From assembly GCA_944393695.1 (NCBI GenBank), contig CALYAY010000007.1, positions 14,266 through 78,265 of the forward strand: DNA of 64,000 nt. Reading direction: 5' to 3'. Origin of the DNA: an uncultured Alphaproteobacteria bacterium. Its GTDB lineage: Bacteria; Pseudomonadota; Alphaproteobacteria; RF32; CAG-239. Shown in pieces: positions 1-64,000 of this stretch. The position numbers were made by a program, and so were the translations under genes. Within the stretch, counting starts at the first letter, position 1. The number at the start of each line of letters is the position of its first letter. Below the pieces are notes generated by a model, which had not been told where the DNA came from, did not search any database, and worked only from the letters and a program-made list of their open reading frames with translations.

Positions 1-617
1 CAGGGCGTGCATTCACAGGAAGCGTATTTGTCTCCGCAGGCCTCACCCACACCATGATAAGGTGGTTCACAGGTCACGTAATCGCTGGGGCAGTTGGCTT
101 TACATTTTTCAAAATAGGTGTTGTCGTAGGGGCAATAATTATACGGTTCATATCCTTCGAGACAGGAAGTCTGGGTATAACCTTCTTCTTCGCAGCGTTT
201 TTCGTCATTCAGTTCATAATCATCACCTCCGGGAGGCACCCCGCCATTATCGTCATCGGCATTATTTCCCGCAAACTCATTTCCCGAACAATCAGTGGTG
301 TCTGTGACAAAACAGGCCGCGGCAAGTTGGATGAGAGGGGTGTTATGAAACCCTCCCCGACCCCTCCCTAAGTCTTTAGGAAGGGGAAGTATAGAGAGGT
401 CTGAGTTTTCAGGGAGAGTAAATTCGGCAAAATCTTCAAGTGAAGACAAATGAGCGGCCGTGAGGTGTGAAGTGTGTGTAGAAACATGTGATTTAAGCAT
501 GGCCGCGCTTAACGCCGGAGGCGTATCATAAGGATTAAAACCAGCGTAACACAAATCAGCCCCGGCAATAAAGGACATGCACGAAACCGACAACATGAGA
601 ACAGTCTTATTCATCAT
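1..617 (-). CDS. Cys-rich secreted protein family, paralog P1 (3' end runs off window)
   Basis: Absent from the ORF track. Manual translation from ATG 617 is open to the window edge: MMNKTVLMLSVSCMSFIAGADLCYAGFNPYDTPP...SSLEDF-AEFTLPENSDLSILPLPKDLGRGRGGFHNTPL-IQLAAACFVTDTTDCSGNEF...ACGDKYASCECTP. Nearly identical to the P2/P4 N-termini; RBS AGAGGTG upstream. Confidence 0.93.
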   Translation of the reverse strand, partial: MMNKTVLMLSVSCMSFIAGADLCYAGFNPYDTPPALSAAMLKSHVSTHTSHLTAAHLSSLEDFAEFTLPENSDLSILPLPKDLGRGRGGFHNTPLIQLAAACFVTDTTDCSGNEFAGNNADDDNGGVPPGGDDYELNDEKRCEEEGYTQTSCLEGYEPYNYCPYDNTYFEKCKANCPSDYVTCEPPYHGVGEACGDKYASCECTP

Positions 618-660
618 AATAGCACCTCTGTTATTAATTACATTTGTCTTCACGAATCTA

Positions 661-689
661 ATGATAACAGAAAGTTTGATTATTGTAAA
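661..689 (-). promoter_or_regulatory. sigma70-type promoter of P1 (TTTACA-17-TATCAT, extended TG)
   Basis: Hexamers and 17-bp spacing are conserved in all five paralogs while the spacer sequence varies. Confidence 0.75.
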
Positions 690-726
690 TAGATAATTTT
701 GAGTTAAGACGGGAAATCGGACGAGG

Positions 727-1140
727 TTTTAAAACCCCCTCTTACTCCCCCTAATATTTTAGGGGGAGGATAAGTTAGGAGCCTACTGTTTTAGGAGAGG
801 ATGTAAGAATACTTGATTGTCACCCTCACCCGACACTTTGTGTCGACCGTCTGGCTGCGTAAGTGTTGCTGAAAGGGCAACACTAACTTGCTGCGGTCAG
901 CAGCAACTGTAACATTTGTTTCCGTCGCTGCCGTTGGGGCGCAAATTAACAGTTCTGCCCCAGTCGTCAGAAAACAATTCACCGGATTGTTTTCTTTCCT
1001 CCTGCCCCTCTCATAGGGAGAGGTGAAGAAATGGATGACTTTTTTACCTAGATCCTCGGGTTAAACCCGAGGATGACAGGGGAAAGGGTGGCTGAGGATG
1101 ATAGAGAGAAGAGAAGGAAGGATATGGGACGGAGGGTTGG
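727..1140. repeat. Cluster A of REP/RPE-like palindromic elements
   Basis: CTCCCCCTAA..TTAGGGGGAG hairpin; split CACCCTCACCCGACAC..GTGTCGACC / GGGAGAGGT element (821-1024); GATCCTCGGGTTAAACCCGAGGATGAC hairpin (about 1051-1077); purine-rich tail. Confidence 0.85.
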
Positions 1141-1148
1141 ATTTGTAT

Positions 1149-2465
1149 TTACAGGATTTTTCCGGAGGTGTCTTTTAATAAATTATTTAAGCGGGAGAGT
1201 TTGTCCTCATTGATGAGGCAATCAATAATCATGGAAGAACCGTCCAGGCGGCTGTGTTCAACCTCAGCATTGCGGTGAAGCCAGGATAAAAGGCCACCCT
1301 CGGCTACCGGGAGTTTTACCGTTATTTTTTTGCCGGACAGTGACAATATCCGATCAACGGCCTGTAAGAACTGATCTATCCCCTGCCCGGTTGTTGCCGA
1401 AACAACAATATTTTCCGGGTGGCGGGCGGATAGTTCCCGGTAATAAGACAGTTGGCCGGTTTCAAGCAAATCACATTTATTCAGGACTTCAAGATATTTT
1501 TTGTTATGTTCAATATTTTTCAGGCCTAAGTTTTCCAATACGGAAAGGACGTCTTTTCTTTGCGCCAGTGTATCCATGTTGGCAATATCCCGGACATGAA
1601 CGATAACATCGGCAGCTAAAACTTCTTCCAGAGTCGCACGGAAAGACATTATCAGTTCATGCGGCAAATCGGAAATGAAGCCCACGGTATCGGATAAAAT
1701 AACTTCACGTCCGGAAGGAAGCTTTATGCGGCGCATGGTAGGGTCAAGGGTGGCAAATAGCAAGTCTTGGGCAAAGACACCGGCCGCAGACAATTTGTTA
1801 AAAAGCGTCGATTTTCCGGCATTGGTATAGCCGACCAAAGCCACTACCGGATAAGGAATCTTACGTCGGGCATTACGCTGAAGCTGGCGGGTCTGGCGGA
1901 CTTTTTCCAAGTCTTTTTTTATGCGGATAATTTTTTCATCAATAATACGGCGGTCAAGCTCAATCTGTTTTTCACCCGGGCCGCCAAGAAAGCCGGCGCC
2001 ACCCCGCTGGCGTTCCAGGTGAGTCCAACTGCGCACCAGACGGCTGCGCTGATAGGTAAGATGTGCCAGTTCCACCTGAAGTTTGCCTTCCCGGGTGCGG
2101 GCTCGCTCACCAAATATCTCAAGAATGAGGGCCGTCCGGTCTATGACTTTGGCATGGAGTTTGGTTTCAAGATTGCGTTGCTGAACCGGGCTGAGAGATG
2201 TGTCGACAATAAGCAAATCCAGATTATTTTCTTTGAAAATATCTGCCAGTTTCTTAATGTAGCCCTCACCAAAATAAGCACCGGGCTTGATTTCGCGCAG
2301 ATTAACAATTTCCTGATGACAAACGCAAAGATTAACCGCTTCGGCCAGGCGAACAGCTTCTTCCAACCGGGCTTCGGGGGAAAGGCTGATTGTTCCGTTA
2401 AGAAGGTTAGGGAAAACAACGCTTACCCGCGTAACCGGTTCTTTTTCTATCTGAAATCCGCTCAA
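1149..2465 (-). CDS. hflX: GTPase HflX
   Basis: GYTNAGKST, LFATLDPT and DTVGFI motifs; directly downstream of hfq. Confidence 0.97.
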   Translation of the reverse strand: MSGFQIEKEPVTRVSVVFPNLLNGTISLSPEARLEEAVRLAEAVNLCVCHQEIVNLREIKPGAYFGEGYIKKLADIFKENNLDLLIVDTSLSPVQQRNLETKLHAKVIDRTALILEIFGERARTREGKLQVELAHLTYQRSRLVRSWTHLERQRGGAGFLGGPGEKQIELDRRIIDEKIIRIKKDLEKVRQTRQLQRNARRKIPYPVVALVGYTNAGKSTLFNKLSAAGVFAQDLLFATLDPTMRRIKLPSGREVILSDTVGFISDLPHELIMSFRATLEEVLAADVIVHVRDIANMDTLAQRKDVLSVLENLGLKNIEHNKKYLEVLNKCDLLETGQLSYYRELSARHPENIVVSATTGQGIDQFLQAVDRILSLSGKKITVKLPVAEGGLLSWLHRNAEVEHSRLDGSSMIIDCLINEDKLSRLNNLLKDTSGKIL

Positions 2466-2468
2466 GGA

Positions 2469-2720
2469 TTATTCCGCATTTTCAGCCGGAGCTGCTGTCT
2501 CTTCCGGCAATTCAATATTAACCGGCGTTCCGGGCATGATGGTTGAAACGGCGTGTTTATAAATAAGCTGCGTGTGACCGTCGCGGCGCAACAGTAGAGA
2601 AAAATTATCAAACCAGGTGATAATGCCCTGCAATTTGACCCCGTTAACTAAAAATACGGTAACGGAAATTTTGTTTTTACGCAGGTCGTTTAAGAAATCT
2701 TCCTGAACATTTTGTGACAT
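2469..2720 (-). CDS. hfq: RNA chaperone Hfq
   Basis: [13 protein letters not shown]...FDNF...[11 protein letters not shown] Sm motifs. Confidence 0.98.
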
Positions 2721-2791
2721 TTTACTATCCTTCTTATAATTCTTAACAAATTTGATTTAAGCGCATTTTATTTTAATAGTAAAGAAGTTTT

Positions 2792-4150
2792 TTACGAGAA
2801 TATTTTTTCGACTCTCTTTATGGCCTTGGAGCTGCAGAAAAGGATGATGATATCTCCTTCTGCCAAACGATCGTAAAGCGTGGGAAAGATAATTTCTTCA
2901 TCCCGGATAACGGCGCAGACACGGCTGTTTTCGGGGAGTTCCAGTTCTATAATTTTTTTGTTGATATTAGCCGAATATTTATCGATTTTTATTTCCCAAA
3001 CCTCACCAAAGCCGCGGCCGAGTGAATAAGCTTTGTTCAAATGGGCTTTGCGCAATTCCTTTAAGATGCCGGAGACAGTCACGGAGGAAGTGTCAACAAT
3101 GATGCTGTCATTCAAGTTGCTGACAAGATTGTTATAGGCATTTGAATTTACAAGTGAAATGGTTGAGCCGACACCGTTTTTCTGAGCGATGAGCGAAGCT
3201 AAAAGGTTTTCTTTGTCACGCAAAGTTACGGCGATAGTCACATCAACATTATCCAGTCCGGCTTCTTCCAAAATAAGATCACTGGTCATCTCACCGCTGA
3301 TAATTGAAACATTATTCAAGACTGAGGCTAATTTGCGGGCGTGGGAAAAGTCTTCATCAATAATGCGGCAGCTGGTGATGCTGTCGTCTTCTTCCAGCCG
3401 GCGGGCCAAAAACAAAGATATCTGGTTGCCGCCGAAGATAAGAATTTTTTCATTGGCCGGCTGTTCTTTGCCAAAGTTGTGCAGAGCGTCTTCAATTTCA
3501 TCCTCTTGAACAAGAAAATAAAATTCATCATCCGGTTCCAAGGTGAAATCGGCATTGGGAATAAAGTTTTTACCGTTGCGGACGACGCAGACCGGTGCAA
3601 TTTTCAAGTCAGGAGCCGCCATTTCAAAATGACGCACCTGGGTTTTCAACATGGGACAATCAGCTCCGCATCTGACTGATAAAAGATAAAGTTTTTTATC
3701 GGCCAGAGACATGACCGAAGAGGCTCCCGGGGTGCGGATGATGGCATAAACGGCATCGGCAATTTCCATGTCCGGTGAAATTATCAGGTCAATGGGAATG
3801 TTTTTTTCATTGTATAGCGGAGCCCACAGGGGATCAATAAATTCTCGGGAATCAATACGGGCAATTTTTCTTTGAATGTTAAACAGATAGGCGCCTACCT
3901 GGCAGGCAATCATATTGACCTCGTCAACATTGGTTACAGCCAGAATTAAATCCGTTCCGGAGGCCCCTGCCCGTTCTAATATCTCGGGGTGAGAAGCACT
4001 GCCCAAAACCGGCAGGATGTCCCATTCTTTGGAGACTTCGTCAAGACGGCGCTGATCAGTGTCTATGACGGCAATATCATTGTTGCCCTGGCTGAGGTAG
4101 CTTATCAGATTGCGGCCGATGCGGCCGGCTCCGCAGACTATTATTTTCAT
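2792..4150 (-). CDS. trkA: Trk K+ uptake regulatory subunit TrkA
   Basis: Two RCK-N/RCK-C pairs; N-terminal MKIIVCGAGRIG; 452 aa; usual position upstream of hfq. Confidence 0.95.
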   Translation of the reverse strand: MKIIVCGAGRIGRNLISYLSQGNNDIAVIDTDQRRLDEVSKEWDILPVLGSASHPEILERAGASGTDLILAVTNVDEVNMIACQVGAYLFNIQRKIARIDSREFIDPLWAPLYNEKNIPIDLIISPDMEIADAVYAIIRTPGASSVMSLADKKLYLLSVRCGADCPMLKTQVRHFEMAAPDLKIAPVCVVRNGKNFIPNADFTLEPDDEFYFLVQEDEIEDALHNFGKEQPANEKILIFGGNQISLFLARRLEEDDSITSCRIIDEDFSHARKLASVLNNVSIISGEMTSDLILEEAGLDNVDVTIAVTLRDKENLLASLIAQKNGVGSTISLVNSNAYNNLVSNLNDSIIVDTSSVTVSGILKELRKAHLNKAYSLGRGFGEVWEIKIDKYSANINKKIIELELPENSRVCAVIRDEEIIFPTLYDRLAEGDIIILFCSSKAIKRVEKIFS

Positions 4151-5118
4151 AGAGCCTCCTTTTCTATATTGTCAAAATATTCATTTATGGTTTGGCAAGC
4201 CGTCTCGTAATCATTGATTTTGGTATAGGTTTCGCGAAAACGTTTGGCATCGCGCAGATTTTTGCAATACCAACATACAAACTTGCGGGAGATGGCCAGT
4301 CCCATATCATTGCCATAATAAGCACGCAATTCGTCTATATGATGCAATAAAAACTTTTTTATTTCTTTAACGGGAATTTTTTGCGGTTCTGTCCCTTTGG
4401 TCAGGTATTCGTGCGTCTGGCTTATTAACCACGGGTTTCCAAGGCATCCCCGGCCTATCATGACTCCGTCGGCTTTGGTATAATCAAGCATGCGGGCGGC
4501 ATCATAGGGGGTAAAGATGTCTCCGTTGCCGATAACGGGAACAGAGACGGCCTGTTTGACGGCGGCAATGATGTCCCAGTCGGCTTCGCCGGAATAAAAA
4601 GCACTGCGGGTACGGCCGTGAACAGTGAGGTAGGCGGCGCCGCAATCCTCACACATTTGAGCAAAGTCAACCGCATTAATACTGTTGTTGTCCCAGCCTT
4701 TGCGGAATTTGACACTGACCGGCAGGTTGACCGCTGAGACAACCCGGCGAATAATGCGGGCGGCAAGTTCCGTTTCACGCATGAGCGCCGAACCGGAATG
4801 ATTGTTTACGATTTTTTTGACGGGACAGCCCATGTTTATGTCAATGGAATGAGCCCCCAGCTCGGCAGCCAGAACAGCCGCTTCGGCAAACAAATCGGGA
4901 TTGTTGCCGACCAGCTGGACAACCACGGGATAAGGCTCATCACGGACATCGGCTATCCGGTAAGTTTTGGGATTTTTACGCTGAACGGCATTAACAGCAA
5001 CCATTTCCGAGACCATGTTGCCGCCGCCCAGAGAGGCTGTCAGCCGACGCAGGGGTTTATCGGTGATACCGGCCATGGGAGCCATAAAAACACAACTGTC
5101 AAAATCAAGTATTTTCAT
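4147..5118 (-). CDS. dusB: tRNA-dihydrouridine synthase B (NifR3 family)
   Basis: APMAGITD, IDINMGCP, VHGRT, GNGDI and DGVMIGRG motifs. Confidence 0.95.
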   Translation of the reverse strand: MKILDFDSCVFMAPMAGITDKPLRRLTASLGGGNMVSEMVAVNAVQRKNPKTYRIADVRDEPYPVVVQLVGNNPDLFAEAAVLAAELGAHSIDINMGCPVKKIVNNHSGSALMRETELAARIIRRVVSAVNLPVSVKFRKGWDNNSINAVDFAQMCEDCGAAYLTVHGRTRSAFYSGEADWDIIAAVKQAVSVPVIGNGDIFTPYDAARMLDYTKADGVMIGRGCLGNPWLISQTHEYLTKGTEPQKIPVKEIKKFLLHHIDELRAYYGNDMGLAISRKFVCWYCKNLRDAKRFRETYTKINDYETACQTINEYFDNIEKEAL

Positions 5119-5667
5119 CTATATTTCAATATCATAACTGCGGTTATATTCGTGCATAAAATCAATAAGCACCTGAGGCCGGCGATTGATGTTATACACA
5201 TAATTATAGCTATTTACGGCATATTCAAGCGCAGATACGGAAAGAGTGTCTTTTCCCAGCATGTTGTTTATGGCGCCGGAAACGGGACTGCTTCCATAAA
5301 TGCCGGCGGCTCGGGCATAAATCAGCGGCTTGGTTTGGCGGGACAGTTCATCTCCGAAAGACAGAGTATTAAAAACAGCACCTGTTTCCGGTGTGGCGGA
5401 ATTGTTGTCGCGATAAACATCTCCGGCATATTTTCCGGCAGCATTTTTACCTTCCGGTTCGGCAGAAAGATATTGCTGCACCGAGAAAGACAAAGACGGT
5501 TCCATATAAGAATAAGATGCAGCGTTGACCTGTCCGACCGGCGGGAGTTCTACTGAAACGGCCGCCGGTGTTTCCGGTGTTTGAAATGCCCGGGCGTAGC
5601 TGTAAACTTCCGTTAACAGCCGGTTGATATCTGCCGAATACGGGGTATTTGTCAGCGAAGCGACCAT
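5119..5667 (-). CDS. hypothetical protein
   Basis: 182-aa ORF tightly packed between co-oriented genes; no recognised motif. Confidence 0.7.
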   Translation of the reverse strand: MVASLTNTPYSADINRLLTEVYSYARAFQTPETPAAVSVELPPVGQVNAASYSYMEPSLSFSVQQYLSAEPEGKNAAGKYAGDVYRDNNSATPETGAVFNTLSFGDELSRQTKPLIYARAAGIYGSSPVSGAINNMLGKDTLSVSALEYAVNSYNYVYNINRRPQVLIDFMHEYNRSYDIEI

Positions 5668-5679
5668 CCGTTAACCTGC

Positions 5680-8600
5680 TTAATTTATCCGGTCAAGAGA
5701 TTTGGCCAGAATGTAGTAAAGTTTGCCGACGTCTGCTCCGGAGATGACTGATAAAAGCAATCCGGCTTTTTCGCTGTCTTTGGCTTTGCTGACAAGTGTT
5801 TCAAAATCTGTCAGATAGCGGGTGACAATATCACGAAATTCGGCATTCTTTTCAAATTCGTTCTTAATCGCGATTATCTGACTGCGGCTCATGGTGCGGG
5901 TCAAATGGCGGACAAAGGCCGCGGTATCGCCGTTGTAGTATTTTTTCCAGAGCTCTTCTTCAACTCCCGGATTGAAAATGCGGTTGATGTCTACGGCAGA
6001 AGCTTCAAGTTTTTCAACAATATAAGAAGCGTTGCGCAGGAAATTATCAACTTTCATGCCCTCATAAAGTTTTTCGAGCTCCTGAAGTTTGCTCTCGGCT
6101 TTTCCGGATGTTTCATTGAGAATCTGCAGTTGTTTTTTGAACAAGACATTAAAGCCATCTGTTCTTTGCAGAATATTCTCGCTTTGAGCGTTAAAGTCTT
6201 TGGAAGTTGAACTTAATGCCGCGACGGCCTGAGAAACCTTGCCGATAGTATCTTCGCTGGTGTTTACCAGAACTTCGGACTGCTTCAGGAAGACTTCGCC
6301 TGAAGAGCGGATATTATTGGCAATGCGTTCGGCATTGGCAGCAACCTCACTGAGAGAAGCCCGCAATTTGTTGCCGGAGATTTCCATGCTGCCGGTGCTC
6401 TGTTTTGTGGTTTCTTCAACCTGGAGGCTGAGTTTTTTGAGGCTTTCGCCCAGGCCTTTTACCTGGTCATAGGCCTGATTGGCCCGTGTGGACAATTCTT
6501 TGGAAGTGTCGTTAAGAACGGTATTAAAGTATTTGACCAGTTCTTTAGTGCCGGCAGAAAGCTGCAACATTTTATTGTTTTGTTCGGAAATCAGATTATT
6601 GATTTCGACCACGCCGGTGCTGGCCTCGGCGGTAACCGTATTAAAGCCAGCAATGTAGGTTTCGTAATCTTTGATGACGGTTGCAACCTTTTGCTTAGAA
6701 GCAGACACCACCGTGCCCAGATCCTCGGCAGTCTGATTGAGAGACAAACTAATCTGTTCGATGCTTTTTCCTGAGGTTTTGGCGCTTTTGACAACGTCTT
6801 CGCTAAGCTTGATAAGTTTGTCACCAAGAGAATTAAATTCATAAATAATCTTGTGGGCCTGCTCCATAACTTCGTTGCCGTTGTTTTTGAAGCCTTCGCT
6901 GATGGCCGTAACTTTAGCGGCAGCTTCAGCCGAAGCATCGGAAAGATATTTGTATTGCTGAGCCAGCGAAGCCTCGCCCAAACGGCTCTGCGTCGAAACA
7001 ACGTTTATAATGTCGGTCAGGCTGTCAATCTGGTGCTGAAAGGTTTCCCGGATGGCATCACTCTGAGCCTGGGTTTTAACTAACGAGGCATCCAGATTTT
7101 TGATGTGTCCTTCCATCAGAGACATGATATTCTGACTGCTTTTTCCGATACCGTCATTGGCTATTGTCAGTTGATGGCACTTATCAAGAAGGGCATCGGA
7201 AGTGTTACCGGCCTGGGTTCTGATTTCATTAAAGACTTTGGTGAATTCGGTAAATTCGGAAGAAATAAGCTGTAATTTTCCCTGCAGATTTTCAATAACA
7301 TTGCTTACTTCGCTGTTCTGTTCGTCAATGGCTTTATTGACATTCATCAGCTTATCAATTGATTTTTCAAGATTTTCATTAATATTGTCAGAACGTTTGC
7401 TGACGTCTTCTCCCAAAATGACCAGACGGGAGAAAGCACGGTCAGCGGTTTGCTCAATGACCGAAACCTGCTTTTTGAGAGCACTGCCGATGTTGTTGGT
7501 ATTTTCGGAGATTTTATCGCAGATTCCAAAGAACTCATTTTCCTGCTGTTTAAACAGAAGGCTGATGGTTTCGGCTTTTTCATCAAGAGCCTTAACCAAG
7601 TCGGAAACATAGGTTACAGTGCTTTCGGTTACGGAATGCAACGTGTTGTTTTGCGCCGAGAAAGAACTGAGAATATCGTTATGAACTTTTTGGGCATCCT
7701 CTGTCGCTTTGGAAACCATAACCGTCTGAGCACTCAGGGTTTTGGATATATTATCCAAATGCTTATCGATATTGTCGTTAACCGTTTCAATCTTTTGGCA
7801 CCGGTCTTCCAACAGATTGTTTACATTAACCAGTTTGTCCACAGAAGCGGAAGTCGAAGATGAAAAATCTGCCGTTTGTTCTTTTAGCTCGCCATATAAC
7901 TGCCGGGTTTTGGCAATTACGGATTCAGAGGCGGCGATAGCCTGTTCCATTTGATCTTTCAGATTATTAACCGCGCTTTGGGCGTCTTCGTTCATAACAG
8001 CCGAAGCCCGGGTCAGTTCGTCAATTTCCCGTTTAAGTTCGCCCTTGATTTCATCTATACGGCTGAAGGAGGAGTTAATATGCCGGTGCTGCTGGGCCAG
8101 TGCCGCTTCGCTGACCTTGCTTTGGGCGACAATAATGGAAGACGTTTCGGCAAGGCTGTCAGAACCTTTTTTCATGGCTGTTGTTATGTCATTAAAGCAA
8201 TTGGCGGAATCATTTGTCTGGCGGCGGATTTCGTCGCCGGCTTTATTCAAATCAAGCAGCAAAGTGCGCAGGTTGCCCGAAGCCTTATCCAGCATATTGT
8301 TCATATCCGTGTGTTTTGCGGCCAGATCTTCGCTTAACGCCGTGGTTTTGATAATAGTCTTGTCGGCAATATCGGCAACGCCGGAAGCTTCCTTGTTAAG
8401 GGCATCCACCACGGTATTGATGTTGGAAACGGCAATTTCCGAAGTTTTCTGCAACTTTTCGCTTTGAGTACGAATGTTGTTTTCGACATTTTGCATGGAA
8501 GTTGCAATATCGGCAGAAACTCCGCCGAGTTCACGAACCTGAAGGGCAATGCTTTCTTCCGCGACATGGGCCCGGGAAATGATTTTATCAACTTCCTGTC

Positions 8601-9648
8601 CCACGATTTCGCCCTGTTCGCTGAATTTTTTGCCAAGATTGTCGGCATTCTGGTTGAGCAGATTGATGTAATTATTGACACTGTCCGTCTGTTTTTGCAT
8701 GACATCGGCCAGTCCGGTGACGCTGTTGTCGATGGTTGATTTCATCTTATCGCAATCGGCAGCCACCCGGCGGGAAATGTTTTCAATTTTTCCGGCCTGG
8801 GACGCCAGAATTTCAGAGGCTTGAGCAATATTGTTATTTGATTTTTCGGTCAGGGTCAAAATTTCTTCATTAGCGCTAATCAGGCGGGCATTGCTCTTTT
8901 CGGAAACCTGTTCCAGTTGTTCAACGGAATATTTTATTTCGTTGATGTTCGGCATTAGATCGTGCAGAAGTTTGTCGGTTCCTTTTTGCAGGGAAAGGAA
9001 AGAGGCGTTCAGATCCGAGGCGCAGTTTTGAAAACGGGAGGTTGAATCAACAGCCTGGGAATTAAGCTCATTAAAGGTTTCGGCCAGAGATTTGACCGCA
9101 GATGACAATTCGCCGACGGTTTTGGAGGAATAATTATCCAAAACGGCCACGAGTTTTGAAAAATCTTCAACCCGGCCGCCAAGTTCCACCCGGATTTTTT
9201 CGGTTTGTTCCGTGGCCCGGCGGGTGGCTTCCTGAAGCTCTGCCACCTGGGAGCGCAAGGCATCGGCCATAGCTTTTGCCGTCTGGGCTCCGCCGTCTTC
9301 GGGGTAAACGAGCTGATTCATGTAAGCCCGGAGAAAGCGGGCTTCATTTTTGAAACTGGTGCCGCGGTCAATGTAAGCGACAACAACCCAGATAATGGCC
9401 AAAGGAAGGGTTATTCCCGCCAAAAAGCCGCCGAATTCGTCCGGCATCATCAAAAACAGATTATCCCAGCCAAAAAAATATGAAATATAAAACAGGACTA
9501 CGCCAAACCATGCGGCGCTGATCCACAACATCAGGCGATACAGGTTTTGCGTCAGCCAGGAATTTTGCAGTTCGATGTTAACCGAAGCACCGGAAGAAAA
9601 TTCCCGGTCGTTTTGAGCGGAAGCGTTTTCTGCAGACTGATTGGACAT
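5680..9648 (-). CDS. TipN-like membrane-anchored long coiled-coil polarity protein
   Basis: Two N-terminal TM helices, about 1100 aa of heptad/apolipoprotein-like helices, and a C-terminal W..Y..GD...F.R.L...FR..V.RY..DFE....GKLY.ILA block typical of alphaproteobacterial TipN-like proteins. Confidence 0.7.
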   Translation of the reverse strand: MSNQSAENASAQNDREFSSGASVNIELQNSWLTQNLYRLMLWISAAWFGVVLFYISYFFGWDNLFLMMPDEFGGFLAGITLPLAIIWVVVAYIDRGTSFKNEARFLRAYMNQLVYPEDGGAQTAKAMADALRSQVAELQEATRRATEQTEKIRVELGGRVEDFSKLVAVLDNYSSKTVGELSSAVKSLAETFNELNSQAVDSTSRFQNCASDLNASFLSLQKGTDKLLHDLMPNINEIKYSVEQLEQVSEKSNARLISANEEILTLTEKSNNNIAQASEILASQAGKIENISRRVAADCDKMKSTIDNSVTGLADVMQKQTDSVNNYINLLNQNADNLGKKFSEQGEIVGQEVDKIISRAHVAEESIALQVRELGGVSADIATSMQNVENNIRTQSEKLQKTSEIAVSNINTVVDALNKEASGVADIADKTIIKTTALSEDLAAKHTDMNNMLDKASGNLRTLLLDLNKAGDEIRRQTNDSANCFNDITTAMKKGSDSLAETSSIIVAQSKVSEAALAQQHRHINSSFSRIDEIKGELKREIDELTRASAVMNEDAQSAVNNLKDQMEQAIAASESVIAKTRQLYGELKEQTADFSSSTSASVDKLVNVNNLLEDRCQKIETVNDNIDKHLDNISKTLSAQTVMVSKATEDAQKVHNDILSSFSAQNNTLHSVTESTVTYVSDLVKALDEKAETISLLFKQQENEFFGICDKISENTNNIGSALKKQVSVIEQTADRAFSRLVILGEDVSKRSDNINENLEKSIDKLMNVNKAIDEQNSEVSNVIENLQGKLQLISSEFTEFTKVFNEIRTQAGNTSDALLDKCHQLTIANDGIGKSSQNIMSLMEGHIKNLDASLVKTQAQSDAIRETFQHQIDSLTDIINVVSTQSRLGEASLAQQYKYLSDASAEAAAKVTAISEGFKNNGNEVMEQAHKIIYEFNSLGDKLIKLSEDVVKSAKTSGKSIEQISLSLNQTAEDLGTVVSASKQKVATVIKDYETYIAGFNTVTAEASTGVVEINNLISEQNNKMLQLSAGTKELVKYFNTVLNDTSKELSTRANQAYDQVKGLGESLKKLSLQVEETTKQSTGSMEISGNKLRASLSEVAANAERIANNIRSSGEVFLKQSEVLVNTSEDTIGKVSQAVAALSSTSKDFNAQSENILQRTDGFNVLFKKQLQILNETSGKAESKLQELEKLYEGMKVDNFLRNASYIVEKLEASAVDINRIFNPGVEEELWKKYYNGDTAAFVRHLTRTMSRSQIIAIKNEFEKNAEFRDIVTRYLTDFETLVSKAKDSEKAGLLLSVISGADVGKLYYILAKSLDRIN

Positions 9649-9749
9649 AAATATAATTCCCCTTTTCCCCAGTTTTGATTTAAATCCGGGGTTATTTTAT
9701 ACCAAATTTTAAGAATTTAAAGAGATTTAAGCTATTATTAATAACTTAT

Positions 9750-9938
9750 TCACAGAGAAGAACCGTTTAATTGTTTTTCCATGACATATTTCAGTTTTTT
9801 CAGTGCCTGGAGCTGCATTTGTTCGCGACTGAGCGAAGCCGGAACCACAACACTGGCTTCCAACCTGGTTTCAGGCTCAATCGCAGTAACTTTGACGTAG
9901 TTTCCCTGGCGGACAAATTCAAACAAAACTTCCGGCAT
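9750..9938 (-). CDS. small conserved alphaproteobacterial protein (DUF6898-like)
   Basis: EVLFEF..GNYVKVTAI.P.T..E..VV.P......AL.KL.Y pattern; 7 bp downstream of parC. Confidence 0.65.
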   Translation of the reverse strand: MPEVLFEFVRQGNYVKVTAIEPETRLEASVVVPASLSREQMQLQALKKLKYVMEKQLNGSSL

Positions 9939-9945
9939 CTGTCGT

Positions 9946-12180
9946 TTAATCTTTCAAAAACTTATTATTTTTCGGAAAACCGAAGGGGGCCAGTTTGCCG
10001 ACCTGGGCACGATGTCCCAGCCAGGCCAACAGATCGGTTTCGGTTTTGGTGCCGCCGGCACGGGTATAACAGAAACCTTCTTCTTCATTAAATATCTGAA
10101 TATCGGAAAGTTTTCCGTCTTTATATTTTTGCAGTGTGACGCCCCTGCCCCGCGCCATGCTCGGGATTTCTTCAATTTTGAAAATAAGCAGTTTGCGATT
10201 TTCGCCGATGATGGCAATCATATTGCCCGTAATCTTGCGGCAGAAAACGGAATGTTCATCATCGGCCAGATTCATAATTTTGCGGCCGTTGCGGGTTTGA
10301 GCCAGAATATGGTTTTCATCAACAACAAAACCGCGGCCGGTATCAGAAGCAATAACATAAGACGCCCCGGGTTCAAAAACAAACATGGACGAGACGGAAT
10401 CCGAAATCCCCAAATCAATCATCAGACGCAGCGGCTGACCAAATCCACGGCCACTGGGAATCTCGCTGGCGGGAATGGTGAAAAATTTGCCGGCGGTGTC
10501 AAAAATGATAATTTTATCGGTGGTTTGGGCATGGATGGCAAACTGCAGCGCATCATCATCCTTAAACTTAAAGTCTTCAGACAAATCGGCATGGCCTTTG
10601 ATGCAGCGTATCCATCCTTTTTGCGAGAGGATGACGGTAATGGGTTCTTTTTCGATAATCGCTTCAAGCGGAACTTCAATATCGTCGGGAAGTTCGGCAA
10701 ATTCGGTGCGGCGGCGGCCAAGAGCGGTCTTCTTGCCGAATTTTTCACGAATTTGCCTGATTTCATTAGCCAGGGCTTCCCAGCGTTTACCTTCGTCATT
10801 TAACAGCGCCTCAAGTTCGCCTTTTTCTGAACTCAGGTCATCAAATTCTTGTTTTATCTCGGTTTCTTCCAATTTACGCAGAGAACGGAGTTTCATGTTT
10901 AAAATGGCTTCGGCCTGATTATCGGTCAGGTTAAAGGCTTTTATCATGGCGGCTTTTGGGTCTTCTTCCTCGCGGATGATGCGGATAATTTCATCCAGAT
11001 TCAGGTAAGCAATCAAATATCCGGACAAAATCTCCAGACGGGCATTGATTTTGTTCAGGCGGAAATTCGCCCGGCGCTGCAAAACGATGTGACGGTGATT
11101 CAAAAATTCACGCAGAACCTGTTTAATATCCATAACATGGGGAACGCCCTCGGAATCCAGAACATTCATGTTCATATTGAAGCGGGATTCCAGTTCCGTC
11201 TGTTTAAACAGATGTTCCATCAACAGCGCGGCGTCAACCGTCCGGTTTTTGGGCTCAAGAACAATGCGGATGTCATGTGAGGATTCATCCCGTATGTCAC
11301 TTAACAGCGGGATTTTTTTATCCATCAACAGCGCGGCAATTTTTTCAATTAATTTAGATTTTACAACCTGATACGGAATTTCTTTAACAACAATCTGGTA
11401 TTGTCCGTGGCCGAGGTCTTCTTTTTCCCATTTGGCACGAATGCGGAAAACCCCGCGGCCTTCGGTATAGGTGCGGAGGATGCTCTCAAACTTGTCAACA
11501 ATAATGCCTCCGGTCGGAAAATCGGGTCCTTTTAAGCGGGAAACCAGAGGTTCAATCCCACAATCGGGATTGGCAATAAGGTATAGTAAAGCATCACAGA
11601 CTTCGCTGAGGTTATGCGGCGGAATTTGGGTGGCCATGCCGACGGCAATACCGGCCGAGCCGTTGCAAAGCAGGTTGGGCACCATGGAAGGCATGACAAC
11701 CGGTTCTTCTTCCTCACCGTCGTAAGTTTCGCGAAAATCAACGGCATCTTCATTAAGTCCTTCCATCAGAGCCATGGCAAATTCGGTCAGGCGGGCTTCA
11801 GTGTAACGCATGGCGGCAGCGCCGTCTCCGTCAATGTTACCAAAATTTCCCTGTCCGTCGACCAAAGGGTACCTTACCGAAAAATCCTGAGCCAGACGAA
11901 CCATTGCCCCATAAACGGCACTGTCGCCATGAGGGTGATATTTACCGATGACATCACCGACGACGCGGGCGCATTTCTTAAATCCGGATTTGGGATCAAG
12001 ATGAAGCTGGCGCATGGCATATAACAGGCGGCGGTGTACCGGTTTGAGCCCGTCGCGGACATCAGGCAGCGAACGGGAAACAATGGTTGACATGGCATAA
12101 GACAGATAGCGGCTGCTCAGCTCTTCCGCAAGATGGACATTTTTAATTTTTTCTTCGTTTTCAATCGGTTGTTCAGACAT
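9946..12180 (-). CDS. parC: DNA topoisomerase IV subunit A
   Basis: [27 protein letters not shown](catalytic Tyr)TEARL; 744 aa with no GyrA box. Confidence 0.95.
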
Positions 12181-12185
12181 CTTAT

Positions 12186-12929
12186 TTATATTCCGCTATC
12201 AGAAAAGTTGTGTTTATTCATTAACTTGTTCCGCAAATTAGCACGATTTTCCGGGAATTTCAAGCCATGTAATTGAAAAAAATTTTTGTTGAGAAAAAAT
12301 TCGGTCATTTTCAGAACATTGTCAATTTCGTTGTTGCCGGGAAAATAATTTTTTTCAACAATATACCGGGGATAGGCAAATAAACGGTTTTTGTAGGGTT
12401 CCCCGGCCGAAGCGCAAACGGCTTTGCCGCTTTTGGGCGAAACATATTTCAAATCCGTTCGGCTGCCGGTGGCCGAACATTCGCTCAGGTCAAGACCTAT
12501 TCCCAGATAGTCTAAAAGATAAAATTCAAAGTAAGAATAATATGTTTTCCAATTATCTTCAAGTATATGCTTAAAAAAATTGTCTATTATGTTGAAAAAA
12601 CTTTCGGTATCTTCTTTTTCAGGCAAGCAATCATTGCATAATTCACACAAAGCACCTAAAGCGGCCAACCGTTCCGGCGAAGAAAGAAAATTGACCGCAT
12701 CAGGACGGAGCAGGTCAACATGGAAACTGTAAAGATTATCTTCCAAGCGGGCGTAAGCATTTAAGTTTATGCTGTTACCTAATTGATAAATCCCGAGATT
12801 TTTTTTGTGAAGGCAATTTTTTACATAGCCGACGACTTTGCCGTTATGGCGTGTCAACACGGTGAGAATAAGCGAACTCTCACCGTGCCGGCGCATTTTT
12901 ATGATATATCCTTCGTCGGAAAACTGCAT
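12186..12929 (-). CDS. recO: DNA repair protein RecO
   Basis: N-terminal OB fold (RRHGESSLI); [21 protein letters not shown] zinc-finger-like block. Confidence 0.95.
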
Positions 12930-12934
12930 GGATA

Positions 12935-13780
12935 TCAGTAGTCGTGTATCATGCTTTTGGTAATTTTATCATAGGCCTGCAATTCGGAGAGCACGCGTTT
13001 CATGTCATGCAGAGGAATCGCGTTGGGCCCGTCGGATAATGCAATGTCCGGATTATCGTGAGTTTCGATAAACACGGCCGCAACGCCGACAGCTACCGCC
13101 GCCCGGGCCAGAACCGGCGCATATTCACGCTGGCCGCCGGAGGTTTCGCCCTGCCCGCCCGGCTGCTGAACCGAATGAGTGGCGTCAAAGATAACCGGAC
13201 AGCCGGTGTCTTTGGCCATACGCGGCAAACCACGGAAATCAGTTACCAAAGTATTATAGCCAAAGCTGGCGCCGCGTTCGGTTATGCAAACATTCATATT
13301 GCCGCTGTCTTCGGCTTTTTTGACAATGTTTTTCATATCCCAGGGAGCCAGAAACTGGCCTTTTTTGATATTGACGACTTTGCCGGTTTTGGCGGCGGCA
13401 ACCACCAAATCAGTCTGGCGGCAAAGAAAAGCCGGGATTTGCAGCATATCGACATGCGGAGCAATCAGCGCACATTGTTCCCTTTCATGAATATCAGTGA
13501 CTATCGGTATGTTATTGTACAATTTTTTGATTTCATCAAAGGTACGGATGCCTTCATCAATCCCCACGCCGCGCGGTGAGTTCAGCGAAGAGCGGTTGGC
13601 CTTGTCAAAAGAAGCCTTAAACACATAGTTGATGCCCAGTTCCTTGGTGATTTCAACCAGCCATCCGGCCATGTCGACGGCATGCTGGCGGCTTTCAATC
13701 TGGCAGGGGCCGGCCAACAGAGCCAAAGGAAGCTTGTTGCTGATTTCAAAATTGCCGATTTTTACAGTACGTTGTTCCAT
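12935..13780 (-). CDS. kdsA: KDO-8-phosphate synthase
   Basis: AGPCQIES, KASFDKANRSS, PAFLCRQTD, KKGQF and FDATHSVQ motifs. Confidence 0.97.
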   Translation of the reverse strand: MEQRTVKIGNFEISNKLPLALLAGPCQIESRQHAVDMAGWLVEITKELGINYVFKASFDKANRSSLNSPRGVGIDEGIRTFDEIKKLYNNIPIVTDIHEREQCALIAPHVDMLQIPAFLCRQTDLVVAAAKTGKVVNIKKGQFLAPWDMKNIVKKAEDSGNMNVCITERGASFGYNTLVTDFRGLPRMAKDTGCPVIFDATHSVQQPGGQGETSGGQREYAPVLARAAVAVGVAAVFIETHDNPDIALSDGPNAIPLHDMKRVLSELQAYDKITKSMIHDY

Positions 13781-13871
13781 GAAAGTTCCTTTACTTGTCT
13801 GATTACAATGTTGTGGATTTTATAACACGAAAACAATTTTCAGACAATCAAAATCCGCCGGATAATCACAA

Positions 13872-13899
13872 AAAATTCCCCCGTTTCCGAGGGAATTTT
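13872..13899. terminator. intrinsic terminator downstream of P2
   Basis: AAAATTCCC-loop-GGGAATTTT hairpin about 25 bp past the P2 stop. Confidence 0.7.
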
Positions 13900-13923
13900 G
13901 CTTTCAGGTTCTTTGAAAGATGG

Positions 13924-16119
13924 TTAGAATTGCAGGAAACATAGTGCGTTCATATCATAAGAGTGATTACTGCTATCTTTATTCCACTCATCGAACATCG
14001 TTACAGTTGGGTCAACTAGCCATACCCGGTTTGCATCAATTTCGGTTGAGGTTATGTACCAATCGTCATTATCGACTATATTATCTGCATCAACTTTACA
14101 AAGAGAATTATAGGCGGTTAAATAATTAATCGTAGCATTAAAATTATTTACCAAGCTTTTATAAGCCAAAGGTATTCTCTTTTCCATCCATGTTAATTCG
14201 TAAGCTCCTGGTAAATACCAGTCTCCGACGGATGTTCCTTCTGTAACTTTATTATAGCACACCTCTACATAAGGATAAGATATACCATTGGCTTTGCCAT
14301 AGGCAATAAATGCTTTTGTATTCGCTTTACCGTTCGTATCTGTATAGTCCGAATGGTTTGGAACATCAGGAACATCAAATCCTTTTCCTCCAAATCCAGC
14401 TAGATCATTCGGATAAGGCTTTCCTGAGTCTATATTTTTTTCTACGATCAAGCTTGCTGCTTTACCGGGTTCCACAACGATACCTATAGGTGTTTTTTCC
14501 GGGTGACAGAAATAGCTTTGAGTTTTATCGGAATACAGGATTGGGAGGCGGTTGGTACATTCACCACCAAATCCACTTTCAACCCGCCAGGTATATCCGT
14601 CTTTACAACTACAAGAATTATAATAGATGTACGATTTTTTACCATAGTAGCAACCTTGACCGATACCTCCTTCAGCTTTATAGCTATAATCATCCTCGCA
14701 ATTATATTTATTGCTTATATCATCGCATTCGCAGAAAGCCCCGTTCCAATGGGTTCCGGCAGCACAGGCACATTGCTTGTAATATTTTCGGCTGCCTTCT
14801 TGACAATAATCGCCGCTGGGACTTTCATTTAAGTATGTGCAGGTAAATTTGTATTCGTCTTTACATTCACATCCATCTCTATAATCCCAGCCATTATACT
14901 TGTTTACATCACACTGACAATAAGAATAATATCCATTGCAGGTTTGGGCACCGGACGGTTTTATCTCTCCGGTTCCGGTGCAGGAATAGGCATAATATGA
15001 CGTATCACAGACGCATTGTCCGTTTTTCCAGACATAACCTGATGCGCAACGGCATGATTGGTATTTTCCGTCACAGGATGAGCCGGAACCTCCGGTTTCG
15101 TTGGCACCGGTACAAGTATATTTATATTTGTTCGGGTCACAGGTGCAGGTTTGGGAGCTTGCGTTCCAGACATAGCCCGACTGACAGCCGTTTTTGCAGT
15201 ATTTGTTGGAACATTCCTCTTTCTTGCAGGTGTAAGGCGAAGGACATGAATCCATGGAACATTCATTGGGACAAGGCTTGCAGTTGTCATACAGAGTTTC
15301 GGTTCCCGACAAACAGTTTTCTGCTCCAGCTTCAGGGCCCATGCTGCCGCAATCCATAAACCCGTCACAGGGATTAGGTTTGATTTTGTATTTAGTCTTA
15401 CCGTCGCAGTCTAAGCAAGCTTCGCCGTCCTGAACATATCCTTCGGGAATGGTGGTATAATCATACCCGGAGCTGCAGGGCGTACATTCACAGGAGGCGT
15501 ATTTGTCTCCGCAGGCCTCACCCACACCATGATAAGGCTCCTCGCAGGTTACGTAATTACTGGGGCAATTGGCTTTACATTTTTCAAAATGGGTGTTGTC
15601 GTAAGGGCAGAAGTTAATTGGATCGGAATCTTCCGGGCAATCTGTCATGGTATAGCCTTCTTCTTCGCAGCGTTTCTCGTCATCCAGTTCATAATCATCA
15701 CCTCCGGGAGGTACCCCGCCGTCATTATCATCGGCATTGTTGCCGGCAAATTCATTACCGGAACAATCAGTGGTATCCGTCACAAAACAGGCCGCGGCAA
15801 GTTGGATGAGAGGGGTGTTGTGAAACCCTCCCCAACCCCTCCCTAAGTCTTTAGGGAGGGGGTAGGATAGAGAGCTCACTAAGCCTGTAGGGAGGGAGAG
15901 GTCTGAGTTTTCAGGGAGAGTAAGTTCGGCAAAATCTTCAAGTGAAGACAAATGCGCGGCCGTGAGGTGTGAAGTGTGTGTAGAAACATGTGATTTAAGC
16001 ATGGCCGCGCTTAATACCGGAGGCGTACCATAAAGATTAAAACCGGCGTAACACAAATCAGCTCCGGCAATAAACGACATGCACGAAACCGACAACATGA
16101 GTATAGTTTTATTCATCAT
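13924..16119 (-). CDS. Cys-rich secreted protein family, paralog P2, with C-terminal DUF1566/C-type-lectin-like domain
   Basis: ORF 13924-16155; start moved to ATG 16119 (RBS AGAGGTG, promoter position). Signal peptide, palindrome-derived insert, Cys modules, then ILYSD..TPIG..GKANT..DWYLP..EL..STE..W..K..F. Confidence 0.9.
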   Translation of the reverse strand: MMNKTILMLSVSCMSFIAGADLCYAGFNLYGTPPVLSAAMLKSHVSTHTSHLTAAHLSSLEDFAELTLPENSDLSLPTGLVSSLSYPLPKDLGRGWGGFHNTPLIQLAAACFVTDTTDCSGNEFAGNNADDNDGGVPPGGDDYELDDEKRCEEEGYTMTDCPEDSDPINFCPYDNTHFEKCKANCPSNYVTCEEPYHGVGEACGDKYASCECTPCSSGYDYTTIPEGYVQDGEACLDCDGKTKYKIKPNPCDGFMDCGSMGPEAGAENCLSGTETLYDNCKPCPNECSMDSCPSPYTCKKEECSNKYCKNGCQSGYVWNASSQTCTCDPNKYKYTCTGANETGGSGSSCDGKYQSCRCASGYVWKNGQCVCDTSYYAYSCTGTGEIKPSGAQTCNGYYSYCQCDVNKYNGWDYRDGCECKDEYKFTCTYLNESPSGDYCQEGSRKYYKQCACAAGTHWNGAFCECDDISNKYNCEDDYSYKAEGGIGQGCYYGKKSYIYYNSCSCKDGYTWRVESGFGGECTNRLPILYSDKTQSYFCHPEKTPIGIVVEPGKAASLIVEKNIDSGKPYPNDLAGFGGKGFDVPDVPNHSDYTDTNGKANTKAFIAYGKANGISYPYVEVCYNKVTEGTSVGDWYLPGAYELTWMEKRIPLAYKSLVNNFNATINYLTAYNSLCKVDADNIVDNDDWYITSTEIDANRVWLVDPTVTMFDEWNKDSSNHSYDMNALCFLQF

Positions 16120-16162
16120 AATAGCACCTCTGTTATTAATTACATTTGTCTTCACGAATCTT

Positions 16163-16191
16163 ATAATAACAGAAAGTTTGATTGTTGTAAA
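16163..16191 (-). promoter_or_regulatory. sigma70-type promoter of P2 (TTTACA-17-TATTAT)
   Basis: Conserved among the five paralogs. Confidence 0.75.
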
Positions 16192-16228
16192 TAGTTAATT
16201 TTGGGTTAAGACGGAAAATCGGACGAGG

Positions 16229-16575
16229 ATGAATGAAACCCTCCCTTTCCCTCCCTGAGTTTTCAGGGAGGGGAGAGGTCGCGGAACAGTGTGACACGGG
16301 TGAGGGTGAGAGGGGTAAGGCAGGATTTGCTCTCCCCGGCCCTCTCATCTATGAGAGGGTGACAAATTTGAAGATCCCCTGACGTTCAGACTGACGCTGA
16401 ACGAGGGATGACATTGTCAAACCCTCCCCGACCCTCCCTAAAACTTTAGGGAGGGAGAAGATAGAGGGGACTAAGGTTTTAGGGAGAGGACAATAAGGAA
16501 GGTTGAAAATGATATAAAAAGTGCAGAATATGATGTAAAAAGAGTCACGAATGATAGAAAAAGCCCGGAAAGAAG
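16229..16575. repeat. Cluster B of REP/RPE-like palindromic elements
   Basis: TGAAACCCTCCC..CTCCCTGAGTTTTCAGGGAG, CCCTCTCATCTATGAGAGGG, GATCCC.TGACGTTCAG..CTGAACGAGGGATGAC and CTCCCTAAAACTTTAGGGAG. 16325-16417 matches 30628-30720 at 90/93 nt. Confidence 0.9.
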
Positions 16576-16587
16576 GCTATTTTAATG

Positions 16588-18636
16588 TTAATTCCAATAC
16601 CGATAACCGACGTGACCGCGCACGCTGTCTATTTTGATTTTATCATTCGTTAAATAAATTGAGGCGCCTAACAAGTTTTCAGTATCAAGCGGGCGGTCGT
16701 TTATTTTAAGGCCGGTGTTTTTTACAATTTCGATTTTATTCCGATAGATACAGGTTTTCTTTCCGCAGCTTATATCAAGCCATTCGGGAGCGGTTTTCTT
16801 TCCTTTCCAAATATCGCGCAGGAGGTTGGCTTGCGCTTTGTCAGGTAGAGGGGATGCCGTTTTTTCAAGCCAGATGCTTTTTACAAAATTTTTGCCGCGG
16901 GAGGGCAAGACCACCAACCGCCCTTCATTGTCTTTGACGGCAACGGCTTTGCCGCTGACATCAACCAAGACATCGGGGGTTTTAACCGTGCAGACACTCA
17001 AAGCGCCAATGATTATTCCGAGCATTCCCCAAAGGCGCCATTTTAACTGCCATAAGCAAAGCCAAGCGCCGCCTAGGACTATCAGCACCAATCCCCACAA
17101 CGGCATGGAGAGAACAGGCAAACCGGCATAAGGCAGAGATGAGACCCAGGCGGTTATGTTATTTACCTGCCCTATTCCCCAGCCCAAAATTTTTAACGGG
17201 CCATATTCCAAACCAAAGGGAAACGCCAACAAGGAAATCAGAACAAAAGGCATAATAACCAGGCCGATGACCGGACCCGCCAGCAAATTTCCCAAAGAGG
17301 TGTATACGGCTATGCGGTTAAAATGATAAACAGCAAAAGGCAGAGTTGCCAGACTGGCGACCAAATCAGAAATCATAATTCCGGCGACATAAGCAAAAGC
17401 AATCCTCGGCAAACGACTGACTATTTTTCCGTTTTGTCCGGTACCGTTCAAAAAGCGCTGCAATGGAGCGGCAAATCGTTCATAAAAGGCTATCAGGGCG
17501 ACAACCGCGGCGAAAGACATTTGAAAGCTCGGGCCAATCAGGGCTTCCGGCGCTATAACCAGAACAATCAATGCCGCCCAGGAAATGGTTAAGATAGAAA
17601 AAGCCCGGCGGCTGAACAATATGCCCAACAAGACAATGAAAGTCATGATAAAAGCCCGCTGCGCCGGAACTTCGGCTCCGGAAATCAACAGGTAAACAAA
17701 ACTTATGAATATAGCAAAGACAGCGGCTGTTTTTTTAGAATCATAGCGCAGTGCCAAAGACGGAATAAAAGACATAATCAGGCGGATGATAAAAAACATA
17801 AGACCGGCCAGCATGCTCATGTGAAGCCCGGAAATGGAAAGGAAATGCGCCAGACCGGAGTCCCGGTAATTATCAACCAGAGTGTGGCTCATGTTTCCCC
17901 GTTCTCCCGAGATTAGTGCTGCGGCGACAGAGGCTTCATCCGGAGGCAAAACGGAATATATCCGGCCGGAAATATTGTCCCGAAGGTGTTTGACGGCCAG
18001 AGAAAAATCGAGCAGTGGTGAAGATGTTTCCGCCGGGCAATCTATCGGCAGCGCACGGCTGACCGCATAGCCGGTGGCTTTAAGCCCGTCAAAAAAACTT
18101 TTGCGGTCAAACTGATAGCCCCCAATCATAACCGTCGGAAAAGGCGGCATAACTTTTGCCACCAGTTCGACGCATTGTCCGGGAACCAGTCCTTCGCTTT
18201 TACTCAAAATGGTTATCTTATATTTTCCGGGAAGAGAATTGTCGTCAAAGTCGCTTATGTCATTTAAAACAAGACGGGGACGGCCTTTGGTGTTATAATC
18301 CATGGCGACAATCCGTCCTTTTAAATAAAGCATTTGTTCTTTTTCGATAACGGGGATTTGATTCAGATAAGCGGCTTTCAGCTGAACCGTCGTGAAACCA
18401 AACAGCATAATGCCGAAAACGGCCAGCCCGAGCAGGGCATACGGACGGTGGCGCAATAAAAAAGCGGCCAGCAAAAGAGCCTCTATGACAATCAGGGTCG
18501 GCCACAGCTGCGGCTCAAAAGGAAGCAGAAAATACAGGCCTATTCCGGTTCCGAATAAAACAGGAACCCACGCCGCCCAGCGGCCGCGCTCCCGAAAAAA
18601 CATTTCTGAAATCTTTTGCCTTATCATATATCTCAT
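16588..18636 (-). CDS. comEC: ComEC/Rec2 competence membrane protein
   Basis: SGLAHFLSISGLHM, GAEVPAQRA and SFQMSF motifs; multi-TM; no intact C-terminal metallo-beta-lactamase motif. Confidence 0.92.
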   Translation of the reverse strand: MRYMIRQKISEMFFRERGRWAAWVPVLFGTGIGLYFLLPFEPQLWPTLIVIEALLLAAFLLRHRPYALLGLAVFGIMLFGFTTVQLKAAYLNQIPVIEKEQMLYLKGRIVAMDYNTKGRPRLVLNDISDFDDNSLPGKYKITILSKSEGLVPGQCVELVAKVMPPFPTVMIGGYQFDRKSFFDGLKATGYAVSRALPIDCPAETSSPLLDFSLAVKHLRDNISGRIYSVLPPDEASVAAALISGERGNMSHTLVDNYRDSGLAHFLSISGLHMSMLAGLMFFIIRLIMSFIPSLALRYDSKKTAAVFAIFISFVYLLISGAEVPAQRAFIMTFIVLLGILFSRRAFSILTISWAALIVLVIAPEALIGPSFQMSFAAVVALIAFYERFAAPLQRFLNGTGQNGKIVSRLPRIAFAYVAGIMISDLVASLATLPFAVYHFNRIAVYTSLGNLLAGPVIGLVIMPFVLISLLAFPFGLEYGPLKILGWGIGQVNNITAWVSSLPYAGLPVLSMPLWGLVLIVLGGAWLCLWQLKWRLWGMLGIIIGALSVCTVKTPDVLVDVSGKAVAVKDNEGRLVVLPSRGKNFVKSIWLEKTASPLPDKAQANLLRDIWKGKKTAPEWLDISCGKKTCIYRNKIEIVKNTGLKINDRPLDTENLLGASIYLTNDKIKIDSVRGHVGYRYWN

Positions 18637-18683
18637 CTGCCCGCATTGATTTGACTATTATCTAACTATCCGGCGACAATAAT

Positions 18684-19871
18684 TTAAGAAGCAGACGAGT
18701 TTATTTGTTTCAGAACAATATCGGCGGCATTTTCACTCGGTTTTTGAACACCCTGCCCCAGGATTTCGCGCACTTTTCGGAAACCGTCCATTTGTTTTTC
18801 GTACCAGTCGTCATCCCGGGCAATAAAGTGATTAATATAAGATGCTATATTTCCGGCAACGCAGCGTTCCTGCAAAAGCTCAGGGACAATCTCGCGTCCG
18901 ATGAGGATGTTGGACAGGTTTACAAATTGAATTTTAAGAAAACGTCTGGCCAGAAAAGCGGTAAACGGGGAAACCTTATAAGCAATAATGTGCGGAATGT
19001 TGCAGATGGCCAGTTCAAGCGCCACCGTTCCCGAGGCGGCAATGGCGGCCGTTGACGAGCGAAAAGCCCCGTAACGGTCTTCCTGGGTTTCAACAACAAG
19101 GATATCCCGGCTGGAGGCTTTAACCGCCAATTTTACGCTTTGGGCCACAGTCTGAACCGTCGGAATAACAAAAAACAAATCGTTGTGCTGTTGACGCAGA
19201 ATATCTGTTGCTTCCAGAAAATCAGGAAGGAGCCGGCTGACTTCGTTGCGGCGGGAACCGGGCAAGACGGTAATGATTTTTTTATCGGTCGGAATATTGT
19301 GTTTTTGGCGAAAAGCAGCCGCGTCGGCATGAACGGCCGGACTTTCGATGACCGGGTGGCCGACAAATTCGGTTTTCAGCCCGTAAGGCGTAAAATATTT
19401 GGGTTCATAAGGGAAAAGTGTCAGCAACAGGTCAATGTATTTATGCATTGTCCGCGCACGTTTTTTCTTCCAGGCCCAAACCTGAGGGGCAACATAGTGA
19501 ATTTGCGGAATTCCCAGCTTTTTGCGACGCAAGGCTTTATGAATGCGACAGGAAAAGCTCCAGCTGTCGACGGTCATTACAACATCAGGCTTAATGTTGA
19601 CAATATCATCTACAGTTTGCCGGATACGTTTTAAAATCCGGGGAATGCTGGGAATAACCTCCACCAGTCCCATTACGGCCAGTTCCGAAATATCAAACAG
19701 GGATTTCAGCCCCTCACCTTCCATGGCTTCACCGCCGAGGCCAAAAAATTCAACCGAATTTCCGGCCTTTTCTTTTACGGCACGCATAAACCTTGCACCG
19801 AGCAAATCGCCGGAAGGCTCTCCGGCAATCAGATATATTTTTAATTTTTTATCAGTATTCACCGGGATCAA
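18684..19871 (-). CDS. lpxB: lipid-A-disaccharide synthase
   Basis: IAGEPSGD, HYVAPQVWAW, VGHP, LPGSRRNE and ASGTVALE motifs. Confidence 0.97.
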   Translation of the reverse strand: MIPVNTDKKLKIYLIAGEPSGDLLGARFMRAVKEKAGNSVEFFGLGGEAMEGEGLKSLFDISELAVMGLVEVIPSIPRILKRIRQTVDDIVNIKPDVVMTVDSWSFSCRIHKALRRKKLGIPQIHYVAPQVWAWKKKRARTMHKYIDLLLTLFPYEPKYFTPYGLKTEFVGHPVIESPAVHADAAAFRQKHNIPTDKKIITVLPGSRRNEVSRLLPDFLEATDILRQQHNDLFFVIPTVQTVAQSVKLAVKASSRDILVVETQEDRYGAFRSSTAAIAASGTVALELAICNIPHIIAYKVSPFTAFLARRFLKIQFVNLSNILIGREIVPELLQERCVAGNIASYINHFIARDDDWYEKQMDGFRKVREILGQGVQKPSENAADIVLKQINSSAS

Positions 19872-20688
19872 CTCCTATCACAAACAAACCTTCTTTATCC
19901 GCCTGTCTGATAACCTCGTCTTCATCGACAATCAGGCCATTGCCGGCATGGAGTGCAATGCCCCGTAGGCCGCTTTCCTTGGCGCGGGCAACGGAACGGG
20001 GGCCGATTGTGGGCAAGTCTATGCGCATATCCTGCTGCGGTTTGCGCAGTTTTACCAAGACGCCGCCCTCACCTTTGCGCCGGTAATCGCCGCAGCGGCG
20101 GATAAGTTCATCGGTTCCTTCAATGCCTTCAACGCCCAAAACCAATCCCTGTTGGACAACGACCGCCTGACCGACGTCAAGCTTTCCCAGTTCGAGCGCC
20201 ACTTCAATACCGCGGCGGATGTCTGCTTCGGCCTGTTTATCGGGTTTATACTTGCCTAAAATGCCTTTTTTTACCAATATTTCAGGTAGCACCTCATGAA
20301 CACCTTTGACCGCCATGCCTTCGCTTTCGATTTCTTTGACCAGTGCCCGGAGAATGCCGTCATCGCCCAAAGATTTCATGCTGATTTTGGCAAAAAAGGC
20401 CGTTGTCCGCAAATCGGGCATCAAATCAAAAAAGCCCGGACGACGGATGGTGCCAATCATGACGACATCCTGCACTTTTTCATCATGAAAGCGTTTAAAA
20501 CCTGTTCCGGCCTGGCCAATTCGTATCCACTGATGAGGAACGCTGTCGTCGATTAAATTTTTATCGGCATTTCCCTCAATCGCCAGCACAAAATAGTCGC
20601 GTTTGTTTTTTTTGCAGAATTCAATCAGCTTTTTGGGAATGGAACCGCCGCCGGCAATGATTCCGAGTTTTCTCTGGCCTGTGTTCAT
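19852..20688 (-). CDS. lpxI: UDP-2,3-diacylglucosamine pyrophosphatase LpxI
   Basis: LGIIAGGG, DVGQAVVV, EGIEGTD and KPQQDMRIDLPTIG; lies between lpxA and lpxB. Confidence 0.95.
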   Translation of the reverse strand: MNTGQRKLGIIAGGGSIPKKLIEFCKKNKRDYFVLAIEGNADKNLIDDSVPHQWIRIGQAGTGFKRFHDEKVQDVVMIGTIRRPGFFDLMPDLRTTAFFAKISMKSLGDDGILRALVKEIESEGMAVKGVHEVLPEILVKKGILGKYKPDKQAEADIRRGIEVALELGKLDVGQAVVVQQGLVLGVEGIEGTDELIRRCGDYRRKGEGGVLVKLRKPQQDMRIDLPTIGPRSVARAKESGLRGIALHAGNGLIVDEDEVIRQADKEGLFVIGVDPGEY

Positions 20689-20771
20689 TTTTTTCCTTAT
20701 TCAAATAAAAAAACAGGAAGTTATTTGTAAGTATTTTACGCCTAACTTCCTATATATTTTCTTAATTTTTG

Positions 20772-21566
20772 TTATTCGGCAGTCAGAATATTGCGGCGGC
20801 CTTTTAATGATTCTTCAATAAAAGCAATCTGCTCAAGAACCATATCATTGCCGGCAAATTTTTCTTTGGCTTTTTGAACCCTTACTTCAAAAGTGTCTTC
20901 TTTGCCTTTGAAAATGTACATATAAGCGCGGGTTGCCGCTTTGATGGTATGTTCATCGCAGCCGCTTCTTCTCAGTCCGACAAGGTTCAGGCCACGGAGC
21001 TTGCCTCTGTCGCCGGTGACAATGGCAAACGGAATAACATCGCGGCCGATGCCGGTCAGACCGCCGATCATGGCCTTGCGACCGATGTGACAGAACTGGT
21101 GAACAGCACTGTTGCCGCCAAGGATTACACCGTCGGCCAGGTGAACGTGACCGCCGATAACCGCGTTGTTGGTCATGATAACGTTATTACCGACGATGCA
21201 ATCATGAGCCACGTGGGAATTGACCATAAACATGCCGTCATCGCCGACAACGGTGGTGAAATGTTCTTTCGGGGTTCCGGCATGCATGGTGACGTTTTCA
21301 CGAATGACATTGCGCTTGCCGATGATTAACTTTGCCTCGGGCTGAAATTCATTGCCATGATCCTGAGGGCCGCCACCCAGACAAGCCCCCGGAAAGACAA
21401 CCGTTCCTTCGCCGATGGTCGTGTTGCCCAAAACACTGACGCGGGCAATGAGGCGGACATTTTCTCCGATTTTTGCCTGAGAGCTGATGTAGCAAAAAGG
21501 GCCGATTTCCGCCGAAGCGGCAATTTGTGCACCGTCTTCGACAACAGCGGTAGAATGAACAGACAT
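20772..21566 (-). CDS. lpxA: UDP-N-acetylglucosamine acyltransferase
   Basis: Hexapeptide repeats; PQD, IRENVT, HVAHDC, GHV, VHQF and GLNLVGLRR motifs. Confidence 0.96.
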   Translation of the reverse strand: MSVHSTAVVEDGAQIAASAEIGPFCYISSQAKIGENVRLIARVSVLGNTTIGEGTVVFPGACLGGGPQDHGNEFQPEAKLIIGKRNVIRENVTMHAGTPKEHFTTVVGDDGMFMVNSHVAHDCIVGNNVIMTNNAVIGGHVHLADGVILGGNSAVHQFCHIGRKAMIGGLTGIGRDVIPFAIVTGDRGKLRGLNLVGLRRSGCDEHTIKAATRAYMYIFKGKEDTFEVRVQKAKEKFAGNDMVLEQIAFIEESLKGRRNILTAE

Positions 21567-21802
21567 TTTATAATCCTTTCCAAATAAATATTATAACCTA
21601 ACGTTAAGCACAGCTAAGTGATTTTTTAACAGATAGTTTTAAGCGAGTAAACACACAAATATTTTCATTTTGTTACAGGCAAAATATTACTTCACAAATT
21701 GAATTTATTTTGTTAAATTACGGTGTTTTCGAAAGAAAATGTTCTGCGGCAAAGGGGCTGCGGAAGTTTAATTGCGATATTAAGAAATAAAGGAATAAAT
21801 CA

Positions 21803-23320
21803 ATGGGATTAAAAAATACAAGAGCGGGAAATTATCCCGAATGGTATCAAAACGTTATCAGCGAAGCCGATATGGCCGAAAATTCGTCGTCTCCGGGATG
21901 TATGGTGATTAAACCGTGGGGGTACGGTATGTGGGAGCGCATCCGCGACGTCTTTGACGAGAAAATTAAAGAAACAGATCATGAAAACTGCTATTTTCCG
22001 TTGTTTATTCCGTTGTCTTTCTTTCAGAAAGAGGCTGAACATGTTGACGGGTTTGCCAAGGAAATGGCCGTGGTCACTCATTCGCGTCTGGCGATGAAAG
22101 ACGGCAAGCTTGCGCCCGAGGGTAAGTTGGAAGAGCCTCTCATCGTCCGGCCGACATCAGAGGCAATTATTGCCGACTCGTTTTCAAAATGGGTTAAATC
22201 ATACCGTGATTTGCCGGTTTTGGTTAACCAATGGGCCAACGTCGTTCGCTGGGAAATGAGACCAAGACTGTTTTTGCGTACACGTGAATTTTTGTGGCAG
22301 GAAGGGCATACGGCTCATGCTTCCGCACAGGAGGCCGAAGAAGAAACCAAGAGAATGCTCGAAGCTTACCGCGATTTATGTGAAAACACACTGGCCATGC
22401 CGGTTTTGGCCGGAAAAAAACCGGAGCATGAGAAATTTCCGGGGGCTATTGACACCTATTGCGTTGAAGCCATGATGCAGGACGGAAAGGCCCTGCAAGC
22501 CGGAACATCACATTTTCTGGGGCAGAATTTTGCCAAGTCGGCCAATATTACTTTTGTAAACAAAAACAATGAGTCAGAATATGCCTATACGACCTCATGG
22601 GGCGTTTCCACCCGCTTAATCGGCGGTGTGATTATGACCCATGCCGATGACGAGGGAATGGTTGTTCCTCCCAAGATTGCACCTTATCAGGTGGTGTTTG
22701 TTCCGGTTATCAAAAAGCCGGAGGATGCCGAGGCTATTATGAACTATATTACAAAAACTGCCGCAGAGCTGAAAGGCAAGCTTCCTTTTGGTGAAAAAAT
22801 CCGTGTCAAAATTGACAAGAGAGACAAAACTTCGGTCGACAAGTTTTGGGAATGGACCCGCAAAGGAGCGCCGGTTATCTGCGAAGTGGGCATGCGTGAC
22901 GTGGAAGGCGGTAAGATTATGGTCAGAGAACGCCTGAAACTCGGCACTCCGGAAGGAAAAGAAATTATTGCGTCCGGAGATTTTGCCGCAACCATTGAAA
23001 GCCGGTTGGAAAATATTCAGAAAGCCATGTTTGACAAAGCTCAAAACAGACTTGAGCAAAATATTCGCAGTGATATTAAAACGCCGGAGGAATTTAAGAA
23101 ATATTTTGAGCAGTCAAATACATGGATTGAAGACGGGAAACAGGGAAAAGTGGCTTTTGTCCGCGGCAAATGGAGCGGTGATGCCAACAGCGAGGAACTT
23201 CTCAAGGCCATGAAAATCACTATTCGCTGTATTCCTTTTGATCAGAGCGGCAGCGAAGGCGTTTGTCTGTTGACCGGAAAACCGGCCACAACGGATGTTA
23301 TTTATGCCAGAAGTTATTAA
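21803..23320 (+). CDS. proS: proline--tRNA ligase (archaeal/eukaryote-like type)
   Basis: KEAEHVDGFAKE, VRPTSE, QWANVVRWE, FLRTREFLWQEGHT, GTSHFLGQNF; C-terminal ARSY. Confidence 0.97.
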   Translation: MGLKNTRAGNYPEWYQNVISEADMAENSSSPGCMVIKPWGYGMWERIRDVFDEKIKETDHENCYFPLFIPLSFFQKEAEHVDGFAKEMAVVTHSRLAMKDGKLAPEGKLEEPLIVRPTSEAIIADSFSKWVKSYRDLPVLVNQWANVVRWEMRPRLFLRTREFLWQEGHTAHASAQEAEEETKRMLEAYRDLCENTLAMPVLAGKKPEHEKFPGAIDTYCVEAMMQDGKALQAGTSHFLGQNFAKSANITFVNKNNESEYAYTTSWGVSTRLIGGVIMTHADDEGMVVPPKIAPYQVVFVPVIKKPEDAEAIMNYITKTAAELKGKLPFGEKIRVKIDKRDKTSVDKFWEWTRKGAPVICEVGMRDVEGGKIMVRERLKLGTPEGKEIIASGDFAATIESRLENIQKAMFDKAQNRLEQNIRSDIKTPEEFKKYFEQSNTWIEDGKQGKVAFVRGKWSGDANSEELLKAMKITIRCIPFDQSGSEGVCLLTGKPATTDVIYARSY

Positions 23321-23334
23321 GGCTTTTCACTCCG

Positions 23335-23372
23335 AAAAAAAACGGCACCTATTTATAAGGTGTCGTTTTTTT
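23335..23372. terminator. bidirectional terminator between proS and tig
   Basis: A-run, CGGCACCT-loop-AGGTGTCG, T-run between convergent genes. Confidence 0.8.
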
Positions 23373-23400
23373 GGATCTTAATCAGAGAAAAGTTTTCAAA

Positions 23401-24831
23401 TTAAGCAGATTTTTTAGCTGCCTTTTTGGTTGTTTTCTTTTCTTCTTTTTCCGTTTCTTTGGCTTCTTCCGCCTTGGCAGATTTTTTGGCTGTTTTCTTG
23501 GCCGGTTTGACATCGTCATCAAAGGTATACAATTCTTCTACCGAGATGATTTTATCGGCAACTTTGGCTTTTGAAATAATATAATCAATGATTTTTTCTT
23601 CAAAAACCGGGGCCTTCAGGGCTTCAACGGCGTTTTTGTTTTTCAGGTAATAATCAAAAACGGCTTTTTCCTGTCCGGGATATTTCCGGGCTTCATTCAT
23701 AATGGCCTTGTTAATGTCATCCGGTTCAATATTAACTTTGGCTTCCTTGCCGATTTCGGACAAAACCAGGCCGAGTTTTACGCGGCGGACGGCAATATCC
23801 TTGTATTCGGAAAAGAGTTCGTCTTCGGATTTGCTCTTTTCGCTTTCGTCAAGCTGATTATACTTTTTGGCCTGTTCATATTGAGCCATAATACCTTTGT
23901 ATTCGGCATCGACCAGGCTTTGCGGAACTTCAAAATTGTATTCCTTGTCCAAAGCATCAAGCAGCTGACGTTTCAACTTCATGCGGGAAGCGGCTTCGTA
24001 ATCGTTTTTGATGCGGGCAGAGATTTTTTCTTTCAAATCATCAAGGCTTTTTTCGCCCAGAGATTTGGCAAAATCATCGTCAATCTTAACATCTTTGGTT
24101 TCACGGAGTTCCTTGATTTCAACCGCAAAAACAGAATCTTTGCCGGCTAAGTCCTTGGCATGATAATTTTCAGGGAATTTGACTTTGACATCAACCTTTT
24201 CTCCTGCTTTTTTGCCGATCAGCTGGTCTTCAAAACCGGGGATAAAGGCTCCGGAACCGAGTTCCAGAGGATAGTTATTGCCTTTGCCGCCCTTAAATTC
24301 AACTCCGTCAACCGAACCGATGAAGTCGATAACAACGGTGTCACCTTTGACCGAGGCGCGGTCAGCCTCGACCTTTTGGGTTTCACGGCGGGATTTGGCC
24401 AGATAACCGAGCGCTTTTTCAACTTCTTCAGCCGGAACCTCTGCCATCTGTTTTTCAAGAGACAGGGCAGAAACATCGTTTAACTTGATTTCGGGCAGAA
24501 CTTCAACATTCATTTCAAACTCAATATCTTTGCCCTCGCCAAAAGAAGTTACTTTAATTCCGGGCAAGACTGCCGGACGAAGCTTCTTCTCGCTGATGAC
24601 ATTTTCGGAAGCGGCATTAACCATTTCTTCCAAAACATCACTCATCAGGGAGGCATTGTATTTCTGCTTTAACATGGACTTCGGCGCTTTGCCCGGACGG
24701 AAACCGGGAAGTTTGATGTTTTTGGAAATGCTGGTCAGTTTTTCATCCAGCTTTTTGGCGACATCCTGCGCTGGGATGGATACTTTGTATTCTTTTTTCA
24801 AACCTTCAGATTTTAACTCGGTAATATTCAT
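23401..24831 (-). CDS. tig: trigger factor
   Basis: GFRPGKAP ribosome-binding signature, FKBP domain (FIPGFEDQLIG), Lys/Ala-rich tail. Confidence 0.97.
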   Translation of the reverse strand: MNITELKSEGLKKEYKVSIPAQDVAKKLDEKLTSISKNIKLPGFRPGKAPKSMLKQKYNASLMSDVLEEMVNAASENVISEKKLRPAVLPGIKVTSFGEGKDIEFEMNVEVLPEIKLNDVSALSLEKQMAEVPAEEVEKALGYLAKSRRETQKVEADRASVKGDTVVIDFIGSVDGVEFKGGKGNNYPLELGSGAFIPGFEDQLIGKKAGEKVDVKVKFPENYHAKDLAGKDSVFAVEIKELRETKDVKIDDDFAKSLGEKSLDDLKEKISARIKNDYEAASRMKLKRQLLDALDKEYNFEVPQSLVDAEYKGIMAQYEQAKKYNQLDESEKSKSEDELFSEYKDIAVRRVKLGLVLSEIGKEAKVNIEPDDINKAIMNEARKYPGQEKAVFDYYLKNKNAVEALKAPVFEEKIIDYIISKAKVADKIISVEELYTFDDDVKPAKKTAKKSAKAEEAKETEKEEKKTTKKAAKKSA

Positions 24832-24882
24832 GATCTTCTCTTTAATTTAAGTTATACAACATTCCGCTTTGGTCAGCAGAAA

Positions 24883-24967
24883 TGGTGCAGACGGAGAGAC
24901 TCGAACTCTCACAGCTCACGCCACCAGATCCTAAGTCTGGCGTGTCTACCAGTTCCACCACGTCTGC
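24883..24967 (-). tRNA. tRNA-Leu(TAG)
   Basis: GCAGACG...CCAGA-CTTAGGA-TCTGG...GTTCGAGT...CGTCTGCACCA; 85 nt with long variable arm and encoded CCA. Confidence 0.96.
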
Positions 24968-25115
24968 GGTATTGGTTAATATTGTCTGAATACTACATAA
25001 TTTTTTATTTAAATCAAGTAAAATTAACAGGGCAATTAAAATTATTGTATTATAAAAGCAGATTTATTAATATGTGATAAAAATGTGTTGTTTTGTTATC
25101 GGGAAGGAGAATCTC

Positions 25116-26372
25116 GTGTCGATAAGCAATCTGATTAAACCGGCAATCTGCGCGGCAACCGGCGCCCTGATGATGTGTGCCTGCACCGTCAGCAGTGAAG
25201 ACAAAGAAATTCCAAATCACAGCTGGTTTAAGGGCCAGGCCTACGGAACGGAAGGCGCCGGTGATGCCGAGCAGGCTACCCTGGCTTATTCCCAGGGACG
25301 GTTTAATGATGCCGAAAATTATGTTATTCAGGCTTTAAGGCTTAATCCCCGGCAGCCGCAGGCTTTGATGGTGGGCGCACTGGTTTATGAAAAACTCGGG
25401 CGGTTGAACCGTGCCCGCCAGTATTATGAAGACCTGATTATCGTCGGCGGAGAAGAAACCACCATTCTCGGAACCAAAGACGGAACTCCGGAAAGGATGT
25501 CGGAAGTGGCCCGGCGTAGGCTTCGCCGTCTGAATATGCAGCAAAGCGAATTTATGATTGAAGACAAAGACGGCGTTATGACCTTTAACATCTCTAAAGA
25601 AGCGGCCGGGCGTCAGGGAAAATCAGCCATGGAAGAAGCCCTGTTTGTCAGGGAACAGGAGATGATTGCCAATAATCAGGCCGATGCCGAGGCAAACATC
25701 AAAGCAGTTGAGCTTTTGTTTTCCGATGATGAGAAAAATGTTATCTCCCGCTTTCTGATTATGAAAGAACTGGCCGAAAAAGACATGATTACCAAACAGG
25801 AATTTCTGGCTGGGCGCCAGGCAAACATCGGCGGGCTGCTACCTTTGACCCACCGGCCGCCGGCTTACGGCATTAATCATCCGGTTCCCTCCCCTGATTT
25901 GATTTTGGAAAGAATCAACTCGCTGAAAGAGGCTGTTGAAGCCCGGGCAATTTCTCCGCAGGAGTTTTCGGCCGAACGGGATTTGATTGTCGAGGCTATT
26001 CTGCCGCCAAACCCCAGACAGCGCATCAGGCCCAAAGCTCCGGCAAAGGATATTATGACGGCGGCAAAAGATTTGCGCAAGCTGGAAGTCATATATGACA
26101 TGAACCTGATTACGGCAGACGAAAAGCAAAAGGAAAAAGCCGCCATTGAAAAATATCTGGGCATAAACCGCACCCCGCCGGCCAAGAAAACAGCTCCGGC
26201 GCCGGCAAAGAAAACCCGGCCGGCTTCCAAGCCTCAACCGGAAGAAATAAAGGTTGAATTAGAAACGCCCAAAGAAGAGCCCAAGCTTCTGACGCCACCG
26301 GTTTCTTCATCAACAGTCAAGACCGAAGAATTGCAGGTTTTGGTGCCGGAAGTGACCAGTCCTTTTAAATAA
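25116..26372 (+). CDS. TPR-containing putative lipoprotein
   Basis: GTG 25116 follows AAGGAG; lipobox-like MMCAC; TPR helices; three short ..IT/IS..E[FK]... helical (SHOCT-like) units; Pro/Lys-rich tail. Confidence 0.75.
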   Translation: MSISNLIKPAICAATGALMMCACTVSSEDKEIPNHSWFKGQAYGTEGAGDAEQATLAYSQGRFNDAENYVIQALRLNPRQPQALMVGALVYEKLGRLNRARQYYEDLIIVGGEETTILGTKDGTPERMSEVARRRLRRLNMQQSEFMIEDKDGVMTFNISKEAAGRQGKSAMEEALFVREQEMIANNQADAEANIKAVELLFSDDEKNVISRFLIMKELAEKDMITKQEFLAGRQANIGGLLPLTHRPPAYGINHPVPSPDLILERINSLKEAVEARAISPQEFSAERDLIVEAILPPNPRQRIRPKAPAKDIMTAAKDLRKLEVIYDMNLITADEKQKEKAAIEKYLGINRTPPAKKTAPAPAKKTRPASKPQPEEIKVELETPKEEPKLLTPPVSSSTVKTEELQVLVPEVTSPFK

Positions 26373-26502
26373 GATGCCGACAATTGACGAGAGACCGCCT
26401 GCCGCGGTCTTTTGTTTTTGGATATTTTACTTGCAAATAAGGCCTTTTTAGTATAAAAGAGGCTTAAATTTTTGAATATTTTAGTATAAACGAGTAAATT
26501 AA

Positions 26503-28092
26503 ATGCCCGAAAATAAAGTAAATCCGCGCAAATGTTTTGCCATTATTTCCCACCCGGACGCCGGTAAAACAACCCTGACCGAAAAGCTGCTGCTATTCGG
26601 CGGAGCCATTCAACAGGCCGGAGCGGTTAAAGCCCGGGGAGAAGCACGGCATGCCCGTTCCGACTGGATGAAGGTGGAACAGGAACGAGGGATTTCGGTT
26701 GCCTCATCGGTGATGAATTTTGAATACAACGGCATTACCTTTAACCTGCTGGACACTCCGGGGCACGAAGATTTTTCAGAAGATACTTACCGGGTGCTCA
26801 CTGCCGTTGACTCTGCCGTGATGGTTCTGGACTCGGCCAAGGGTATCGAAAGCCAGACCAAAAAGTTGTTTGAGGTTTGCAGGCTAAGGAATGTGCCGAT
26901 TTTGACTTTTATCAATAAACTTGACCGGGAGGGACTTGATCCGTTTACCCTGCTTGATGACATCGAAAAGACTCTGGCACTGGATGTGACCCCGGCAAGC
27001 TGGCCTATCGGCATGGGCAAAGATTTTCTGGGATGTTATGATTTGCTGAAAGACCGGCTTATCCTGATGAACAAAACCGGCGACAAGTCGCAGATTAACT
27101 CAACAATTGAAACCTGTGAGGGATTGGATGACCCCAAACTTGACAAGCTGCTGCCTGATTATGCGGTTAGTAAGCTGAGAGAAGACGTGATGATGGTGCG
27201 TGAGCTGTGCCCGGCTTTTGATTTGGATTTATATCTGGCCGGAGCGCTGACGCCGGTCTTTTTCGGCAGTGCTATCAATAATTTTGGTGTCAGGGAAATT
27301 TTGGAGGGTTTGCATGAGATTGCCCCCCTGCCCCGCCCGCATCCGGCAGCAGAACGTACGGTTAATCCCGATGAAAACAAAGTGACCGGATTTATCTTTA
27401 AAATTCAGGCCAATATGGATCCCAAACATCGTGACCGCATCGCTTTTATGCGTATTTGTTCCGGACATTTCAAACGCGGTATGACATTGCAGCAAATCCG
27501 AACCGGAAAAGGCATTAAAATTCCGACACCGGTGATGTTCATGGCTCAGGACAGAGAGCTGGCCGAAGATGCTTATGCCGGCGATATTATCGGTATTCCC
27601 AACCACGGGCAACTGCGTATCGGCGATACGCTGACCGAAGGTGAAAAACTCAAATTTACGGGAATTCCAAGTTTTGCCCCGGAACTGCTGAAAAGCGTCC
27701 GGGCAGTTGATCCCTTAAAATCAAAGCATTTGAGCAATGCCCTGCTGCAAATTGCCGAAGAAGGCGGAGCCTCCGTCTTTAAGCCGGTGAGCGGAGGAGA
27801 ATGGATTGTGGGCGTGGTTGGGGCCTTGCAATTTGAGGTTATGGCCGACCGTATCAAAAACGAGTTTAATATTCCGGTTTTGTTTGAACCAACGCAATAT
27901 TATACCGCCCGCTGGGTAGAATCCGAAGACAAGGGGGCTTTGGAAAAATTTATCAATGCCAACCAAATCTGTCTGGCCGAAGATTATGACAAGGCTCCGG
28001 TTTTTCTGGCGCGCAATGCCTGGCATTTGAACAAGGCTCAGGAAGATTTTCCCAAAATTAAGTTTTTGAAAACCAAGGAAACTTTTAAGTAG
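26503..28092 (+). CDS. prfC: peptide chain release factor 3
   Basis: FAIISHPDAGKTTLTEKLLL, SDWM..EQERGIS, DTPGHEDFSEDTYR and KIQANMDPKHRDR. Confidence 0.98.
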   Translation: MPENKVNPRKCFAIISHPDAGKTTLTEKLLLFGGAIQQAGAVKARGEARHARSDWMKVEQERGISVASSVMNFEYNGITFNLLDTPGHEDFSEDTYRVLTAVDSAVMVLDSAKGIESQTKKLFEVCRLRNVPILTFINKLDREGLDPFTLLDDIEKTLALDVTPASWPIGMGKDFLGCYDLLKDRLILMNKTGDKSQINSTIETCEGLDDPKLDKLLPDYAVSKLREDVMMVRELCPAFDLDLYLAGALTPVFFGSAINNFGVREILEGLHEIAPLPRPHPAAERTVNPDENKVTGFIFKIQANMDPKHRDRIAFMRICSGHFKRGMTLQQIRTGKGIKIPTPVMFMAQDRELAEDAYAGDIIGIPNHGQLRIGDTLTEGEKLKFTGIPSFAPELLKSVRAVDPLKSKHLSNALLQIAEEGGASVFKPVSGGEWIVGVVGALQFEVMADRIKNEFNIPVLFEPTQYYTARWVESEDKGALEKFINANQICLAEDYDKAPVFLARNAWHLNKAQEDFPKIKFLKTKETFK

Positions 28093-28127
28093 AAAAAAAC
28101 TCCGTCCGTTTGGGCGGAGTTTTTTTT
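28093..28127. terminator. bidirectional terminator prfC / P3
   Basis: A7-CTCCGTCC-loop-GGGCGGAG-T8. Confidence 0.82.
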
Positions 28128-28151
28128 GGTGCGCGGGTCACGAGGCCGGGA

Positions 28152-30503
28152 TTAGAATTCGAGGACAGGGCGAATGTCATGCCACTCAGACTTGTCTTGA
28201 TACCATAATCCGTAGCTGTAACTAAAACGCAAAAACCATACGGTATAGCTATCATATTCAGAAGATGACCAGATGTTGTCATTTACATAGAGCTGCTCAC
28301 CGTTTGCCAACACGATCCCGGCATTAATCGTTGAAAAATTGTTTTTTATGCTGTTAAATATACCGGCTGCCGGCAGGCACCAATCCCCGACGTTGGTTCC
28401 TTCGGTTGTATACACATATGATTCCCAGGCCGCCGGACAAGAACCGTTTGTTCCGTCCGCGGTTATTACGGCGGTATTTTCACAACTGGCAAAATCTTGG
28501 GCGGCGTCTGATGCTAATGAATAGTTGGACAGACTGGAAATGTCTGTACCATATCCGTTGCTATCCCATTCATTGGTACCTATTGGTTTCAGCGCCATGG
28601 CCTGAGCACAGTTGCCGTCTGAACTTTTATAAACCACCACCGCAATCGGGGGCTTGCCGGAAACGACAGAGGAAGCACAAGTTCCGTCGCTGTAGACAAT
28701 ATCGCCGATATTGCAGTTTTTAGCATAACCGTTACACTTGCCCCATTCGGCTCTTTCCGCTTTTTTACAGGTGTTGGTATCATAGTCGTAAGAATATCCT
28801 TCCTGACAGAACGGAATGACAGGACGAATTCTATTTACAGATTTTTTGCTGGTAGTAGCTAATCCACAGTGATTGTCCATTCCATAGCCGGAATGATAAT
28901 AAGCTTTATAACTTCCTTTGAGCCATACAGAAGACTGATGGGAACCTTCAGTTGATGATATGATGGCTTCTCTTAACAACTCCTGACCTTTTATTAATTT
29001 ATATCCCGAATCAATTTCGCTTGATTTGTAGAAAAATGAAGCCAATACACCGGCAGCAGGCAGACACCAATCGCCAGGTTCTGTTCCTTCTGTTTTATAT
29101 TCATAAGCAGCCCATGCTGCAGGAAATTTGTCTTTATCACCTAAAGCCATAAGATCTTTTGTGTGTTTGCAACTGTCAAGATCTTCAGATGCCAATACAT
29201 CTGAACGTCTGTCACTTGCATAATGGGTTGTTCCATCCCCCCAATTTGATATTGAAATTTGCTCCAAAGCTATGGCTTCTCCGCTGCCATCAGCATAAGA
29301 ACATATAACGACTCCTATGGGAGTTTTGCCTTCAATCAAATTTTTGGAACGAGCCATGTCGCTGTATAAAATATAGCCGTGTTCGTTTCCTTTCATGCAA
29401 TCATTTATATTACAAGAAGCTTGTCTGCAGACACTTCCGTCCCAACCATAATCCCAGTCGTCGCACTCACAGCTTTGATATAATCCATTGCAGGCTTCAC
29501 TGGAGCCGCTGGTTTCATGGCTTCCGGTACAGGTATATTTATAATCTTCCGAACATTGGGCTGTACAAGTTTTGGTGCTTTCATTCCAGTCGTAGCCGGG
29601 TTGACATCCGGTTTTATAATAAAGACCGGAACAGTCTTCATAGGTGCAGGTGAAGGGTGCGGGACAGCTGGTGAGGCTGCCGAGATTGGGGCAAGCCTTA
29701 CAGTTGTCATACATGGTGGTTGTTCCCGACAGGCAGGTCTTTGCCCCGGCTTCTCCGCCCATAGAACCGCAGTCCATATATCCGTCACAGGGATTGGGTT
29801 TGATTTTATACTTGGTTTTACCGTCGCAATCCAGACAAGCCTCACCGTCCTGGACATAGCCCTCGGGAATGGTGGTATAATCATATCCCGCACCGCAGGG
29901 CGTGCATTCACAGGAGGCATATTTCCCGTTGCAGGCCTCTCCCACGCCGTGATACGGCTCCTCGCAAGTGACGTAATCACTCGGACAAGAAGAGACACAT
30001 TTTTCAAAATAAGTTCTGTCGTAAGGGCAATAATTATACGGTTCATAACCTTCCGGACAGGATGTCAGGGTATAACCTTCTTCTATGCAGCGTTTGTCAT
30101 TATCCAACTCATAATCATCTCCCGATCCTCCCGGCGGCACCCCGCCGTCATCCTCATCGGCGTTGTTACCGCTAAACTCATTCCCCGAACAGTTGGTTGT
30201 GTCGGTCACAAAGCAGGCCGCCGCGAGTTTTATTTTATCTTTTCCACCTCGCCCTTGAGGGGAGAGGTCGGAGCGCAAGCTCCGGGTGAGGGTGACAAAC
30301 AAATCATCCTTATCAAAATCTTCGAGTGAAGACAAATGAGCGGCCGTGAGGTGTGAAGTGTGTGTAGAAACATGTGATTTAAGCATGGCCGCACTTAACA
30401 CCGGAGGCGTATCATCAGGATTAAAACCGGCATAACACAAATCAGCCCCGGCAATAAAGGACATGCAGGAAACCGACAACATGAGTATAGTTTTGTTCAT
30501 CAT
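28152..30503 (-). CDS. Cys-rich secreted protein family, paralog P3, with two tandem DUF1566/C-type-lectin-like domains
   Basis: ORF 28152-30539; start moved to ATG 30503. Same leader; two copies of YSD..K.PI.VV..PAAW..Y.TEGT..GDWCLPAAG..SS.E..W..K..IRPV. Confidence 0.9.
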   Translation of the reverse strand: MMNKTILMLSVSCMSFIAGADLCYAGFNPDDTPPVLSAAMLKSHVSTHTSHLTAAHLSSLEDFDKDDLFVTLTRSLRSDLSPQGRGGKDKIKLAAACFVTDTTNCSGNEFSGNNADEDDGGVPPGGSGDDYELDNDKRCIEEGYTLTSCPEGYEPYNYCPYDRTYFEKCVSSCPSDYVTCEEPYHGVGEACNGKYASCECTPCGAGYDYTTIPEGYVQDGEACLDCDGKTKYKIKPNPCDGYMDCGSMGGEAGAKTCLSGTTTMYDNCKACPNLGSLTSCPAPFTCTYEDCSGLYYKTGCQPGYDWNESTKTCTAQCSEDYKYTCTGSHETSGSSEACNGLYQSCECDDWDYGWDGSVCRQASCNINDCMKGNEHGYILYSDMARSKNLIEGKTPIGVVICSYADGSGEAIALEQISISNWGDGTTHYASDRRSDVLASEDLDSCKHTKDLMALGDKDKFPAAWAAYEYKTEGTEPGDWCLPAAGVLASFFYKSSEIDSGYKLIKGQELLREAIISSTEGSHQSSVWLKGSYKAYYHSGYGMDNHCGLATTSKKSVNRIRPVIPFCQEGYSYDYDTNTCKKAERAEWGKCNGYAKNCNIGDIVYSDGTCASSVVSGKPPIAVVVYKSSDGNCAQAMALKPIGTNEWDSNGYGTDISSLSNYSLASDAAQDFASCENTAVITADGTNGSCPAAWESYVYTTEGTNVGDWCLPAAGIFNSIKNNFSTINAGIVLANGEQLYVNDNIWSSSEYDSYTVWFLRFSYSYGLWYQDKSEWHDIRPVLEF

Positions 30504-30546
30504 AATAGCACCTCTGTTATTAATTACATTTGTCTTCACGAATCTA

Positions 30547-30575
30547 ATGATAACAGAAATTGAAATTGTTGTAAA
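30547..30575 (-). promoter_or_regulatory. sigma70-type promoter of P3 (TTTACA-17-TATCAT)
   Basis: Conserved among the five paralogs. Confidence 0.75.
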
Positions 30576-30612
30576 TAGATAATTTGGCTATATGACGGAA
30601 AATCGGACGAGG

Positions 30613-30905
30613 AGAAGGTAAGGCTAAATTTGCTCTCCCCGGCCCTCTCATCTATGAGAGGGTGACAAATTTGAAGATCCCTTGACGTTCAGGCTGGCGC
30701 TGAACGAGGGATGACATTGTTAATTTGTTTGAATGTGAAACCCTCCCCAACCCCTCCCTAAGTCTTTAGGGAGGGGATAAGTGTGGGGCTAAGTCTTTAG
30801 GGAGGGGATAAGTGTGGGGCTAAGTTTTTAGGGAGGGGGAATATGGAACTAAGGCTTTAGGGGAGGAAATATGGGGGGTAGAGAGTTCAGAGGGATGACA
30901 TTGCC
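30613..30905. repeat. Cluster C of palindromic elements with a 31-bp tandem repeat
   Basis: Shares a 93-bp block with cluster B. CTAAGTCTTTAGGGAGGGGATAAGTGTGGGG at 30758 and 30789, plus two degenerate copies. Confidence 0.9.
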
Positions 30906-30912
30906 ATTAAAG

Positions 30913-30942
30913 AAAAGCCCGCGGGAGGAAATACGCGGGCTT
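30913..30942 (-). terminator. intrinsic terminator
   Basis: AAAGCCCGCG-loop-CGCGGGCTTT about 20 bp past the stop of the 30960 gene. Confidence 0.7.
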
Positions 30943-30959
30943 TGTTTTACCGATGACTG

Positions 30960-32384
30960 TTATTTACAATCAAGGTAACAGGTTGAACTGCCGTAAGTTG
31001 TTTGTGTGCATTGTTTTCCGGCAGGAATGCTGTCTAATAATCCGGCATCAGCGCAGGTTTTGGGACGGCAGACATAGCACAGGCTGCCGGCTTCGGTGCG
31101 AGAGGCTCCGGTTTGGATTTCGTCAGCACCGCAAGGGGTTTGGGTTCCCTCTGAGCAAGTGTCGTTTTTATCCCGGCAGATGTAGCAGAAGTTTCCGGCT
31201 TCGGTCAGCAAGGTTCCCATCTGGATCTGATTGGCTGAGCATTTGTTTTTGGACGAACCTGACGGACAGGTGTCATTTTTGCAGACATGGCAGGTGCTTC
31301 CGGCTTCGGTTACAGAAGTTCTGATTTCAACCTCGTCCGGCCCACACGGGGTTTTGCTGCCCTCGGCGCAGGTATCGTCTTTGGGCTGGCACATATAGCA
31401 CATGGAACCGTCTTCGGCATAAGCCACGCCACTCTGATATTCTTTGTCGGTGCAGGCTTCTTTGCGGCTGCCGCTCGGGCAAGTGCTGCTCTTGTCACGG
31501 CAGACATAGCACAGACTGCCGGCTTCAGTGCGGGAAGTGCTGACAACAGCCTGGTTTTCGCCGCAGGGCGTTTTGCTGCCTTCCGTGCAGACATCATTTT
31601 TGTCGGTACAAATATATTTGGTTACCCCGGAACAATCCGTACAAATTGACTGATTCTGGTTGGGGGCACAAGGGGTTAACTGACCGCTGCAAGTTTCACT
31701 GCCGCCATTGACGCAGCCTTTGCAAACCATATGGGTGCCGCCGCAGCCGTCATCTTCGTCTTCAACACCATAAGGGCATTCCGAAGGCGAAACATCGGGT
31801 TTGGGCGTGCATTGTTTGCAAACGAGCATGGTGCCGCCACAGCCGTCGTCACCGATTTCTACACCGTATAAACAACTGGCTTCATCAACGGGAGCTTTCG
31901 GGGTGCAGCCTTTACAAACGTTTCTGGTACCGCCGCAACCGTCAGAGGCCGTGGCATATCCATAAGGACAATTGGTTTCATCCGGCAGAGGCATACAAGA
32001 GTTGCAAACGGTTCTGGTTCCGCCGCAGCCATCGGAAGCTGTGGTTGTTCCGTAAGGGCAATCGGTTTCATCGGCCAAACGCACGCAGGTTTTGCAGACA
32101 TAGCGTTTGCCGCCGCAGCCGTCATCGGCCAACTCGCGGCCATAGTCACAATTAGTCTGGTCGGCCAGAGGTGTACAAATCTTTTCCGGTTCATCAAATT
32201 CATAACCGCTGCATCTTCCGGAATCGGTAATAAAACAAACTTCGCTGTATTGTTTTGCAGATTTTGGAGATTCAAGAGATAAAAACAGGTCTGACGACAG
32301 GTTTTCATCCGGAACAAAGATTCCGGCAAAGGCCGGTGAACTTAATATAGAAAATGACAAAAATATTGTAACAAACTTGCGCAT
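30960..32384 (-). CDS. Cys-rich tandem-repeat secreted protein, distant member of the P family
   Basis: Start at MRKF (RBS AAAGGAGG); signal peptide ending AFA; CFITDSGRCSGYEF resembles CFVTDTTDCSGNEF; 5x DGCGG repeats and 5x [TA]E[AD]G..C..C repeats. Confidence 0.88.
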   Translation of the reverse strand: MRKFVTIFLSFSILSSPAFAGIFVPDENLSSDLFLSLESPKSAKQYSEVCFITDSGRCSGYEFDEPEKICTPLADQTNCDYGRELADDGCGGKRYVCKTCVRLADETDCPYGTTTASDGCGGTRTVCNSCMPLPDETNCPYGYATASDGCGGTRNVCKGCTPKAPVDEASCLYGVEIGDDGCGGTMLVCKQCTPKPDVSPSECPYGVEDEDDGCGGTHMVCKGCVNGGSETCSGQLTPCAPNQNQSICTDCSGVTKYICTDKNDVCTEGSKTPCGENQAVVSTSRTEAGSLCYVCRDKSSTCPSGSRKEACTDKEYQSGVAYAEDGSMCYMCQPKDDTCAEGSKTPCGPDEVEIRTSVTEAGSTCHVCKNDTCPSGSSKNKCSANQIQMGTLLTEAGNFCYICRDKNDTCSEGTQTPCGADEIQTGASRTEAGSLCYVCRPKTCADAGLLDSIPAGKQCTQTTYGSSTCYLDCK

Positions 32385-32500
32385 AATATTTCCTCCTTTC
32401 GCAGAATTGCTCAATATTCGCGTACATTATACACAAATTCGTATTTTTGTCAATTATGTATTTATTACAGTTTTATTACAAATTTTTGGCCATTTTATGT

Positions 32501-33136
32501 TTATCTCTCAGTGAAAACCGGTTGTCCGTTCCAGAGGGAAAAATCAATCAAGGGATATTTTTCTTTATCCGGCAGGTTAAAGTGCCACCATTCATGTTCA
32601 AGCGCCGTAAAACCGGCTTGTTCCATTAGCCGGCGAAGCATATCGCGATTGGCGACGGCCCGGGCTGCTGCCGGATCATTCCAGGTATATTTGGCTTTTT
32701 CAAGATGATGACGAAAATCATCCCATCGGCCGGCGGAAATCTCATCGGCATAAAAAGGTGAGTAGGCATCTACCGCACAAGGAAAATCAAGCTCTTGTCC
32801 CTTGTCATCCGTCAGAATAACGTCAATTGCTGAGGCATGGCAATGCTGGGATAATTCCGGTTTGCGGGCAAAAAAGCCGGGCATGGGAATAATTTCAAGC
32901 ATCATATTATGAGCCAGCGGCGGACGATAGGCATCGCGGATTTTCAAGCGAAGCCCGCGGGATTGAAGCACGGGGATTAGTTTTTGAAGGTTTTGGTATA
33001 AATCAGACTGCACAAAACAGCGGTTGCCCAGCCCTACCCTGCCGTAAACATTGGTTTTCAACATGTTGGCGGTTCCACTGTACATCAGGTCAACAATAAA
33101 AGTTTCGGAAGTTTTTATCTCTATCAGATTTGCCAT
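32501..33136 (-). CDS. ddpX: D-Ala-D-Ala dipeptidase (M15D, VanX/DdpX family)
   Basis: DAYRP, SQH..ASAID and EWWHF zinc-peptidase motifs; start uncertain (33136 or 33151). Confidence 0.85.
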   Translation of the reverse strand: MANLIEIKTSETFIVDLMYSGTANMLKTNVYGRVGLGNRCFVQSDLYQNLQKLIPVLQSRGLRLKIRDAYRPPLAHNMMLEIIPMPGFFARKPELSQHCHASAIDVILTDDKGQELDFPCAVDAYSPFYADEISAGRWDDFRHHLEKAKYTWNDPAAARAVANRDMLRRLMEQAGFTALEHEWWHFNLPDKEKYPLIDFSLWNGQPVFTER

Positions 33137-33261
33137 TTTTTTCTGTCGCAATTGTTATAAAAATCAATTGATTATTTACCGTTGAATTCATTTTGTCAAC
33201 AAGCCAAAACAAAACCCCGGAAAAAACAACGGGGTTTTGCCTGTATATAAGTTCTTTATGT

Positions 33262-33774
33262 TTAAGCGTAAACGGCGGTTTCTATTCCGTATTTACCCGG
33301 ATGGGCGGGAAAGCCGACATTCCGGGACATGCCTCCGATGTATTCAAGAAATTCTTCTTTAAATTGATGAATGTCGCCATATTTCATATCGCGGACATAG
33401 CAGTTGATGACCATGTATAAATGTTCTTTTAAGCCGATGGTCATGGATGACAGCAGATTAAGTTTCTTTTGCATAATGTTGACATAACCGCTGTCTTGTC
33501 TGCCCTGCAGGGAATGAATGCCTTTAATGCGGCGGCGAATATTATTGATTGTTTTGGAATTGCGTTCAATCTGTAGTCTGGCCAGAACATCATAATAGTT
33601 AATTAAGCTTTCACTTTCTGTCACGCCGTTAATAATACGATGAATTTCCTCAGACGGGTTATCTTTCCGGATTGTCCGCAGCAAAAACTCAAACAAGGAC
33701 ATTTTGCTTTTTTTTGCAATTGCCAAGTCTTCGATAAATGCCTCTCCAAGCGTTTGATATCTTACCTCTACCAT
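33262..33774 (-). CDS. hypothetical protein
   Basis: 170-aa ORF with strong RBS (AAGGAGGT) and a downstream hairpin at 33211-33238. Confidence 0.75.
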   Translation of the reverse strand: MVEVRYQTLGEAFIEDLAIAKKSKMSLFEFLLRTIRKDNPSEEIHRIINGVTESESLINYYDVLARLQIERNSKTINNIRRRIKGIHSLQGRQDSGYVNIMQKKLNLLSSMTIGLKEHLYMVINCYVRDMKYGDIHQFKEEFLEYIGGMSRNVGFPAHPGKYGIETAVYA

Positions 33775-33887
33775 AGCCGGACCTCCTTCATTGCCAGTTC
33801 ATAATTATATAGATCTTTCGATATAATTATTTTAGCATAAAAAAGGGGGAGAGACAATATATTTTTGTAACAAAAACGTAACAATTC

Positions 33888-35228
33888 TCAGTGCGGGAAA
33901 CGTTTGATTGTCCGAAGGAGGCTTTTTCGGAAAACGCGCAAAAAACTGCCGAGCCCCCTGCCCGCAAATTTTATCCGGCGAAATTGATAAAAGACATAAG
34001 GTTCCTGAACTTTAACCAACAGCGGACGAGGAGAATCAATAATTTTGTAATCATTATTCCGGGGGAGTTTTAACAAAGCCAAATTCCGGCAGCCGGAAAA
34101 AATAAAACGACCGGCACAAGGCGGCAGAGCCTGAACATAAACCACGCGGGAGCCGCTGAAATCAATTCTTCCCTGGAAATGAGCTCCCAGACGAACCGTC
34201 TTGACGGACGGACAATCCGTAAAAATTATTTCTCCGGACGCTTCGGCTCCAAGCTCAAAATTTTGTATTGTCCGGTCATTGCTTAAGTCAATGTATCCGC
34301 TAAAATCCCTGCCGACAGATACTGCCCGTATTCCCTGCCGGGCCGTGATGCTGCTGCCGCTGAAACGGCCGGAAAAGGAGTTGCCGATTTTGACGAAGGA
34401 GGCCAAGACCGAAGAACAGACAACGGGCGAGCTGCAACCGCTGCCGATTTTTATTCCGCGGTAAAACATGCACAGGTTAATGTTTATGCCGGCATTGCAT
34501 CCTTCTTTGATATTCAGGTGTTTCAGATAAATGTCCTGAATGCTGAGACTGCCGCCGAAATTTTTTCCGATGTCCAGGGAAAGAACATTCTCTCCGGAAT
34601 GATAACTGATGTCGGCCCGGCAGTCAGAACCAAGCTTAATCCGGCGGATGCTGCTGCGGGAAAGGAATATCCGGCCGGTGAAATTATCGGCCACGTGCAG
34701 TTTTTTTATGGTGCGGCATTCCCGCAAGTCAATATCAAGGCTGCTGCCGGAAGCGATGCTGATGTTTTTGACTCCGGAATGCAACAGGTTCAGAGTGCAG
34801 TTTTCGGTTTTTGCCGGAACGGAAAGATTGTGGAGGGAAAGGCTGTTAACAACGATAACGGCATTTTTGCCCTCGTGGAAATAGCGGTTAAGCCCCCGGC
34901 GGTGCAATGCGGAAGTTGTCAGATATTCTTTATGTCCGTCGGGATATTTGATAACAGTAATGCCCAGTCTTCTTGCCGCATCTGCCGAAATATCGCATTT
35001 TTCATTAATAACCGCGGCAGCCAGTTTGTTGATAATTCTTGCCGGAACAGTACGTCCGGCATGGGGGCGAAAGTCGGAAACCAGGTTTCCGTTTTTATTC
35101 AGGACGGCAAATATCAATCCGTCACGGCGGCGCAAAAAACAGGAAGTTTCACTGCCCGGCGTTTTTTCCAGACGGAAGAAATAACTGATTTTTTGAACAA
35201 GGTTGTCTGTGGCCATCGGTTTTAGCAT
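33888..35228 (-). CDS. hypothetical LRR-like/beta-solenoid repeat protein
   Basis: About 20-aa repeats of type I..v.iG.nFsG.idls; basic protein. Confidence 0.65.
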   Translation of the reverse strand: MLKPMATDNLVQKISYFFRLEKTPGSETSCFLRRRDGLIFAVLNKNGNLVSDFRPHAGRTVPARIINKLAAAVINEKCDISADAARRLGITVIKYPDGHKEYLTTSALHRRGLNRYFHEGKNAVIVVNSLSLHNLSVPAKTENCTLNLLHSGVKNISIASGSSLDIDLRECRTIKKLHVADNFTGRIFLSRSSIRRIKLGSDCRADISYHSGENVLSLDIGKNFGGSLSIQDIYLKHLNIKEGCNAGININLCMFYRGIKIGSGCSSPVVCSSVLASFVKIGNSFSGRFSGSSITARQGIRAVSVGRDFSGYIDLSNDRTIQNFELGAEASGEIIFTDCPSVKTVRLGAHFQGRIDFSGSRVVYVQALPPCAGRFIFSGCRNLALLKLPRNNDYKIIDSPRPLLVKVQEPYVFYQFRRIKFAGRGLGSFLRVFRKSLLRTIKRFPH

Positions 35229-35383
35229 TTTGAACGTTTTATCCGGGTTTTTATGGTATATATCAGTGATTAATATAAAATTAAAGTCAAAATCATTTGC
35301 TAAATAATAAAATTTATTATATGAAAAATAAAAAGCTTATTATATGAATATATGAAACGGAAAAAAGAACGGAGTTCGTCTTT

Positions 35384-36436
35384 ATGAAGCGCATTATTCA
35401 TGTGTCCAATTTTAATCTGCTGCGTTTGAAAGGCTGTTTTATCAACGGAATGCCGACAAAAATATCCAACGGCTTTATCCGCAACGGCTATTTTGTGATG
35501 AACTATCCCGACCGGGATTTGTGCCGGATGTTCGGCTACGGACATATGAACTTTTTGGGAAAATGCCGCCTAAACAAACATCTTATCGAATATTGCCGGA
35601 CAATAAAGCCCGAAGGGCTGATTATCGGACATGCCGATGCCGTCAATCTGGACACGCTGCTGGAAATCAAAAATATGCTGCCGGAACTGAGAGTGCTGCA
35701 GTGGAGCTGCGACTGGATTGTGCCGGGAGCGGCGAAAAGAAATATCGCCGCGCTGAAAAAATATTCGCCGGCGGTGGATGTGATGATGATTACAACCGGA
35801 GACAAAAAGCTTTTGTCCCAGTTTGTCACGGGGAAAAACAGGGTGGCCTATCTGCCGAATATTGCCGACAAGTCAATTGAGGACGGGCAGGCTTTCACGC
35901 TTGAAAATCCGCCTTTTGACATTATGCTGGCAGCGAGCACCGGGCTGCGCCAGTTTGCGGGAAAAGACGAGCAAATCGAAGATATTGTCGATGAATCGTC
36001 GCGCAAAGTTCCGGGGCTGAAGTGGAAGTTGGCGGGGATAAAAAATAATCCGGGACTTAACGGCTATGAATATATTGATGCCCTGAAACAATCGGCCATG
36101 GGGCTGAATCTGAGCCGTCTGAATGACATTTATCATTACAGTTCGGACAGGCTGGCGCATATTATGGCAAACGGCGGACTGGCTTTTATTGACCGGAGAA
36201 CGGGTTTTGACGATATGTTTGACGAAAGTGAGGCCGCTTTTTATTTCAGCCGCGAGGAATTTTTCGACAAGTTGGACTTTTTCAAAAGAAATCCACGGCA
36301 GCGCATGGAAAATGCCCGGCGGGGATATGAAAAAATTCACCGGGAATTCAATGAAAAAGTCATTGCCAATTATATGGCTGATTTGTTGTTCGGGGAAAAG
36401 TCCGAACGGAAAAGCTGGAAATGCGAAATTGATTAA
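35384..36436 (+). CDS. glycosyltransferase, GT-B fold (CgeB/Glyco_trans_1_2-like)
   Basis: GLNLSR..YSSDRLAH..ANG and C-terminal R...A..GYEK pattern. Confidence 0.8.
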   Translation: MKRIIHVSNFNLLRLKGCFINGMPTKISNGFIRNGYFVMNYPDRDLCRMFGYGHMNFLGKCRLNKHLIEYCRTIKPEGLIIGHADAVNLDTLLEIKNMLPELRVLQWSCDWIVPGAAKRNIAALKKYSPAVDVMMITTGDKKLLSQFVTGKNRVAYLPNIADKSIEDGQAFTLENPPFDIMLAASTGLRQFAGKDEQIEDIVDESSRKVPGLKWKLAGIKNNPGLNGYEYIDALKQSAMGLNLSRLNDIYHYSSDRLAHIMANGGLAFIDRRTGFDDMFDESEAAFYFSREEFFDKLDFFKRNPRQRMENARRGYEKIHREFNEKVIANYMADLLFGEKSERKSWKCEID

Positions 36437-36654
36437 AAGTGAAAAGTAAAGAGAATATTCTTTTTTTCAACAAGTTTTTTATTTTTTATCCCTAAATTAT
36501 TCAAATAAAACCGTATATTTTTTTATTTTCAAAAAGCGTTGTATAACTTTTGGGGCTTTATTGACGCTGTTTATTCCTCTTGTTAAGAATGTATTAATTA
36601 TTGGTGGGTCTGTGCCTTTGTGTGTATACAAAACAGGATGAATTGACAGGGTTT

Positions 36655-39600
36655 ATGCTGAAAAAGTACTTGATAAAAACAAAAAAAGTTATTGTATTTA
36701 TTACAATATATGCTTTTTTGCTCGCGGGAATGCCGGCACGGGCTTATCTTCCGCCGTTGAGCAATGCCCAGCTGTATACCCTGGCGGTTCAGGGAAACGT
36801 AAGGGCTTTGCGGGCGGCGGTGCAGCGCGGCCTGAACATAGACTCGCTTGACCGTTACGGCAATACGGCGCTTTGTCATTCAATTATCAAAAGAAACTAT
36901 ACGGCTTACAACACTCTGCGGGCGGCGGGAGCCAATCCGCATCATCCCTGTATTCAAAATATTGCCAACGGCAACTATGACTCCTTTGTGGCTTCAAGGC
37001 GGGTGGTTCCGGCCACGGCAAACTCGCGGCAGGCCTATGCTTATGTCGGGGATGACGATACCATATGGACAACAGGCATGTGGGCAACGGCCGGCGCGGT
37101 TCTGCTGGGCGGGATTATTGCCCTGGTTTTGAGCAGCAGCGGCGGCGGAAGCGATGATTTTGTTCCTTATGAAACAACGGATTACAGTCTGGCCGGCGTG
37201 GTCGGAACCGAGCGTCCGGATTATCCTCAGGATTATCCGTATAACCCGATTATTCTGCTGGAACAGAACGGAAACACCATCGTTAACGGCTATTATCCCG
37301 ATTACAACCTCGGCGGCGATGCCCAGGAGGGGTGGGTTATATCCAACGATGCCAGCATAGATGTGGAAGGCGAAGACGGCAGCACCGTTTCGACACCGCT
37401 GACGGATTTAATCGATTTCAACAAAAGCGCGCTGGAGTATTCCGACTACATCCAGGTGGCGATGAAAGCGACTTACGGTTCAACCGCCAACAACGGTTAT
37501 GCTTATGACGACCCGATGTATGACGTCGACCGGCATTATCTGATTTCGCTGAAAGACAACACAACCGCCCTCGCCGCTTTTAAGGACAGTTTTGCCAACA
37601 ACTATTCGCAGATAAACATTGATGCCAAAAACGGCACCATCGGCATGATCGGCAGTATTAACTCAACCGTTACGAATCAGACCGCCGGACAGATCAACAT
37701 GACTTTCCGCGGCGACAAAGACAATCATTCGGTTATCGGCATGTATGCGGATACGAATTCGACGGCAATCAACGAAGGCGTTATTTACGGACAGGCACAA
37801 TCTTCCGACAGTATTGCGGGAACGCTTACCGGCATGCGCGGGCAGCTGCTGAATCAGGAGAATCCGAGAACCTCCAAAACAAATGTCACAAACCGCGGAA
37901 CAATTAAGCTGGAGGCCAGCGCCAACAACCGCGACATCAAAACTTCGCTGGTCGGCATGGGCAGCTGGCTGGAAGACGATTTTCTCAACGGGGCAATGTA
38001 TTTGTCGCGTGCCGGATTTGTTTATCTGGACAACCTGGGGTCAATTATCCTGAATGTGGCCCTGACCGGCGAAAACGGGACATACAGCGCCAATTCGGAA
38101 GACGGAACTTCTGCCCTGTTGCAGGGGACCGGCGGAATCGTCGGCATGCGGGCCGACGGCAATACCATCGCGACCAATGACGGACTGATTCAAATCAATA
38201 TTGAAGATGAGGGAAAAAATACCGTTACCAACAATCATGCGGGCATGCAGTCGGTTCACGGCGGAAAAATCGTTAACAACAATACGATTGAAATCAACGG
38301 CGGCGAAGGCGGATACGGCATGCTGGCGGTACGCGGCGAAGGAAACAATCCGGAATTTGACGCTGTGGCAGAAGATGTTTCCACCGTTATGATCAACAAC
38401 GGAAACATCATCGTCAACAGCGAGAACAGCTATGCCATGAAGTCTTATACGGGGGGATCGTCAACCAATACCGGCACGATTACCTTTAACGTGGAAGGCG
38501 TGGCTATTGAGCAAAACACCGGAACCATTGCCAACCGTTCCGACATTATCATGAATGCCGGCGGAATCGGGCTGAAGATGAATCAGAAAGGCGATATTAT
38601 CAACGATTTGTATAATACCGATAATTCGCTGGGAACCATCTATATCGATAACACGCTGAGTAACAATGTCAGCTCCGGCGAAGAAGGAGATTCCGGAGAA
38701 GGCAGCGGCGATACATCGGGGCAGAAAGAAAGCATCGGCATTTATCTGGAGGACGGAACCGTTCTGAACAAAGGAACGATTGAGATGGTCAACACAAAGG
38801 GTGCTACAGGCAATATATCTTACGGGATTAAGGCCGAAAAAGGAAGCATTACCAGCACCAATTCCATTTCAATCAGTGACACTTATGACAGTTACGGGAT
38901 TGCGGTTAAAGAAGGAAGCATTGAAAATTCCGGAGCCGTATCGCTGTTGAACACACGCGGCACGCTTGACCACCTGGGATATGCCTTAAAAAATGACTAC
39001 GGCCTCATCAACAACAGCGGCGCGCTGACAATCGTCAACAAAGACAATGCCTATGGTATCGCGTCCGGTTCGGGAATCGTCAACAATACGGGAAAAATTG
39101 ACATTTCAAGCAATACGGGAACGTCAACCGCCCTCGCCTACGGCATTCAATCCGGCAGCGGTTCGGTTACCAGCAGCAACGATATTTCAATCAGCAACGC
39201 CAATGACAGCTATGGTATTGACGTGAAAGCCGGAAACGTCGGCAACAGCGGGGCCATTACCCTGACCAACACCAACGGATCGGTTGATAACAGCGGTTAC
39301 GGCATTAATTCGGCACAAGGTGACGTTTCCAACAGCGGCGTGATTACCATCGCAAATAAGAAAGAGGCTTATGCCATTACCGCCGCCAATGGTTATGTTA
39401 CAAACGAAGCCGATTTGATTTTGAACGGTAACGCACAGGTGTTGGCTACCACGGGATATGGTATTAAATCGAGTCGCGGCGGCGTGACGAACAAAGGCAA
39501 CGTGACCATTACAAACACCACTGACAGCTACGGTGTCTCTGCGGACAACGGTGACCTTACGAATACCGGTTCGATTGACATGCACAATACTTCCGGCGCC

Positions 39601-42600
39601 CTGGAAGGCCTGGGTTACGGCTTAAAGACCGGAACGGGAAACATCAGCAACAATGCCCAGATTTCAATAAGTAACAAGAATCAGGCTTATGCCCTGTTTA
39701 CGGATACGGGACGCGTTGTTAACGACGGTTCGCTGATTATTGCCGGAAACACCGGGGCTTCAACCGACGCCTATGGTATTAAGTCAACTTCGGGACTGGT
39801 GGAAAATAACGGAAACATTACGATTACCGATACTAAAAACAGCTACGGGGTTGCGACGGAGAACGGAGATATTACGAATACCGGAATTATCGACATGCAC
39901 AGTTCCGGGAATGCACTGGAAGAACTCGGATACGGACTTTTGGGTGGAAAAAGCAATATCGTCAACAAAGCCGCTATTAACATACGTAATAAAAATAACG
40001 CTTATGCAATCAGTAATACTAGCGGAACGATTACCAACGATGCAGCATTGACCATCAATGGCAACGAAAACTCACTCTCTGCTCTGGGATATGGTATTAA
40101 AGGCGGATTTGGGGCCATTACCAATACAGCAGGTATTACCATTACAAATACAAAAGACAGCTATGGCGTATGGACTGAAAACGGTAATATTACCAACAGC
40201 GGAAGCATTTCGCTGGCTGACAGTAGCGGTTCTATTGAAGGAATCGGCTATGGTATCCGGACTGGACATGGTTTTGTTAACAATACAGCGAACATTTCCA
40301 TTAAAAACAAAAACGAAGCCTATGCCATTTCCGATGAGTCCGGAGACGTGGACAATGACGGTACTCTGACCATTAACGGAAACAAAGGCGTTTCGACAAA
40401 CGCTTACGGTATCAAAGTAGCAAGCGGAGCAATTGACAACTCGGCCCAGATTACAATTACCGATACAAAGAACAGCTACGGGGTTTCAACTGATAATGGT
40501 GATATTACCAACAGCGGCATCATCAACATGTATAGTTCCGACGGCTCACTTGAGGAGACCGGATATGGTTTGAAAGCCGGTACGCCGGGAAATGGCACCG
40601 ATGCTGAAGGAAGTTCAAGTACCGGAGGCGGAAATATTACCAATACCGGGGAAATTACGATAAAAAATAAAAACAACGCCTATGCCATCGCAACAGCGGG
40701 CGGAACGGTTTTGAACCAGGCGGCTTTGACCATTAACGGTAATGCGGGAGCCCTGTCGGCGCAGGCTTATGGTATTCAGTCGGCAAACGGAGCCGTCACC
40801 AACGAAGGCGCCATAACGATTACCAATACTCAGGACAGTTATGCCGTTTCGGCCGATAACGGGGATATTACCAATACGGGAACCATTCTGCTGCAAAATT
40901 CTACGGGAGCGGCCGAAGGAATCGGTTATGGTCTGAAAACCGGAAACGGCAATATCAAAAATGATGCGACGATTACGATTGAAAACAAAACCGAGGCTTA
41001 CGGTATTGCCTCTACGACACAGGGCAATATCGACAGCAATGCCGCCATTAACATTACAAATTCAACCGGGGCGGCGGCGGGAATCGCTTATGGTATCAAA
41101 GGCGGAACCGGGTATGTCAACAGCAACAGCACAATTAACATTACCAACGCCAACGAAGGATACGGGATTGCGGTTGACAACGGTGTGGTGACCAGTAATG
41201 CCGACATTACCCTGACCAACACCCAGCAGGCTCAGAACAAGACATCTTACGGGATTAAGGCCGAAAAAGGAAGCATTACCAATAACGCCAACATTTATAT
41301 GAACGTTACCGGCGACCTGACGGCAGAAACAGGAAATGATTCCGGCTCGTTCGGTATTTGGGGCAATGAGGCCAACATTACCAATTCGGCCAATTCGGAA
41401 ATCGTGTTCAGTCTGAGGGGCAACGGTATGCACACGGTGTCGGGCTCTAACGACAACTATGGTTCAATCCATATGCAGAAAGGCGGAACCGGAATGTCGA
41501 CCGACTCCGGCAATGCCATTAACCACGACAGCGGCACGATTACCATTGATGACACCGGCGTGGGTATGGCTTCGGGCAACGGAAAAGCCACCAACGACGG
41601 GCAAATCAATATTACCGGAACCATGTCTACCGGTATGGAATCGGCCAAAGATGCTGAAAACAACGGGACTATCCTGATTACGGGATACAACTCTACCGGG
41701 ATGAGCGTCGTGGCCGAAAACGGGAGTATTGTCAACAACAAGGATATTATCATCAATACCTCGCACAACGGATTGCAAAACTACGGTATGTACGGTTCAA
41801 CCGGGGTTTACAGCCGGATGAACAACAAAGGCAACATCACGATTACCGGCCGGCAGTATCCGACGACGGAAAATGTGGCTTACGGCATGTATCTGGACGA
41901 GGGCGAGGCTCAGAACAACGGCATTATCACGCTGAATGACATTTTCGGCTACGGTATGTATCTGGGAACAGGCGGCACGTTGGACAACTACGGCACCATC
42001 GCGCTTAATTACGGCGGTGTCGGCATGGGCGCCAACGGAGCGGTTTCGGAAGGCAAAGAAACCGTGGCAATGATTAATCATACGGGCGGCACCATTACCA
42101 CCAACGGCCAGTATTCTTACGGTATGTACGGACAGGGAACGGCCACGGCCTGGAATGACGGAACACTGACTATCGGCGGGGAAGACTCTTACGGTATTTA
42201 CACCACCGACGGCAGCGGCACCAATACCAGCACCATCACCATGAGCGACGCCAACTCTGTCGGTATGCACAGCGTGAACGCGGATTCAATCAACAAATCA
42301 ACCGGAACGATTACCATTCAGGGCGAAAACTCGGTGGGTATGCAGACAAACAACGGCGGTACAACCGACACCAGTCTGAACGGCTCGGTCAATGAGGGAA
42401 CCATCAATCTGGAAGACACGGCGACGGGGTCAACCGGTATGACGGTGGTCGACGGCAGCGGAAAGGTCAAAAACAAAGGAACAATTAACGTCGGCAGTAC
42501 ATCATCATCCGGTATGCTGGCAAACGGCGACGGCGGAACGGTTGACAACAGCGGCGATATTACCGTTACGGGCGAAAATTCTTATGGTATGCAGGCCACG

Positions 42601-45600
42601 CAGGGAACTGCAACCAACAATAAGAACATTACTATCAGCGCCGACGGCGGAATCGGCATGTTTGCGGACGGGGGCAATATCGTCAACGGCACAAACGGAA
42701 CGATTAACCTGACGGAAGGCAACAACAGCACTTATGCCATGTATGTCGAAAGCGGAACAGCCGACAACCAGGGGAAAATCAACCTGAGCAAGGCGGATGT
42801 GGTCGGTATTTTTGCCGAATCGGGAACGGCGGAAAATAACGGCACGATTAACCTGAGCGGGGATAATTCCGTGGCCATGCGCGGCCGCGGTGATGCCCAA
42901 CTGACCAATAATTCCGGACGGACCTATGAAGTGACTTATGACAATCTGGCCAATTTTTCTACTGAAAGCGGCATTATTATCAGCGGCAATAATTCCATCG
43001 GTATGGAAGCCGGCGGAAGCTCTACGGTTACCAATGCCCGCAACGGCGTGATTACGGTTAACGGGCCGAACTCCAAAGGTATGGTGGCGCTGGGGGTGAC
43101 GCTCGGACAAGAAACAACCTACGGAACCGCGACTAATCAGGGAATTATCCTGGTGAACGATGCTTCCTCGGAAGCAATGTATGCCGACGGCGGTATCATT
43201 GTTAACGATACGGACGGCATGATTTATACCAACGGTGATTATGCGATGAACGTTCATGCCGGAACAGGAACAAACAAAGGTTATATCCGCAACGACAACG
43301 GTAATTTTACGGCCATGTATGCGGAAGCCGGTGAGATTGACAACCAGGGGCGTATTACGCTGAACGGCGATAATTCCAAAGGTATGGTGGTTAACGGTTC
43401 GGCCACAGCCAGCAACTCGCTGAAAACCAGCCGGATTGAGGTTAACGGTTCAAACTCCATAGGTATGCAGGCAATTAAAGGAACTGCGACAAATAATGGT
43501 GTTATTGACGTTAACGCAGAGGATTCAACATCGGTCAACATGCAGGCCGACGGCGGTACAATTATCAATTCATCAACGGGAACACTTTCTTCCAGTGCAG
43601 TGGACGGCGTGGTTATGCTGGTTAACGAAGGCAGCGGCGACAACCAGGGAACTATCAATCTTGATACCCAGGGAATTACCGCCATGCGGGCGAAAAACGG
43701 CACGATTACCAACAGCAACGCCATTATTATCAACGGGCCGGGGGCTACGGGTATGGAAGCCATCAACGGCACGGCGCAAAACGACGGTACGATTACGGTG
43801 GGCAGCAACGGCAGTAAAGGTTATGCCATTGCGGTGAACGGCAATGGTTCGGCGACCAATAACGAGAAAATTGTGGTTGAGGCAACGGATGCTTATGCCA
43901 TGTACACCGACGGCGGAAAAATTACCAACGCCTCGGGAGCGACAATTACCACCAACGGCTCTTCGGCCATGTATGTGAAAAACGGACAGTTTGAAAACAA
44001 CGGGGATATCAGCAATTCCAACAATAACTTCCATGCCATTCATATTGAAAACGGCACGGGACTGAACGCCGGCAGCATTACTCTTACCGGTAACAGCGCA
44101 GCGGCGATTTATGCCCTGCAATCGGAAAATCTGGAATCTACCGGTGATATTAATATGTCCGGCAGCAGCGCTATCGGTATTTATCTTGGTTCCGGCACGC
44201 TGACTTCCAGCAGTGAGATTAACATGGGATCCGGCACGAACAACTATGGTATTCAGGGCGGAACATCGGTTGTCATCAAAAACAGCGGTAATATTAGCGG
44301 TGGCACAAGCAAAGACGATGAAAATCCTAGCATCGAAGGAACCGGCTTTATTGGTATTAATGTAGAACAGGGAAATGTTACAAACAGCGGTGCAACGATT
44401 GAATTGAGCGGAGACAACTCTATCGGTATCAATGTGGGCAGCGGCGGCGCCGACAACAGCGGAACGATTTCGGTTAAAGCCAACAGCGGCACCATCGGCA
44501 TGCAGACACAATCGGGCACGCTGAACAACCTGGACGGCGGAACGATTGATGTGGTCGGCACAGGTTCTCGCGGAATGTATGCTTCCGGCAGCGGAAGCCT
44601 GAGCAACAGAGGAACTATTAATACCTCTGGTGAAGGTACAATCGGTATGTTAAGCAACGGCGGCAATGTCGGAAACCATGCTTCCCTGACAGTCAGCGGT
44701 ATTAACGCTGTCGGTATGTCCGGGGTCGGCGGAACCCTGACCAATGGTGAAAGCGGTATTATTGATGTTGACGGTTCGAATGCCATCGGCATGCAGATTA
44801 CGAACGGTGGTAAGGCCATTAACAACGGCAGTTTGAACGTTCAGGGACAATTCGGCATGTATGCCGCCAGAGGCAGTACGATTACCAACGGCGGAACTAT
44901 TACTCTGGAAAACGGTACTGTCGCCATGCGGGCCGTTGATACATCTTGGGCTTATAATAACGGCACTATTATTCTGGTCGACGGCGGTTCGTGGGGAATT
45001 TGCGATACAGACGGACACTGCGTAAATAAAGGTAAGGTTATTGATCAAACGTCGACTTCGACATATTCTCGGTCGGCACGATCCTTGTCAATGGGAACCA
45101 TGAATTTATCTCAAGGCATGGCTGTCGGTCTGGGCGGAAATTATACAGCCTCAGCCATTAAAGGAGACCTGGCTGTTTACGGAGATGCCACGCTGGAAGG
45201 GAGCAAAACGCAATATACGCTGGCCAATGCGTTGACCGCTTCGGATATCAGCAAGCTGAACGTTCGGGGAACGGCATGGTTTAATCAGGTCAGCATTGAA
45301 GAAAGCAATGATGCGGTTGATACGGATGCAATCGTTGATGAACTGAACAAAGCTCAGGCAGCGGAAGAGAATGCCGAAGAAACGGCAGACAACAGCGGTA
45401 CGGTGGTTGTCGCGTCCGCCCAAACGGCAGCCCCTGCCCTGTTGAGCGCTGCTCCGGCAACAGCCGAAGAAGAAAACGAGACTCAAAAGACCGATACCGA
45501 AACTTCCGGACTTGACGACCTGAAGAATTACAACATTACGGTCAGCAAGGGTGATTTGAACGAAATTCTTGCCGATGAAGAAGGCATTGAAGACAAGTCG

Positions 45601-46617
45601 CTTTTGGATAAGCTGGATGCGGCTTATGAGGCCGGGGCGGAATCCGACGTCTTTGACGAGATGAAGTATGCCTATACCAACAGTCAGCTTAATCATACGA
45701 TTGTGAAAGAACTCGGACTTGACTTCTTCGGCAACTTCGCCAAGCAAAATCTTGACGTTATCCGCAGCGCCAGCCGGCAGATAAATTCCTCTCTGTTTAA
45801 CAACAAGGAAACCAAAGACGTGCGCCTGACCGCCGGATATGACTTCAGCGGACGCAAACAGGACAGCGATATTTATCAGACCGACTACGAAGACAAGGCT
45901 TATTCCATCTTCGGCATGCTGGATAAGAAGTTTAACGAGAAATTCCGTTACGGTATCGGCGTGCTGCTGACCAGATATGAGAGCGAATATGACGATTCAA
46001 TGTCCAAGCGCAACGAGTTTATGGTTCAGGTTCTGACGCCGCTCATTGCCCAGTTTGACAAGACCAAACTGATTTCAGTCCCGCGGCTGGGTATCGGTTT
46101 CGGCGATTATGATCGTGTGGGTTCGAGCCAGCTGTATGACGGCGATACAACCAATTACTATTACGGTATTACCAACGAACTGCGCCATAATATGGACTTT
46201 GGCTGGTTCGGACTGGAACCGACGCTGGAATTCAACGTTTTGGGTATGTATCAAGACCGGATTAAGGAGGACGGCGTGGTCGACATATCGTCCAGCAACA
46301 ACCTGTCAATTGAAGGCGGTGTCGGCCTGTATGCCACCAAGCTGTTTGAATTCGGAGAAGCTCACTCGCTCAAGCTGAGAGCCGGCGGTACTTACTATCA
46401 CGAATTCGGCGATCCGTACAGAGCGCAAAAAGCTCGTCTGGCCGGAACCGATGTCAGCTATCGGATTAACAGCTACAACGCCAGCCGCGGACGCGGTGTG
46501 GTCAGCCTCCGTGCCGATTACAAATATAATCAGTTTGATCTGTACGGTGAGTTTACCAAGTTTATTGAAGAAAACGGCGGTTATGCCATTAATGCCGGTA
46601 TGGGATACAGATTTTAG
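36655..46617 (+). CDS. giant autotransporter adhesin with N-terminal ankyrin-like and TM segment
   Basis: ORF 36601-46617 (likely ATG 36655). Signal peptide; more than 2500 aa of N.G.I....GM/YGI beta-helix repeats; C-terminal about 280-aa beta-barrel ending GMGYRF. Confidence 0.9.
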   Translation: MLKKYLIKTKKVIVFITIYAFLLAGMPARAYLPPLSNAQLYTLAVQGNVRALRAAVQRGLNIDSLDRYGNTALCHSIIKRNYTAYNTLRAAGANPHHPCIQNIANGNYDSFVASRRVVPATANSRQAYAYVGDDDTIWTTGMWATAGAVLLGGIIALVLSSSGGGSDDFVPYETTDYSLAGVVGTERPDYPQDYPYNPIILLEQNGNTIVNGYYPDYNLGGDAQEGWVISNDASIDVEGEDGSTVSTPLTDLIDFNKSALEYSDYIQVAMKATYGSTANNGYAYDDPMYDVDRHYLISLKDNTTALAAFKDSFANNYSQINIDAKNGTIGMIGSINSTVTNQTAGQINMTFRGDKDNHSVIGMYADTNSTAINEGVIYGQAQSSDSIAGTLTGMRGQLLNQENPRTSKTNVTNRGTIKLEASANNRDIKTSLVGMGSWLEDDFLNGAMYLSRAGFVYLDNLGSIILNVALTGENGTYSANSEDGTSALLQGTGGIVGMRADGNTIATNDGLIQINIEDEGKNTVTNNHAGMQSVHGGKIVNNNTIEINGGEGGYGMLAVRGEGNNPEFDAVAEDVSTVMINNGNIIVNSENSYAMKSYTGGSSTNTGTITFNVEGVAIEQNTGTIANRSDIIMNAGGIGLKMNQKGDIINDLYNTDNSLGTIYIDNTLSNNVSSGEEGDSGEGSGDTSGQKESIGIYLEDGTVLNKGTIEMVNTKGATGNISYGIKAEKGSITSTNSISISDTYDSYGIAVKEGSIENSGAVSLLNTRGTLDHLGYALKNDYGLINNSGALTIVNKDNAYGIASGSGIVNNTGKIDISSNTGTSTALAYGIQSGSGSVTSSNDISISNANDSYGIDVKAGNVGNSGAITLTNTNGSVDNSGYGINSAQGDVSNSGVITIANKKEAYAITAANGYVTNEADLILNGNAQVLATTGYGIKSSRGGVTNKGNVTITNTTDSYGVSADNGDLTNTGSIDMHNTSGALEGLGYGLKTGTGNISNNAQISISNKNQAYALFTDTGRVVNDGSLIIAGNTGASTDAYGIKSTSGLVENNGNITITDTKNSYGVATENGDITNTGIIDMHSSGNALEELGYGLLGGKSNIVNKAAINIRNKNNAYAISNTSGTITNDAALTINGNENSLSALGYGIKGGFGAITNTAGITITNTKDSYGVWTENGNITNSGSISLADSSGSIEGIGYGIRTGHGFVNNTANISIKNKNEAYAISDESGDVDNDGTLTINGNKGVSTNAYGIKVASGAIDNSAQITITDTKNSYGVSTDNGDITNSGIINMYSSDGSLEETGYGLKAGTPGNGTDAEGSSSTGGGNITNTGEITIKNKNNAYAIATAGGTVLNQAALTINGNAGALSAQAYGIQSANGAVTNEGAITITNTQDSYAVSADNGDITNTGTILLQNSTGAAEGIGYGLKTGNGNIKNDATITIENKTEAYGIASTTQGNIDSNAAINITNSTGAAAGIAYGIKGGTGYVNSNSTINITNANEGYGIAVDNGVVTSNADITLTNTQQAQNKTSYGIKAEKGSITNNANIYMNVTGDLTAETGNDSGSFGIWGNEANITNSANSEIVFSLRGNGMHTVSGSNDNYGSIHMQKGGTGMSTDSGNAINHDSGTITIDDTGVGMASGNGKATNDGQINITGTMSTGMESAKDAENNGTILITGYNSTGMSVVAENGSIVNNKDIIINTSHNGLQNYGMYGSTGVYSRMNNKGNITITGRQYPTTENVAYGMYLDEGEAQNNGIITLNDIFGYGMYLGTGGTLDNYGTIALNYGGVGMGANGAVSEGKETVAMINHTGGTITTNGQYSYGMYGQGTATAWNDGTLTIGGEDSYGIYTTDGSGTNTSTITMSDANSVGMHSVNADSINKSTGTITIQGENSVGMQTNNGGTTDTSLNGSVNEGTINLEDTATGSTGMTVVDGSGKVKNKGTINVGSTSSSGMLANGDGGTVDNSGDITVTGENSYGMQATQGTATNNKNITISADGGIGMFADGGNIVNGTNGTINLTEGNNSTYAMYVESGTADNQGKINLSKADVVGIFAESGTAENNGTINLSGDNSVAMRGRGDAQLTNNSGRTYEVTYDNLANFSTESGIIISGNNSIGMEAGGSSTVTNARNGVITVNGPNSKGMVALGVTLGQETTYGTATNQGIILVNDASSEAMYADGGIIVNDTDGMIYTNGDYAMNVHAGTGTNKGYIRNDNGNFTAMYAEAGEIDNQGRITLNGDNSKGMVVNGSATASNSLKTSRIEVNGSNSIGMQAIKGTATNNGVIDVNAEDSTSVNMQADGGTIINSSTGTLSSSAVDGVVMLVNEGSGDNQGTINLDTQGITAMRAKNGTITNSNAIIINGPGATGMEAINGTAQNDGTITVGSNGSKGYAIAVNGNGSATNNEKIVVEATDAYAMYTDGGKITNASGATITTNGSSAMYVKNGQFENNGDISNSNNNFHAIHIENGTGLNAGSITLTGNSAAAIYALQSENLESTGDINMSGSSAIGIYLGSGTLTSSSEINMGSGTNNYGIQGGTSVVIKNSGNISGGTSKDDENPSIEGTGFIGINVEQGNVTNSGATIELSGDNSIGINVGSGGADNSGTISVKANSGTIGMQTQSGTLNNLDGGTIDVVGTGSRGMYASGSGSLSNRGTINTSGEGTIGMLSNGGNVGNHASLTVSGINAVGMSGVGGTLTNGESGIIDVDGSNAIGMQITNGGKAINNGSLNVQGQFGMYAARGSTITNGGTITLENGTVAMRAVDTSWAYNNGTIILVDGGSWGICDTDGHCVNKGKVIDQTSTSTYSRSARSLSMGTMNLSQGMAVGLGGNYTASAIKGDLAVYGDATLEGSKTQYTLANALTASDISKLNVRGTAWFNQVSIEESNDAVDTDAIVDELNKAQAAEENAEETADNSGTVVVASAQTAAPALLSAAPATAEEENETQKTDTETSGLDDLKNYNITVSKGDLNEILADEEGIEDKSLLDKLDAAYEAGAESDVFDEMKYAYTNSQLNHTIVKELGLDFFGNFAKQNLDVIRSASRQINSSLFNNKETKDVRLTAGYDFSGRKQDSDIYQTDYEDKAYSIFGMLDKKFNEKFRYGIGVLLTRYESEYDDSMSKRNEFMVQVLTPLIAQFDKTKLISVPRLGIGFGDYDRVGSSQLYDGDTTNYYYGITNELRHNMDFGWFGLEPTLEFNVLGMYQDRIKEDGVVDISSSNNLSIEGGVGLYATKLFEFGEAHSLKLRAGGTYYHEFGDPYRAQKARLAGTDVSYRINSYNASRGRGVVSLRADYKYNQFDLYGEFTKFIEENGGYAINAGMGYRF

Positions 46618-47342
46618 TCCGGATAGTCGGTTCAATGGTTGCGCCGCATGCGTAAAAAAACGGTTTAGCTGAAAAGTTAAACCGGAGTATGACAGAGAAG
46701 AAAAGCTTGGAGAATAGCAAGGGAGAGAGCGGACTGGAAAGGGTTAAGGCCGATATTTGACCCCTCCGGCTCCCCTTTCTAAAGGGGAGAGGACAATAAG
46801 GAAGATCCCTTGACGTTCAGACTGGCGCTGAACGAGGGATGACAGTTTTATTTTGTTTGAATATGAAACCCTCCCCAGCCCCTCCCTGAGTTTTCAGGGA
46901 GGGAGGAGATAGAGGGGCCTGAGTTTTCAGGGAGGGGATATAAGGAAATTTTTTCACCCTCACCCGACACTTCGTGTCGACCTCTCCCCTCGGAGGGAGA
47001 GGTATAAACAAGTGACTTTGTTTGACCTGGATTCCCGTGCAAGCCGGGAATGACAGAGAGGCGAAATTAGAGTATGCCAGGAAGAGAGCAGACAGGGAAA
47101 GAGTAAGGCTGATATTTAACCCCTCCGGCTCCCCTTTCTAAAGGGGAGAGGGCAATAAGGAAGATCCCTTGACGTTCAGACTGGCGCTGAACGAGGGATG
47201 ACATAAAAAAGATGTCCGAGGATGACAGAAGAGGTTGGAGTATGACTGAGAGGAGAAAGAGGCCGGGAGGATGACAAAAGAGAAGAAATCGGAATATGAC
47301 AAGAGAGAAGGACAAGAAAAGAGGTCAAGGATGGCAGGGCGG
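46618..47342. repeat. Cluster D of palindromic elements with a 100-bp direct repeat
   Basis: 46745-46844 matches 47104-47203 at 97/100. Intact CACCCTCACCCGACACTTCGTGTCGACCTCTCCCCTCGGAGGGAGAGGT at 46955-47003; CTGGATTCCCGTGCAAGCCGGGAATGAC; tandem ..ATGAC half-units. Confidence 0.92.
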
Positions 47343-47888
47343 CTACCATTCAAGGACAAAATAATCGCAATTGTCAAAGCTGCGGCGAAGACCGAAGCGG
47401 TCATAATATATATTGAACATAATTCCGCCATGCATAACAACTATGGCCTTTTGAGCTCCGTGGCTTTTTATTTCATCAAAAGCTTTATACGCCCGGGATA
47501 AACTATCGCGAACGCTCTCTCCGCCGGGAATTCTGGCTTCCATAAACCCCGGGTTTTTAACATCATGAATCAAATCAAGCTGAGCTTTATATTTTTCCTG
47601 CATTTCGGAAATAAATATTCCTTCGGCTTTGCCATAGTGAATTTCCTCAAGTCCGGGAACGGGAACAACTTCTGCCTGATTAAAGGAAGCAACAATTTCA
47701 GCCGTTTCACGGGCACGCTTCATCCGGCTGCAATAGATGACAGGCAAATTAAGCAAAGACATGGTTTCCTTCAACCTCCCGGCCTGTTGTCTGCCGTTTT
47801 CAATTAAGGGCATATCAATCCCCGCCCCTTGCACGATATGTTTTACATTACCTTCCGTTTGTCCGTGGCGGCATATATATAAAAGCAT
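47343..47888 (-). CDS. histidine phosphatase / phosphoglycerate mutase family
   Basis: RHGQT, RARETA, LEEIHYG, PGGES and HGG motifs. Confidence 0.9.
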   Translation of the reverse strand: MLLYICRHGQTEGNVKHIVQGAGIDMPLIENGRQQAGRLKETMSLLNLPVIYCSRMKRARETAEIVASFNQAEVVPVPGLEEIHYGKAEGIFISEMQEKYKAQLDLIHDVKNPGFMEARIPGGESVRDSLSRAYKAFDEIKSHGAQKAIVVMHGGIMFNIYYDRFGLRRSFDNCDYFVLEW

Positions 47889-48088
47889 TGCAGTTCCTTT
47901 CTTTTGTCTTGCTGCCGGTAAGTATAAAAACTAAAGGTTAAATTTAAGTAATGAAAAAATAAGTTTGATAATAAATGGAAATATTTGTTGATGGGAAAAA
48001 AGAAAATATTAATTGTTTGTTTATCAATTTCAGTCATCATCTAAACTGATATAAAAGGGCTATTTTATTTAACGGAGTAAATATAAAA

Positions 48089-50707
48089 ATGGCAGATAAA
48101 AAGAAAGAAACTGCTCTGGAAATTGATGAGCAAAAACATATTGACGAGCTGGTTGAAAAAGTCAGCGCCGCGCAAAAGGTATTTGCGACCTATTCTCAGG
48201 AACAAGTCGACGAGATTTTCCGCCGGGTGGCTTTGAAGCTGAGTTCGCTGCGTATTCCCCTGGCCAAGATGGCCGTTGAGGAAACCGGTATGGGCGTGTG
48301 GGAAGACAAAGTGATTAAAAACCATTTTGCCGCGGAATATGTCTATAATAAATTCAAGCATACCAAGACCTGCGGAATTATTGACGAAGATCAGGCCGGC
48401 GGCATGATTAAGATTGCCGAACCGCTGGGAGTCATTGCGGGGGTTATTCCGACAACAAACCCGACTTCAACCGTTATTTTTAAGTCTTTAATTGCCCTGA
48501 AAACGCGTAACGGTATTATCTTTTCACCGCATCCGAGAGCAAAAAAATGTTCGGTTGAAACCGCACGACTGATTTTGGAAGAAGCGGTTAAGGCCGGTGC
48601 TCCGGAAAACATTATCGGCTGGATTGAAAATCCGACGATTAATATGACGCAGCTGTTGATGAGCCATCCGAAAGTTGACGTCATTCTGGCAACCGGCGGA
48701 CCGGGAATGGTTAAATCGGCTTATTCTTCCGGCAAACCGGCTTTGGGCGTGGGTGCCGGCAATGCTCCCGCGGTTATTGATGAAACTGCCGATATTCAGA
48801 CGGCTGTCAGCTCCATTTTGATGTCCAAAACTTTTGACAACGGCATGATCTGCGCTTCGGAACAGTCTATTGTCTGCGTTAAAGACGTTTATGACGAAGT
48901 TAAAGAAGAACTGGTTAAACGCGGGGCTTATATCCTTTCACCGAAAGAAAAAGAAAAACTTGGCAAAGTTATTATGATTGACGGCAAGCTGAATTCGGGA
49001 ATCGTCGGGCAGAAAGCAGCCCATATTGCCGAAATGGCAGGTTTGAACGTTCATCCGGACACGAAGGTTTTGATTGCCGAATGTAAGGAAGTGGGCAAGG
49101 TTGAGCCTTTTTCCGCCGAGAAACTTTCTCCGGTTCTGGCTTTGTATAAAGCGGATAATTTTGAAGCGGCAACGGCCAAAGCCAAAGAGCTGGTCTGCTT
49201 TGGCGGCGCGGGGCATACGTCTATTCTTTACACTGCCCAGCATAATGACGAGAGAATCAAGTATTTCGGCACCGAGCTGCATACCGGCCGTATTCTGATT
49301 AACTGTCCGTCGGCTCAAGGTGCTATCGGCGATATCTATAACTTCCGTCTGGAACCTTCCCTTACGCTGGGGTGCGGCTCCTGGGGCGGAAACTCTGTAA
49401 GCGAAAATGTGGGGGTAAAACATCTGATGAACATCAAATCTGTGGCCAAACGCGAAGAAAATATGCTGTGGTTTAAGGTTCCGAACAAGATTTATTTCAA
49501 ACCCGGTTCCCTGCCCGTGGCTTTGCGTGAGCTGGCCGGCAAGAAGCGTGCTTTTATCGTTACCGACAAGCCGATTTTTGATTTGGGCTTTACCAAATAT
49601 GTTACCGATGTTTTGGAAGAAATCGGCATTCAGTATCAGATTTTCAGCGATGTTAATCCGGATCCGGATTTGACGACGGTTAACCGGGCCAAACGCATGT
49701 TGGATACTTTTGCGCCGGATGTCATTATCGCTATGGGCGGCGGGTCGCCGATGGATGCCGCAAAAATTTTGTGGCTGATGTATGAGCATCCGGAACTCAA
49801 ATTTGAAGATTTGGCCATGCGCTTTATGGATATCCGCAAGAGAATCTTCGAATTCCCCGAATTGGGCAAAAAGGCCATGATGGTTGCCATTCCGACGACT
49901 TCGGGTACGGGTTCGGAGGTTACGCCGTTTTCGATTATTACGGACGACTCTACGGGTGTAAAATATGCTATTGCCGATTATGCCCTGACGCCGAACATGG
50001 CTATTGTCGATGCAAATCTGGTGTCGACCATGCCGAGAGGGCTTTGCGCCGCTTCGGGTATTGATGTGATGACGCACGCTCTGGAATCTTATGTTTCTTC
50101 CATGGCGACGGAATTTACCAGAGGCTTGTCAATCCAGGCCGGGCAGTTGATTATGCAGTATCTACCCAAATCTTATGCCGAGGCAGAACCTTATGCCCGG
50201 GAAAGAGTTCATCACGCGTCAACACTGGCCGGTATGGCGTTTGCCAATGCGTTTTTGGGCGTTTGCCACTCCATGGCCCACAAGCTGGGAGCTGCATTCC
50301 ATATTCCGCACGGTATTGCCAATGCCCTGCTGATTTGCCAGGTTATCCGTTATAACGCAACGGATAAGCCGGTTAAACAATGCGCTTTCCCGCAGTATAA
50401 GTTCCCGAATGCCAAAGCGGCTTATGCCTCGTTTGCCGAAGCTCTGGGGATTAAAGGCAAAGATGATGATGCCAAAGTGGACGGGCTGATTAAGGCTTTA
50501 CAGGATTTGAAAAAAACTTTGAATATTCCGGCATCTATCAAAGATTACGGCGTATCAAAGGAAGATTTTGACAAGGCTATGGAATATCTGCCGGTTTGGG
50601 CTTTTGATGATCAGTGCACGGGTTCCAACCCGCGTTATCCGCTGATTGAGGAAATCAAAAAGCTGTATTATCTGGCTTATGAGGGAAAAGTTGATTTTGA
50701 ACTCTGA
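48089..50707 (+). CDS. adhE: bifunctional acetaldehyde-CoA/alcohol dehydrogenase
   Basis: PTTNPTST, LATGGPG, FDNGMICASEQ, TLGCGSWGGNS, GGGSPMDAAK and HSMAHK motifs. Confidence 0.98.
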   Translation: MADKKKETALEIDEQKHIDELVEKVSAAQKVFATYSQEQVDEIFRRVALKLSSLRIPLAKMAVEETGMGVWEDKVIKNHFAAEYVYNKFKHTKTCGIIDEDQAGGMIKIAEPLGVIAGVIPTTNPTSTVIFKSLIALKTRNGIIFSPHPRAKKCSVETARLILEEAVKAGAPENIIGWIENPTINMTQLLMSHPKVDVILATGGPGMVKSAYSSGKPALGVGAGNAPAVIDETADIQTAVSSILMSKTFDNGMICASEQSIVCVKDVYDEVKEELVKRGAYILSPKEKEKLGKVIMIDGKLNSGIVGQKAAHIAEMAGLNVHPDTKVLIAECKEVGKVEPFSAEKLSPVLALYKADNFEAATAKAKELVCFGGAGHTSILYTAQHNDERIKYFGTELHTGRILINCPSAQGAIGDIYNFRLEPSLTLGCGSWGGNSVSENVGVKHLMNIKSVAKREENMLWFKVPNKIYFKPGSLPVALRELAGKKRAFIVTDKPIFDLGFTKYVTDVLEEIGIQYQIFSDVNPDPDLTTVNRAKRMLDTFAPDVIIAMGGGSPMDAAKILWLMYEHPELKFEDLAMRFMDIRKRIFEFPELGKKAMMVAIPTTSGTGSEVTPFSIITDDSTGVKYAIADYALTPNMAIVDANLVSTMPRGLCAASGIDVMTHALESYVSSMATEFTRGLSIQAGQLIMQYLPKSYAEAEPYARERVHHASTLAGMAFANAFLGVCHSMAHKLGAAFHIPHGIANALLICQVIRYNATDKPVKQCAFPQYKFPNAKAAYASFAEALGIKGKDDDAKVDGLIKALQDLKKTLNIPASIKDYGVSKEDFDKAMEYLPVWAFDDQCTGSNPRYPLIEEIKKLYYLAYEGKVDFEL

Positions 50708-50727
50708 GTTTTGATTAAGACCAAAGG

Positions 50728-50753
50728 CTCCGGCATTCCGCCGGAGTTTTTTT
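50728..50753 (+). terminator. intrinsic terminator of adhE
   Basis: CTCCGGC-loop-GCCGGAG followed by a T-run. Confidence 0.8.
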
Positions 50754-50786
50754 GTTTAAATTATGGTCTTTAGATTAAAATAGTGA

Positions 50787-50815
50787 TTTACAATGCGAAG
50801 TTTTTCTGTTATCAT
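50787..50815 (+). promoter_or_regulatory. sigma70-type promoter of P4 (TTTACA-17-TATCAT)
   Basis: Conserved among the five paralogs. Confidence 0.75.
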
Positions 50816-50859
50816 TAGATTCGTGGAGACAAATGTAATTTAACAAAAGAGGTGTTATT

Positions 50860-52704
50860 ATGATGAATAAGACTGTTCTCATGTTGTCGGTTTCGTGCAT
50901 GTCGTTTATTGCCGGGGCTGATTTGTGTTACGCTGGTTTTAATCCTTATGATACGCCTCCGGCGTTAAGCGCGGCCATGCTTAACTCACGTAATTCTACA
51001 CACACTTCACACCTCACGGCCGCTCATTTGTCTTCACTCGAAGATTTTGCCGAACTTACTCTCCCTGAAAACTCAGGGAGAGACAGAGAGGGTTTCAAAC
51101 CCTCCCTTACCCTCCCTAACTCTTTAGGGAGAGAAGAAGAAACAAATATGTCATCCTCGGATTCTTCTCTCCGTCATTCCCGGCTTGACCGAGGATCCAG
51201 GTTGAAAAAATCGGCTGCTTTATTTGACCTGGATACTCCGGTCAAGCCGGAGTATGACAGAGAAAAAAGGCCGGAGTATGACAGGTCGATCAAGGGTGAT
51301 AACAATAACCTTATCCAACTTGCGGCGGCGTGTTTTGTGACGGATACAACCGATTGTTCCGGTAATGAGTTTGTTGGGAATAATGCCGATGACGATAACG
51401 GTGGGGTGCCTCCCGACGGCGGAGATGATTATGAGTTGGATAATGACAAACGCTGCGAAGAAGAAGGATACACAAAAACCTCCTGTCCCGAGGGATATGA
51501 GGCGGTTAATTTCTGCCCGTATGATAATCATTATTTCGAATATTGTCGGGCACTTTGCCCCAGTGATTACGTCACCTGCGAGCTGCCTTATTACGGCATC
51601 GGCGAGGCGTGTGACGGAAAATATGCTTCCTGTAAATGCACACCCTGCGGCTCAGGTTATGATTATACCACCATTCCGGAGGGTTATGTTCAGGACGGCG
51701 AGGCTTGCTTAGACTGTGACGGCAAGACCAAATACAAAATTAAACCCAACCCGTGCGACGGCTTTATGGATTGTGGATCTGCCGGACCTGAAGCCGGAGC
51801 GGAAAGCTGTCTGTCGGGAACCGAAACCCTGTATGATAACTGCAAACCTTGTCCCAACGAATGTTCTCTGGATTCATGCCCGTCCCCTTACACCTGTAAG
51901 AAAGAGGAATGTTCCAACAAATACTGCAAAAACGGCTGTCAGTCAGGCTATGTCTGGAACGCAAGCGCCCAAACCTGCACCGAAGAATGCGACAGCAGCT
52001 ATAAATATGCCTGTGACGGTTCTGGAGAAACCGGATACGGCGAGGCCTGCAACGGGCTGTATAAGTCATGCTCCTGTACGGAGAATTGTTACACCTGGAG
52101 CAGTTCGTCGGGATGTTCTAATCCGTATCAATATACCTGTTCCGGTCCGGGAGCCAAACCCGGAAGCGGCAGCTGCAACGGTTTGTATTCATATTGTTCC
52201 TGTGAAGACAAAACAGAGGGAATATATTATTATGGTGACACTAAAGGATGTACTTGCAATGAGAATTATTGCTCACGTTATAATATCTATAAATACACCT
52301 GCAACGAGGAGCATGAGCTGCCGGACGAAAAATACCGGTGCTGCAACGACATGTATTCGCGATGCAAATGTGAAGAACCTTACGTATGGAGATATGAAAA
52401 TGGAAAATATGGTTGTTATTGTCCGGAAGAATATAAATACACCTGTTCGGCAGACAGCTGCGAATCTCCGGCGGGTTTGGTATGCGATAACAAATACAAA
52501 GAATGCAGTTGTTCTTGCGGATATGGTTGTGGAAAAGGAGATACTTTGGTAACAGAGGATTATAATACAGACGGAGATACTTCCTTTGCCATATTTAGCT
52601 GGAGCGACGATGATGGAGGATATTGCAGAGCAGACCGTTATTCCACAAATACAGGAAACACCACTGCTTTTGTTTGCATTGTCGGAGGGCAGGAAGATTG
52701 GTAG
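50860..52704 (+). CDS. Cys-rich secreted protein family, paralog P4 (no lectin-like C-terminus)
   Basis: Same leader; longest palindrome-derived insert (88 aa); Cys modules continue to the end. Confidence 0.9.
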   Translation: MMNKTVLMLSVSCMSFIAGADLCYAGFNPYDTPPALSAAMLNSRNSTHTSHLTAAHLSSLEDFAELTLPENSGRDREGFKPSLTLPNSLGREEETNMSSSDSSLRHSRLDRGSRLKKSAALFDLDTPVKPEYDREKRPEYDRSIKGDNNNLIQLAAACFVTDTTDCSGNEFVGNNADDDNGGVPPDGGDDYELDNDKRCEEEGYTKTSCPEGYEAVNFCPYDNHYFEYCRALCPSDYVTCELPYYGIGEACDGKYASCKCTPCGSGYDYTTIPEGYVQDGEACLDCDGKTKYKIKPNPCDGFMDCGSAGPEAGAESCLSGTETLYDNCKPCPNECSLDSCPSPYTCKKEECSNKYCKNGCQSGYVWNASAQTCTEECDSSYKYACDGSGETGYGEACNGLYKSCSCTENCYTWSSSSGCSNPYQYTCSGPGAKPGSGSCNGLYSYCSCEDKTEGIYYYGDTKGCTCNENYCSRYNIYKYTCNEEHELPDEKYRCCNDMYSRCKCEEPYVWRYENGKYGCYCPEEYKYTCSADSCESPAGLVCDNKYKECSCSCGYGCGKGDTLVTEDYNTDGDTSFAIFSWSDDDGGYCRADRYSTNTGNTTAFVCIVGGQEDW

Positions 52705-52719
52705 AATATAAACCAAGAA

Positions 52720-52752
52720 AAAACTCCCTTTAGAAAATTCCAAAGGGAGTTT
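52720..52752. terminator. bidirectional terminator downstream of P4
   Basis: AAACTCCCTTT-loop-AAAGGGAGTTT between convergent genes. Confidence 0.78.
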
Positions 52753-52755
52753 CTT

Positions 52756-53268
52756 TTAAGCTAAGGCAACCGAGTGCATCATGCCCGCGATGAAACTGTC
52801 TGTATCACGATTAAAGTGATAATACTTCCGTGCAATGCAGGCCAGCAGGGTGTCATAAGAATAGCGTTTTTGCAGCATCTTATTTTGCAGTCCCTTTAAG
52901 CGGTAATACTCGACCCAGTTCAACAGCGGACAATTCTTCAAACGCCGGCTGATTTTTTCAAAACGGCGAATGTCAACAAGCATTTCATTGTAAAACGCAG
53001 CCTGACGTTCCAGAGTAATCTGAGGCAGGTTTTCCAGGATGAACGCCATCTCCCGACGGCAGGAAATTGCCGCTTCGGCTCGGATGTCCTTAAACATTGA
53101 CAAAACCTCATAATCGCTTCGGGCGCAGGAAAGAATGTTGTAATTGCATAATTGCACCAACAGCGAATGAGACATGGCAATGAACAGTTTTTTGTAATTT
53201 TCTTCAGTCACGGCTTCATCCAGCATGTTTTTGGCTGCACAAAGCTCCTTAATTGTTAAGCTATACAT
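52756..53268 (-). CDS. hypothetical protein
   Basis: 170-aa helical ORF; no recognised motif. Confidence 0.7.
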   Translation of the reverse strand: MYSLTIKELCAAKNMLDEAVTEENYKKLFIAMSHSLLVQLCNYNILSCARSDYEVLSMFKDIRAEAAISCRREMAFILENLPQITLERQAAFYNEMLVDIRRFEKISRRLKNCPLLNWVEYYRLKGLQNKMLQKRYSYDTLLACIARKYYHFNRDTDSFIAGMMHSVALA

Positions 53269-53435
53269 AATATATAAGAATTAATAATAAAAAATAACGA
53301 CGTAATAATATGTATTTTTTTGGTGTTGTCAATCTTATTTGAAAAAAAATTGCGGGCGCATATTGACAAAATTTATTAAAAACGGTATTATCTCTCAAAA
53401 ATTGACAAATTCTATTTTATCTTACGGAGATTAAA

Positions 53436-54839
53436 GTGAGCAAGAAAACATATTTTGCCTCTCAGAGTCTTGATGTTTATCTGGCGGCACAGAGCGGCGT
53501 GCCTTTTAGTTTTGACTATCATAAGCCGCGGAAAAACTTTTTTGAAGACGGACATGCCGCCATTGTGGAACAGAGCATTGATTTTATCGAAAAATTTTTA
53601 TCCGGGGAAAATGTAATCAATCCCGGCGACATAGATAAAGTTTCGGATCTGATTGATATGGTGCATCATACTTCAGATAAAAAGCTCCGGCTGAAAATGA
53701 ATCAGCTTTACCATAAATTTGAAGAGAAAAAGGCGGAATTAAACCGTCGGAATGAAAATGTAAAAAAATTTGAAGATATTAAGTATGTGGAAAAGGCACT
53801 TTATAACAAGAAGACGGCTCGTGCTCTTTCTCCAGAAGAACTGCTGGCAGCAAAAGCAACATTAGACAATGTTCAGGCAAACGGTTCACAATATCAAAAA
53901 TTGGCTCAGAAATTAAACAGTTACGCCTTACTGAAATATTCCGACCTGAAAAACAACGATGAATTTTTGCCGTCGAATCCCGTTCATCAGCAACTCAGAG
54001 ACGACTTCGGGCTGCAGCATGTGCGTCTTAGTCAGACATTTTCCCGCCAGCCGGTAAACAAGGTTGCTCAGCCTGTGGTAAAAAAGGTTGAAAAGATTTC
54101 GTGGCTGAAAAAACTGAAAGACAATGTAAAGAATCGGGTGGAAAAGATTTCAGATTGGGCCGAGGAGAAAAAAGATTATCTGCATTATCTGTACCGTCGG
54201 CACGAGATAAAAATTGCCGCAGGATCATTTGCGCTGCTCGGTGTTTTGTTTGTGAAAATTATGAATCAGGAACCCAAAGCCGCACCTTATTATCCGGGAC
54301 AAAACCATAATACCGAAACCAAGGCCCCTGCCCCGGCTCAGGTGCAGGATACGGCGCAAACCGTTGATTTTGTTCAGGCGGCGCAGGCCCTGAAAAAAAC
54401 GGAAACGTCCGCTCAGGAAACCGATCAGAATAAAAACGGCATTGTCCGGGAAACCACCATTGACGGCGACTATTATGATACGGCTTTGGAAATTCATTTG
54501 AAATCAAAGCAAAAAGTTTTGTCGCTGTATCATAAAATCGACAGTCTGGCCAAAAGCGGCAAGATTAAATTTGCCGACGGAACAAACGCCAAGCGCTATG
54601 CCCATGCGGCAACCATGTATCGCCTGATCCGGCCTAATTCTGCCGAAACCAAAGCCTTTGAAAAATTGTTCGGCGGGGAAAAAATTGACAGCGGTTATCT
54701 TAATAATCTGGTGTTGAAGGCCGGAGAAAAAGGAACCGGTGTTAAACCCGACAATAACAATATCCGTCACAGCAATTTTGACGCGGCATCTAAAATTCTG
54801 CAGGCAAAACATATGCAAAATCTGCGGGGAGCCAGATAA
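53436..54839 (+). CDS. hypothetical protein with one central TM helix
   Basis: GTG start after GGAG; hydrophobic IAAGSFALLGVLFV; downstream hairpin AAAAAGGAGT/ACTCCTTTTT. Confidence 0.78.
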   Translation: MSKKTYFASQSLDVYLAAQSGVPFSFDYHKPRKNFFEDGHAAIVEQSIDFIEKFLSGENVINPGDIDKVSDLIDMVHHTSDKKLRLKMNQLYHKFEEKKAELNRRNENVKKFEDIKYVEKALYNKKTARALSPEELLAAKATLDNVQANGSQYQKLAQKLNSYALLKYSDLKNNDEFLPSNPVHQQLRDDFGLQHVRLSQTFSRQPVNKVAQPVVKKVEKISWLKKLKDNVKNRVEKISDWAEEKKDYLHYLYRRHEIKIAAGSFALLGVLFVKIMNQEPKAAPYYPGQNHNTETKAPAPAQVQDTAQTVDFVQAAQALKKTETSAQETDQNKNGIVRETTIDGDYYDTALEIHLKSKQKVLSLYHKIDSLAKSGKIKFADGTNAKRYAHAATMYRLIRPNSAETKAFEKLFGGEKIDSGYLNNLVLKAGEKGTGVKPDNNNIRHSNFDAASKILQAKHMQNLRGAR

Positions 54840-54969
54840 GGCCGCGGCTTAAATCAAAGATAAAAAGGAGTAAAAAAACTCCTTTTTTTGTTTTTAAATA
54901 ACTATTTATTAACATATTACGGATAGTCTAAAGAAGATTTTTGATAAAACTTATTTCTGGAGAAAACAA

Positions 54970-55185
54970 ATGAAAAACTTGAACGAAAATGCCATCAGAG
55001 AAGCTGCTTACTACATCTGGAAAAATGCCGGCTGCCCGGCCAATACCAGCCTGCAGGACTGGAATGCAGCTATTCAGCAGCTTTCTGCCACTAACAACAA
55101 AAATGTTAAGACTTCGGCTCTGAAGACTGTTTCTCTGAAGAAAAGTTCTTCCAAGACTTCAAAGTCTTCTAAAAAATCCAAATAA
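54970..55185 (+). CDS. DUF2934-like small protein with Lys/Ser-rich tail
   Basis: IREAAYYIW..AG.P.....DW..A..QL pattern; GGAG RBS; downstream terminator. Confidence 0.8.
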   Translation: MKNLNENAIREAAYYIWKNAGCPANTSLQDWNAAIQQLSATNNKNVKTSALKTVSLKKSSSKTSKSSKKSK

Positions 55186-55315
55186 ATTTTGGTTTTGGTT
55201 AATGAAAGTCTCTTCGAAAGGAGAGGCTTTTTTTTGATGATAAAATGAGTTTCAAATAAATAAAAAAAGTTCTTGCATTTATGAAGACATCGTTCTATAT
55301 AATATCTCAGAGATA

Positions 55316-55392
55316 CGGGATGTAGCGCAGCCTGGTAGCGCATTTGCATGGGGTGCAAGTGGTCGCTGGTTCGAATCCAGTCATCCCGACCA
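55316..55392 (+). tRNA. tRNA-Pro(GGG)
   Basis: CGGGATG...TTTGC-ATGGGGT-GCAAG...GGTTCGAATCC...CATCCCGACCA; 77 nt. Confidence 0.95.
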
Positions 55393-55576
55393 ACACTAAC
55401 AAGTCGTCAGAAATGGCGGCTTTTTCTTTATAAATCAGTAACTTAACTGAGTCCGTGTGACTGGTTTTAAAAACAGGCCTTTCGGGGTAGTTACACGGAC
55501 CATTATTTTCAAATTTCTTTATCTTTCAATAAGTTAGTCAAATTAGAATTTAATTTTTCTTTTTCCTGTTTTTTTA

Positions 55577-56578
55577 TTATGATAAAAAACTGTTTATTAA
55601 TTTACAAGCTTGTTCTTGTTTTTTTAGGAGGTCTTTACAATATAACGCACTATCTTCGTGCTTTTCCACTTTTAATAAAAGCAAAATGTATTTCCGAAAC
55701 AATTTAATATTTTCCGGTACAAAATTTATTTGCAATATTGCCACTTCACAAAACTCTTCAGCGATTAAATCATACAACTTTAAGATTTCATCAATATGAC
55801 ATTCCGTAAGTTTGTGAATAATACAAAAAATTTGTTTCTGTCTCAACGTTGCATATTTGCCAAAACATCGTCCTGTTTGCAAAGGATTGTAATTTACAAA
55901 AGGAATCTCAGTATCCGAAAAAAATTTTTTTATATTTCCTGTTTTGCTATATTTTTGATACAGACGTTCCCTGTTTTTCAAACTGATCAAAGAAGAAATA
56001 CTTTCGGAAATTCTTATCCCATACCCGTATATACGCCACATATCTTTGCGCATATACATTTTTACCAAACTAAAATATGCAGATATAAATTCATACCAAA
56101 TATCTAAATATCTGTTTTCATAAACAGCTTGACCGATCGGGTATGGAATTTCCATGTCAGAAATAAGATTATTTTTTTTTATTAAAAACTTTATCCCCCG
56201 ACTGATAACAGAAGCATAAAATTCAGGCAAAATTTGCCAATTTTTCTTCCATTCTTTCTCAGATAAGATTGCAAGATCAATTGTATGTCCGTCACATAAT
56301 AAATATTCAAGGTAAAGTTCTTGTCGGTAAGTCTGGCAGGATAGTAAAAATGCATCCTTTTCTTGAAAAATAATATGTCTGAAGTTATTTTGCACTATCA
56401 TAATATCTAAATCAGAATATTCATCGACATGCGACTGAGGCTGTATTAACGACCCATAAATAAACATATTCGTTATATTGTCATCGTTACCGCAATGTTC
56501 TTTCAAGCTATTAACAAATGCCTCTTCAGAGCTTGATAATTTACGGTTCAAACGGGAGGAAATTTTAACTTCAGACAT
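55577..56578 (-). CDS. Pol-beta superfamily nucleotidyltransferase (ANT(6)/Lnu-like N-terminal motif)
   Basis: FIYGS......DEYSDLDI motif with a third Asp in TIDL; helical C-terminal half; AT-rich. Confidence 0.75.
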   Translation of the reverse strand: MSEVKISSRLNRKLSSSEEAFVNSLKEHCGNDDNITNMFIYGSLIQPQSHVDEYSDLDIMIVQNNFRHIIFQEKDAFLLSCQTYRQELYLEYLLCDGHTIDLAILSEKEWKKNWQILPEFYASVISRGIKFLIKKNNLISDMEIPYPIGQAVYENRYLDIWYEFISAYFSLVKMYMRKDMWRIYGYGIRISESISSLISLKNRERLYQKYSKTGNIKKFFSDTEIPFVNYNPLQTGRCFGKYATLRQKQIFCIIHKLTECHIDEILKLYDLIAEEFCEVAILQINFVPENIKLFRKYILLLLKVEKHEDSALYCKDLLKKQEQACKLINSFLS

Positions 56579-56595
56579 ATTTTAGAGCTTTCCAA

Positions 56596-57507
56596 TTAGT
56601 TTTCTTTCCCTTTCATTTTGTCAATTAGTTTACTGAACCACGTTGTTTTGTTATCTGCCAAAAAGTAATTAACAGATTCCACATCCTTTTTTTCTTGTTT
56701 GGCTTGTGCTTGTTTTTGTTTTCGTTGATTTTTTTCTTCCTGTTTTTTTAGTTTTTGCTCAACTTGTATTCTGTGTTCCTTCTTTTTTATAACTTCTGAC
56801 TTCGTGTGCGTTAAATCAGTGTCCGCAAACAAATAAGTCCGGATAAACTGAGCTGTTTTTTTCTCAAAAGGGGACAGTTTATCAATCTCATCGTAGCTGC
56901 TTACATAAAAAGCCTTATAATAAACACTGCTCTCACGTGGTCCATAATTATAAACACAGCTCTCTGGTAAAAAACGAACATATTCACCATCTTCAGAACG
57001 TATAGACATTCTCTGTTGAGGAAACCTGTTGCCACCCATAAGTAAATTCACAGAAAAATATACGCGTTCTTCCACGTCATAAAAAGAAAGATCATGTAAT
57101 GTTTCAGCTGTTTTAGCAATTTCTATACTAATATACTTACCATTCTTTACGACATCATATATTAGATCTCCATTTTCATTGATAGATAAATAAACATTAT
57201 TCTTATTTATGTTTCCTTTGGTTACAAGTCCGATCCGTTTTGCATCTGGTTGTTTGCTGTTTAACTCATCAATCACAGATTTATCTGAAGATGACTGTTG
57301 TGAGACAACATCATCAATAAAACGTATCTTGCCTTCTTCCCATTTTTGCATATTTTTTGTGCGCTGTTTTTCATATGCTGCATATGCTTCCTGTTGTTTT
57401 TTTATCTGTTCTGCTGCTTGTCGTTTTTTTCTCAATTCTGCTGCCTGTTCTTCTGCTAGTTCTGCTGGGGTCATAAGATGACGAGGTTTAGATACATTAC
57501 TACCCAT
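56596..57507 (-). CDS. hypothetical protein, coiled-coil ends flanking a beta-rich core
   Basis: 303-aa ORF with RBS AGGAG; AT-rich; co-oriented with its neighbours. Confidence 0.75.
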   Translation of the reverse strand: MGSNVSKPRHLMTPAELAEEQAAELRKKRQAAEQIKKQQEAYAAYEKQRTKNMQKWEEGKIRFIDDVVSQQSSSDKSVIDELNSKQPDAKRIGLVTKGNINKNNVYLSINENGDLIYDVVKNGKYISIEIAKTAETLHDLSFYDVEERVYFSVNLLMGGNRFPQQRMSIRSEDGEYVRFLPESCVYNYGPRESSVYYKAFYVSSYDEIDKLSPFEKKTAQFIRTYLFADTDLTHTKSEVIKKKEHRIQVEQKLKKQEEKNQRKQKQAQAKQEKKDVESVNYFLADNKTTWFSKLIDKMKGKEN

Positions 57508-57563
57508 TTTTTTCTCCTTAACTATAAATTAATATCTTTTCTGTACTTGTATAATAGTTTTTA

Positions 57564-58457
57564 TTATGCTTTCTGCCGAAAATCACTCAGAGCCTTGGAT
57601 AACATCATATCTGCAATTTTAGAATTAGATTTTTCTTTTTGTTTTTCCTGATTTTTTGTCAAGATAAATTCTAACGCTTCGGCATGGTTTGGATAGCCGC
57701 CCCAAAAAGCGCTGCCGCCTTCTTTTCCTAAGCCGGCGCCGCCGACCCAGCCACCGAAATGATCATACAAAACTTCGGTTTGCTTGGGATCCCATGGTGC
57801 CGGACGCTCGCCGGTTTTATTGCCCTGCAAAGCTCGGCAAATATCTTCAGGCCCAAAATAATTGACCTCTCCGTCGGCCGAAAAAATGGCAATATTCTGC
57901 TGTTTATCAGGATCAAATAATCTGTCTGTAACCGTCGCCGTTTTGGAATGAGCCATTTTAACAATGGTTACGCCACAAACTTCCCGTGCACCAGCAATTG
58001 CTTCTTCCGCTTGTTTTTCCTGTTCAGGCGTAATGCCCTGTGATGCTCGGTCTCTATATCGTATTGATTCAATTTCTTCTTTTGTTGCACCCATAGCCAA
58101 CATGGCTGGAATATAGCCGCTGTCATTAGCTGCTACCAACAACATTTCTCTTGTCGGCTTAACGTCCAAAAGCTCACAAACCTGCAAAATAGAAGCCGGT
58201 TTAGAAGCATTTTCATTGTGATGATCCACATTAATCGTATTCTCTGGGACAGGCGAATCAACAGCCAATTCGACAATGACCGGGGTCTTGCCATTTTCTG
58301 CAACTTTTTCAATTTCTTCTCCATATTTGGAAGTTGACGCTCCCCATTTTAAATTAGCATCAGAATATGTCACACCTTCTTTATCCAAAAGCGTTCTGAT
58401 TGTCGACATTTCCAAATCTGCACCACCTAAGAAAAAATGTAAATTATTTTTATCCAT
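57564..58457 (-). CDS. DHH-family phosphodiesterase resembling type III CRISPR-associated NrN
   Basis: FFLGGADLEM, IVEL..D, VDHHNE, LVAANDSGYIPAM..GA..EEI..IR..DR..QG and DRL, in the order I recall for Bacteroides fragilis NrN. Confidence 0.75.
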   Translation of the reverse strand: MDKNNLHFFLGGADLEMSTIRTLLDKEGVTYSDANLKWGASTSKYGEEIEKVAENGKTPVIVELAVDSPVPENTINVDHHNENASKPASILQVCELLDVKPTREMLLVAANDSGYIPAMLAMGATKEEIESIRYRDRASQGITPEQEKQAEEAIAGAREVCGVTIVKMAHSKTATVTDRLFDPDKQQNIAIFSADGEVNYFGPEDICRALQGNKTGERPAPWDPKQTEVLYDHFGGWVGGAGLGKEGGSAFWGGYPNHAEALEFILTKNQEKQKEKSNSKIADMMLSKALSDFRQKA

Positions 58458-58807
58458 GAGAGTTTTCCTTCATTGTTTGTTTATTTTAATTTGCCTTGTA
58501 CGCGTTACAAGACAAATATATTAATATATAATAATGTGAGTCAACGATAAAATCAACTAAAATTTTATAACTCTCGCACTTTGTTTTTCGCCAAAGAAGA
58601 TAAATTGAGTAAAAAATATACGAAGGAAAGCCTGGCGTCAGGGAGAAGAGACAAACGGAAGTATGCCGGTAAGCTCCGAAAGCCTGAGCCGGGATGATGG
58701 GGCGGAGTATGACCGCACAAAATATTTTGTCGATATTTACATCTTGATTTTTTTATTTGTTTTGTTATTGTAATGACATTTAATTCAATTATTTTAAGGT
58801 AAGTTAA

Positions 58808-60346
58808 ATGTCAAATAAATTAAAAGTAATGTTTTCTACCCATGGTCTGGTGGAAGGTGATTTTGGTTATGCGCTTGATGAAAACGGCTTTCCAACCGAG
58901 GAAATTGTTTCTAAAAAGGTTATTACCGGGCAGGATACGGGAGGTCAGGTATATTATGTTAAAGCTTTGGCCGCAAGTTCCACAAATTATGATGTTGATC
59001 TGGTGACGCGGCGGGTTGATCAGCGTATTTGTCCGCAATTCGGCGGCACCGAAGCGGGAAAAGTGAACAACACAAATTATGACGTTGAAGTGCAATGGCA
59101 TGAGAATCCGGTTATTCGCAGCCGGGTTTTGCGTATTCCGGCGGGCGGAAACTTCTCTTTTGTTCCGAAGGAGGAAATCGTGCCCCTGCTGCCGGAGCTG
59201 GTTGATAATCTTTACAAATTTTATAAAAAAGAAAATTCACTCGGTGATATTGAGGTGGTTGAAGGACATTACCGCGACGGAATGCTGGCTGCCGACATGT
59301 TATGCGAAAGGATTGAAAAAGAAACCGGCCGCCGCCCGATTATGCTGGTTACAAGCCATTCTCTGGGACATAAAAAATATGAGCGCAATCTGCCTTTATA
59401 TCAGGCCGGCGCAATCAGTCAGGAAGAGTGGAACTGGCATAATTTTGAGGATCGGATTGCCCAGGAAAAATATGCATTCGACAAAGCAGATATTATTATT
59501 GCCACCTCTCCCGACGAACAGCGCCGCCTGGTTGCGGAGCCGTATTCTGTCCGCGAAGATAAAATTACGGTTATTCCGCCCGGATATAACAGCCGGATTT
59601 TTACGCCGCTTAGTCTGCAGGAACTTAATAAGCTGAAATACCGTTTTACTTATAACGATTTGAACGGAAGAGAACAAACCGTTAACCTGACCGACATGCA
59701 GGTTGTTTCTTCTTTGGGACGCGTGGTTCGTGACAAGGGTTTCTGCGAGCTTGCAAATTCCATGGTGGAAATTATGAAAGATAATCCGTCCGCCGTTTAT
59801 ATGGTCAGCGGCGAAAACGGAAATCCGGTGACCGACGAATGCAAGGAGATTTTGAGCGGGTATGAAAACAGAGTTATCTTTATGCCTTCGCTGAACCAAA
59901 AGCAAATGGCCCGGGTTTACAACGTGTCGTCAACTTTTGTCATGTCCAGCCTGAACGAGGCTTTCGGCATGGTGCCGATTGAAGCCATGGGCTGCAAGAC
60001 ATCGGTCGTTGTCGGACGCAGCGGCTTTAATGATTTTGCCCATTGCGCTGATATTCGCGAAGATCAGGATTTTAGCAAGTCTATCGGTTTGTATGCGCCG
60101 TCGCAGGAGACTGACCGCTGGCGTCAGGTTAAGGCGCTGAGACTGCTGCTTGACAATGATCCGCTGCGTAAGCAAATTGCCGAAAATGGTTATGATTATG
60201 TTCGGAATAACCTGACCTGGGAAAAAATTTCGGAGCAAAAAGACCAGATTGTGCAAGAAGTTTTGAAAAAGCGTAACCATCGTGAAGTTAAAGGTTTCGG
60301 CAATATCAAAAATATCATGCTTCTTAATCGTGAAAAGGTTATTTAA
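58808..60346 (+). CDS. GT4 glycosyltransferase, sucrose-phosphate/sucrose synthase-like
   Basis: STHG, DTGGQVYYV, VDLVTR, GHY.DG, TSHSLG..K, IPPG and EAFGMVPIEAM; no C-terminal HAD domain. Confidence 0.82.
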   Translation: MSNKLKVMFSTHGLVEGDFGYALDENGFPTEEIVSKKVITGQDTGGQVYYVKALAASSTNYDVDLVTRRVDQRICPQFGGTEAGKVNNTNYDVEVQWHENPVIRSRVLRIPAGGNFSFVPKEEIVPLLPELVDNLYKFYKKENSLGDIEVVEGHYRDGMLAADMLCERIEKETGRRPIMLVTSHSLGHKKYERNLPLYQAGAISQEEWNWHNFEDRIAQEKYAFDKADIIIATSPDEQRRLVAEPYSVREDKITVIPPGYNSRIFTPLSLQELNKLKYRFTYNDLNGREQTVNLTDMQVVSSLGRVVRDKGFCELANSMVEIMKDNPSAVYMVSGENGNPVTDECKEILSGYENRVIFMPSLNQKQMARVYNVSSTFVMSSLNEAFGMVPIEAMGCKTSVVVGRSGFNDFAHCADIREDQDFSKSIGLYAPSQETDRWRQVKALRLLLDNDPLRKQIAENGYDYVRNNLTWEKISEQKDQIVQEVLKKRNHREVKGFGNIKNIMLLNREKVI

Positions 60347-60379
60347 GTTAGAACAAAATTGTTTCGCAAAAGCGGTAAG

Positions 60380-60418
60380 AAAATCCCCCTTTGAATATTT
60401 TTCGAGGGGGATTTTTTT
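60380..60418. terminator. intrinsic terminator
   Basis: AAATCCCCCT-loop-AGGGGGATTT followed by a T-run. Confidence 0.75.
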
Positions 60419-60498
60419 GCTAATGTTTTGTTTTTACATATAAATTAAAGTCGTGTTTTATTCTTGTCCAAATTCCGGTCATATAATCAAAATATCTA

Positions 60499-60527
60499 TT
60501 TACAATGCTTTAGTTCTATGTTATTAT
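60499..60527 (+). promoter_or_regulatory. sigma70-type promoter of P5 (TTTACA-17-TATTAT)
   Basis: Conserved even though the P5 signal peptide is more divergent. Confidence 0.75.
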
Positions 60528-60562
60528 AAGATTCGTGAAGACAACAACAGACAGGTGATATT

Positions 60563-62602
60563 ATGATGAAACTAAGTAAAGCATTAATGCTGTCGGTTTC
60601 CGGACTGATGTTTACGTCCGGCGGCAGTTTGGCTTATGCCGGTATTTCAACGCATGATTTAACATCTTTCAACTCTCCGGGGACGGTTACATTTGTCCAC
60701 ACACACATCACACACGCCTCTGCCCCGGAAGAGCGTTTGTTGTCTTCACTTGAAGATTTTGATAAGGATAATTTATTTGTCACCCTCACCCGGGGCTTGC
60801 GCTCCGACCTCTCTCCTCAAGTGCGAGGTGGAGAAGGGACTCTGTCATCCTCGGACTTGATCCGAGGATCCAGATGGATTAAAACAGCAAATTTATTTGA
60901 CCTGGATACTCCAATCAAGTTGGAGTATGACAGAGAAAAGGGGCCGGAGTATGACAGGACAACCAAGAGTGATAACAAACTCATTCAACTTGCGGCGACC
61001 TGTTTTGTAACCGACACTTCAGCTTGTTCAGGCAATGAGTTTGGCGGGAACAATGGCGATGATGAAGGTCACGGCACTCCCGGCGGACCGAATGACGATT
61101 ATGACCTCGACAATGGGGAGCGCTGTCGTCAGGAAGGATATAACCAAACATCCTGTCCTGAAGGACAGGAACCTGTCAACATCTGCCCCTATGACAGTGA
61201 TTATTTCGAGAAATGTGTTTCTTCCTGTCCTACAAATTATGTAACCTGTGAAGTCCCATATTATGGGGTTGGTGAGGCCTGCGACGGGAAATACGCTTCT
61301 TGTAAAAAAGACACCGAACGTGCCTGTAAAGAATTAAACCCCGGATATGTTAACAGTTGCGGCACAGGGCAGCGGCTTAGCGACGACCGTTGTTCTTATG
61401 ACAACACCTATGGCACCTGCTGCAACACCTGTGCAGGTTACGATTATACCAGCATTCCGGATGGCTATGTCCAGAATGGAAACAGCTGTACCGGCTGCGA
61501 CGGACAGGAATATTTCAAAATAAAACCCAATTCCTGCGACGGTTTTCTGAATTGCGGCTCCATGGGACCGGAAGCCGGGGCCAAAACCTGTCTTTCGGGG
61601 ACAACTACCCTGTATGACAACTGCAAATCTTGTCCTTATGAATGTTCGCTGAGCTCATGCCCGTCACCTTACACCTGTAAGAAAGAGGAATGTTCAAATA
61701 TGTATTGCAAAACCGGCTGCCAAAGCGGCTATGACTGGAATGCAAGCACCAAGACTTGTACAAAGCAATGTGCCTATGAATGCACTTACAGCAGCTGCCC
61801 CTCACCTTTCACCTGCCGCTATGAAGACTGCTCGGGCAAATACTGCAAAACCGGCTGCCAAAGCGGCTATGACTGGAATGCAAGCTCCAAGACTTGCACA
61901 AAGCAATCCACGCCGCTGCCCAGCGACAGCAATTGCAGTTGTTTCGGGACAAGAACCGAATCTGACGGCTGCGGCGGGACGAGAACGGTTTGTAATGTTC
62001 CGGATTTGAAATATCTGTATTCTGACAAAACGCTGAGCGCTGATATTATTTCGGGCAAAACAATTGTCGGTATCAGTATTGAACCGGAAAACCGACTGGC
62101 CGTCGGCCTCGGATATACTCTGGACGAATGGGGCGGATACGGAACGGATATTCCGACACTGGAAAATATTTCCTGGGTTGGCAGAGGAGTTTATGTCTGC
62201 GGCGAACGGTCCATGTATGAGGTCAGAGACGGCAAAGCAAATACCCAGACAATTCTGGCTTATGGCAAGAGCAGCGGCATCTCGTATCCGGCGGCAGAAT
62301 GGGTGAATTCCTATCAACCGACGGGATGCAGCGCCGGAAGCTGGTGCGGAGCCGGAAACTGGTTCATCCCCTCGACCTGGCAGGCCTTTGCCTATTTCAA
62401 CAACCGGGATAAAATCCTCTCCATGCTGGAGGCGATTAACCAACTTCCTGATGACTGGATGTATACACAAGATGGTTTTTATACTATGACTTCTAATGAA
62501 ATCAGTGCGACCGAGCCCGGGTTCCTCTATTTCAACCAAGGAGCAATGGCTCGCAGCGATAAAACGTTTCAACAGGTTTCTTTGCCGTTTATTGAATATT
62601 AA
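60563..62602 (+). CDS. Cys-rich secreted protein family, paralog P5, with C-terminal DUF1566/C-type-lectin-like domain
   Basis: Diverged leader; SSLEDF-insert-IQLAATCF; Cys modules with a 46-aa tandem duplication; YLYSD..GKANT..YPAA..WFIPS..TSNE..K. Confidence 0.9.
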   Translation: MMKLSKALMLSVSGLMFTSGGSLAYAGISTHDLTSFNSPGTVTFVHTHITHASAPEERLLSSLEDFDKDNLFVTLTRGLRSDLSPQVRGGEGTLSSSDLIRGSRWIKTANLFDLDTPIKLEYDREKGPEYDRTTKSDNKLIQLAATCFVTDTSACSGNEFGGNNGDDEGHGTPGGPNDDYDLDNGERCRQEGYNQTSCPEGQEPVNICPYDSDYFEKCVSSCPTNYVTCEVPYYGVGEACDGKYASCKKDTERACKELNPGYVNSCGTGQRLSDDRCSYDNTYGTCCNTCAGYDYTSIPDGYVQNGNSCTGCDGQEYFKIKPNSCDGFLNCGSMGPEAGAKTCLSGTTTLYDNCKSCPYECSLSSCPSPYTCKKEECSNMYCKTGCQSGYDWNASTKTCTKQCAYECTYSSCPSPFTCRYEDCSGKYCKTGCQSGYDWNASSKTCTKQSTPLPSDSNCSCFGTRTESDGCGGTRTVCNVPDLKYLYSDKTLSADIISGKTIVGISIEPENRLAVGLGYTLDEWGGYGTDIPTLENISWVGRGVYVCGERSMYEVRDGKANTQTILAYGKSSGISYPAAEWVNSYQPTGCSAGSWCGAGNWFIPSTWQAFAYFNNRDKILSMLEAINQLPDDWMYTQDGFYTMTSNEISATEPGFLYFNQGAMARSDKTFQQVSLPFIEY

Positions 62603-62607
62603 CCCCA

Positions 62608-62640
62608 TAAGCTCCTGCTTTTGCAGGAGCTTATTTTTTT
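62608..62640 (+). terminator. intrinsic terminator of P5
   Basis: TAAGCTCCTGC-TTTT-GCAGGAGCTTA followed by a T-run. Confidence 0.85.
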
Positions 62641-62743
62641 GTTTATTATACATTCGCTTCTATCTGTTTTGGTCGGGAATAATTGACATTTCTGCCCCTT
62701 CGTGTTAGAAATAGTCCGTTTACTAAATAAAGAGGACTAAACT

Positions 62744-63709
62744 TTGGCGATATTAATAACAGGAGCTGCCGGCTTTATCGGTTCGTCACTTTGCGAAGAG
62801 CTGCTGAATCGGGGAAAAAATATTATCGGGATTGATAATTTTGATGCTTTTTATGCCCGTGAGATTAAAGAATCCAACATAAAAAATTGCCTTAAAAACA
62901 AAAACTTCAAATTTTATGAAGCGGATTTGACGGATATTGACGCGTTAAAAGAAGTTTTTGCGCAAAATCAGATAGATCAGGTTATTCATCTGGCGGCAAA
63001 AGCCGGGGTACGTCCGTCAATTGAACATCCGCTGGATTATTGCCGGACAAACGTGGTCGGCAGTTTGAACATTTTGGAGATGATGAGGCAGTATAACATC
63101 AAACGGCTGGTGTTTGCCTCGTCAAGTTCGGTTTACGGCAACTGCCGGGCGGAAATATTTTCTGAGGATTTGAAAGTCAGTGAGCCGATTTCGCCTTATG
63201 CGGCCAGCAAATCAGCCTTAGAACAATTTATTTACACTTACAGCAAACTGTTTGATATTCAGGCGGTGTGTCTGCGCTTTTTTACGGTTTACGGCCCCAG
63301 ACAACGGCCTGATCTGGCTATTCATAAATTTACACGCCTGATTGACGAAGGAAAACCCATTCCGATGTTCGGCGACGGCTCCACCAAGCGCGATTATACC
63401 TATATTGACGATATTGTGAGCGGTGTTTGCGCAGCGGCCGATTATGACCAAACGCCGTATGAAATTATTAATCTCGGCGGCGGGGAGCCGGTCAGTCTGG
63501 TGCGGATGATTGAGGTTATCGAAAAACATCTCGGCAAAAAAGCAATTATCAATCATCTGCCGATGCAGCCCGGGGATGTTGACAAGACAGCCGCCGATAT
63601 CAGCAAAGCCGGGAGATTGCTGTGGTATAAGCCGCACACTAATTTTGAGCAGGGAATAGAAAAATTTGTCGCCTGGTATCTGGCGGAAAAGGAGACTTTT
63701 GAAAAATGA
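62744..63709 (+). CDS. NAD-dependent epimerase (UDP-glucuronate 4-epimerase-like)
   Basis: TGAAGFIG, HLAAKAGVRPS, ASSSSVYG, YAASK and RFFTVYGPRQRPD motifs. Confidence 0.92.
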   Translation: MAILITGAAGFIGSSLCEELLNRGKNIIGIDNFDAFYAREIKESNIKNCLKNKNFKFYEADLTDIDALKEVFAQNQIDQVIHLAAKAGVRPSIEHPLDYCRTNVVGSLNILEMMRQYNIKRLVFASSSSVYGNCRAEIFSEDLKVSEPISPYAASKSALEQFIYTYSKLFDIQAVCLRFFTVYGPRQRPDLAIHKFTRLIDEGKPIPMFGDGSTKRDYTYIDDIVSGVCAAADYDQTPYEIINLGGGEPVSLVRMIEVIEKHLGKKAIINHLPMQPGDVDKTAADISKAGRLLWYKPHTNFEQGIEKFVAWYLAEKETFEK

Positions 63710-64000
63710 ACAGACGCCGGTTAATCGGAAAAATCAAGGAAAAAGTCTGCCTGCTGCTGGGACGGGGAAAGTTTAAAAAATTTCACCAACGACAGCAGGA
63801 GGTTCCGCCGCAAAAGGTTATTTATACCTGCATTACCGGAGATTATGACTGCCTGATTTTAAATATGTATTTGAATCCGGATTATAAATATGTTTGTTTT
63901 ACGGACAGTGAGGCTTATCTGAAAAAAGGGATTGTCGGGCCGTGGCATATTGAACCGCTGCAATTTCAGGATTCAGACAATACCCGTAACAACCGTTATC
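63706..64000 (+). CDS. DUF616-like glycosyltransferase domain protein (partial)
   Basis: ATGA overlap with the previous gene; translates MNRRRL...KVIYTCITGDYD...DYKYVCFTD..; open to the window edge. Confidence 0.75.
   Translation, partial: MNRRRLIGKIKEKVCLLLGRGKFKKFHQRQQEVPPQKVIYTCITGDYDCLILNMYLNPDYKYVCFTDSEAYLKKGIVGPWHIEPLQFQDSDNTRNNRY

What the first reader, a model, noticed from the sequence alone, without database searches (positions are those of the whole stretch)
333..60982. A fixed landing site for palindromic elements inside a gene family: five paralogs, five different in-frame REP-mosaic inserts at the same codon
Seen: between the invariant SSLEDF and I[QK]LAA[AT]CFVTD codons the paralogs carry 96 bp (P1 333-428), 123 bp (P2 15808-15930), 81 bp (P3 30234-30314), 264 bp (P4 51049-51312) and 222 bp (P5 60761-60982). 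All are multiples of 3 and stop-free, while the flanks are highly conserved. The inserts consist of the hairpin elements found intergenically: 15819-15861 is identical over 43 bp to intergenic 30734-30776, and the P3/P5 CACCCTCACCCG..GACCTCTCC..GAGGT unit matches intergenic 46955-47003. They are combinatorial: P4 = P1/P2-type start + GTCAT..GGATC/GGATAC..ATGAC unit; P5 = P3-type start + that same unit. Known: Rickettsia palindromic elements insert in-frame into genes, but at scattered sites in unrelated genes. Inference: this is a single-site hotspot in one family that either tolerates cargo (cleaved pro-region) or uses it (recombination initiation, mRNA structure tuning each paralog, or epitope variation). 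I am not aware of a description of this arrangement.
Basis: partly seen in the sequence, partly recalled or inferred. Interest (0 to 1): 0.88.

Follow-up and report, generated by a model that had tools for sequence, protein, structure and literature searches.

The report
Palindromic repeats colonise one protein spacer
In a small chicken-gut alphaproteobacterium, a family of about 58 secreted cysteine-rich proteins carries hairpin DNA repeats translated in frame at one short spacer behind the signal peptide, and no other gene does, which makes a natural test case for how selfish repeats become protein sequence.

Summary
The five paralogs and their stop-free, 3n inserts sit at the stated coordinates. 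Genome-wide the family has 58 ORFs, 5.1% of a 1.75 Mb genome. Of these, 54 are intact from leader through insert to domain, 1 is frameshifted inside the insert and 3 are cut by contig ends.

The inserts are stacks of perfect hairpins built from the same repeat units that fill intergenic DNA. I found none of these units in a credible CDS outside the family.

Secondary elements sit at one position of a primary element, in the gene and between genes alike. Insert type has no phylogenetic signal on trees of either flank, although the two flanks stay linked to each other. Sister species without these repeats have the family with a short, repeat-free spacer.

Best reading: a disordered, permissive spacer colonised by REP/MITE-like elements. 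It is kept open by selection, and built up by nested insertion, unit gain and loss, and short-patch exchange between paralogs. No transposase was found, and any use of the inserts is untested. This is a new variant of the Rickettsia-palindromic-element phenomenon.

The parts
3..653 (-). Paralog P1 (N-terminal 217 codons; the rest lies beyond the window edge). Signal peptide, H-rich motif, insert, Cys-rich domain.
333..428 (-). P1 insert, 96 bp = 32 codons. A-type hairpin array.
   Evidence: z -2.83
13924..16155 (-). Paralog P2, 743 aa
15808..15930 (-). P2 insert, 123 bp = 41 codons, A-type. Bases 15819-15861 are identical to intergenic 30734-30776.
28152..30539 (-). Paralog P3, 795 aa
30234..30314 (-). 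P3 insert, 81 bp = 27 codons. C-type unit: the TCACCCTCACCC core followed by two hairpins.
50860..52704 (+). Paralog P4, 614 aa. It lies in a 4.6 kb stretch absent between adhE and tRNA-Pro in the closest relative.
51049..51312 (+). P4 insert, 264 bp = 88 codons. Three-hairpin B array plus the long inner palindrome D.
   Evidence: z -8.42. Contigs of independent runs cover 51090-51346.
60563..62602 (+). Paralog P5, 679 aa, with a second leader type
60761..60982 (+). P5 insert, 222 bp = 74 codons. C-type start plus inner palindrome D.
820..1079 (.). Intergenic element cluster upstream of P1. A C-type core carries a nested F-type element. About ten near-full copies of this stretch lie elsewhere in the genome.
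16234..16490 (.). Intergenic element cluster upstream of P2
   Evidence: C7 30499-30574 and 30678-30755, less the window offset of 14265
30734..30844 (.). Intergenic element cluster upstream of P3. It holds the 43-bp stretch identical to part of the P2 insert.
46862..47060 (.). Intergenic element cluster far from any family gene. It includes a C-type unit at 46955-47003 whose first stem is an alternative, fully compensated one.

Best explanation
The paralogs encode secreted, disulfide-rich proteins. Each has a signal peptide and a short His-rich motif, then a spacer of about 11 codons when empty. After the spacer come the conserved ...AAxCFVTD segment, an acidic/Gly-rich stretch and a folded Cys-rich beta domain.

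The genome carries several families of small non-autonomous palindromic repeats, REP/BIME- or MITE-like. They form mosaic clusters in intergenic DNA and are four-fold enriched around the family's genes. The spacer is the one coding place where they persist.

Primary elements occupy the spacer. They are of two kinds: short hairpin arrays, and an element of about 210 bp with TCACCCTCACCC termini. Secondary elements then insert at a fixed position of the primary ones, wherever those lie. In this sense the element, not the codon, is the landing pad.

Gain and loss of tandem units, and short-patch exchange between paralogs, reshuffle the cassettes independently of the flanks. Selection removes every version that is not 3n, stop-free and in the single open orientation. 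The surviving mosaic is translated into a variable segment, predicted to be disordered, between leader and mature domain.

Shown: the anatomy, the identity with intergenic elements, the nesting, the absence from other CDSs, the frame filter, the decoupling from flank phylogeny, and the absence from sister species that lack the repeats.

Inferred: how the elements move (no transposase found), that tolerance is due to disorder or later removal of the segment, and that the inserts have no function of their own.
For: Family size. tblastn gives 60 hits, one of them spurious, and 58 ORFs covering 5.1% of the genome.

Condition of the copies. 54 are intact, 1 is frameshifted inside the insert and 3 are cut by contig ends. 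Two further copies have an 'empty' 33-nt spacer.

Structure. The inserts are stacks of perfect hairpins. One 234-nt insert folds as a single nested palindrome at -137.8 kcal/mol. z-scores are.

Same units inside and outside the family ORFs, at 70% coverage or more: A 30 inside and 66 outside, C 17 and 29, D 13 and 10, E 3 and 23, F 1 and 10.

The 12-nt core occurs 64 times, 19 in family ORFs and 45 intergenic. It is followed by at least four alternative, fully compensated stems.

No credible non-family CDS carries an element. Of 269 outside intervals, 20 lie in ORFs of 120 aa or more, and all of those are junk ORFs or lie upstream of the true start. ORFs of 200 aa or more cover 81% of the genome.

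Frame filter. 50 of 50 inserts are open in the gene frame, against 0-13 of 50 in other frames. Elements E and F each have only 1 open frame of 6.

Nesting. E sits between the same two hairpins in 3 gene copies and in 4 of 5 intergenic copies examined. F lies in the same arm of the C/D element in the gene and in intergenic copies.

Decoupling from the flanks. Insert type needs 28 changes on the domain tree against a shuffle mean of 29.2, and 157 of 500 shuffles are as low. On the leader tree it needs 30 against 28.8. Leader against domain needs 8 against 19.2, with 0 of 500 shuffles as low. A and B types occur in three leader clades and C/CD types in two.

Species contrast. In the three related assemblies with only short leaders, all 15 complete copies measure 60-81 aa. 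In repeat-bearing assemblies the leaders reach 98-226 aa and carry other element types. The genomes with no match to G000's elements that I could check (G012, G003, G010, G002, G006) showed only short leaders in the copies examined.

Structure model. Residues 1-189 are at low pLDDT and residues 190-381 average 78-94.

Independent metagenome contigs reproduce the inner part and the right junction of the P4 insert with 0-1 mismatches.
Against: No transposase or RAYT was found in a MAG rated 100% complete by marker genes. Mobility is therefore inferred from distribution alone, and IS copies are often unassembled in MAGs.

No clear target-site duplication was seen.

Inserts of the same type are about as diverged as the flanks: median identity 0.67-0.82 against 0.72-0.80. 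This does not look like very recent spread, and it sits awkwardly with rapid turnover.

50 of 52 anchored copies are occupied, a near-saturation that simple tolerance does not predict. It leaves room for a selected role.

The element library was derived from the inserts themselves, so the census is blind to elements that never enter the gene. The CDS test used only ORFs of 120 aa or more with 60-nt margins.

Low pLDDT is not proof of disorder.

The domain tree has 15 of 47 inner branches unresolved.

No contig spans a whole insert from unique flank to unique flank.
Confidence: 0.7

Rival explanations
1. Recruited function. The hairpin mosaic is maintained because the cell uses it. It could be a length- and sequence-variable tether or epitope at the N-terminus of a surface protein. 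It could be an mRNA structure that tunes translation or export of each paralog. Or it could be a homology patch that drives short-patch gene conversion and so diversifies the family.
For: 50 of 52 anchored copies are occupied. The inserts behave as cassettes exchanged independently of both flanks. Hairpin stems are kept by compensatory changes. The inserts fold far better than the flanking coding sequence. The family makes up 5.1% of a reduced genome and is expanded in 14 of 14 genomes of the genus, as expected for host-interaction proteins.
Against: Sister species run the same expanded family with a repeat-free spacer of about 60-80 aa leader length. Two copies in this genome are empty. The encoded peptides are simply the one open frame of each element. 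Leader and domain are not shuffled against each other. There are no expression or protein data beyond contigs in one RNA library, which may contain DNA.
Confidence: 0.2
2. Reverse direction. The variable segment is an ancestral, family-specific hypervariable linker, and the 'intergenic elements' are debris of decayed family genes rather than mobile repeats.
For: 51% of outside element intervals (138 of 269) lie within 1 kb of a family gene. The three-hairpin B composite was found only inside family ORFs, 20 of 20.
Against: 131 of 269 outside intervals lie more than 1 kb from any family gene, and 88 lie more than 10 kb away or on contigs without one. tblastn with the leader and domain blocks finds no fragments beside the intergenic copies. 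Elements E and F are mostly intergenic, 23 of 26 and 10 of 11. Genomes G012, G003 and G010, which have the highest AdhE identity to G000 (93-94%), hold 9-43 family matches but none of these elements. Other species carry unrelated element types at the same site.
Confidence: 0.05
3. Artefact. Short-read assembly of a repeat-rich MAG joined repeat units wrongly, so the mosaics are not real.
For: Contigs of the runs laid are fragmented across the region. Depth is 20-40 times higher over the shared leader and first hairpins than over the unique flanks, and no single contig spans a whole insert. Many contigs of the MAG end in or beside family genes.
Against: 54 copies are in frame, which random misjoins would not give. 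Contigs from runs of different studies cover 51090-51346 with 0-1 mismatches. That stretch includes the junction of the P4 insert with the conserved domain (records 3, 19, 26 and 27). The same architecture recurs in independently assembled relatives.
Confidence: 0.03

Closest known systems
Rickettsia palindromic elements (RPE)
   Same: Both are small palindromic repeats found between genes and, in frame, inside protein-coding genes, where they are translated as extra peptide segments. The host here is also an alphaproteobacterium with a small genome. Source: the review PMC10969869, read as passages. The original reports by Ogata et al. are recalled, not read.
   Different: RPEs are reported scattered over unrelated genes, 44 insertions in R. 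conorii. Here every coding copy lies in one spacer of one paralogous family, as nested mosaics of several element types, and none was found in other genes. The host is a gut-associated lineage, not Rickettsia. Sequence relatedness to RPE families was not tested.
REP / BIME clusters of gamma- and other proteobacteria
   Same: Both are short imperfect palindromes with conserved flanking blocks and stems kept by compensation. Both are arranged in mosaic clusters in intergenic DNA and serve as targets for further insertions. That REPs act as insertion targets is stated in PMC10969869.
   Different: REPs are extragenic by definition and are linked to a RAYT (Y1) transposase. Here no PF01797 match exists in the genome, and a fifth of the element intervals are translated.
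Intragenic MITEs: ERIC and related elements, Correia elements
   Same: The C/D element has terminal inverted repeats, measures about 210 bp, has no coding capacity of its own and makes in-frame fusions. In-frame MITE-ORF fusions are described as not unusual in PMC10969869. The work of Delihas (2007) is cited there and was not read.
   Different: No cognate IS or transposase and no clear target-site duplication were found. The single-site concentration in a family of 58 genes is not mentioned in the passages read.
[quoted passage not shown]
   Same: Both are coding sequences with dyad symmetry that add variable segments to membrane-targeted or surface proteins and appear to move within genomes (abstract of PMC2996958).
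   Different: PARCELs are tandem 25-residue amphipathic domains that make up much of the ORF. Here the repeats are intergenic-type hairpin elements confined to a leader spacer. No PARCEL model was run.

Membership tests
Rickettsia palindromic elements (RPE) | Palindromic repeat of about 100-150 bp, present in many copies | tested here: met
   Hairpin and nested-palindrome elements of 48-213 bp, with tens of copies each
Rickettsia palindromic elements (RPE) | In-frame insertion in protein-coding genes | tested here: met
   50 of 50 anchored inserts are open in the gene frame
Rickettsia palindromic elements (RPE) | Insertions spread over unrelated genes | tested here: not met
   I found no credible non-family CDS with an element
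Rickettsia palindromic elements (RPE) | Sequence homology to the RPE families; host of the genus Rickettsia | not tested
   No RPE sequences were at hand. Rfam gave only two tRNAs in the window. The record titles of related loci name uncultured (Alpha)proteobacteria.
REP / BIME | Short imperfect palindromes arranged in mosaic clusters | tested here: met
REP / BIME | Extragenic location | tested here: not met
   55 of 324 merged element intervals lie inside family ORFs
REP / BIME | Associated RAYT (Y1 transposase, PF01797) | tested here: not met
   0 matches in G000, while the control rings in 6 of 14 genomes. An unassembled copy cannot be excluded.
MITE | Terminal inverted repeats and a size of 50-500 bp | tested here: met
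   The C/D element has TCACCCTCACCC termini in inverted orientation and is about 210 bp long
MITE | Target-site duplication | tested here: inconclusive
   Comparing empty with filled sites shows only a short GATGAT/GGTGAT-like repeat that overlaps the inverted repeat
MITE | Cognate autonomous IS in the genome | tested here: not met
   No rve or DDE_Tnp_1 match. IS110 and TnpB-type hits are below cut-off.

The most novel reading that the evidence does not exclude
The spacer is a genuine cassette site. Conserved leader and domain codons in about 58 paralogs frame a slot in which palindromic modules are exchanged by short-patch conversion, or by an unknown hairpin-directed enzyme. This would give a gut symbiont a combinatorially variable N-terminal segment, or a per-paralog expression setting, on its main family of surface proteins. 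It would be domestication of REP-like repeats as a diversification device.
Probability: 0.15. Interest if true: 0.85.

Novelty: new variant of a known kind. Interest (0 to 1): 0.66.

Why it matters
In-frame palindromic repeats are a long-standing curiosity, known chiefly from Rickettsia, where the insertions are few per gene and scattered. That makes it hard to ask what renders a site permissive or how the elements choose their targets.

Here one genome offers about 58 replicate sites holding some eight insert types. It also has empty sites, one frameshifted copy, nested insertions whose target position is the same in coding and non-coding DNA, and sister species in which the family is intact but free of repeats. 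Three questions become directly testable:
- tolerance (disorder, or removal of a pro-region),
- targeting (elements landing in elements),
- turnover (cassette exchange decoupled from the flanks).

The case also shows how a repeat invasion can create tens of new peptide segments in the most expanded gene family of a reduced gut bacterium. Annotators should be aware that such segments are repeat-derived.

Tried and rejected
Annotation of the family. Pfam and NCBIfam gave no hit for the four full paralogs. The protein Atlas gave no usable hit. A fold search of the AF2 model gave nothing above Z 3.5, only small TNFR/EGF-like Cys-rich motifs over residues 331-381.

Collection scans. The first scan of genome contigs, with window-only patterns, found no relative. 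A broader alignment then found 80 loci.

Synteny. I tried to compare the P4 locus across the genus. None of 11 regions downstream of adhE holds a family gene on the same strand. The closest relative goes from adhE straight to tRNA-Pro. Ortholog-by-ortholog comparison of inserts was therefore impossible.

Reads. Logan contigs are too fragmented over the repeats to show within-population insert variants. The joints seen in X8 and X13 (for example 51138 to 51317) match arrangements of other paralogs and are not evidence of polymorphism at P4. RNA-library contigs (X13) cover parts of P4, but DNA carry-over cannot be excluded.

Crossover model. The idea that the insert is a crossover point shuffling leaders against domains is not favoured, because leader and domain are strongly linked.

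Lipobox. I considered that ...LAAxC... might be a lipobox and rejected it by eye. Position -1 is V or T in many members, and up to 140 residues separate it from the signal peptide.

Recent spread. A test comparing insert identity with flank identity gave no excess. The extreme pairs were artefacts of contig-end truncation.

Literature. Four full-text searches found no description of this arrangement. Their terms were: palindromic element, in-frame, insertion, paralog; Rickettsia palindromic element, coding, MITE, intragenic; palindromic repeat, in-frame, gene family, same position, signal peptide; Rickettsia palindromic, RPE, insertion site, hot spot. Subscription journals and supplementary files were not visible.

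Full report
What is there. The window is G000:C7:14266-78265 of a 1.75 Mb, 38-contig genome of about 46% G+C. lpxB, parC, comEC, adhE and similar genes mark a Gram-negative bacterium with a small genome. Loci that encode relatives of the family come from records titled uncultured (Alpha)proteobacteria MAGs. Runs labelled chicken-gut or bird metagenome hold the stretch, with contigs over 3 kb long at 0-1 mismatches on the unique flanks.

Each has a signal-peptide-like start and a His-rich motif, then ...LSSLEDF, a variable stop-free stretch of 32, 41, 27, 88 or 74 codons, and then I[QK]LAA[AT]CFVTD and a Cys-rich region. The 43-bp identity between the P2 insert and intergenic 30734-30776 is exact. 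The P3/P5 unit recurs at 46955-47003 with the same conserved blocks.

Scale. tblastn with the 130 residues behind the insert gives 60 hits in the genome, one of them spurious. 58 ORFs result, covering 5.1% of the genome. Walking upstream in frame from each domain gives these classes:
- 54 copies have leader, insert and domain in one open frame.
- 3 are cut by contig ends but are open as far as they go.
- 1 (C9:9110) has its leader in another frame, with the break inside the insert.
- 1 further hit sits at a contig start and has no upstream sequence.

Of the 52 copies in which my anchor for the leader end was found, two carry only 33 nt between leader and domain ('empty' sites). The other 50 carry 63-417 nt. 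The family has no Pfam or NCBIfam match.

The inserts are repeat elements. Every insert folds into stacks of perfect hairpins. One 234-nt insert is a single nested palindrome at -137.8 kcal/mol, whose outermost arms are the TCACCCTCACCC core and its complement. The P4 insert has z -8.4 against dinucleotide shuffles and P1-P3 have -2.4 to -3.0. Leader and domain controls give -1.7 and -1.2.

I took representative modules by position from stored inserts and blasted them against the genome at 70% coverage or more:

| Module | In family ORFs | Outside |
|---|---|---|
| A | 30 | 66 |
| C | 17 | 29 |
| D | 13 | 10 |
| E | 3 | 23 |
| F | 1 | 10 |
| B (three-hairpin composite) | 20 | 0 |
| G | 2 | 0 |

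The 12-nt core occurs 64 times, 19 in family ORFs and 45 intergenic. In 57 of the 64 a hairpin follows directly. That hairpin comes in at least four different, fully compensated stem versions, so the structure rather than the sequence is what is kept. Rfam has no family for these elements.

Only this site. Blasting all anchored inserts against the genome gives 55 merged intervals inside family ORFs and 269 outside. Of the 269, 20 lie inside some non-family ORF of 120 aa or more. Printed out, these ORFs are read-throughs of element clusters. In one case the 'ORF' is an upstream extension of a real gene whose start lies beyond the element. ORFs of 200 aa or more cover 81% of the genome, so the elements avoid coding DNA except here.

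138 of the 269 lie within 1 kb of a family gene. Only 12.8% of non-ORF DNA lies there, a four-fold enrichment.

Caveats apply. The library comes from the inserts, small genes were not examined, and there are no proper gene calls.

Selection on frame. The 50 inserts are open in the gene frame in 50 of 50 cases. The other five frames are open in 0, 1, 2, 5 and 13 of 50. Elements E and F have one open frame of six, and that is the frame used. The single frameshifted copy shows that frame-breaking versions arise.

Elements land in elements. An alignment of B-type inserts with B+E inserts and with intergenic E copies shows E between the same two hairpins of an A/B-type array. This holds in the three gene copies and in 4 of the 5 intergenic copies examined. 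F lies in the same arm of the C/D element in its one gene copy and in intergenic copies. A-type inserts differ by one to four tandem hairpin units. So once a primary element sits in the spacer, the spacer inherits that element's attractiveness to others. This explains the mosaics without any recognition of the gene itself.

Comparing the two empty sites with filled ones places the C/D element between ...GATGAT and AATAAA... without a clear duplication. The boundaries are not fixed. Many copies lack LEDF, and the IK variant of the conserved start of the domain is encoded by the element's A/T-rich end.

Cassette behaviour. I built a tree from 600 nt behind the insert for 50 paralogs. On it, insert type needs 28 changes against a mean of 29.2 in 500 shuffles, and 157 shuffles are as low or lower. 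On a tree from 165 nt of leader (49 paralogs) it needs 30 against 28.8. Leader cluster on the domain tree needs 8 against 19.2, with 0 of 500 shuffles as low. The two flanks are therefore inherited together, while what lies between them is phylogenetically random.

Four of seven strongly supported sister pairs differ in insert type. A and B types each occur in three leader clades and C/CD types in two. Same-type inserts are about as diverged as the flanks. I therefore read this as many old events (replacement, loss and regain, or short-patch conversion between paralogs) rather than a recent burst. The tree is only partly resolved, with 15 of 47 inner branches open.

Relatives. The family is found in 14 of 14 other genomes of the genus, with 9-57 matches each. 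It is found in 7 of 10 other genera of the same family-rank group, and in none of 16 genomes outside that group.

In 80 loci from 12 related assemblies, the same place between the H-rich motif and ...CF[VI]TD behaves in one of two ways. It is short and repeat-free in three assemblies, where all 15 complete copies have a leader of 60-81 aa. Elsewhere it is long, up to 226 aa, and made of translations of other palindromic element types. Where flanks were available, these types also occur outside the ORFs of the same assembly.

G000's own elements find matches in 6 and 7 of the 14 congeners. They find none in G012, G003 and G010, whose AdhE is most similar to G000's. The family copies I read from G012, G003, G010, G002 and G006 all have short leaders. 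Inserts therefore appear where a genome has such repeats. Kin are not independent, and my element queries were G000's only.

Protein context. AlphaFold2 on a 30-row alignment gives pLDDT under 50 for residues 1-132, 136-159 and 164-189 of the P4 N-terminal 381 residues. That region covers the leader, the insert, the CFVTD segment and the acidic/Gly-rich stretch. Residues 190-381, a beta-rich Cys-rich domain, give block means of 78-94. No convincing fold match was found. This fits a permissive, flexible or removable N-terminal region, but low pLDDT is not proof of it.

Mobility. No Y1/RAYT, rve, DDE_Tnp_1 or DUF559 match was found in the genome. IS110 and TnpB-type hits are below cut-off. The MAG is rated 100% complete by markers, but repeats are often unassembled. 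How the elements move is therefore unknown.

Reality of the assembly. Contigs of runs from three studies cover the inner part of the P4 insert and its junction with the domain at 0-1 mismatches: X1 51109-51252 and 51230-51339, X2 51102-51252, X8 51090-51256 and 51234-51346. No contig spans the whole insert, because the leader and first hairpins are shared by many paralogs. One of these runs may be the source of the MAG.

Comparison with what is known. A 2024 review of prokaryotic MITEs states that in-frame fusions by intragenic MITEs are not unusual. It says RPEs take this furthest, with 44 insertions in unrelated genes of R. conorii (PMC10969869, passages read). PARCELs are another palindromic coding repeat found in surface proteins (PMC2996958, abstract read). 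Four full-text searches turned up no case of elements confined to one spacer of one large paralogous family, nested, and exchanged independently of the flanks.

I therefore file this as a new variant of a known kind. It works like RPEs, being translated and tolerated palindromic cargo. It looks like REP/BIME mosaics. It fails defining features of each: scattered targets for RPE, and extragenic location and a RAYT for REP.

Verdict. The hotspot interpretation is supported. The landing pad is better described as a permissive spacer plus element-in-element targeting than as a fixed codon. A selected use of the inserts remains open.

Noticed in passing
window 50708-55315: P4 and the two ORFs behind it form a stretch of about 4.6 kb between adhE and tRNA-Pro(GGG). 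In the closest relative examined, adhE is followed by the tRNA within about 100 nt. Family genes thus sit at species-specific places, here next to a tRNA gene.
   Followed up: partly
window 36601-46617 (+): A 3338-aa ORF whose first 1200 residues have no Pfam match. It is the largest gene of the window and remains unexplained.
   Followed up: no
window 5680-9648 (-): A 1322-aa ORF with only a sub-threshold ATG17-like (coiled-coil type) Pfam hit.
   Followed up: no
G000:C1:269800-270100 (outside the window): Directly downstream of one family gene lies a second kind of secreted Cys-rich gene. It has its own signal peptide and shares the family's C-terminal '...YSD...KTPIAVVVY...' type module, which suggests domain sharing between two families.
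   Followed up: no
genome-wide, for example window 46955-47003 and 820-870: Behind the conserved 12-nt core the first hairpin exists in at least four alternative versions, each with both arms changed together. This is a clear case of compensatory variation in a DNA repeat.
   Followed up: partly
genome-wide intergenic clusters (for example G000:C38, C12:39500-39700): Further abundant repeat types occur in intergenic clusters and were never seen in the family spacer. They are visible as recurring junk-ORF peptides. Only some element families enter the gene.
   Followed up: no
family copies genome-wide: About half of the family copies are a short form with 259-261 codons behind the insert. The window's five are all long forms with differing C-terminal modules.
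   Followed up: no
G000:C13:19543-19617 and C10:27440-27514: Two sister copies carry a 75-nt insert (type G) that has no copy elsewhere in the genome and folds only weakly. It may be a non-repeat spacer variant.
   Followed up: no

What the first reader, a model, noticed from the sequence alone, without database searches (positions are those of the whole stretch)
55577..58457. CRISPR-independent NrN-like phosphodiesterase + unknown protein + nucleotidyltransferase: candidate new nucleotide-signalling or defence module
Seen: three co-oriented genes (gaps 56 and 17 bp) in an AT-rich block beside tRNA-Pro. The first has FFLGGADLEM / DHHNE / LVAANDSGYIPAM..IR..DR..QG; the last has a Pol-beta GS..D.YSDLD motif. 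Known (recalled, not searched): this motif series matches NrN, the DHH nuclease that degrades the SAM-AMP second messenger in CorA-associated type III CRISPR systems of Bacteroides fragilis, and Pol-beta NTases include signal synthases (CD-NTases) and toxin-modifying enzymes. No cas10, corA or array is in the window. Inference: a writer (NTase), eraser (NrN) and effector arrangement, or a stand-alone SAM-AMP eraser. The alternative is an unrelated aminoglycoside/lincosamide NTase lying next to it by chance.
Basis: partly seen in the sequence, partly recalled or inferred. Interest (0 to 1): 0.75.

Follow-up and report, generated by a model that had tools for sequence, protein, structure and literature searches.

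The report
Stand-alone NrN phosphodiesterase islet at tRNA-Pro
A small horizontally acquired gene islet in a chicken-gut alphaproteobacterium carries a CRISPR-independent relative of the SAM-AMP-degrading enzyme NrN next to an orphan protein and an antibiotic-type nucleotidyltransferase, but the three genes are not a conserved module.

Summary
Three same-strand genes (gaps 56 and 17 bp) lie in a low-GC 3.25-kb insertion at the 3' end of tRNA-Pro(GGG).

- Gene 1 is a true NrN homolog (solved NrN, E 1.5e-34). It keeps all 39 positions conserved across the family.
- The genome has no cas10, CRISPR-type corA, cas1 or array.
- Gene 3 is a divergent ANT(6)/Lnu-type nucleotidyltransferase by profile and fold, not a CD-NTase.
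- Gene 2 is a coiled-coil orphan.

The writer-eraser-effector reading is not supported by comparison. Gene 3 relatives were found in 0 of 282 other genomes of the order. They were also in none of 983 ORFs around 77 NrN loci. The trio recurs only in strains of the same or a sister species, where gene 3 is often frameshifted at an A9 tract and gene 2 diverges fastest.

NrN itself belongs to a large CRISPR-free clade of gut Alphaproteobacteria and Patescibacteria. That clade is usually followed by, or fused to, a KH-domain protein. One Patescibacteria group instead pairs it with a second, divergent PolyA_pol-type NTase. My searches found this clade described nowhere.

Best reading: a mobile NrN cassette with lineage-specific cargo.

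The parts
55316..55392 (+). tRNA-Pro(GGG), the insertion site of the islet
   Evidence: ARAGORN and Rfam tRNA at 60.5 bits. A 96% identical tRNA-Pro(GGG) lies convergent to an NrN+KH cassette in L039.
55394..58641 (.). Islet of about 3.25 kb, inserted relative to congeners and carrying the three genes
   Evidence: In G099, G034 and G107 the tRNA-Pro is followed within about 160 bp by sequence matching window 58642-58708. One contig of run X13 joins 55394 to 58642, skipping 3247 bp, but its shorter side is only 21 letters. GC is low.
55577..56578 (-). Gene 3: divergent ANT(6)/Lnu-type Pol-beta nucleotidyltransferase, 333 aa
   Evidence: PF04439 at 25.1 bits against a cut-off of 22. AadS model at 23.6 bits against a cut-off of 450. 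Foldseek best match 8vxb ANT(6)-Ib at E 2e-4, then LinB, ANT(4') and AadK; the model has pLDDT 66.5. The G42-S43...D56-x-D58 motif and D101 are invariant in 4 of 4 relatives.
56172..56180 (-). A9 tract (T9 on the + strand) in gene 3 codons 133-136; the frameshift site in other strains
   Evidence: Located. The out-of-frame tails of P0159, P0163 and P0193 equal the window DNA read with one A fewer; the C-terminal pieces are P0158, P0160 and P0165.
56596..57507 (-). Gene 2: orphan protein of 303 aa with an N-terminal coiled coil, a beta-rich centre and a long C-terminal helix; no hydrophobic segment
   Evidence: No family in Pfam, NCBIfam, PADLOC or PHROGs. No PDB sequence hit. No informative fold match. 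Model pLDDT 59.4. Four relatives in 5.8 billion proteins. Maximum KD19 hydropathy 0.44.
57564..58457 (-). Gene 1: stand-alone NrN-family DHH phosphodiesterase, 297 aa
   Evidence: It keeps 39 of 39 family-wide conserved positions. In the tree it is sister to L036 inside a 54-row group with no CRISPR-linked row.
58515..58544 (-). Promoter-like site (TTGACT-18-TATATT) upstream of gene 1
   Evidence: Consensus scan, 10 of 12 matches. This is a pattern match only.
58642..58708 (.). Conserved element E marking the far border of the islet
   Evidence: Alignment A6 with G099, G034 and G107 (two copies). In those genomes E is followed by a 21-25 nt repeat of the tRNA-Pro 3' end. No Rfam family matches it.

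Best explanation
The three genes are cargo of a small, integrase-less islet of about 3.25 kb inserted at the 3' end of tRNA-Pro(GGG) in an uncultured chicken-gut alphaproteobacterium. The first gene is an intact NrN-family DHH phosphodiesterase from a CRISPR-free clade. That clade behaves as the conserved head gene of a mobile cassette. The slot downstream of NrN holds different, lower-GC genes in different genomes, most often a KH-domain protein in the closest relatives. Here the slot holds a fast-evolving coiled-coil orphan and a divergent ANT(6)/Lnu-type nucleotidyltransferase, both confined to this lineage. Inferred mechanism: NrN hydrolyses the 3'-5' phosphodiester of SAM-AMP or a closely similar adenylate conjugate without any Cas10. 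The NTase O-adenylylates a small-molecule hydroxyl group. The two enzymes need not share a substrate, and the trio is not a conserved signalling module. Shown here: homology, insertion, distribution and decay of the NTase. Inferred: substrates, operon status and mobility.
For: The window protein keeps 39 of 39 positions conserved at 85% or more in both the 21 CRISPR-group rows and the 54 CRISPR-free rows, and no position is conserved but different. It is as similar to the CRISPR-group NrNs (median 41.9%) as the two CRISPR groups are to each other (37.7%). No Cas10, CRISPR-type CorA, Cas1, SMODS or array was found in the genome. Insertion is supported. An NrN+KH cassette sits convergent to a 96% identical tRNA-Pro(GGG) in another genus. 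A resolvase lies beside NrN in L037, L038 and L045. Lineage restriction: gene 3 is in 1 of 283 genomes of the order, and gene 2 and gene 3 are each in 1 of 101 of the family, against 15 of 101 for NrN. The gene 3 profile hits 0 of 983 ORFs at 77 NrN loci and only 11 hits in 1.84 billion representatives. Downstream partners are lower in GC than NrN in relatives too. Gene 3 decays: 8 of the 15 listed members (of 36) of its 90% cluster are pieces of 135-192 aa broken at the A9 tract, while NrN stays at 297 aa in 13 of 15 listed members. Gene 3 has the ANT fold and family.
Against: The three genes are tightly spaced on one strand, and contigs from three studies keep them contiguous. They stay together down to about 90% NrN identity, so a functional link is not excluded. 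No direct repeat of the tRNA 3' end and no integrase were found in the window, so mobility is inferred from comparison only. An independent NrN-NTase pairing exists in Patescibacteria: a second, divergent PolyA_pol-type NTase in 5 of 5 genomes searched. This hints that NTases may be real partners of CRISPR-free NrNs. Co-location in strains was inferred from equal contig lengths, not from the contigs themselves. The frameshifted copies could reflect phase variation rather than decay.
Confidence: 0.55

Rival explanations
1. NrN plus an interchangeable partner. The CRISPR-free NrN is one half of a conserved two-part system, either defence or counter-defence. Its second half varies: a KH-domain protein, a small Zn-ribbon protein, the 164-201 aa family, and here gene 2. 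Gene 3 would be a passenger.
For: NrN is followed on the same strand by a KH-domain protein in 8 loci; the family is present in 9 of the 73 loci with an NrN ORF. It is fused to KH in L089 and L054. A Zn-ribbon protein follows in 9 loci. Gene 2 is the most divergent of the three between strains: 82.7% identity where NrN is 98.3% and gene 3 is 98.2%. The cassettes sit among housekeeping genes at different places.
Against: Gene 2 shows no credible homology to any recurrent partner: hhalign against the 164-aa family gives probability 6%, and against the KH family 0.1%. No partner has an assigned function, no defence-family hit was found for the partners, and there is no phage or plasmid copy.
Confidence: 0.2
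2. The writer-eraser(-effector) module proposed by the first reader. The ANT-like NTase adenylylates SAM or a similar metabolite to make a SAM-AMP-like signal, NrN erases it, and gene 2 responds to it.
For: ANT-type enzymes transfer AMP to a hydroxyl group of a small molecule, which is the reaction type that makes SAM-AMP (established chemistry of ANT enzymes; SAM-AMP chemistry from passages of PMC10600005). The NrN core is fully conserved. A different NTase pairs with NrN in one Patescibacteria clade. The gene spacing is tight.
Against: No co-occurrence was found outside one lineage. Gene 3 is frameshifted in many strains while NrN stays intact. Gene 3 has no CD-NTase or Cas10 signature; the PADLOC cyclase hits at E 2e-3 cover only residues 5-86. 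Gene 2 has no membrane segment or known sensor domain. Among the 126 further neighbours of CRISPR-free NrNs that I scanned, of 194 within two genes, none is an NTase.
Confidence: 0.12
3. Gene 3 is simply an aminoglycoside or lincosamide resistance enzyme lying beside an unrelated NrN.
For: The Pfam streptomycin adenylyltransferase family is passed. The best fold matches are ANT(6)-Ib, LinB and ANT(4'). The distant relatives P0198-P0201 are ANT(6)-like. The habitat is chicken gut.
Against: It scores 23.6 bits against a 450-bit cut-off for the resistance equivalog and shares about 13% identity with ANT(6)-Ib. No copy was found on plasmids or phages. The family is tiny. Frequent frameshifts argue against strong selection.
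Confidence: 0.08
4. NrN here is a housekeeping nanoRNase or pGpG hydrolase serving RNA or c-di-GMP turnover.
For: The neighbours of the CRISPR-free clade have an RNA theme: KH domain, DEAH helicase and PolyA_pol-type NTase. The genome encodes a PAS-GGDEF cyclase. The nearest structural relatives of NrN are the pGpG and pApA hydrolases PggH and GdpP (passage of PMC10600005).
Against: The distribution is patchy: 15 of 101 genomes of the family, with no strong match in the 7 congeners searched with the protein. The gene lies in an inserted islet. B. fragilis NrN does not cleave pApA (passage of PMC10600005).
Confidence: 0.05

Closest known systems
NrN of the Bacteroides fragilis type III-B CorA CRISPR system (SAM-AMP phosphodiesterase; PDB 9lq9-9lqc)
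   Same: Clear homology over residues 8-202 (E 1.5e-34). The DHH motif that was mutated to inactivate BfrNrN (D85/H86/H87; passage of PMC10600005) is present here as D78-H79-H80. All 39 family-wide conserved positions are kept.
   Different: There is no cas10, CRISPR-type corA, cas1 or array in the genome. The protein falls in a 54-row group with no CRISPR-linked row. It has a longer C-terminal part with FGGW..GG and FWGG motifs that fits the PADLOC model C3a116 better than DHH_CorA. Its usual neighbour is a KH-domain protein, not CorA.
ANT(6) / Lnu / ANT(4') antibiotic nucleotidyltransferases (Pfam PF04439 and relatives)
   Same: An N-terminal Pol-beta NTase domain with G-S...D-x-D, followed by a helical C-terminal domain. 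The Pfam cut-off is passed. The best fold matches are 8vxb, 3jyy, 6nmk and 2pbe.
   Different: About 13% identity. The score is far below the NCBIfam resistance cut-offs. The protein is 333 aa with an extra C-terminal helix. The family is tiny (11 hits in 1.84 billion representatives). The substrate is unknown.
tRNA-targeted genomic islands and integrative elements
   Same: Inserted directly after the 3' end of a tRNA, low in GC, absent from congeners, and marked by a conserved end element E.
   Different: There is no integrase and no recognisable direct repeat of the tRNA end in the window, and the islet is only 3.25 kb. It is probably a decayed remnant.

Membership tests
NrN family (DHH phosphodiesterase that degrades SAM-AMP) | Sequence homology to characterised or solved NrN | tested here: met
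   PDB 9lq9 NrN at E 1.5e-34 over residues 8-202. PADLOC DHH_CorA at 6.7e-57.
NrN family (DHH phosphodiesterase that degrades SAM-AMP) | DHH catalytic motif and the conserved core residues | tested here: met
   D78-H79-H80 are present. 39 of 39 conserved positions are kept.
NrN family (DHH phosphodiesterase that degrades SAM-AMP) | Genomic association with CorA and a type III CRISPR locus | tested here: not met
   No Cas10: the only hit is a PAS-GGDEF protein. No CRISPR-type CorA, no Cas1 and no array. The one CorA is a 339-aa Mg-transporter type on another contig.
NrN family (DHH phosphodiesterase that degrades SAM-AMP) | [quoted passage not shown] | not testable with these tools
   This needs an enzyme assay.
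ANT(6)/Adenyl_transf (PF04439) | Profile match above the curated cut-off | tested here: met
   25.1 bits against 22, residues 18-181. This is marginal. All 3 database relatives also carry PF04439.
ANT(6)/Adenyl_transf (PF04439) | Match to a resistance equivalog (AadS, ANT(6), Lnu) | tested here: not met
   AadS at 23.6 bits against a cut-off of 450.
ANT(6)/Adenyl_transf (PF04439) | Two-domain ANT fold | tested here: inconclusive
   Best Foldseek match ANT(6)-Ib at E 2e-4 with TM 0.40/0.44 and rmsd 8.5. The model has pLDDT 66.5 from a 4-sequence alignment.
ANT(6)/Adenyl_transf (PF04439) | Adenylylation of an aminoglycoside or lincosamide | not testable with these tools
   This needs an enzyme assay.
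CD-NTase / CBASS-type signal synthase | Profile match to a CD-NTase or SMODS family | tested here: not met
   Only N-terminal Pol-beta motif hits: PADLOC Cyclase at E 1.9e-3 and 15.7 bits over residues 5-86. There is no NCBIfam or Pfam CD-NTase hit. SMODS is not found in the genome.
CD-NTase / CBASS-type signal synthase | cGAS/DncV-like fold | tested here: inconclusive
   No such chain ranks among the top matches, though OAS2 appears at E 0.42. The model is of moderate confidence.
tRNA-integrated mobile element | Insertion relative to relatives at a tRNA 3' end | tested here: met
   plus a joint that is weak because its shorter side is 21 letters.
tRNA-integrated mobile element | Flanking direct repeat of the tRNA end, and an integrase | tested here: not met
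   No repeat was found in window 55200-58900, and the islet holds only the three ORFs. Repeats of 21-25 nt are present in the congeners G099 and G107.

The most novel reading that the evidence does not exclude
SAM-AMP-type signalling, or a related adenylate-conjugate signal, exists outside CRISPR. On this reading the large CRISPR-free NrN clade consists of erasers paired with non-Cas10 synthases. In this window the synthase would be an ANT-fold NTase that adenylylates SAM or a similar metabolite. In Patescibacteria it would be a second, minimal PolyA_pol-type NTase. KH-domain or coiled-coil proteins would act as the responders.
Probability: 0.1. Interest if true: 0.85.

Novelty: new variant of a known kind. 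Interest (0 to 1): 0.48.

Why it matters
NrN is so far known only as an accessory enzyme of CorA-type type III CRISPR systems, where its requirement is still unexplained (passages of PMC10600005 and PMC12255297). This analysis finds a large clade that keeps every conserved NrN position yet lives without CRISPR. The clade occurs in gut Alphaproteobacteria and Patescibacteria, on small mobile cassettes, usually with a KH-domain protein. That makes two questions testable: whether SAM-AMP or a similar molecule is made and used outside CRISPR, and whether these enzymes are counter-defence or RNA-turnover factors. The particular NTase pairing that drew attention is a lineage-specific accident of cargo, so it should not be taken as a new defence system without biochemical evidence.

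Tried and rejected
**Complex prediction.** It was never accepted because the queue was full, so no result exists.

**Gene 2 function.**
- Foldseek against PDB gave nothing at E 0.001 or better.
- The VIA wide search gave only long-helix matches at Z 6.8 or less.
- The ESM Atlas gave scores of 0.82 or less.
- PHROGs gave nothing.
- hhalign of gene 2 against the 164-aa neighbour family gave probability 6%.
- hhalign of gene 2 or gene 3 against the KH family gave probability below 1%.

**Mobile-element carriers.**
- NrN and gene 3 have no match in the phage records.
- Gene 3 has no match in the plasmid records.
- The only plasmid matches to NrN are NrN-CorA fusions of Arcobacter and a Haliscomenobacter gene.
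- None of the three genes was found in IMG/VR.
- Gene 3 and gene 2 were not found in JGI metagenome contigs.

**Cas10 in the family.** PF22335 rang in 51 of 101 genomes, but at 31.7 bits or less, in ORFs of 552-776 aa. It also rang in the E. coli control. The window genome's own copy is a PAS-GGDEF protein, so I read these hits as GGDEF proteins. Only the window genome's copy was checked.

**Other checks.**
- The KH-domain partner family was not found in the window's genome.
- Rfam found no family for element E.
- Contigs of the RNA-library run X13 cover parts of all three genes at depth 2.4-3.4. The tool warns that DNA can be present in such libraries, so expression is not shown.
- Earlier findings of the scan returned nothing.
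- One script crashed and was completed.
- One paper search was malformed and was resent.
Full report
**Observation.** One search confirms three minus-strand ORFs: 58457..57564 (297 aa, gene 1), 57507..56596 (303 aa, gene 2) and 56578..55577 (333 aa, gene 3). tRNA-Pro(ggg) lies at 55316-55392 on the + strand. The three genes have GC of 0.427, 0.343 and 0.305, against 0.459 for the window and 0.461 for the genome. They also have the three lowest GC3 values of the 40 ORFs picked in the window. None has a hydrophobic segment; the maximum 19-residue Kyte-Doolittle mean is 1.13.

**Gene 1 is an NrN.**
- Pfam and NCBIfam have no model for it.
- PADLOC gives C3a116 at 2.8e-67 and DHH_CorA at 6.7e-57.
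- The solved NrN chains 9lq9-9lqc match at E 1.5e-34 over residues 8-202.
- The DHH triad whose mutation inactivates B. fragilis NrN (passage of PMC10600005) is D78-H79-H80 here.

I aligned 76 NrN domains from 73 public loci plus the window. Thirty-nine positions are conserved at 85% or more, with the same residue, in both the 21 rows of the CRISPR-linked groups and the 54 CRISPR-free rows. No position is conserved but different between the two sets, and the window protein has all 39. It is as similar to the CRISPR-group NrNs (median 41.9%) as the two CRISPR groups are to each other (37.7%). From this I infer, without showing it, that the substrate is SAM-AMP or something very close.

**CRISPR independence.** The window's genome is 1.75 Mb in 38 contigs and 100% complete by marker genes.
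- It holds a single NrN copy.
- The only Csm1 or Cas10-palm hit is a PAS-GGDEF diguanylate cyclase.
- No CRISPR-type CorA was found.
- The one CorA is a 339-aa Mg-transporter type on another contig.
- No Cas1 and no SMODS were found.
- A simple exact-repeat script found no array. Arrays can be missed in drafts.

**Gene 3 is an ANT-type nucleotidyltransferase.**
- Pfam PF04439 (streptomycin adenylyltransferase) scores 25.1 bits against a cut-off of 22. Polbeta falls below its cut-off.
- The AadS resistance model scores 23.6 bits against a cut-off of 450.
- An AlphaFold model (pLDDT 66.5, built on a 4-sequence alignment) matches ANT(6)-Ib best (8vxb, E 2e-4, TM 0.40/0.44). LinB, ANT(4') and AadK follow.
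- The nearest Atlas clusters are NTP_transf_2/DUF4037/Adenyl_transf proteins.
- A profile search of 1.84 billion representatives found only 11 hits. The distant ones are sub-threshold ANT(6)-like proteins.
- The G-S...D-x-D motif and a third Asp are invariant in the family.
- Nothing points to a CD-NTase. The PADLOC cyclase hits at E 2e-3 cover only the Pol-beta motif.

**Gene 2 has no assignable family or fold.** Nothing was found. The model (pLDDT 59.4) shows an N-terminal coiled coil, a beta-rich centre and a long C-terminal helix.

**Co-occurrence.**
- In 101 genomes of the family, NrN matched in 15. Eight other genomes have hits at 42-83% identity and six have weak hits at 28-38%. Gene 2 and gene 3 matched only in the window's own genome.
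- In all 283 genomes held for the order, the gene 3 profile matched only the window's own genome.
- Around 77 NrN loci from species representatives, the gene 3 HMM hit 0 of 983 ORFs. The gene 2 HMM gave one weak hit (E 1.2e-4) that hhalign does not support (probability 6%).
- A Pfam scan of 126 further neighbours, of 194 within two genes of CRISPR-free NrNs, found no other NTase.

**Within the lineage.** Cluster members of NrN, gene 2 and gene 3 share the same longest-contig lengths: 66992, 88410, 45695, 54004, 35120 and others. From this I infer that they are co-located in other assemblies.
- On the 66992-bp contig, identities to the window are NrN 98.3%, gene 2 82.7% and gene 3 98.2%.
- On the 45695-bp contig, NrN is 89.9%, gene 2 is 82.3%, and gene 3 is in pieces.
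- Contigs from three studies of mostly chicken-gut metagenomes bridge tRNA-Pro, gene 3, gene 2 and NrN. They also show an indel variant in the coiled coil of gene 2.
- Eight of the 15 listed members (of 36) of the gene 3 cluster are fragments of 135-192 aa.
- Their alignment shows a break at residue 135 or so. The out-of-frame tail equals the window DNA read with one A fewer in the A9 tract at 56172-56180.

So the NTase is often inactivated, or phase-varied, while NrN stays intact.

**The islet.** In the congeners G099, G034 and G107, tRNA-Pro is followed within about 160 bp by an element that matches window 58642-58708. A 21-25 nt repeat of the tRNA 3' end follows that element. In the window, 3.25 kb holding all three genes lies between the tRNA and that element. 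One contig joins 55394 to 58642, but its shorter side is only 21 letters, so this is weak. The window itself has no tRNA-end repeat and no integrase. In another genus (L039), an NrN+KH cassette lies convergent to a 96% identical tRNA-Pro(GGG). A resolvase flanks NrN in L037, L038 and L045.

**The clade.** In a quick maximum-likelihood tree, all 14 rows with Cas or CorA neighbours, or a CorA fusion, fall in two basal groups. A 54-row group (SH-aLRT 93) has none. The window is sister to L036 (85% identity) inside a 17-row clade (support 99) in which 10 rows have a KH-domain neighbour. Recurrent neighbours among the 73 loci with an NrN ORF were these:
- A KH-domain protein of 550-1095 aa in 9 loci, 8 of them downstream on the same strand, plus fusions in L089 and L054.
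- A small Zn-ribbon protein in 9 loci.
- A PolyA_pol-head NTase, divergent upstream, in 6 Patescibacteria-type loci.
- DEAH helicase and TrmB neighbours (4 loci each).
- A Mvol_0529-like protein in 5 loci.

The Patescibacteria NTase is a second, divergent copy (35-39 bits, 329-342 aa) that sits beside a canonical CCA enzyme in 5 of 5 genomes searched. The genes downstream of NrN are lower in GC than NrN in the relatives as well. The KH family was not found in the window's genome.

**Literature.** I read passages of PMC10600005, PMC12255297, PMC11229360 and 10.1101/270033. They describe NrN only with CorA-type type III loci. Searches for NrN with SAM-AMP, DHH, crystal structure, KH domain and accessory proteins listed no paper on a CRISPR-free NrN clade. 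I did not open any supplementary tables.

**Verdict.** The NrN call and its CRISPR independence are right. The three-gene signalling module is not supported. The best reading is a mobile NrN cassette with lineage-specific cargo (confidence 0.55). Three rivals stay open: an NrN-plus-variable-partner system (0.2), the writer-eraser idea (0.12), and a plain resistance NTase (0.08). The most interesting result is the CRISPR-free NrN clade itself.

Noticed in passing
L122:2989-3098, L123:3027-3055, L124:2327-2718 (congeners); window 58642-58708: A conserved element of about 70-130 nt follows tRNA-Pro in congeners and ends in a 21-25 nt repeat of the tRNA 3' end. G107 has two tandem copies. It looks like the end of an integrative element that targets tRNA-Pro. 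No Rfam family matches it.
   Followed up: partly
L035-L046, L055, L097 (for example L036:9030-11384); fusions L089:332-3157 and L054:8910-11180: A family of 550-1095 aa proteins carries one eukaryote-type (type I) KH domain and long charged coiled coils. It is the commonest neighbour of CRISPR-free NrN and is sometimes fused to it. No other domain was recognised.
   Followed up: partly
L063, L066, L069, L070, L074, L091 (for example L063:6446-7468): Patescibacteria-type genomes of 0.6-0.9 Mb keep a second, divergent PolyA_pol-head NTase (329-342 aa) divergently next to NrN, in addition to a canonical CCA-adding enzyme.
   Followed up: partly
L054:7965-14426: One roe-deer gut alphaproteobacterial contig has four NrN-like ORFs (272, 756, 130 and 249 aa) within 7 kb. 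One of them follows a KH domain in the same reading frame.
   Followed up: no
window 56172-56180: An A9 tract inside the NTase gene is the site of a -1 frameshift in many strain variants. This could be phase variation or decay.
   Followed up: partly
window 57490-57507 (gene 2 N-terminus): Gene 2 begins MGSNVSK, which resembles a eukaryotic N-myristoylation signal (recalled consensus, not tested). The motif is not kept in the variants P0126-P0128.
   Followed up: no
window 50860-52704 and 60563-62602: Two paralogous Cys-rich proteins (614 and 679 aa) have signal-peptide-like starts and repeated C-x-x-C-rich modules. They flank the region on either side.
   Followed up: no
window 36601-46617: A single ORF of 3338 aa on the + strand.
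   Followed up: no
window 58808-60346: The glycosyltransferase next to the islet also passes Pfam GT4-conflict (PF20706, 29.3 bits against a cut-off of 26). It scores lower on that model than on the general GT1 family.
   Followed up: no
window 54970-55185: A small DUF2934 protein (71 aa) lies just upstream of tRNA-Pro.
   Followed up: no
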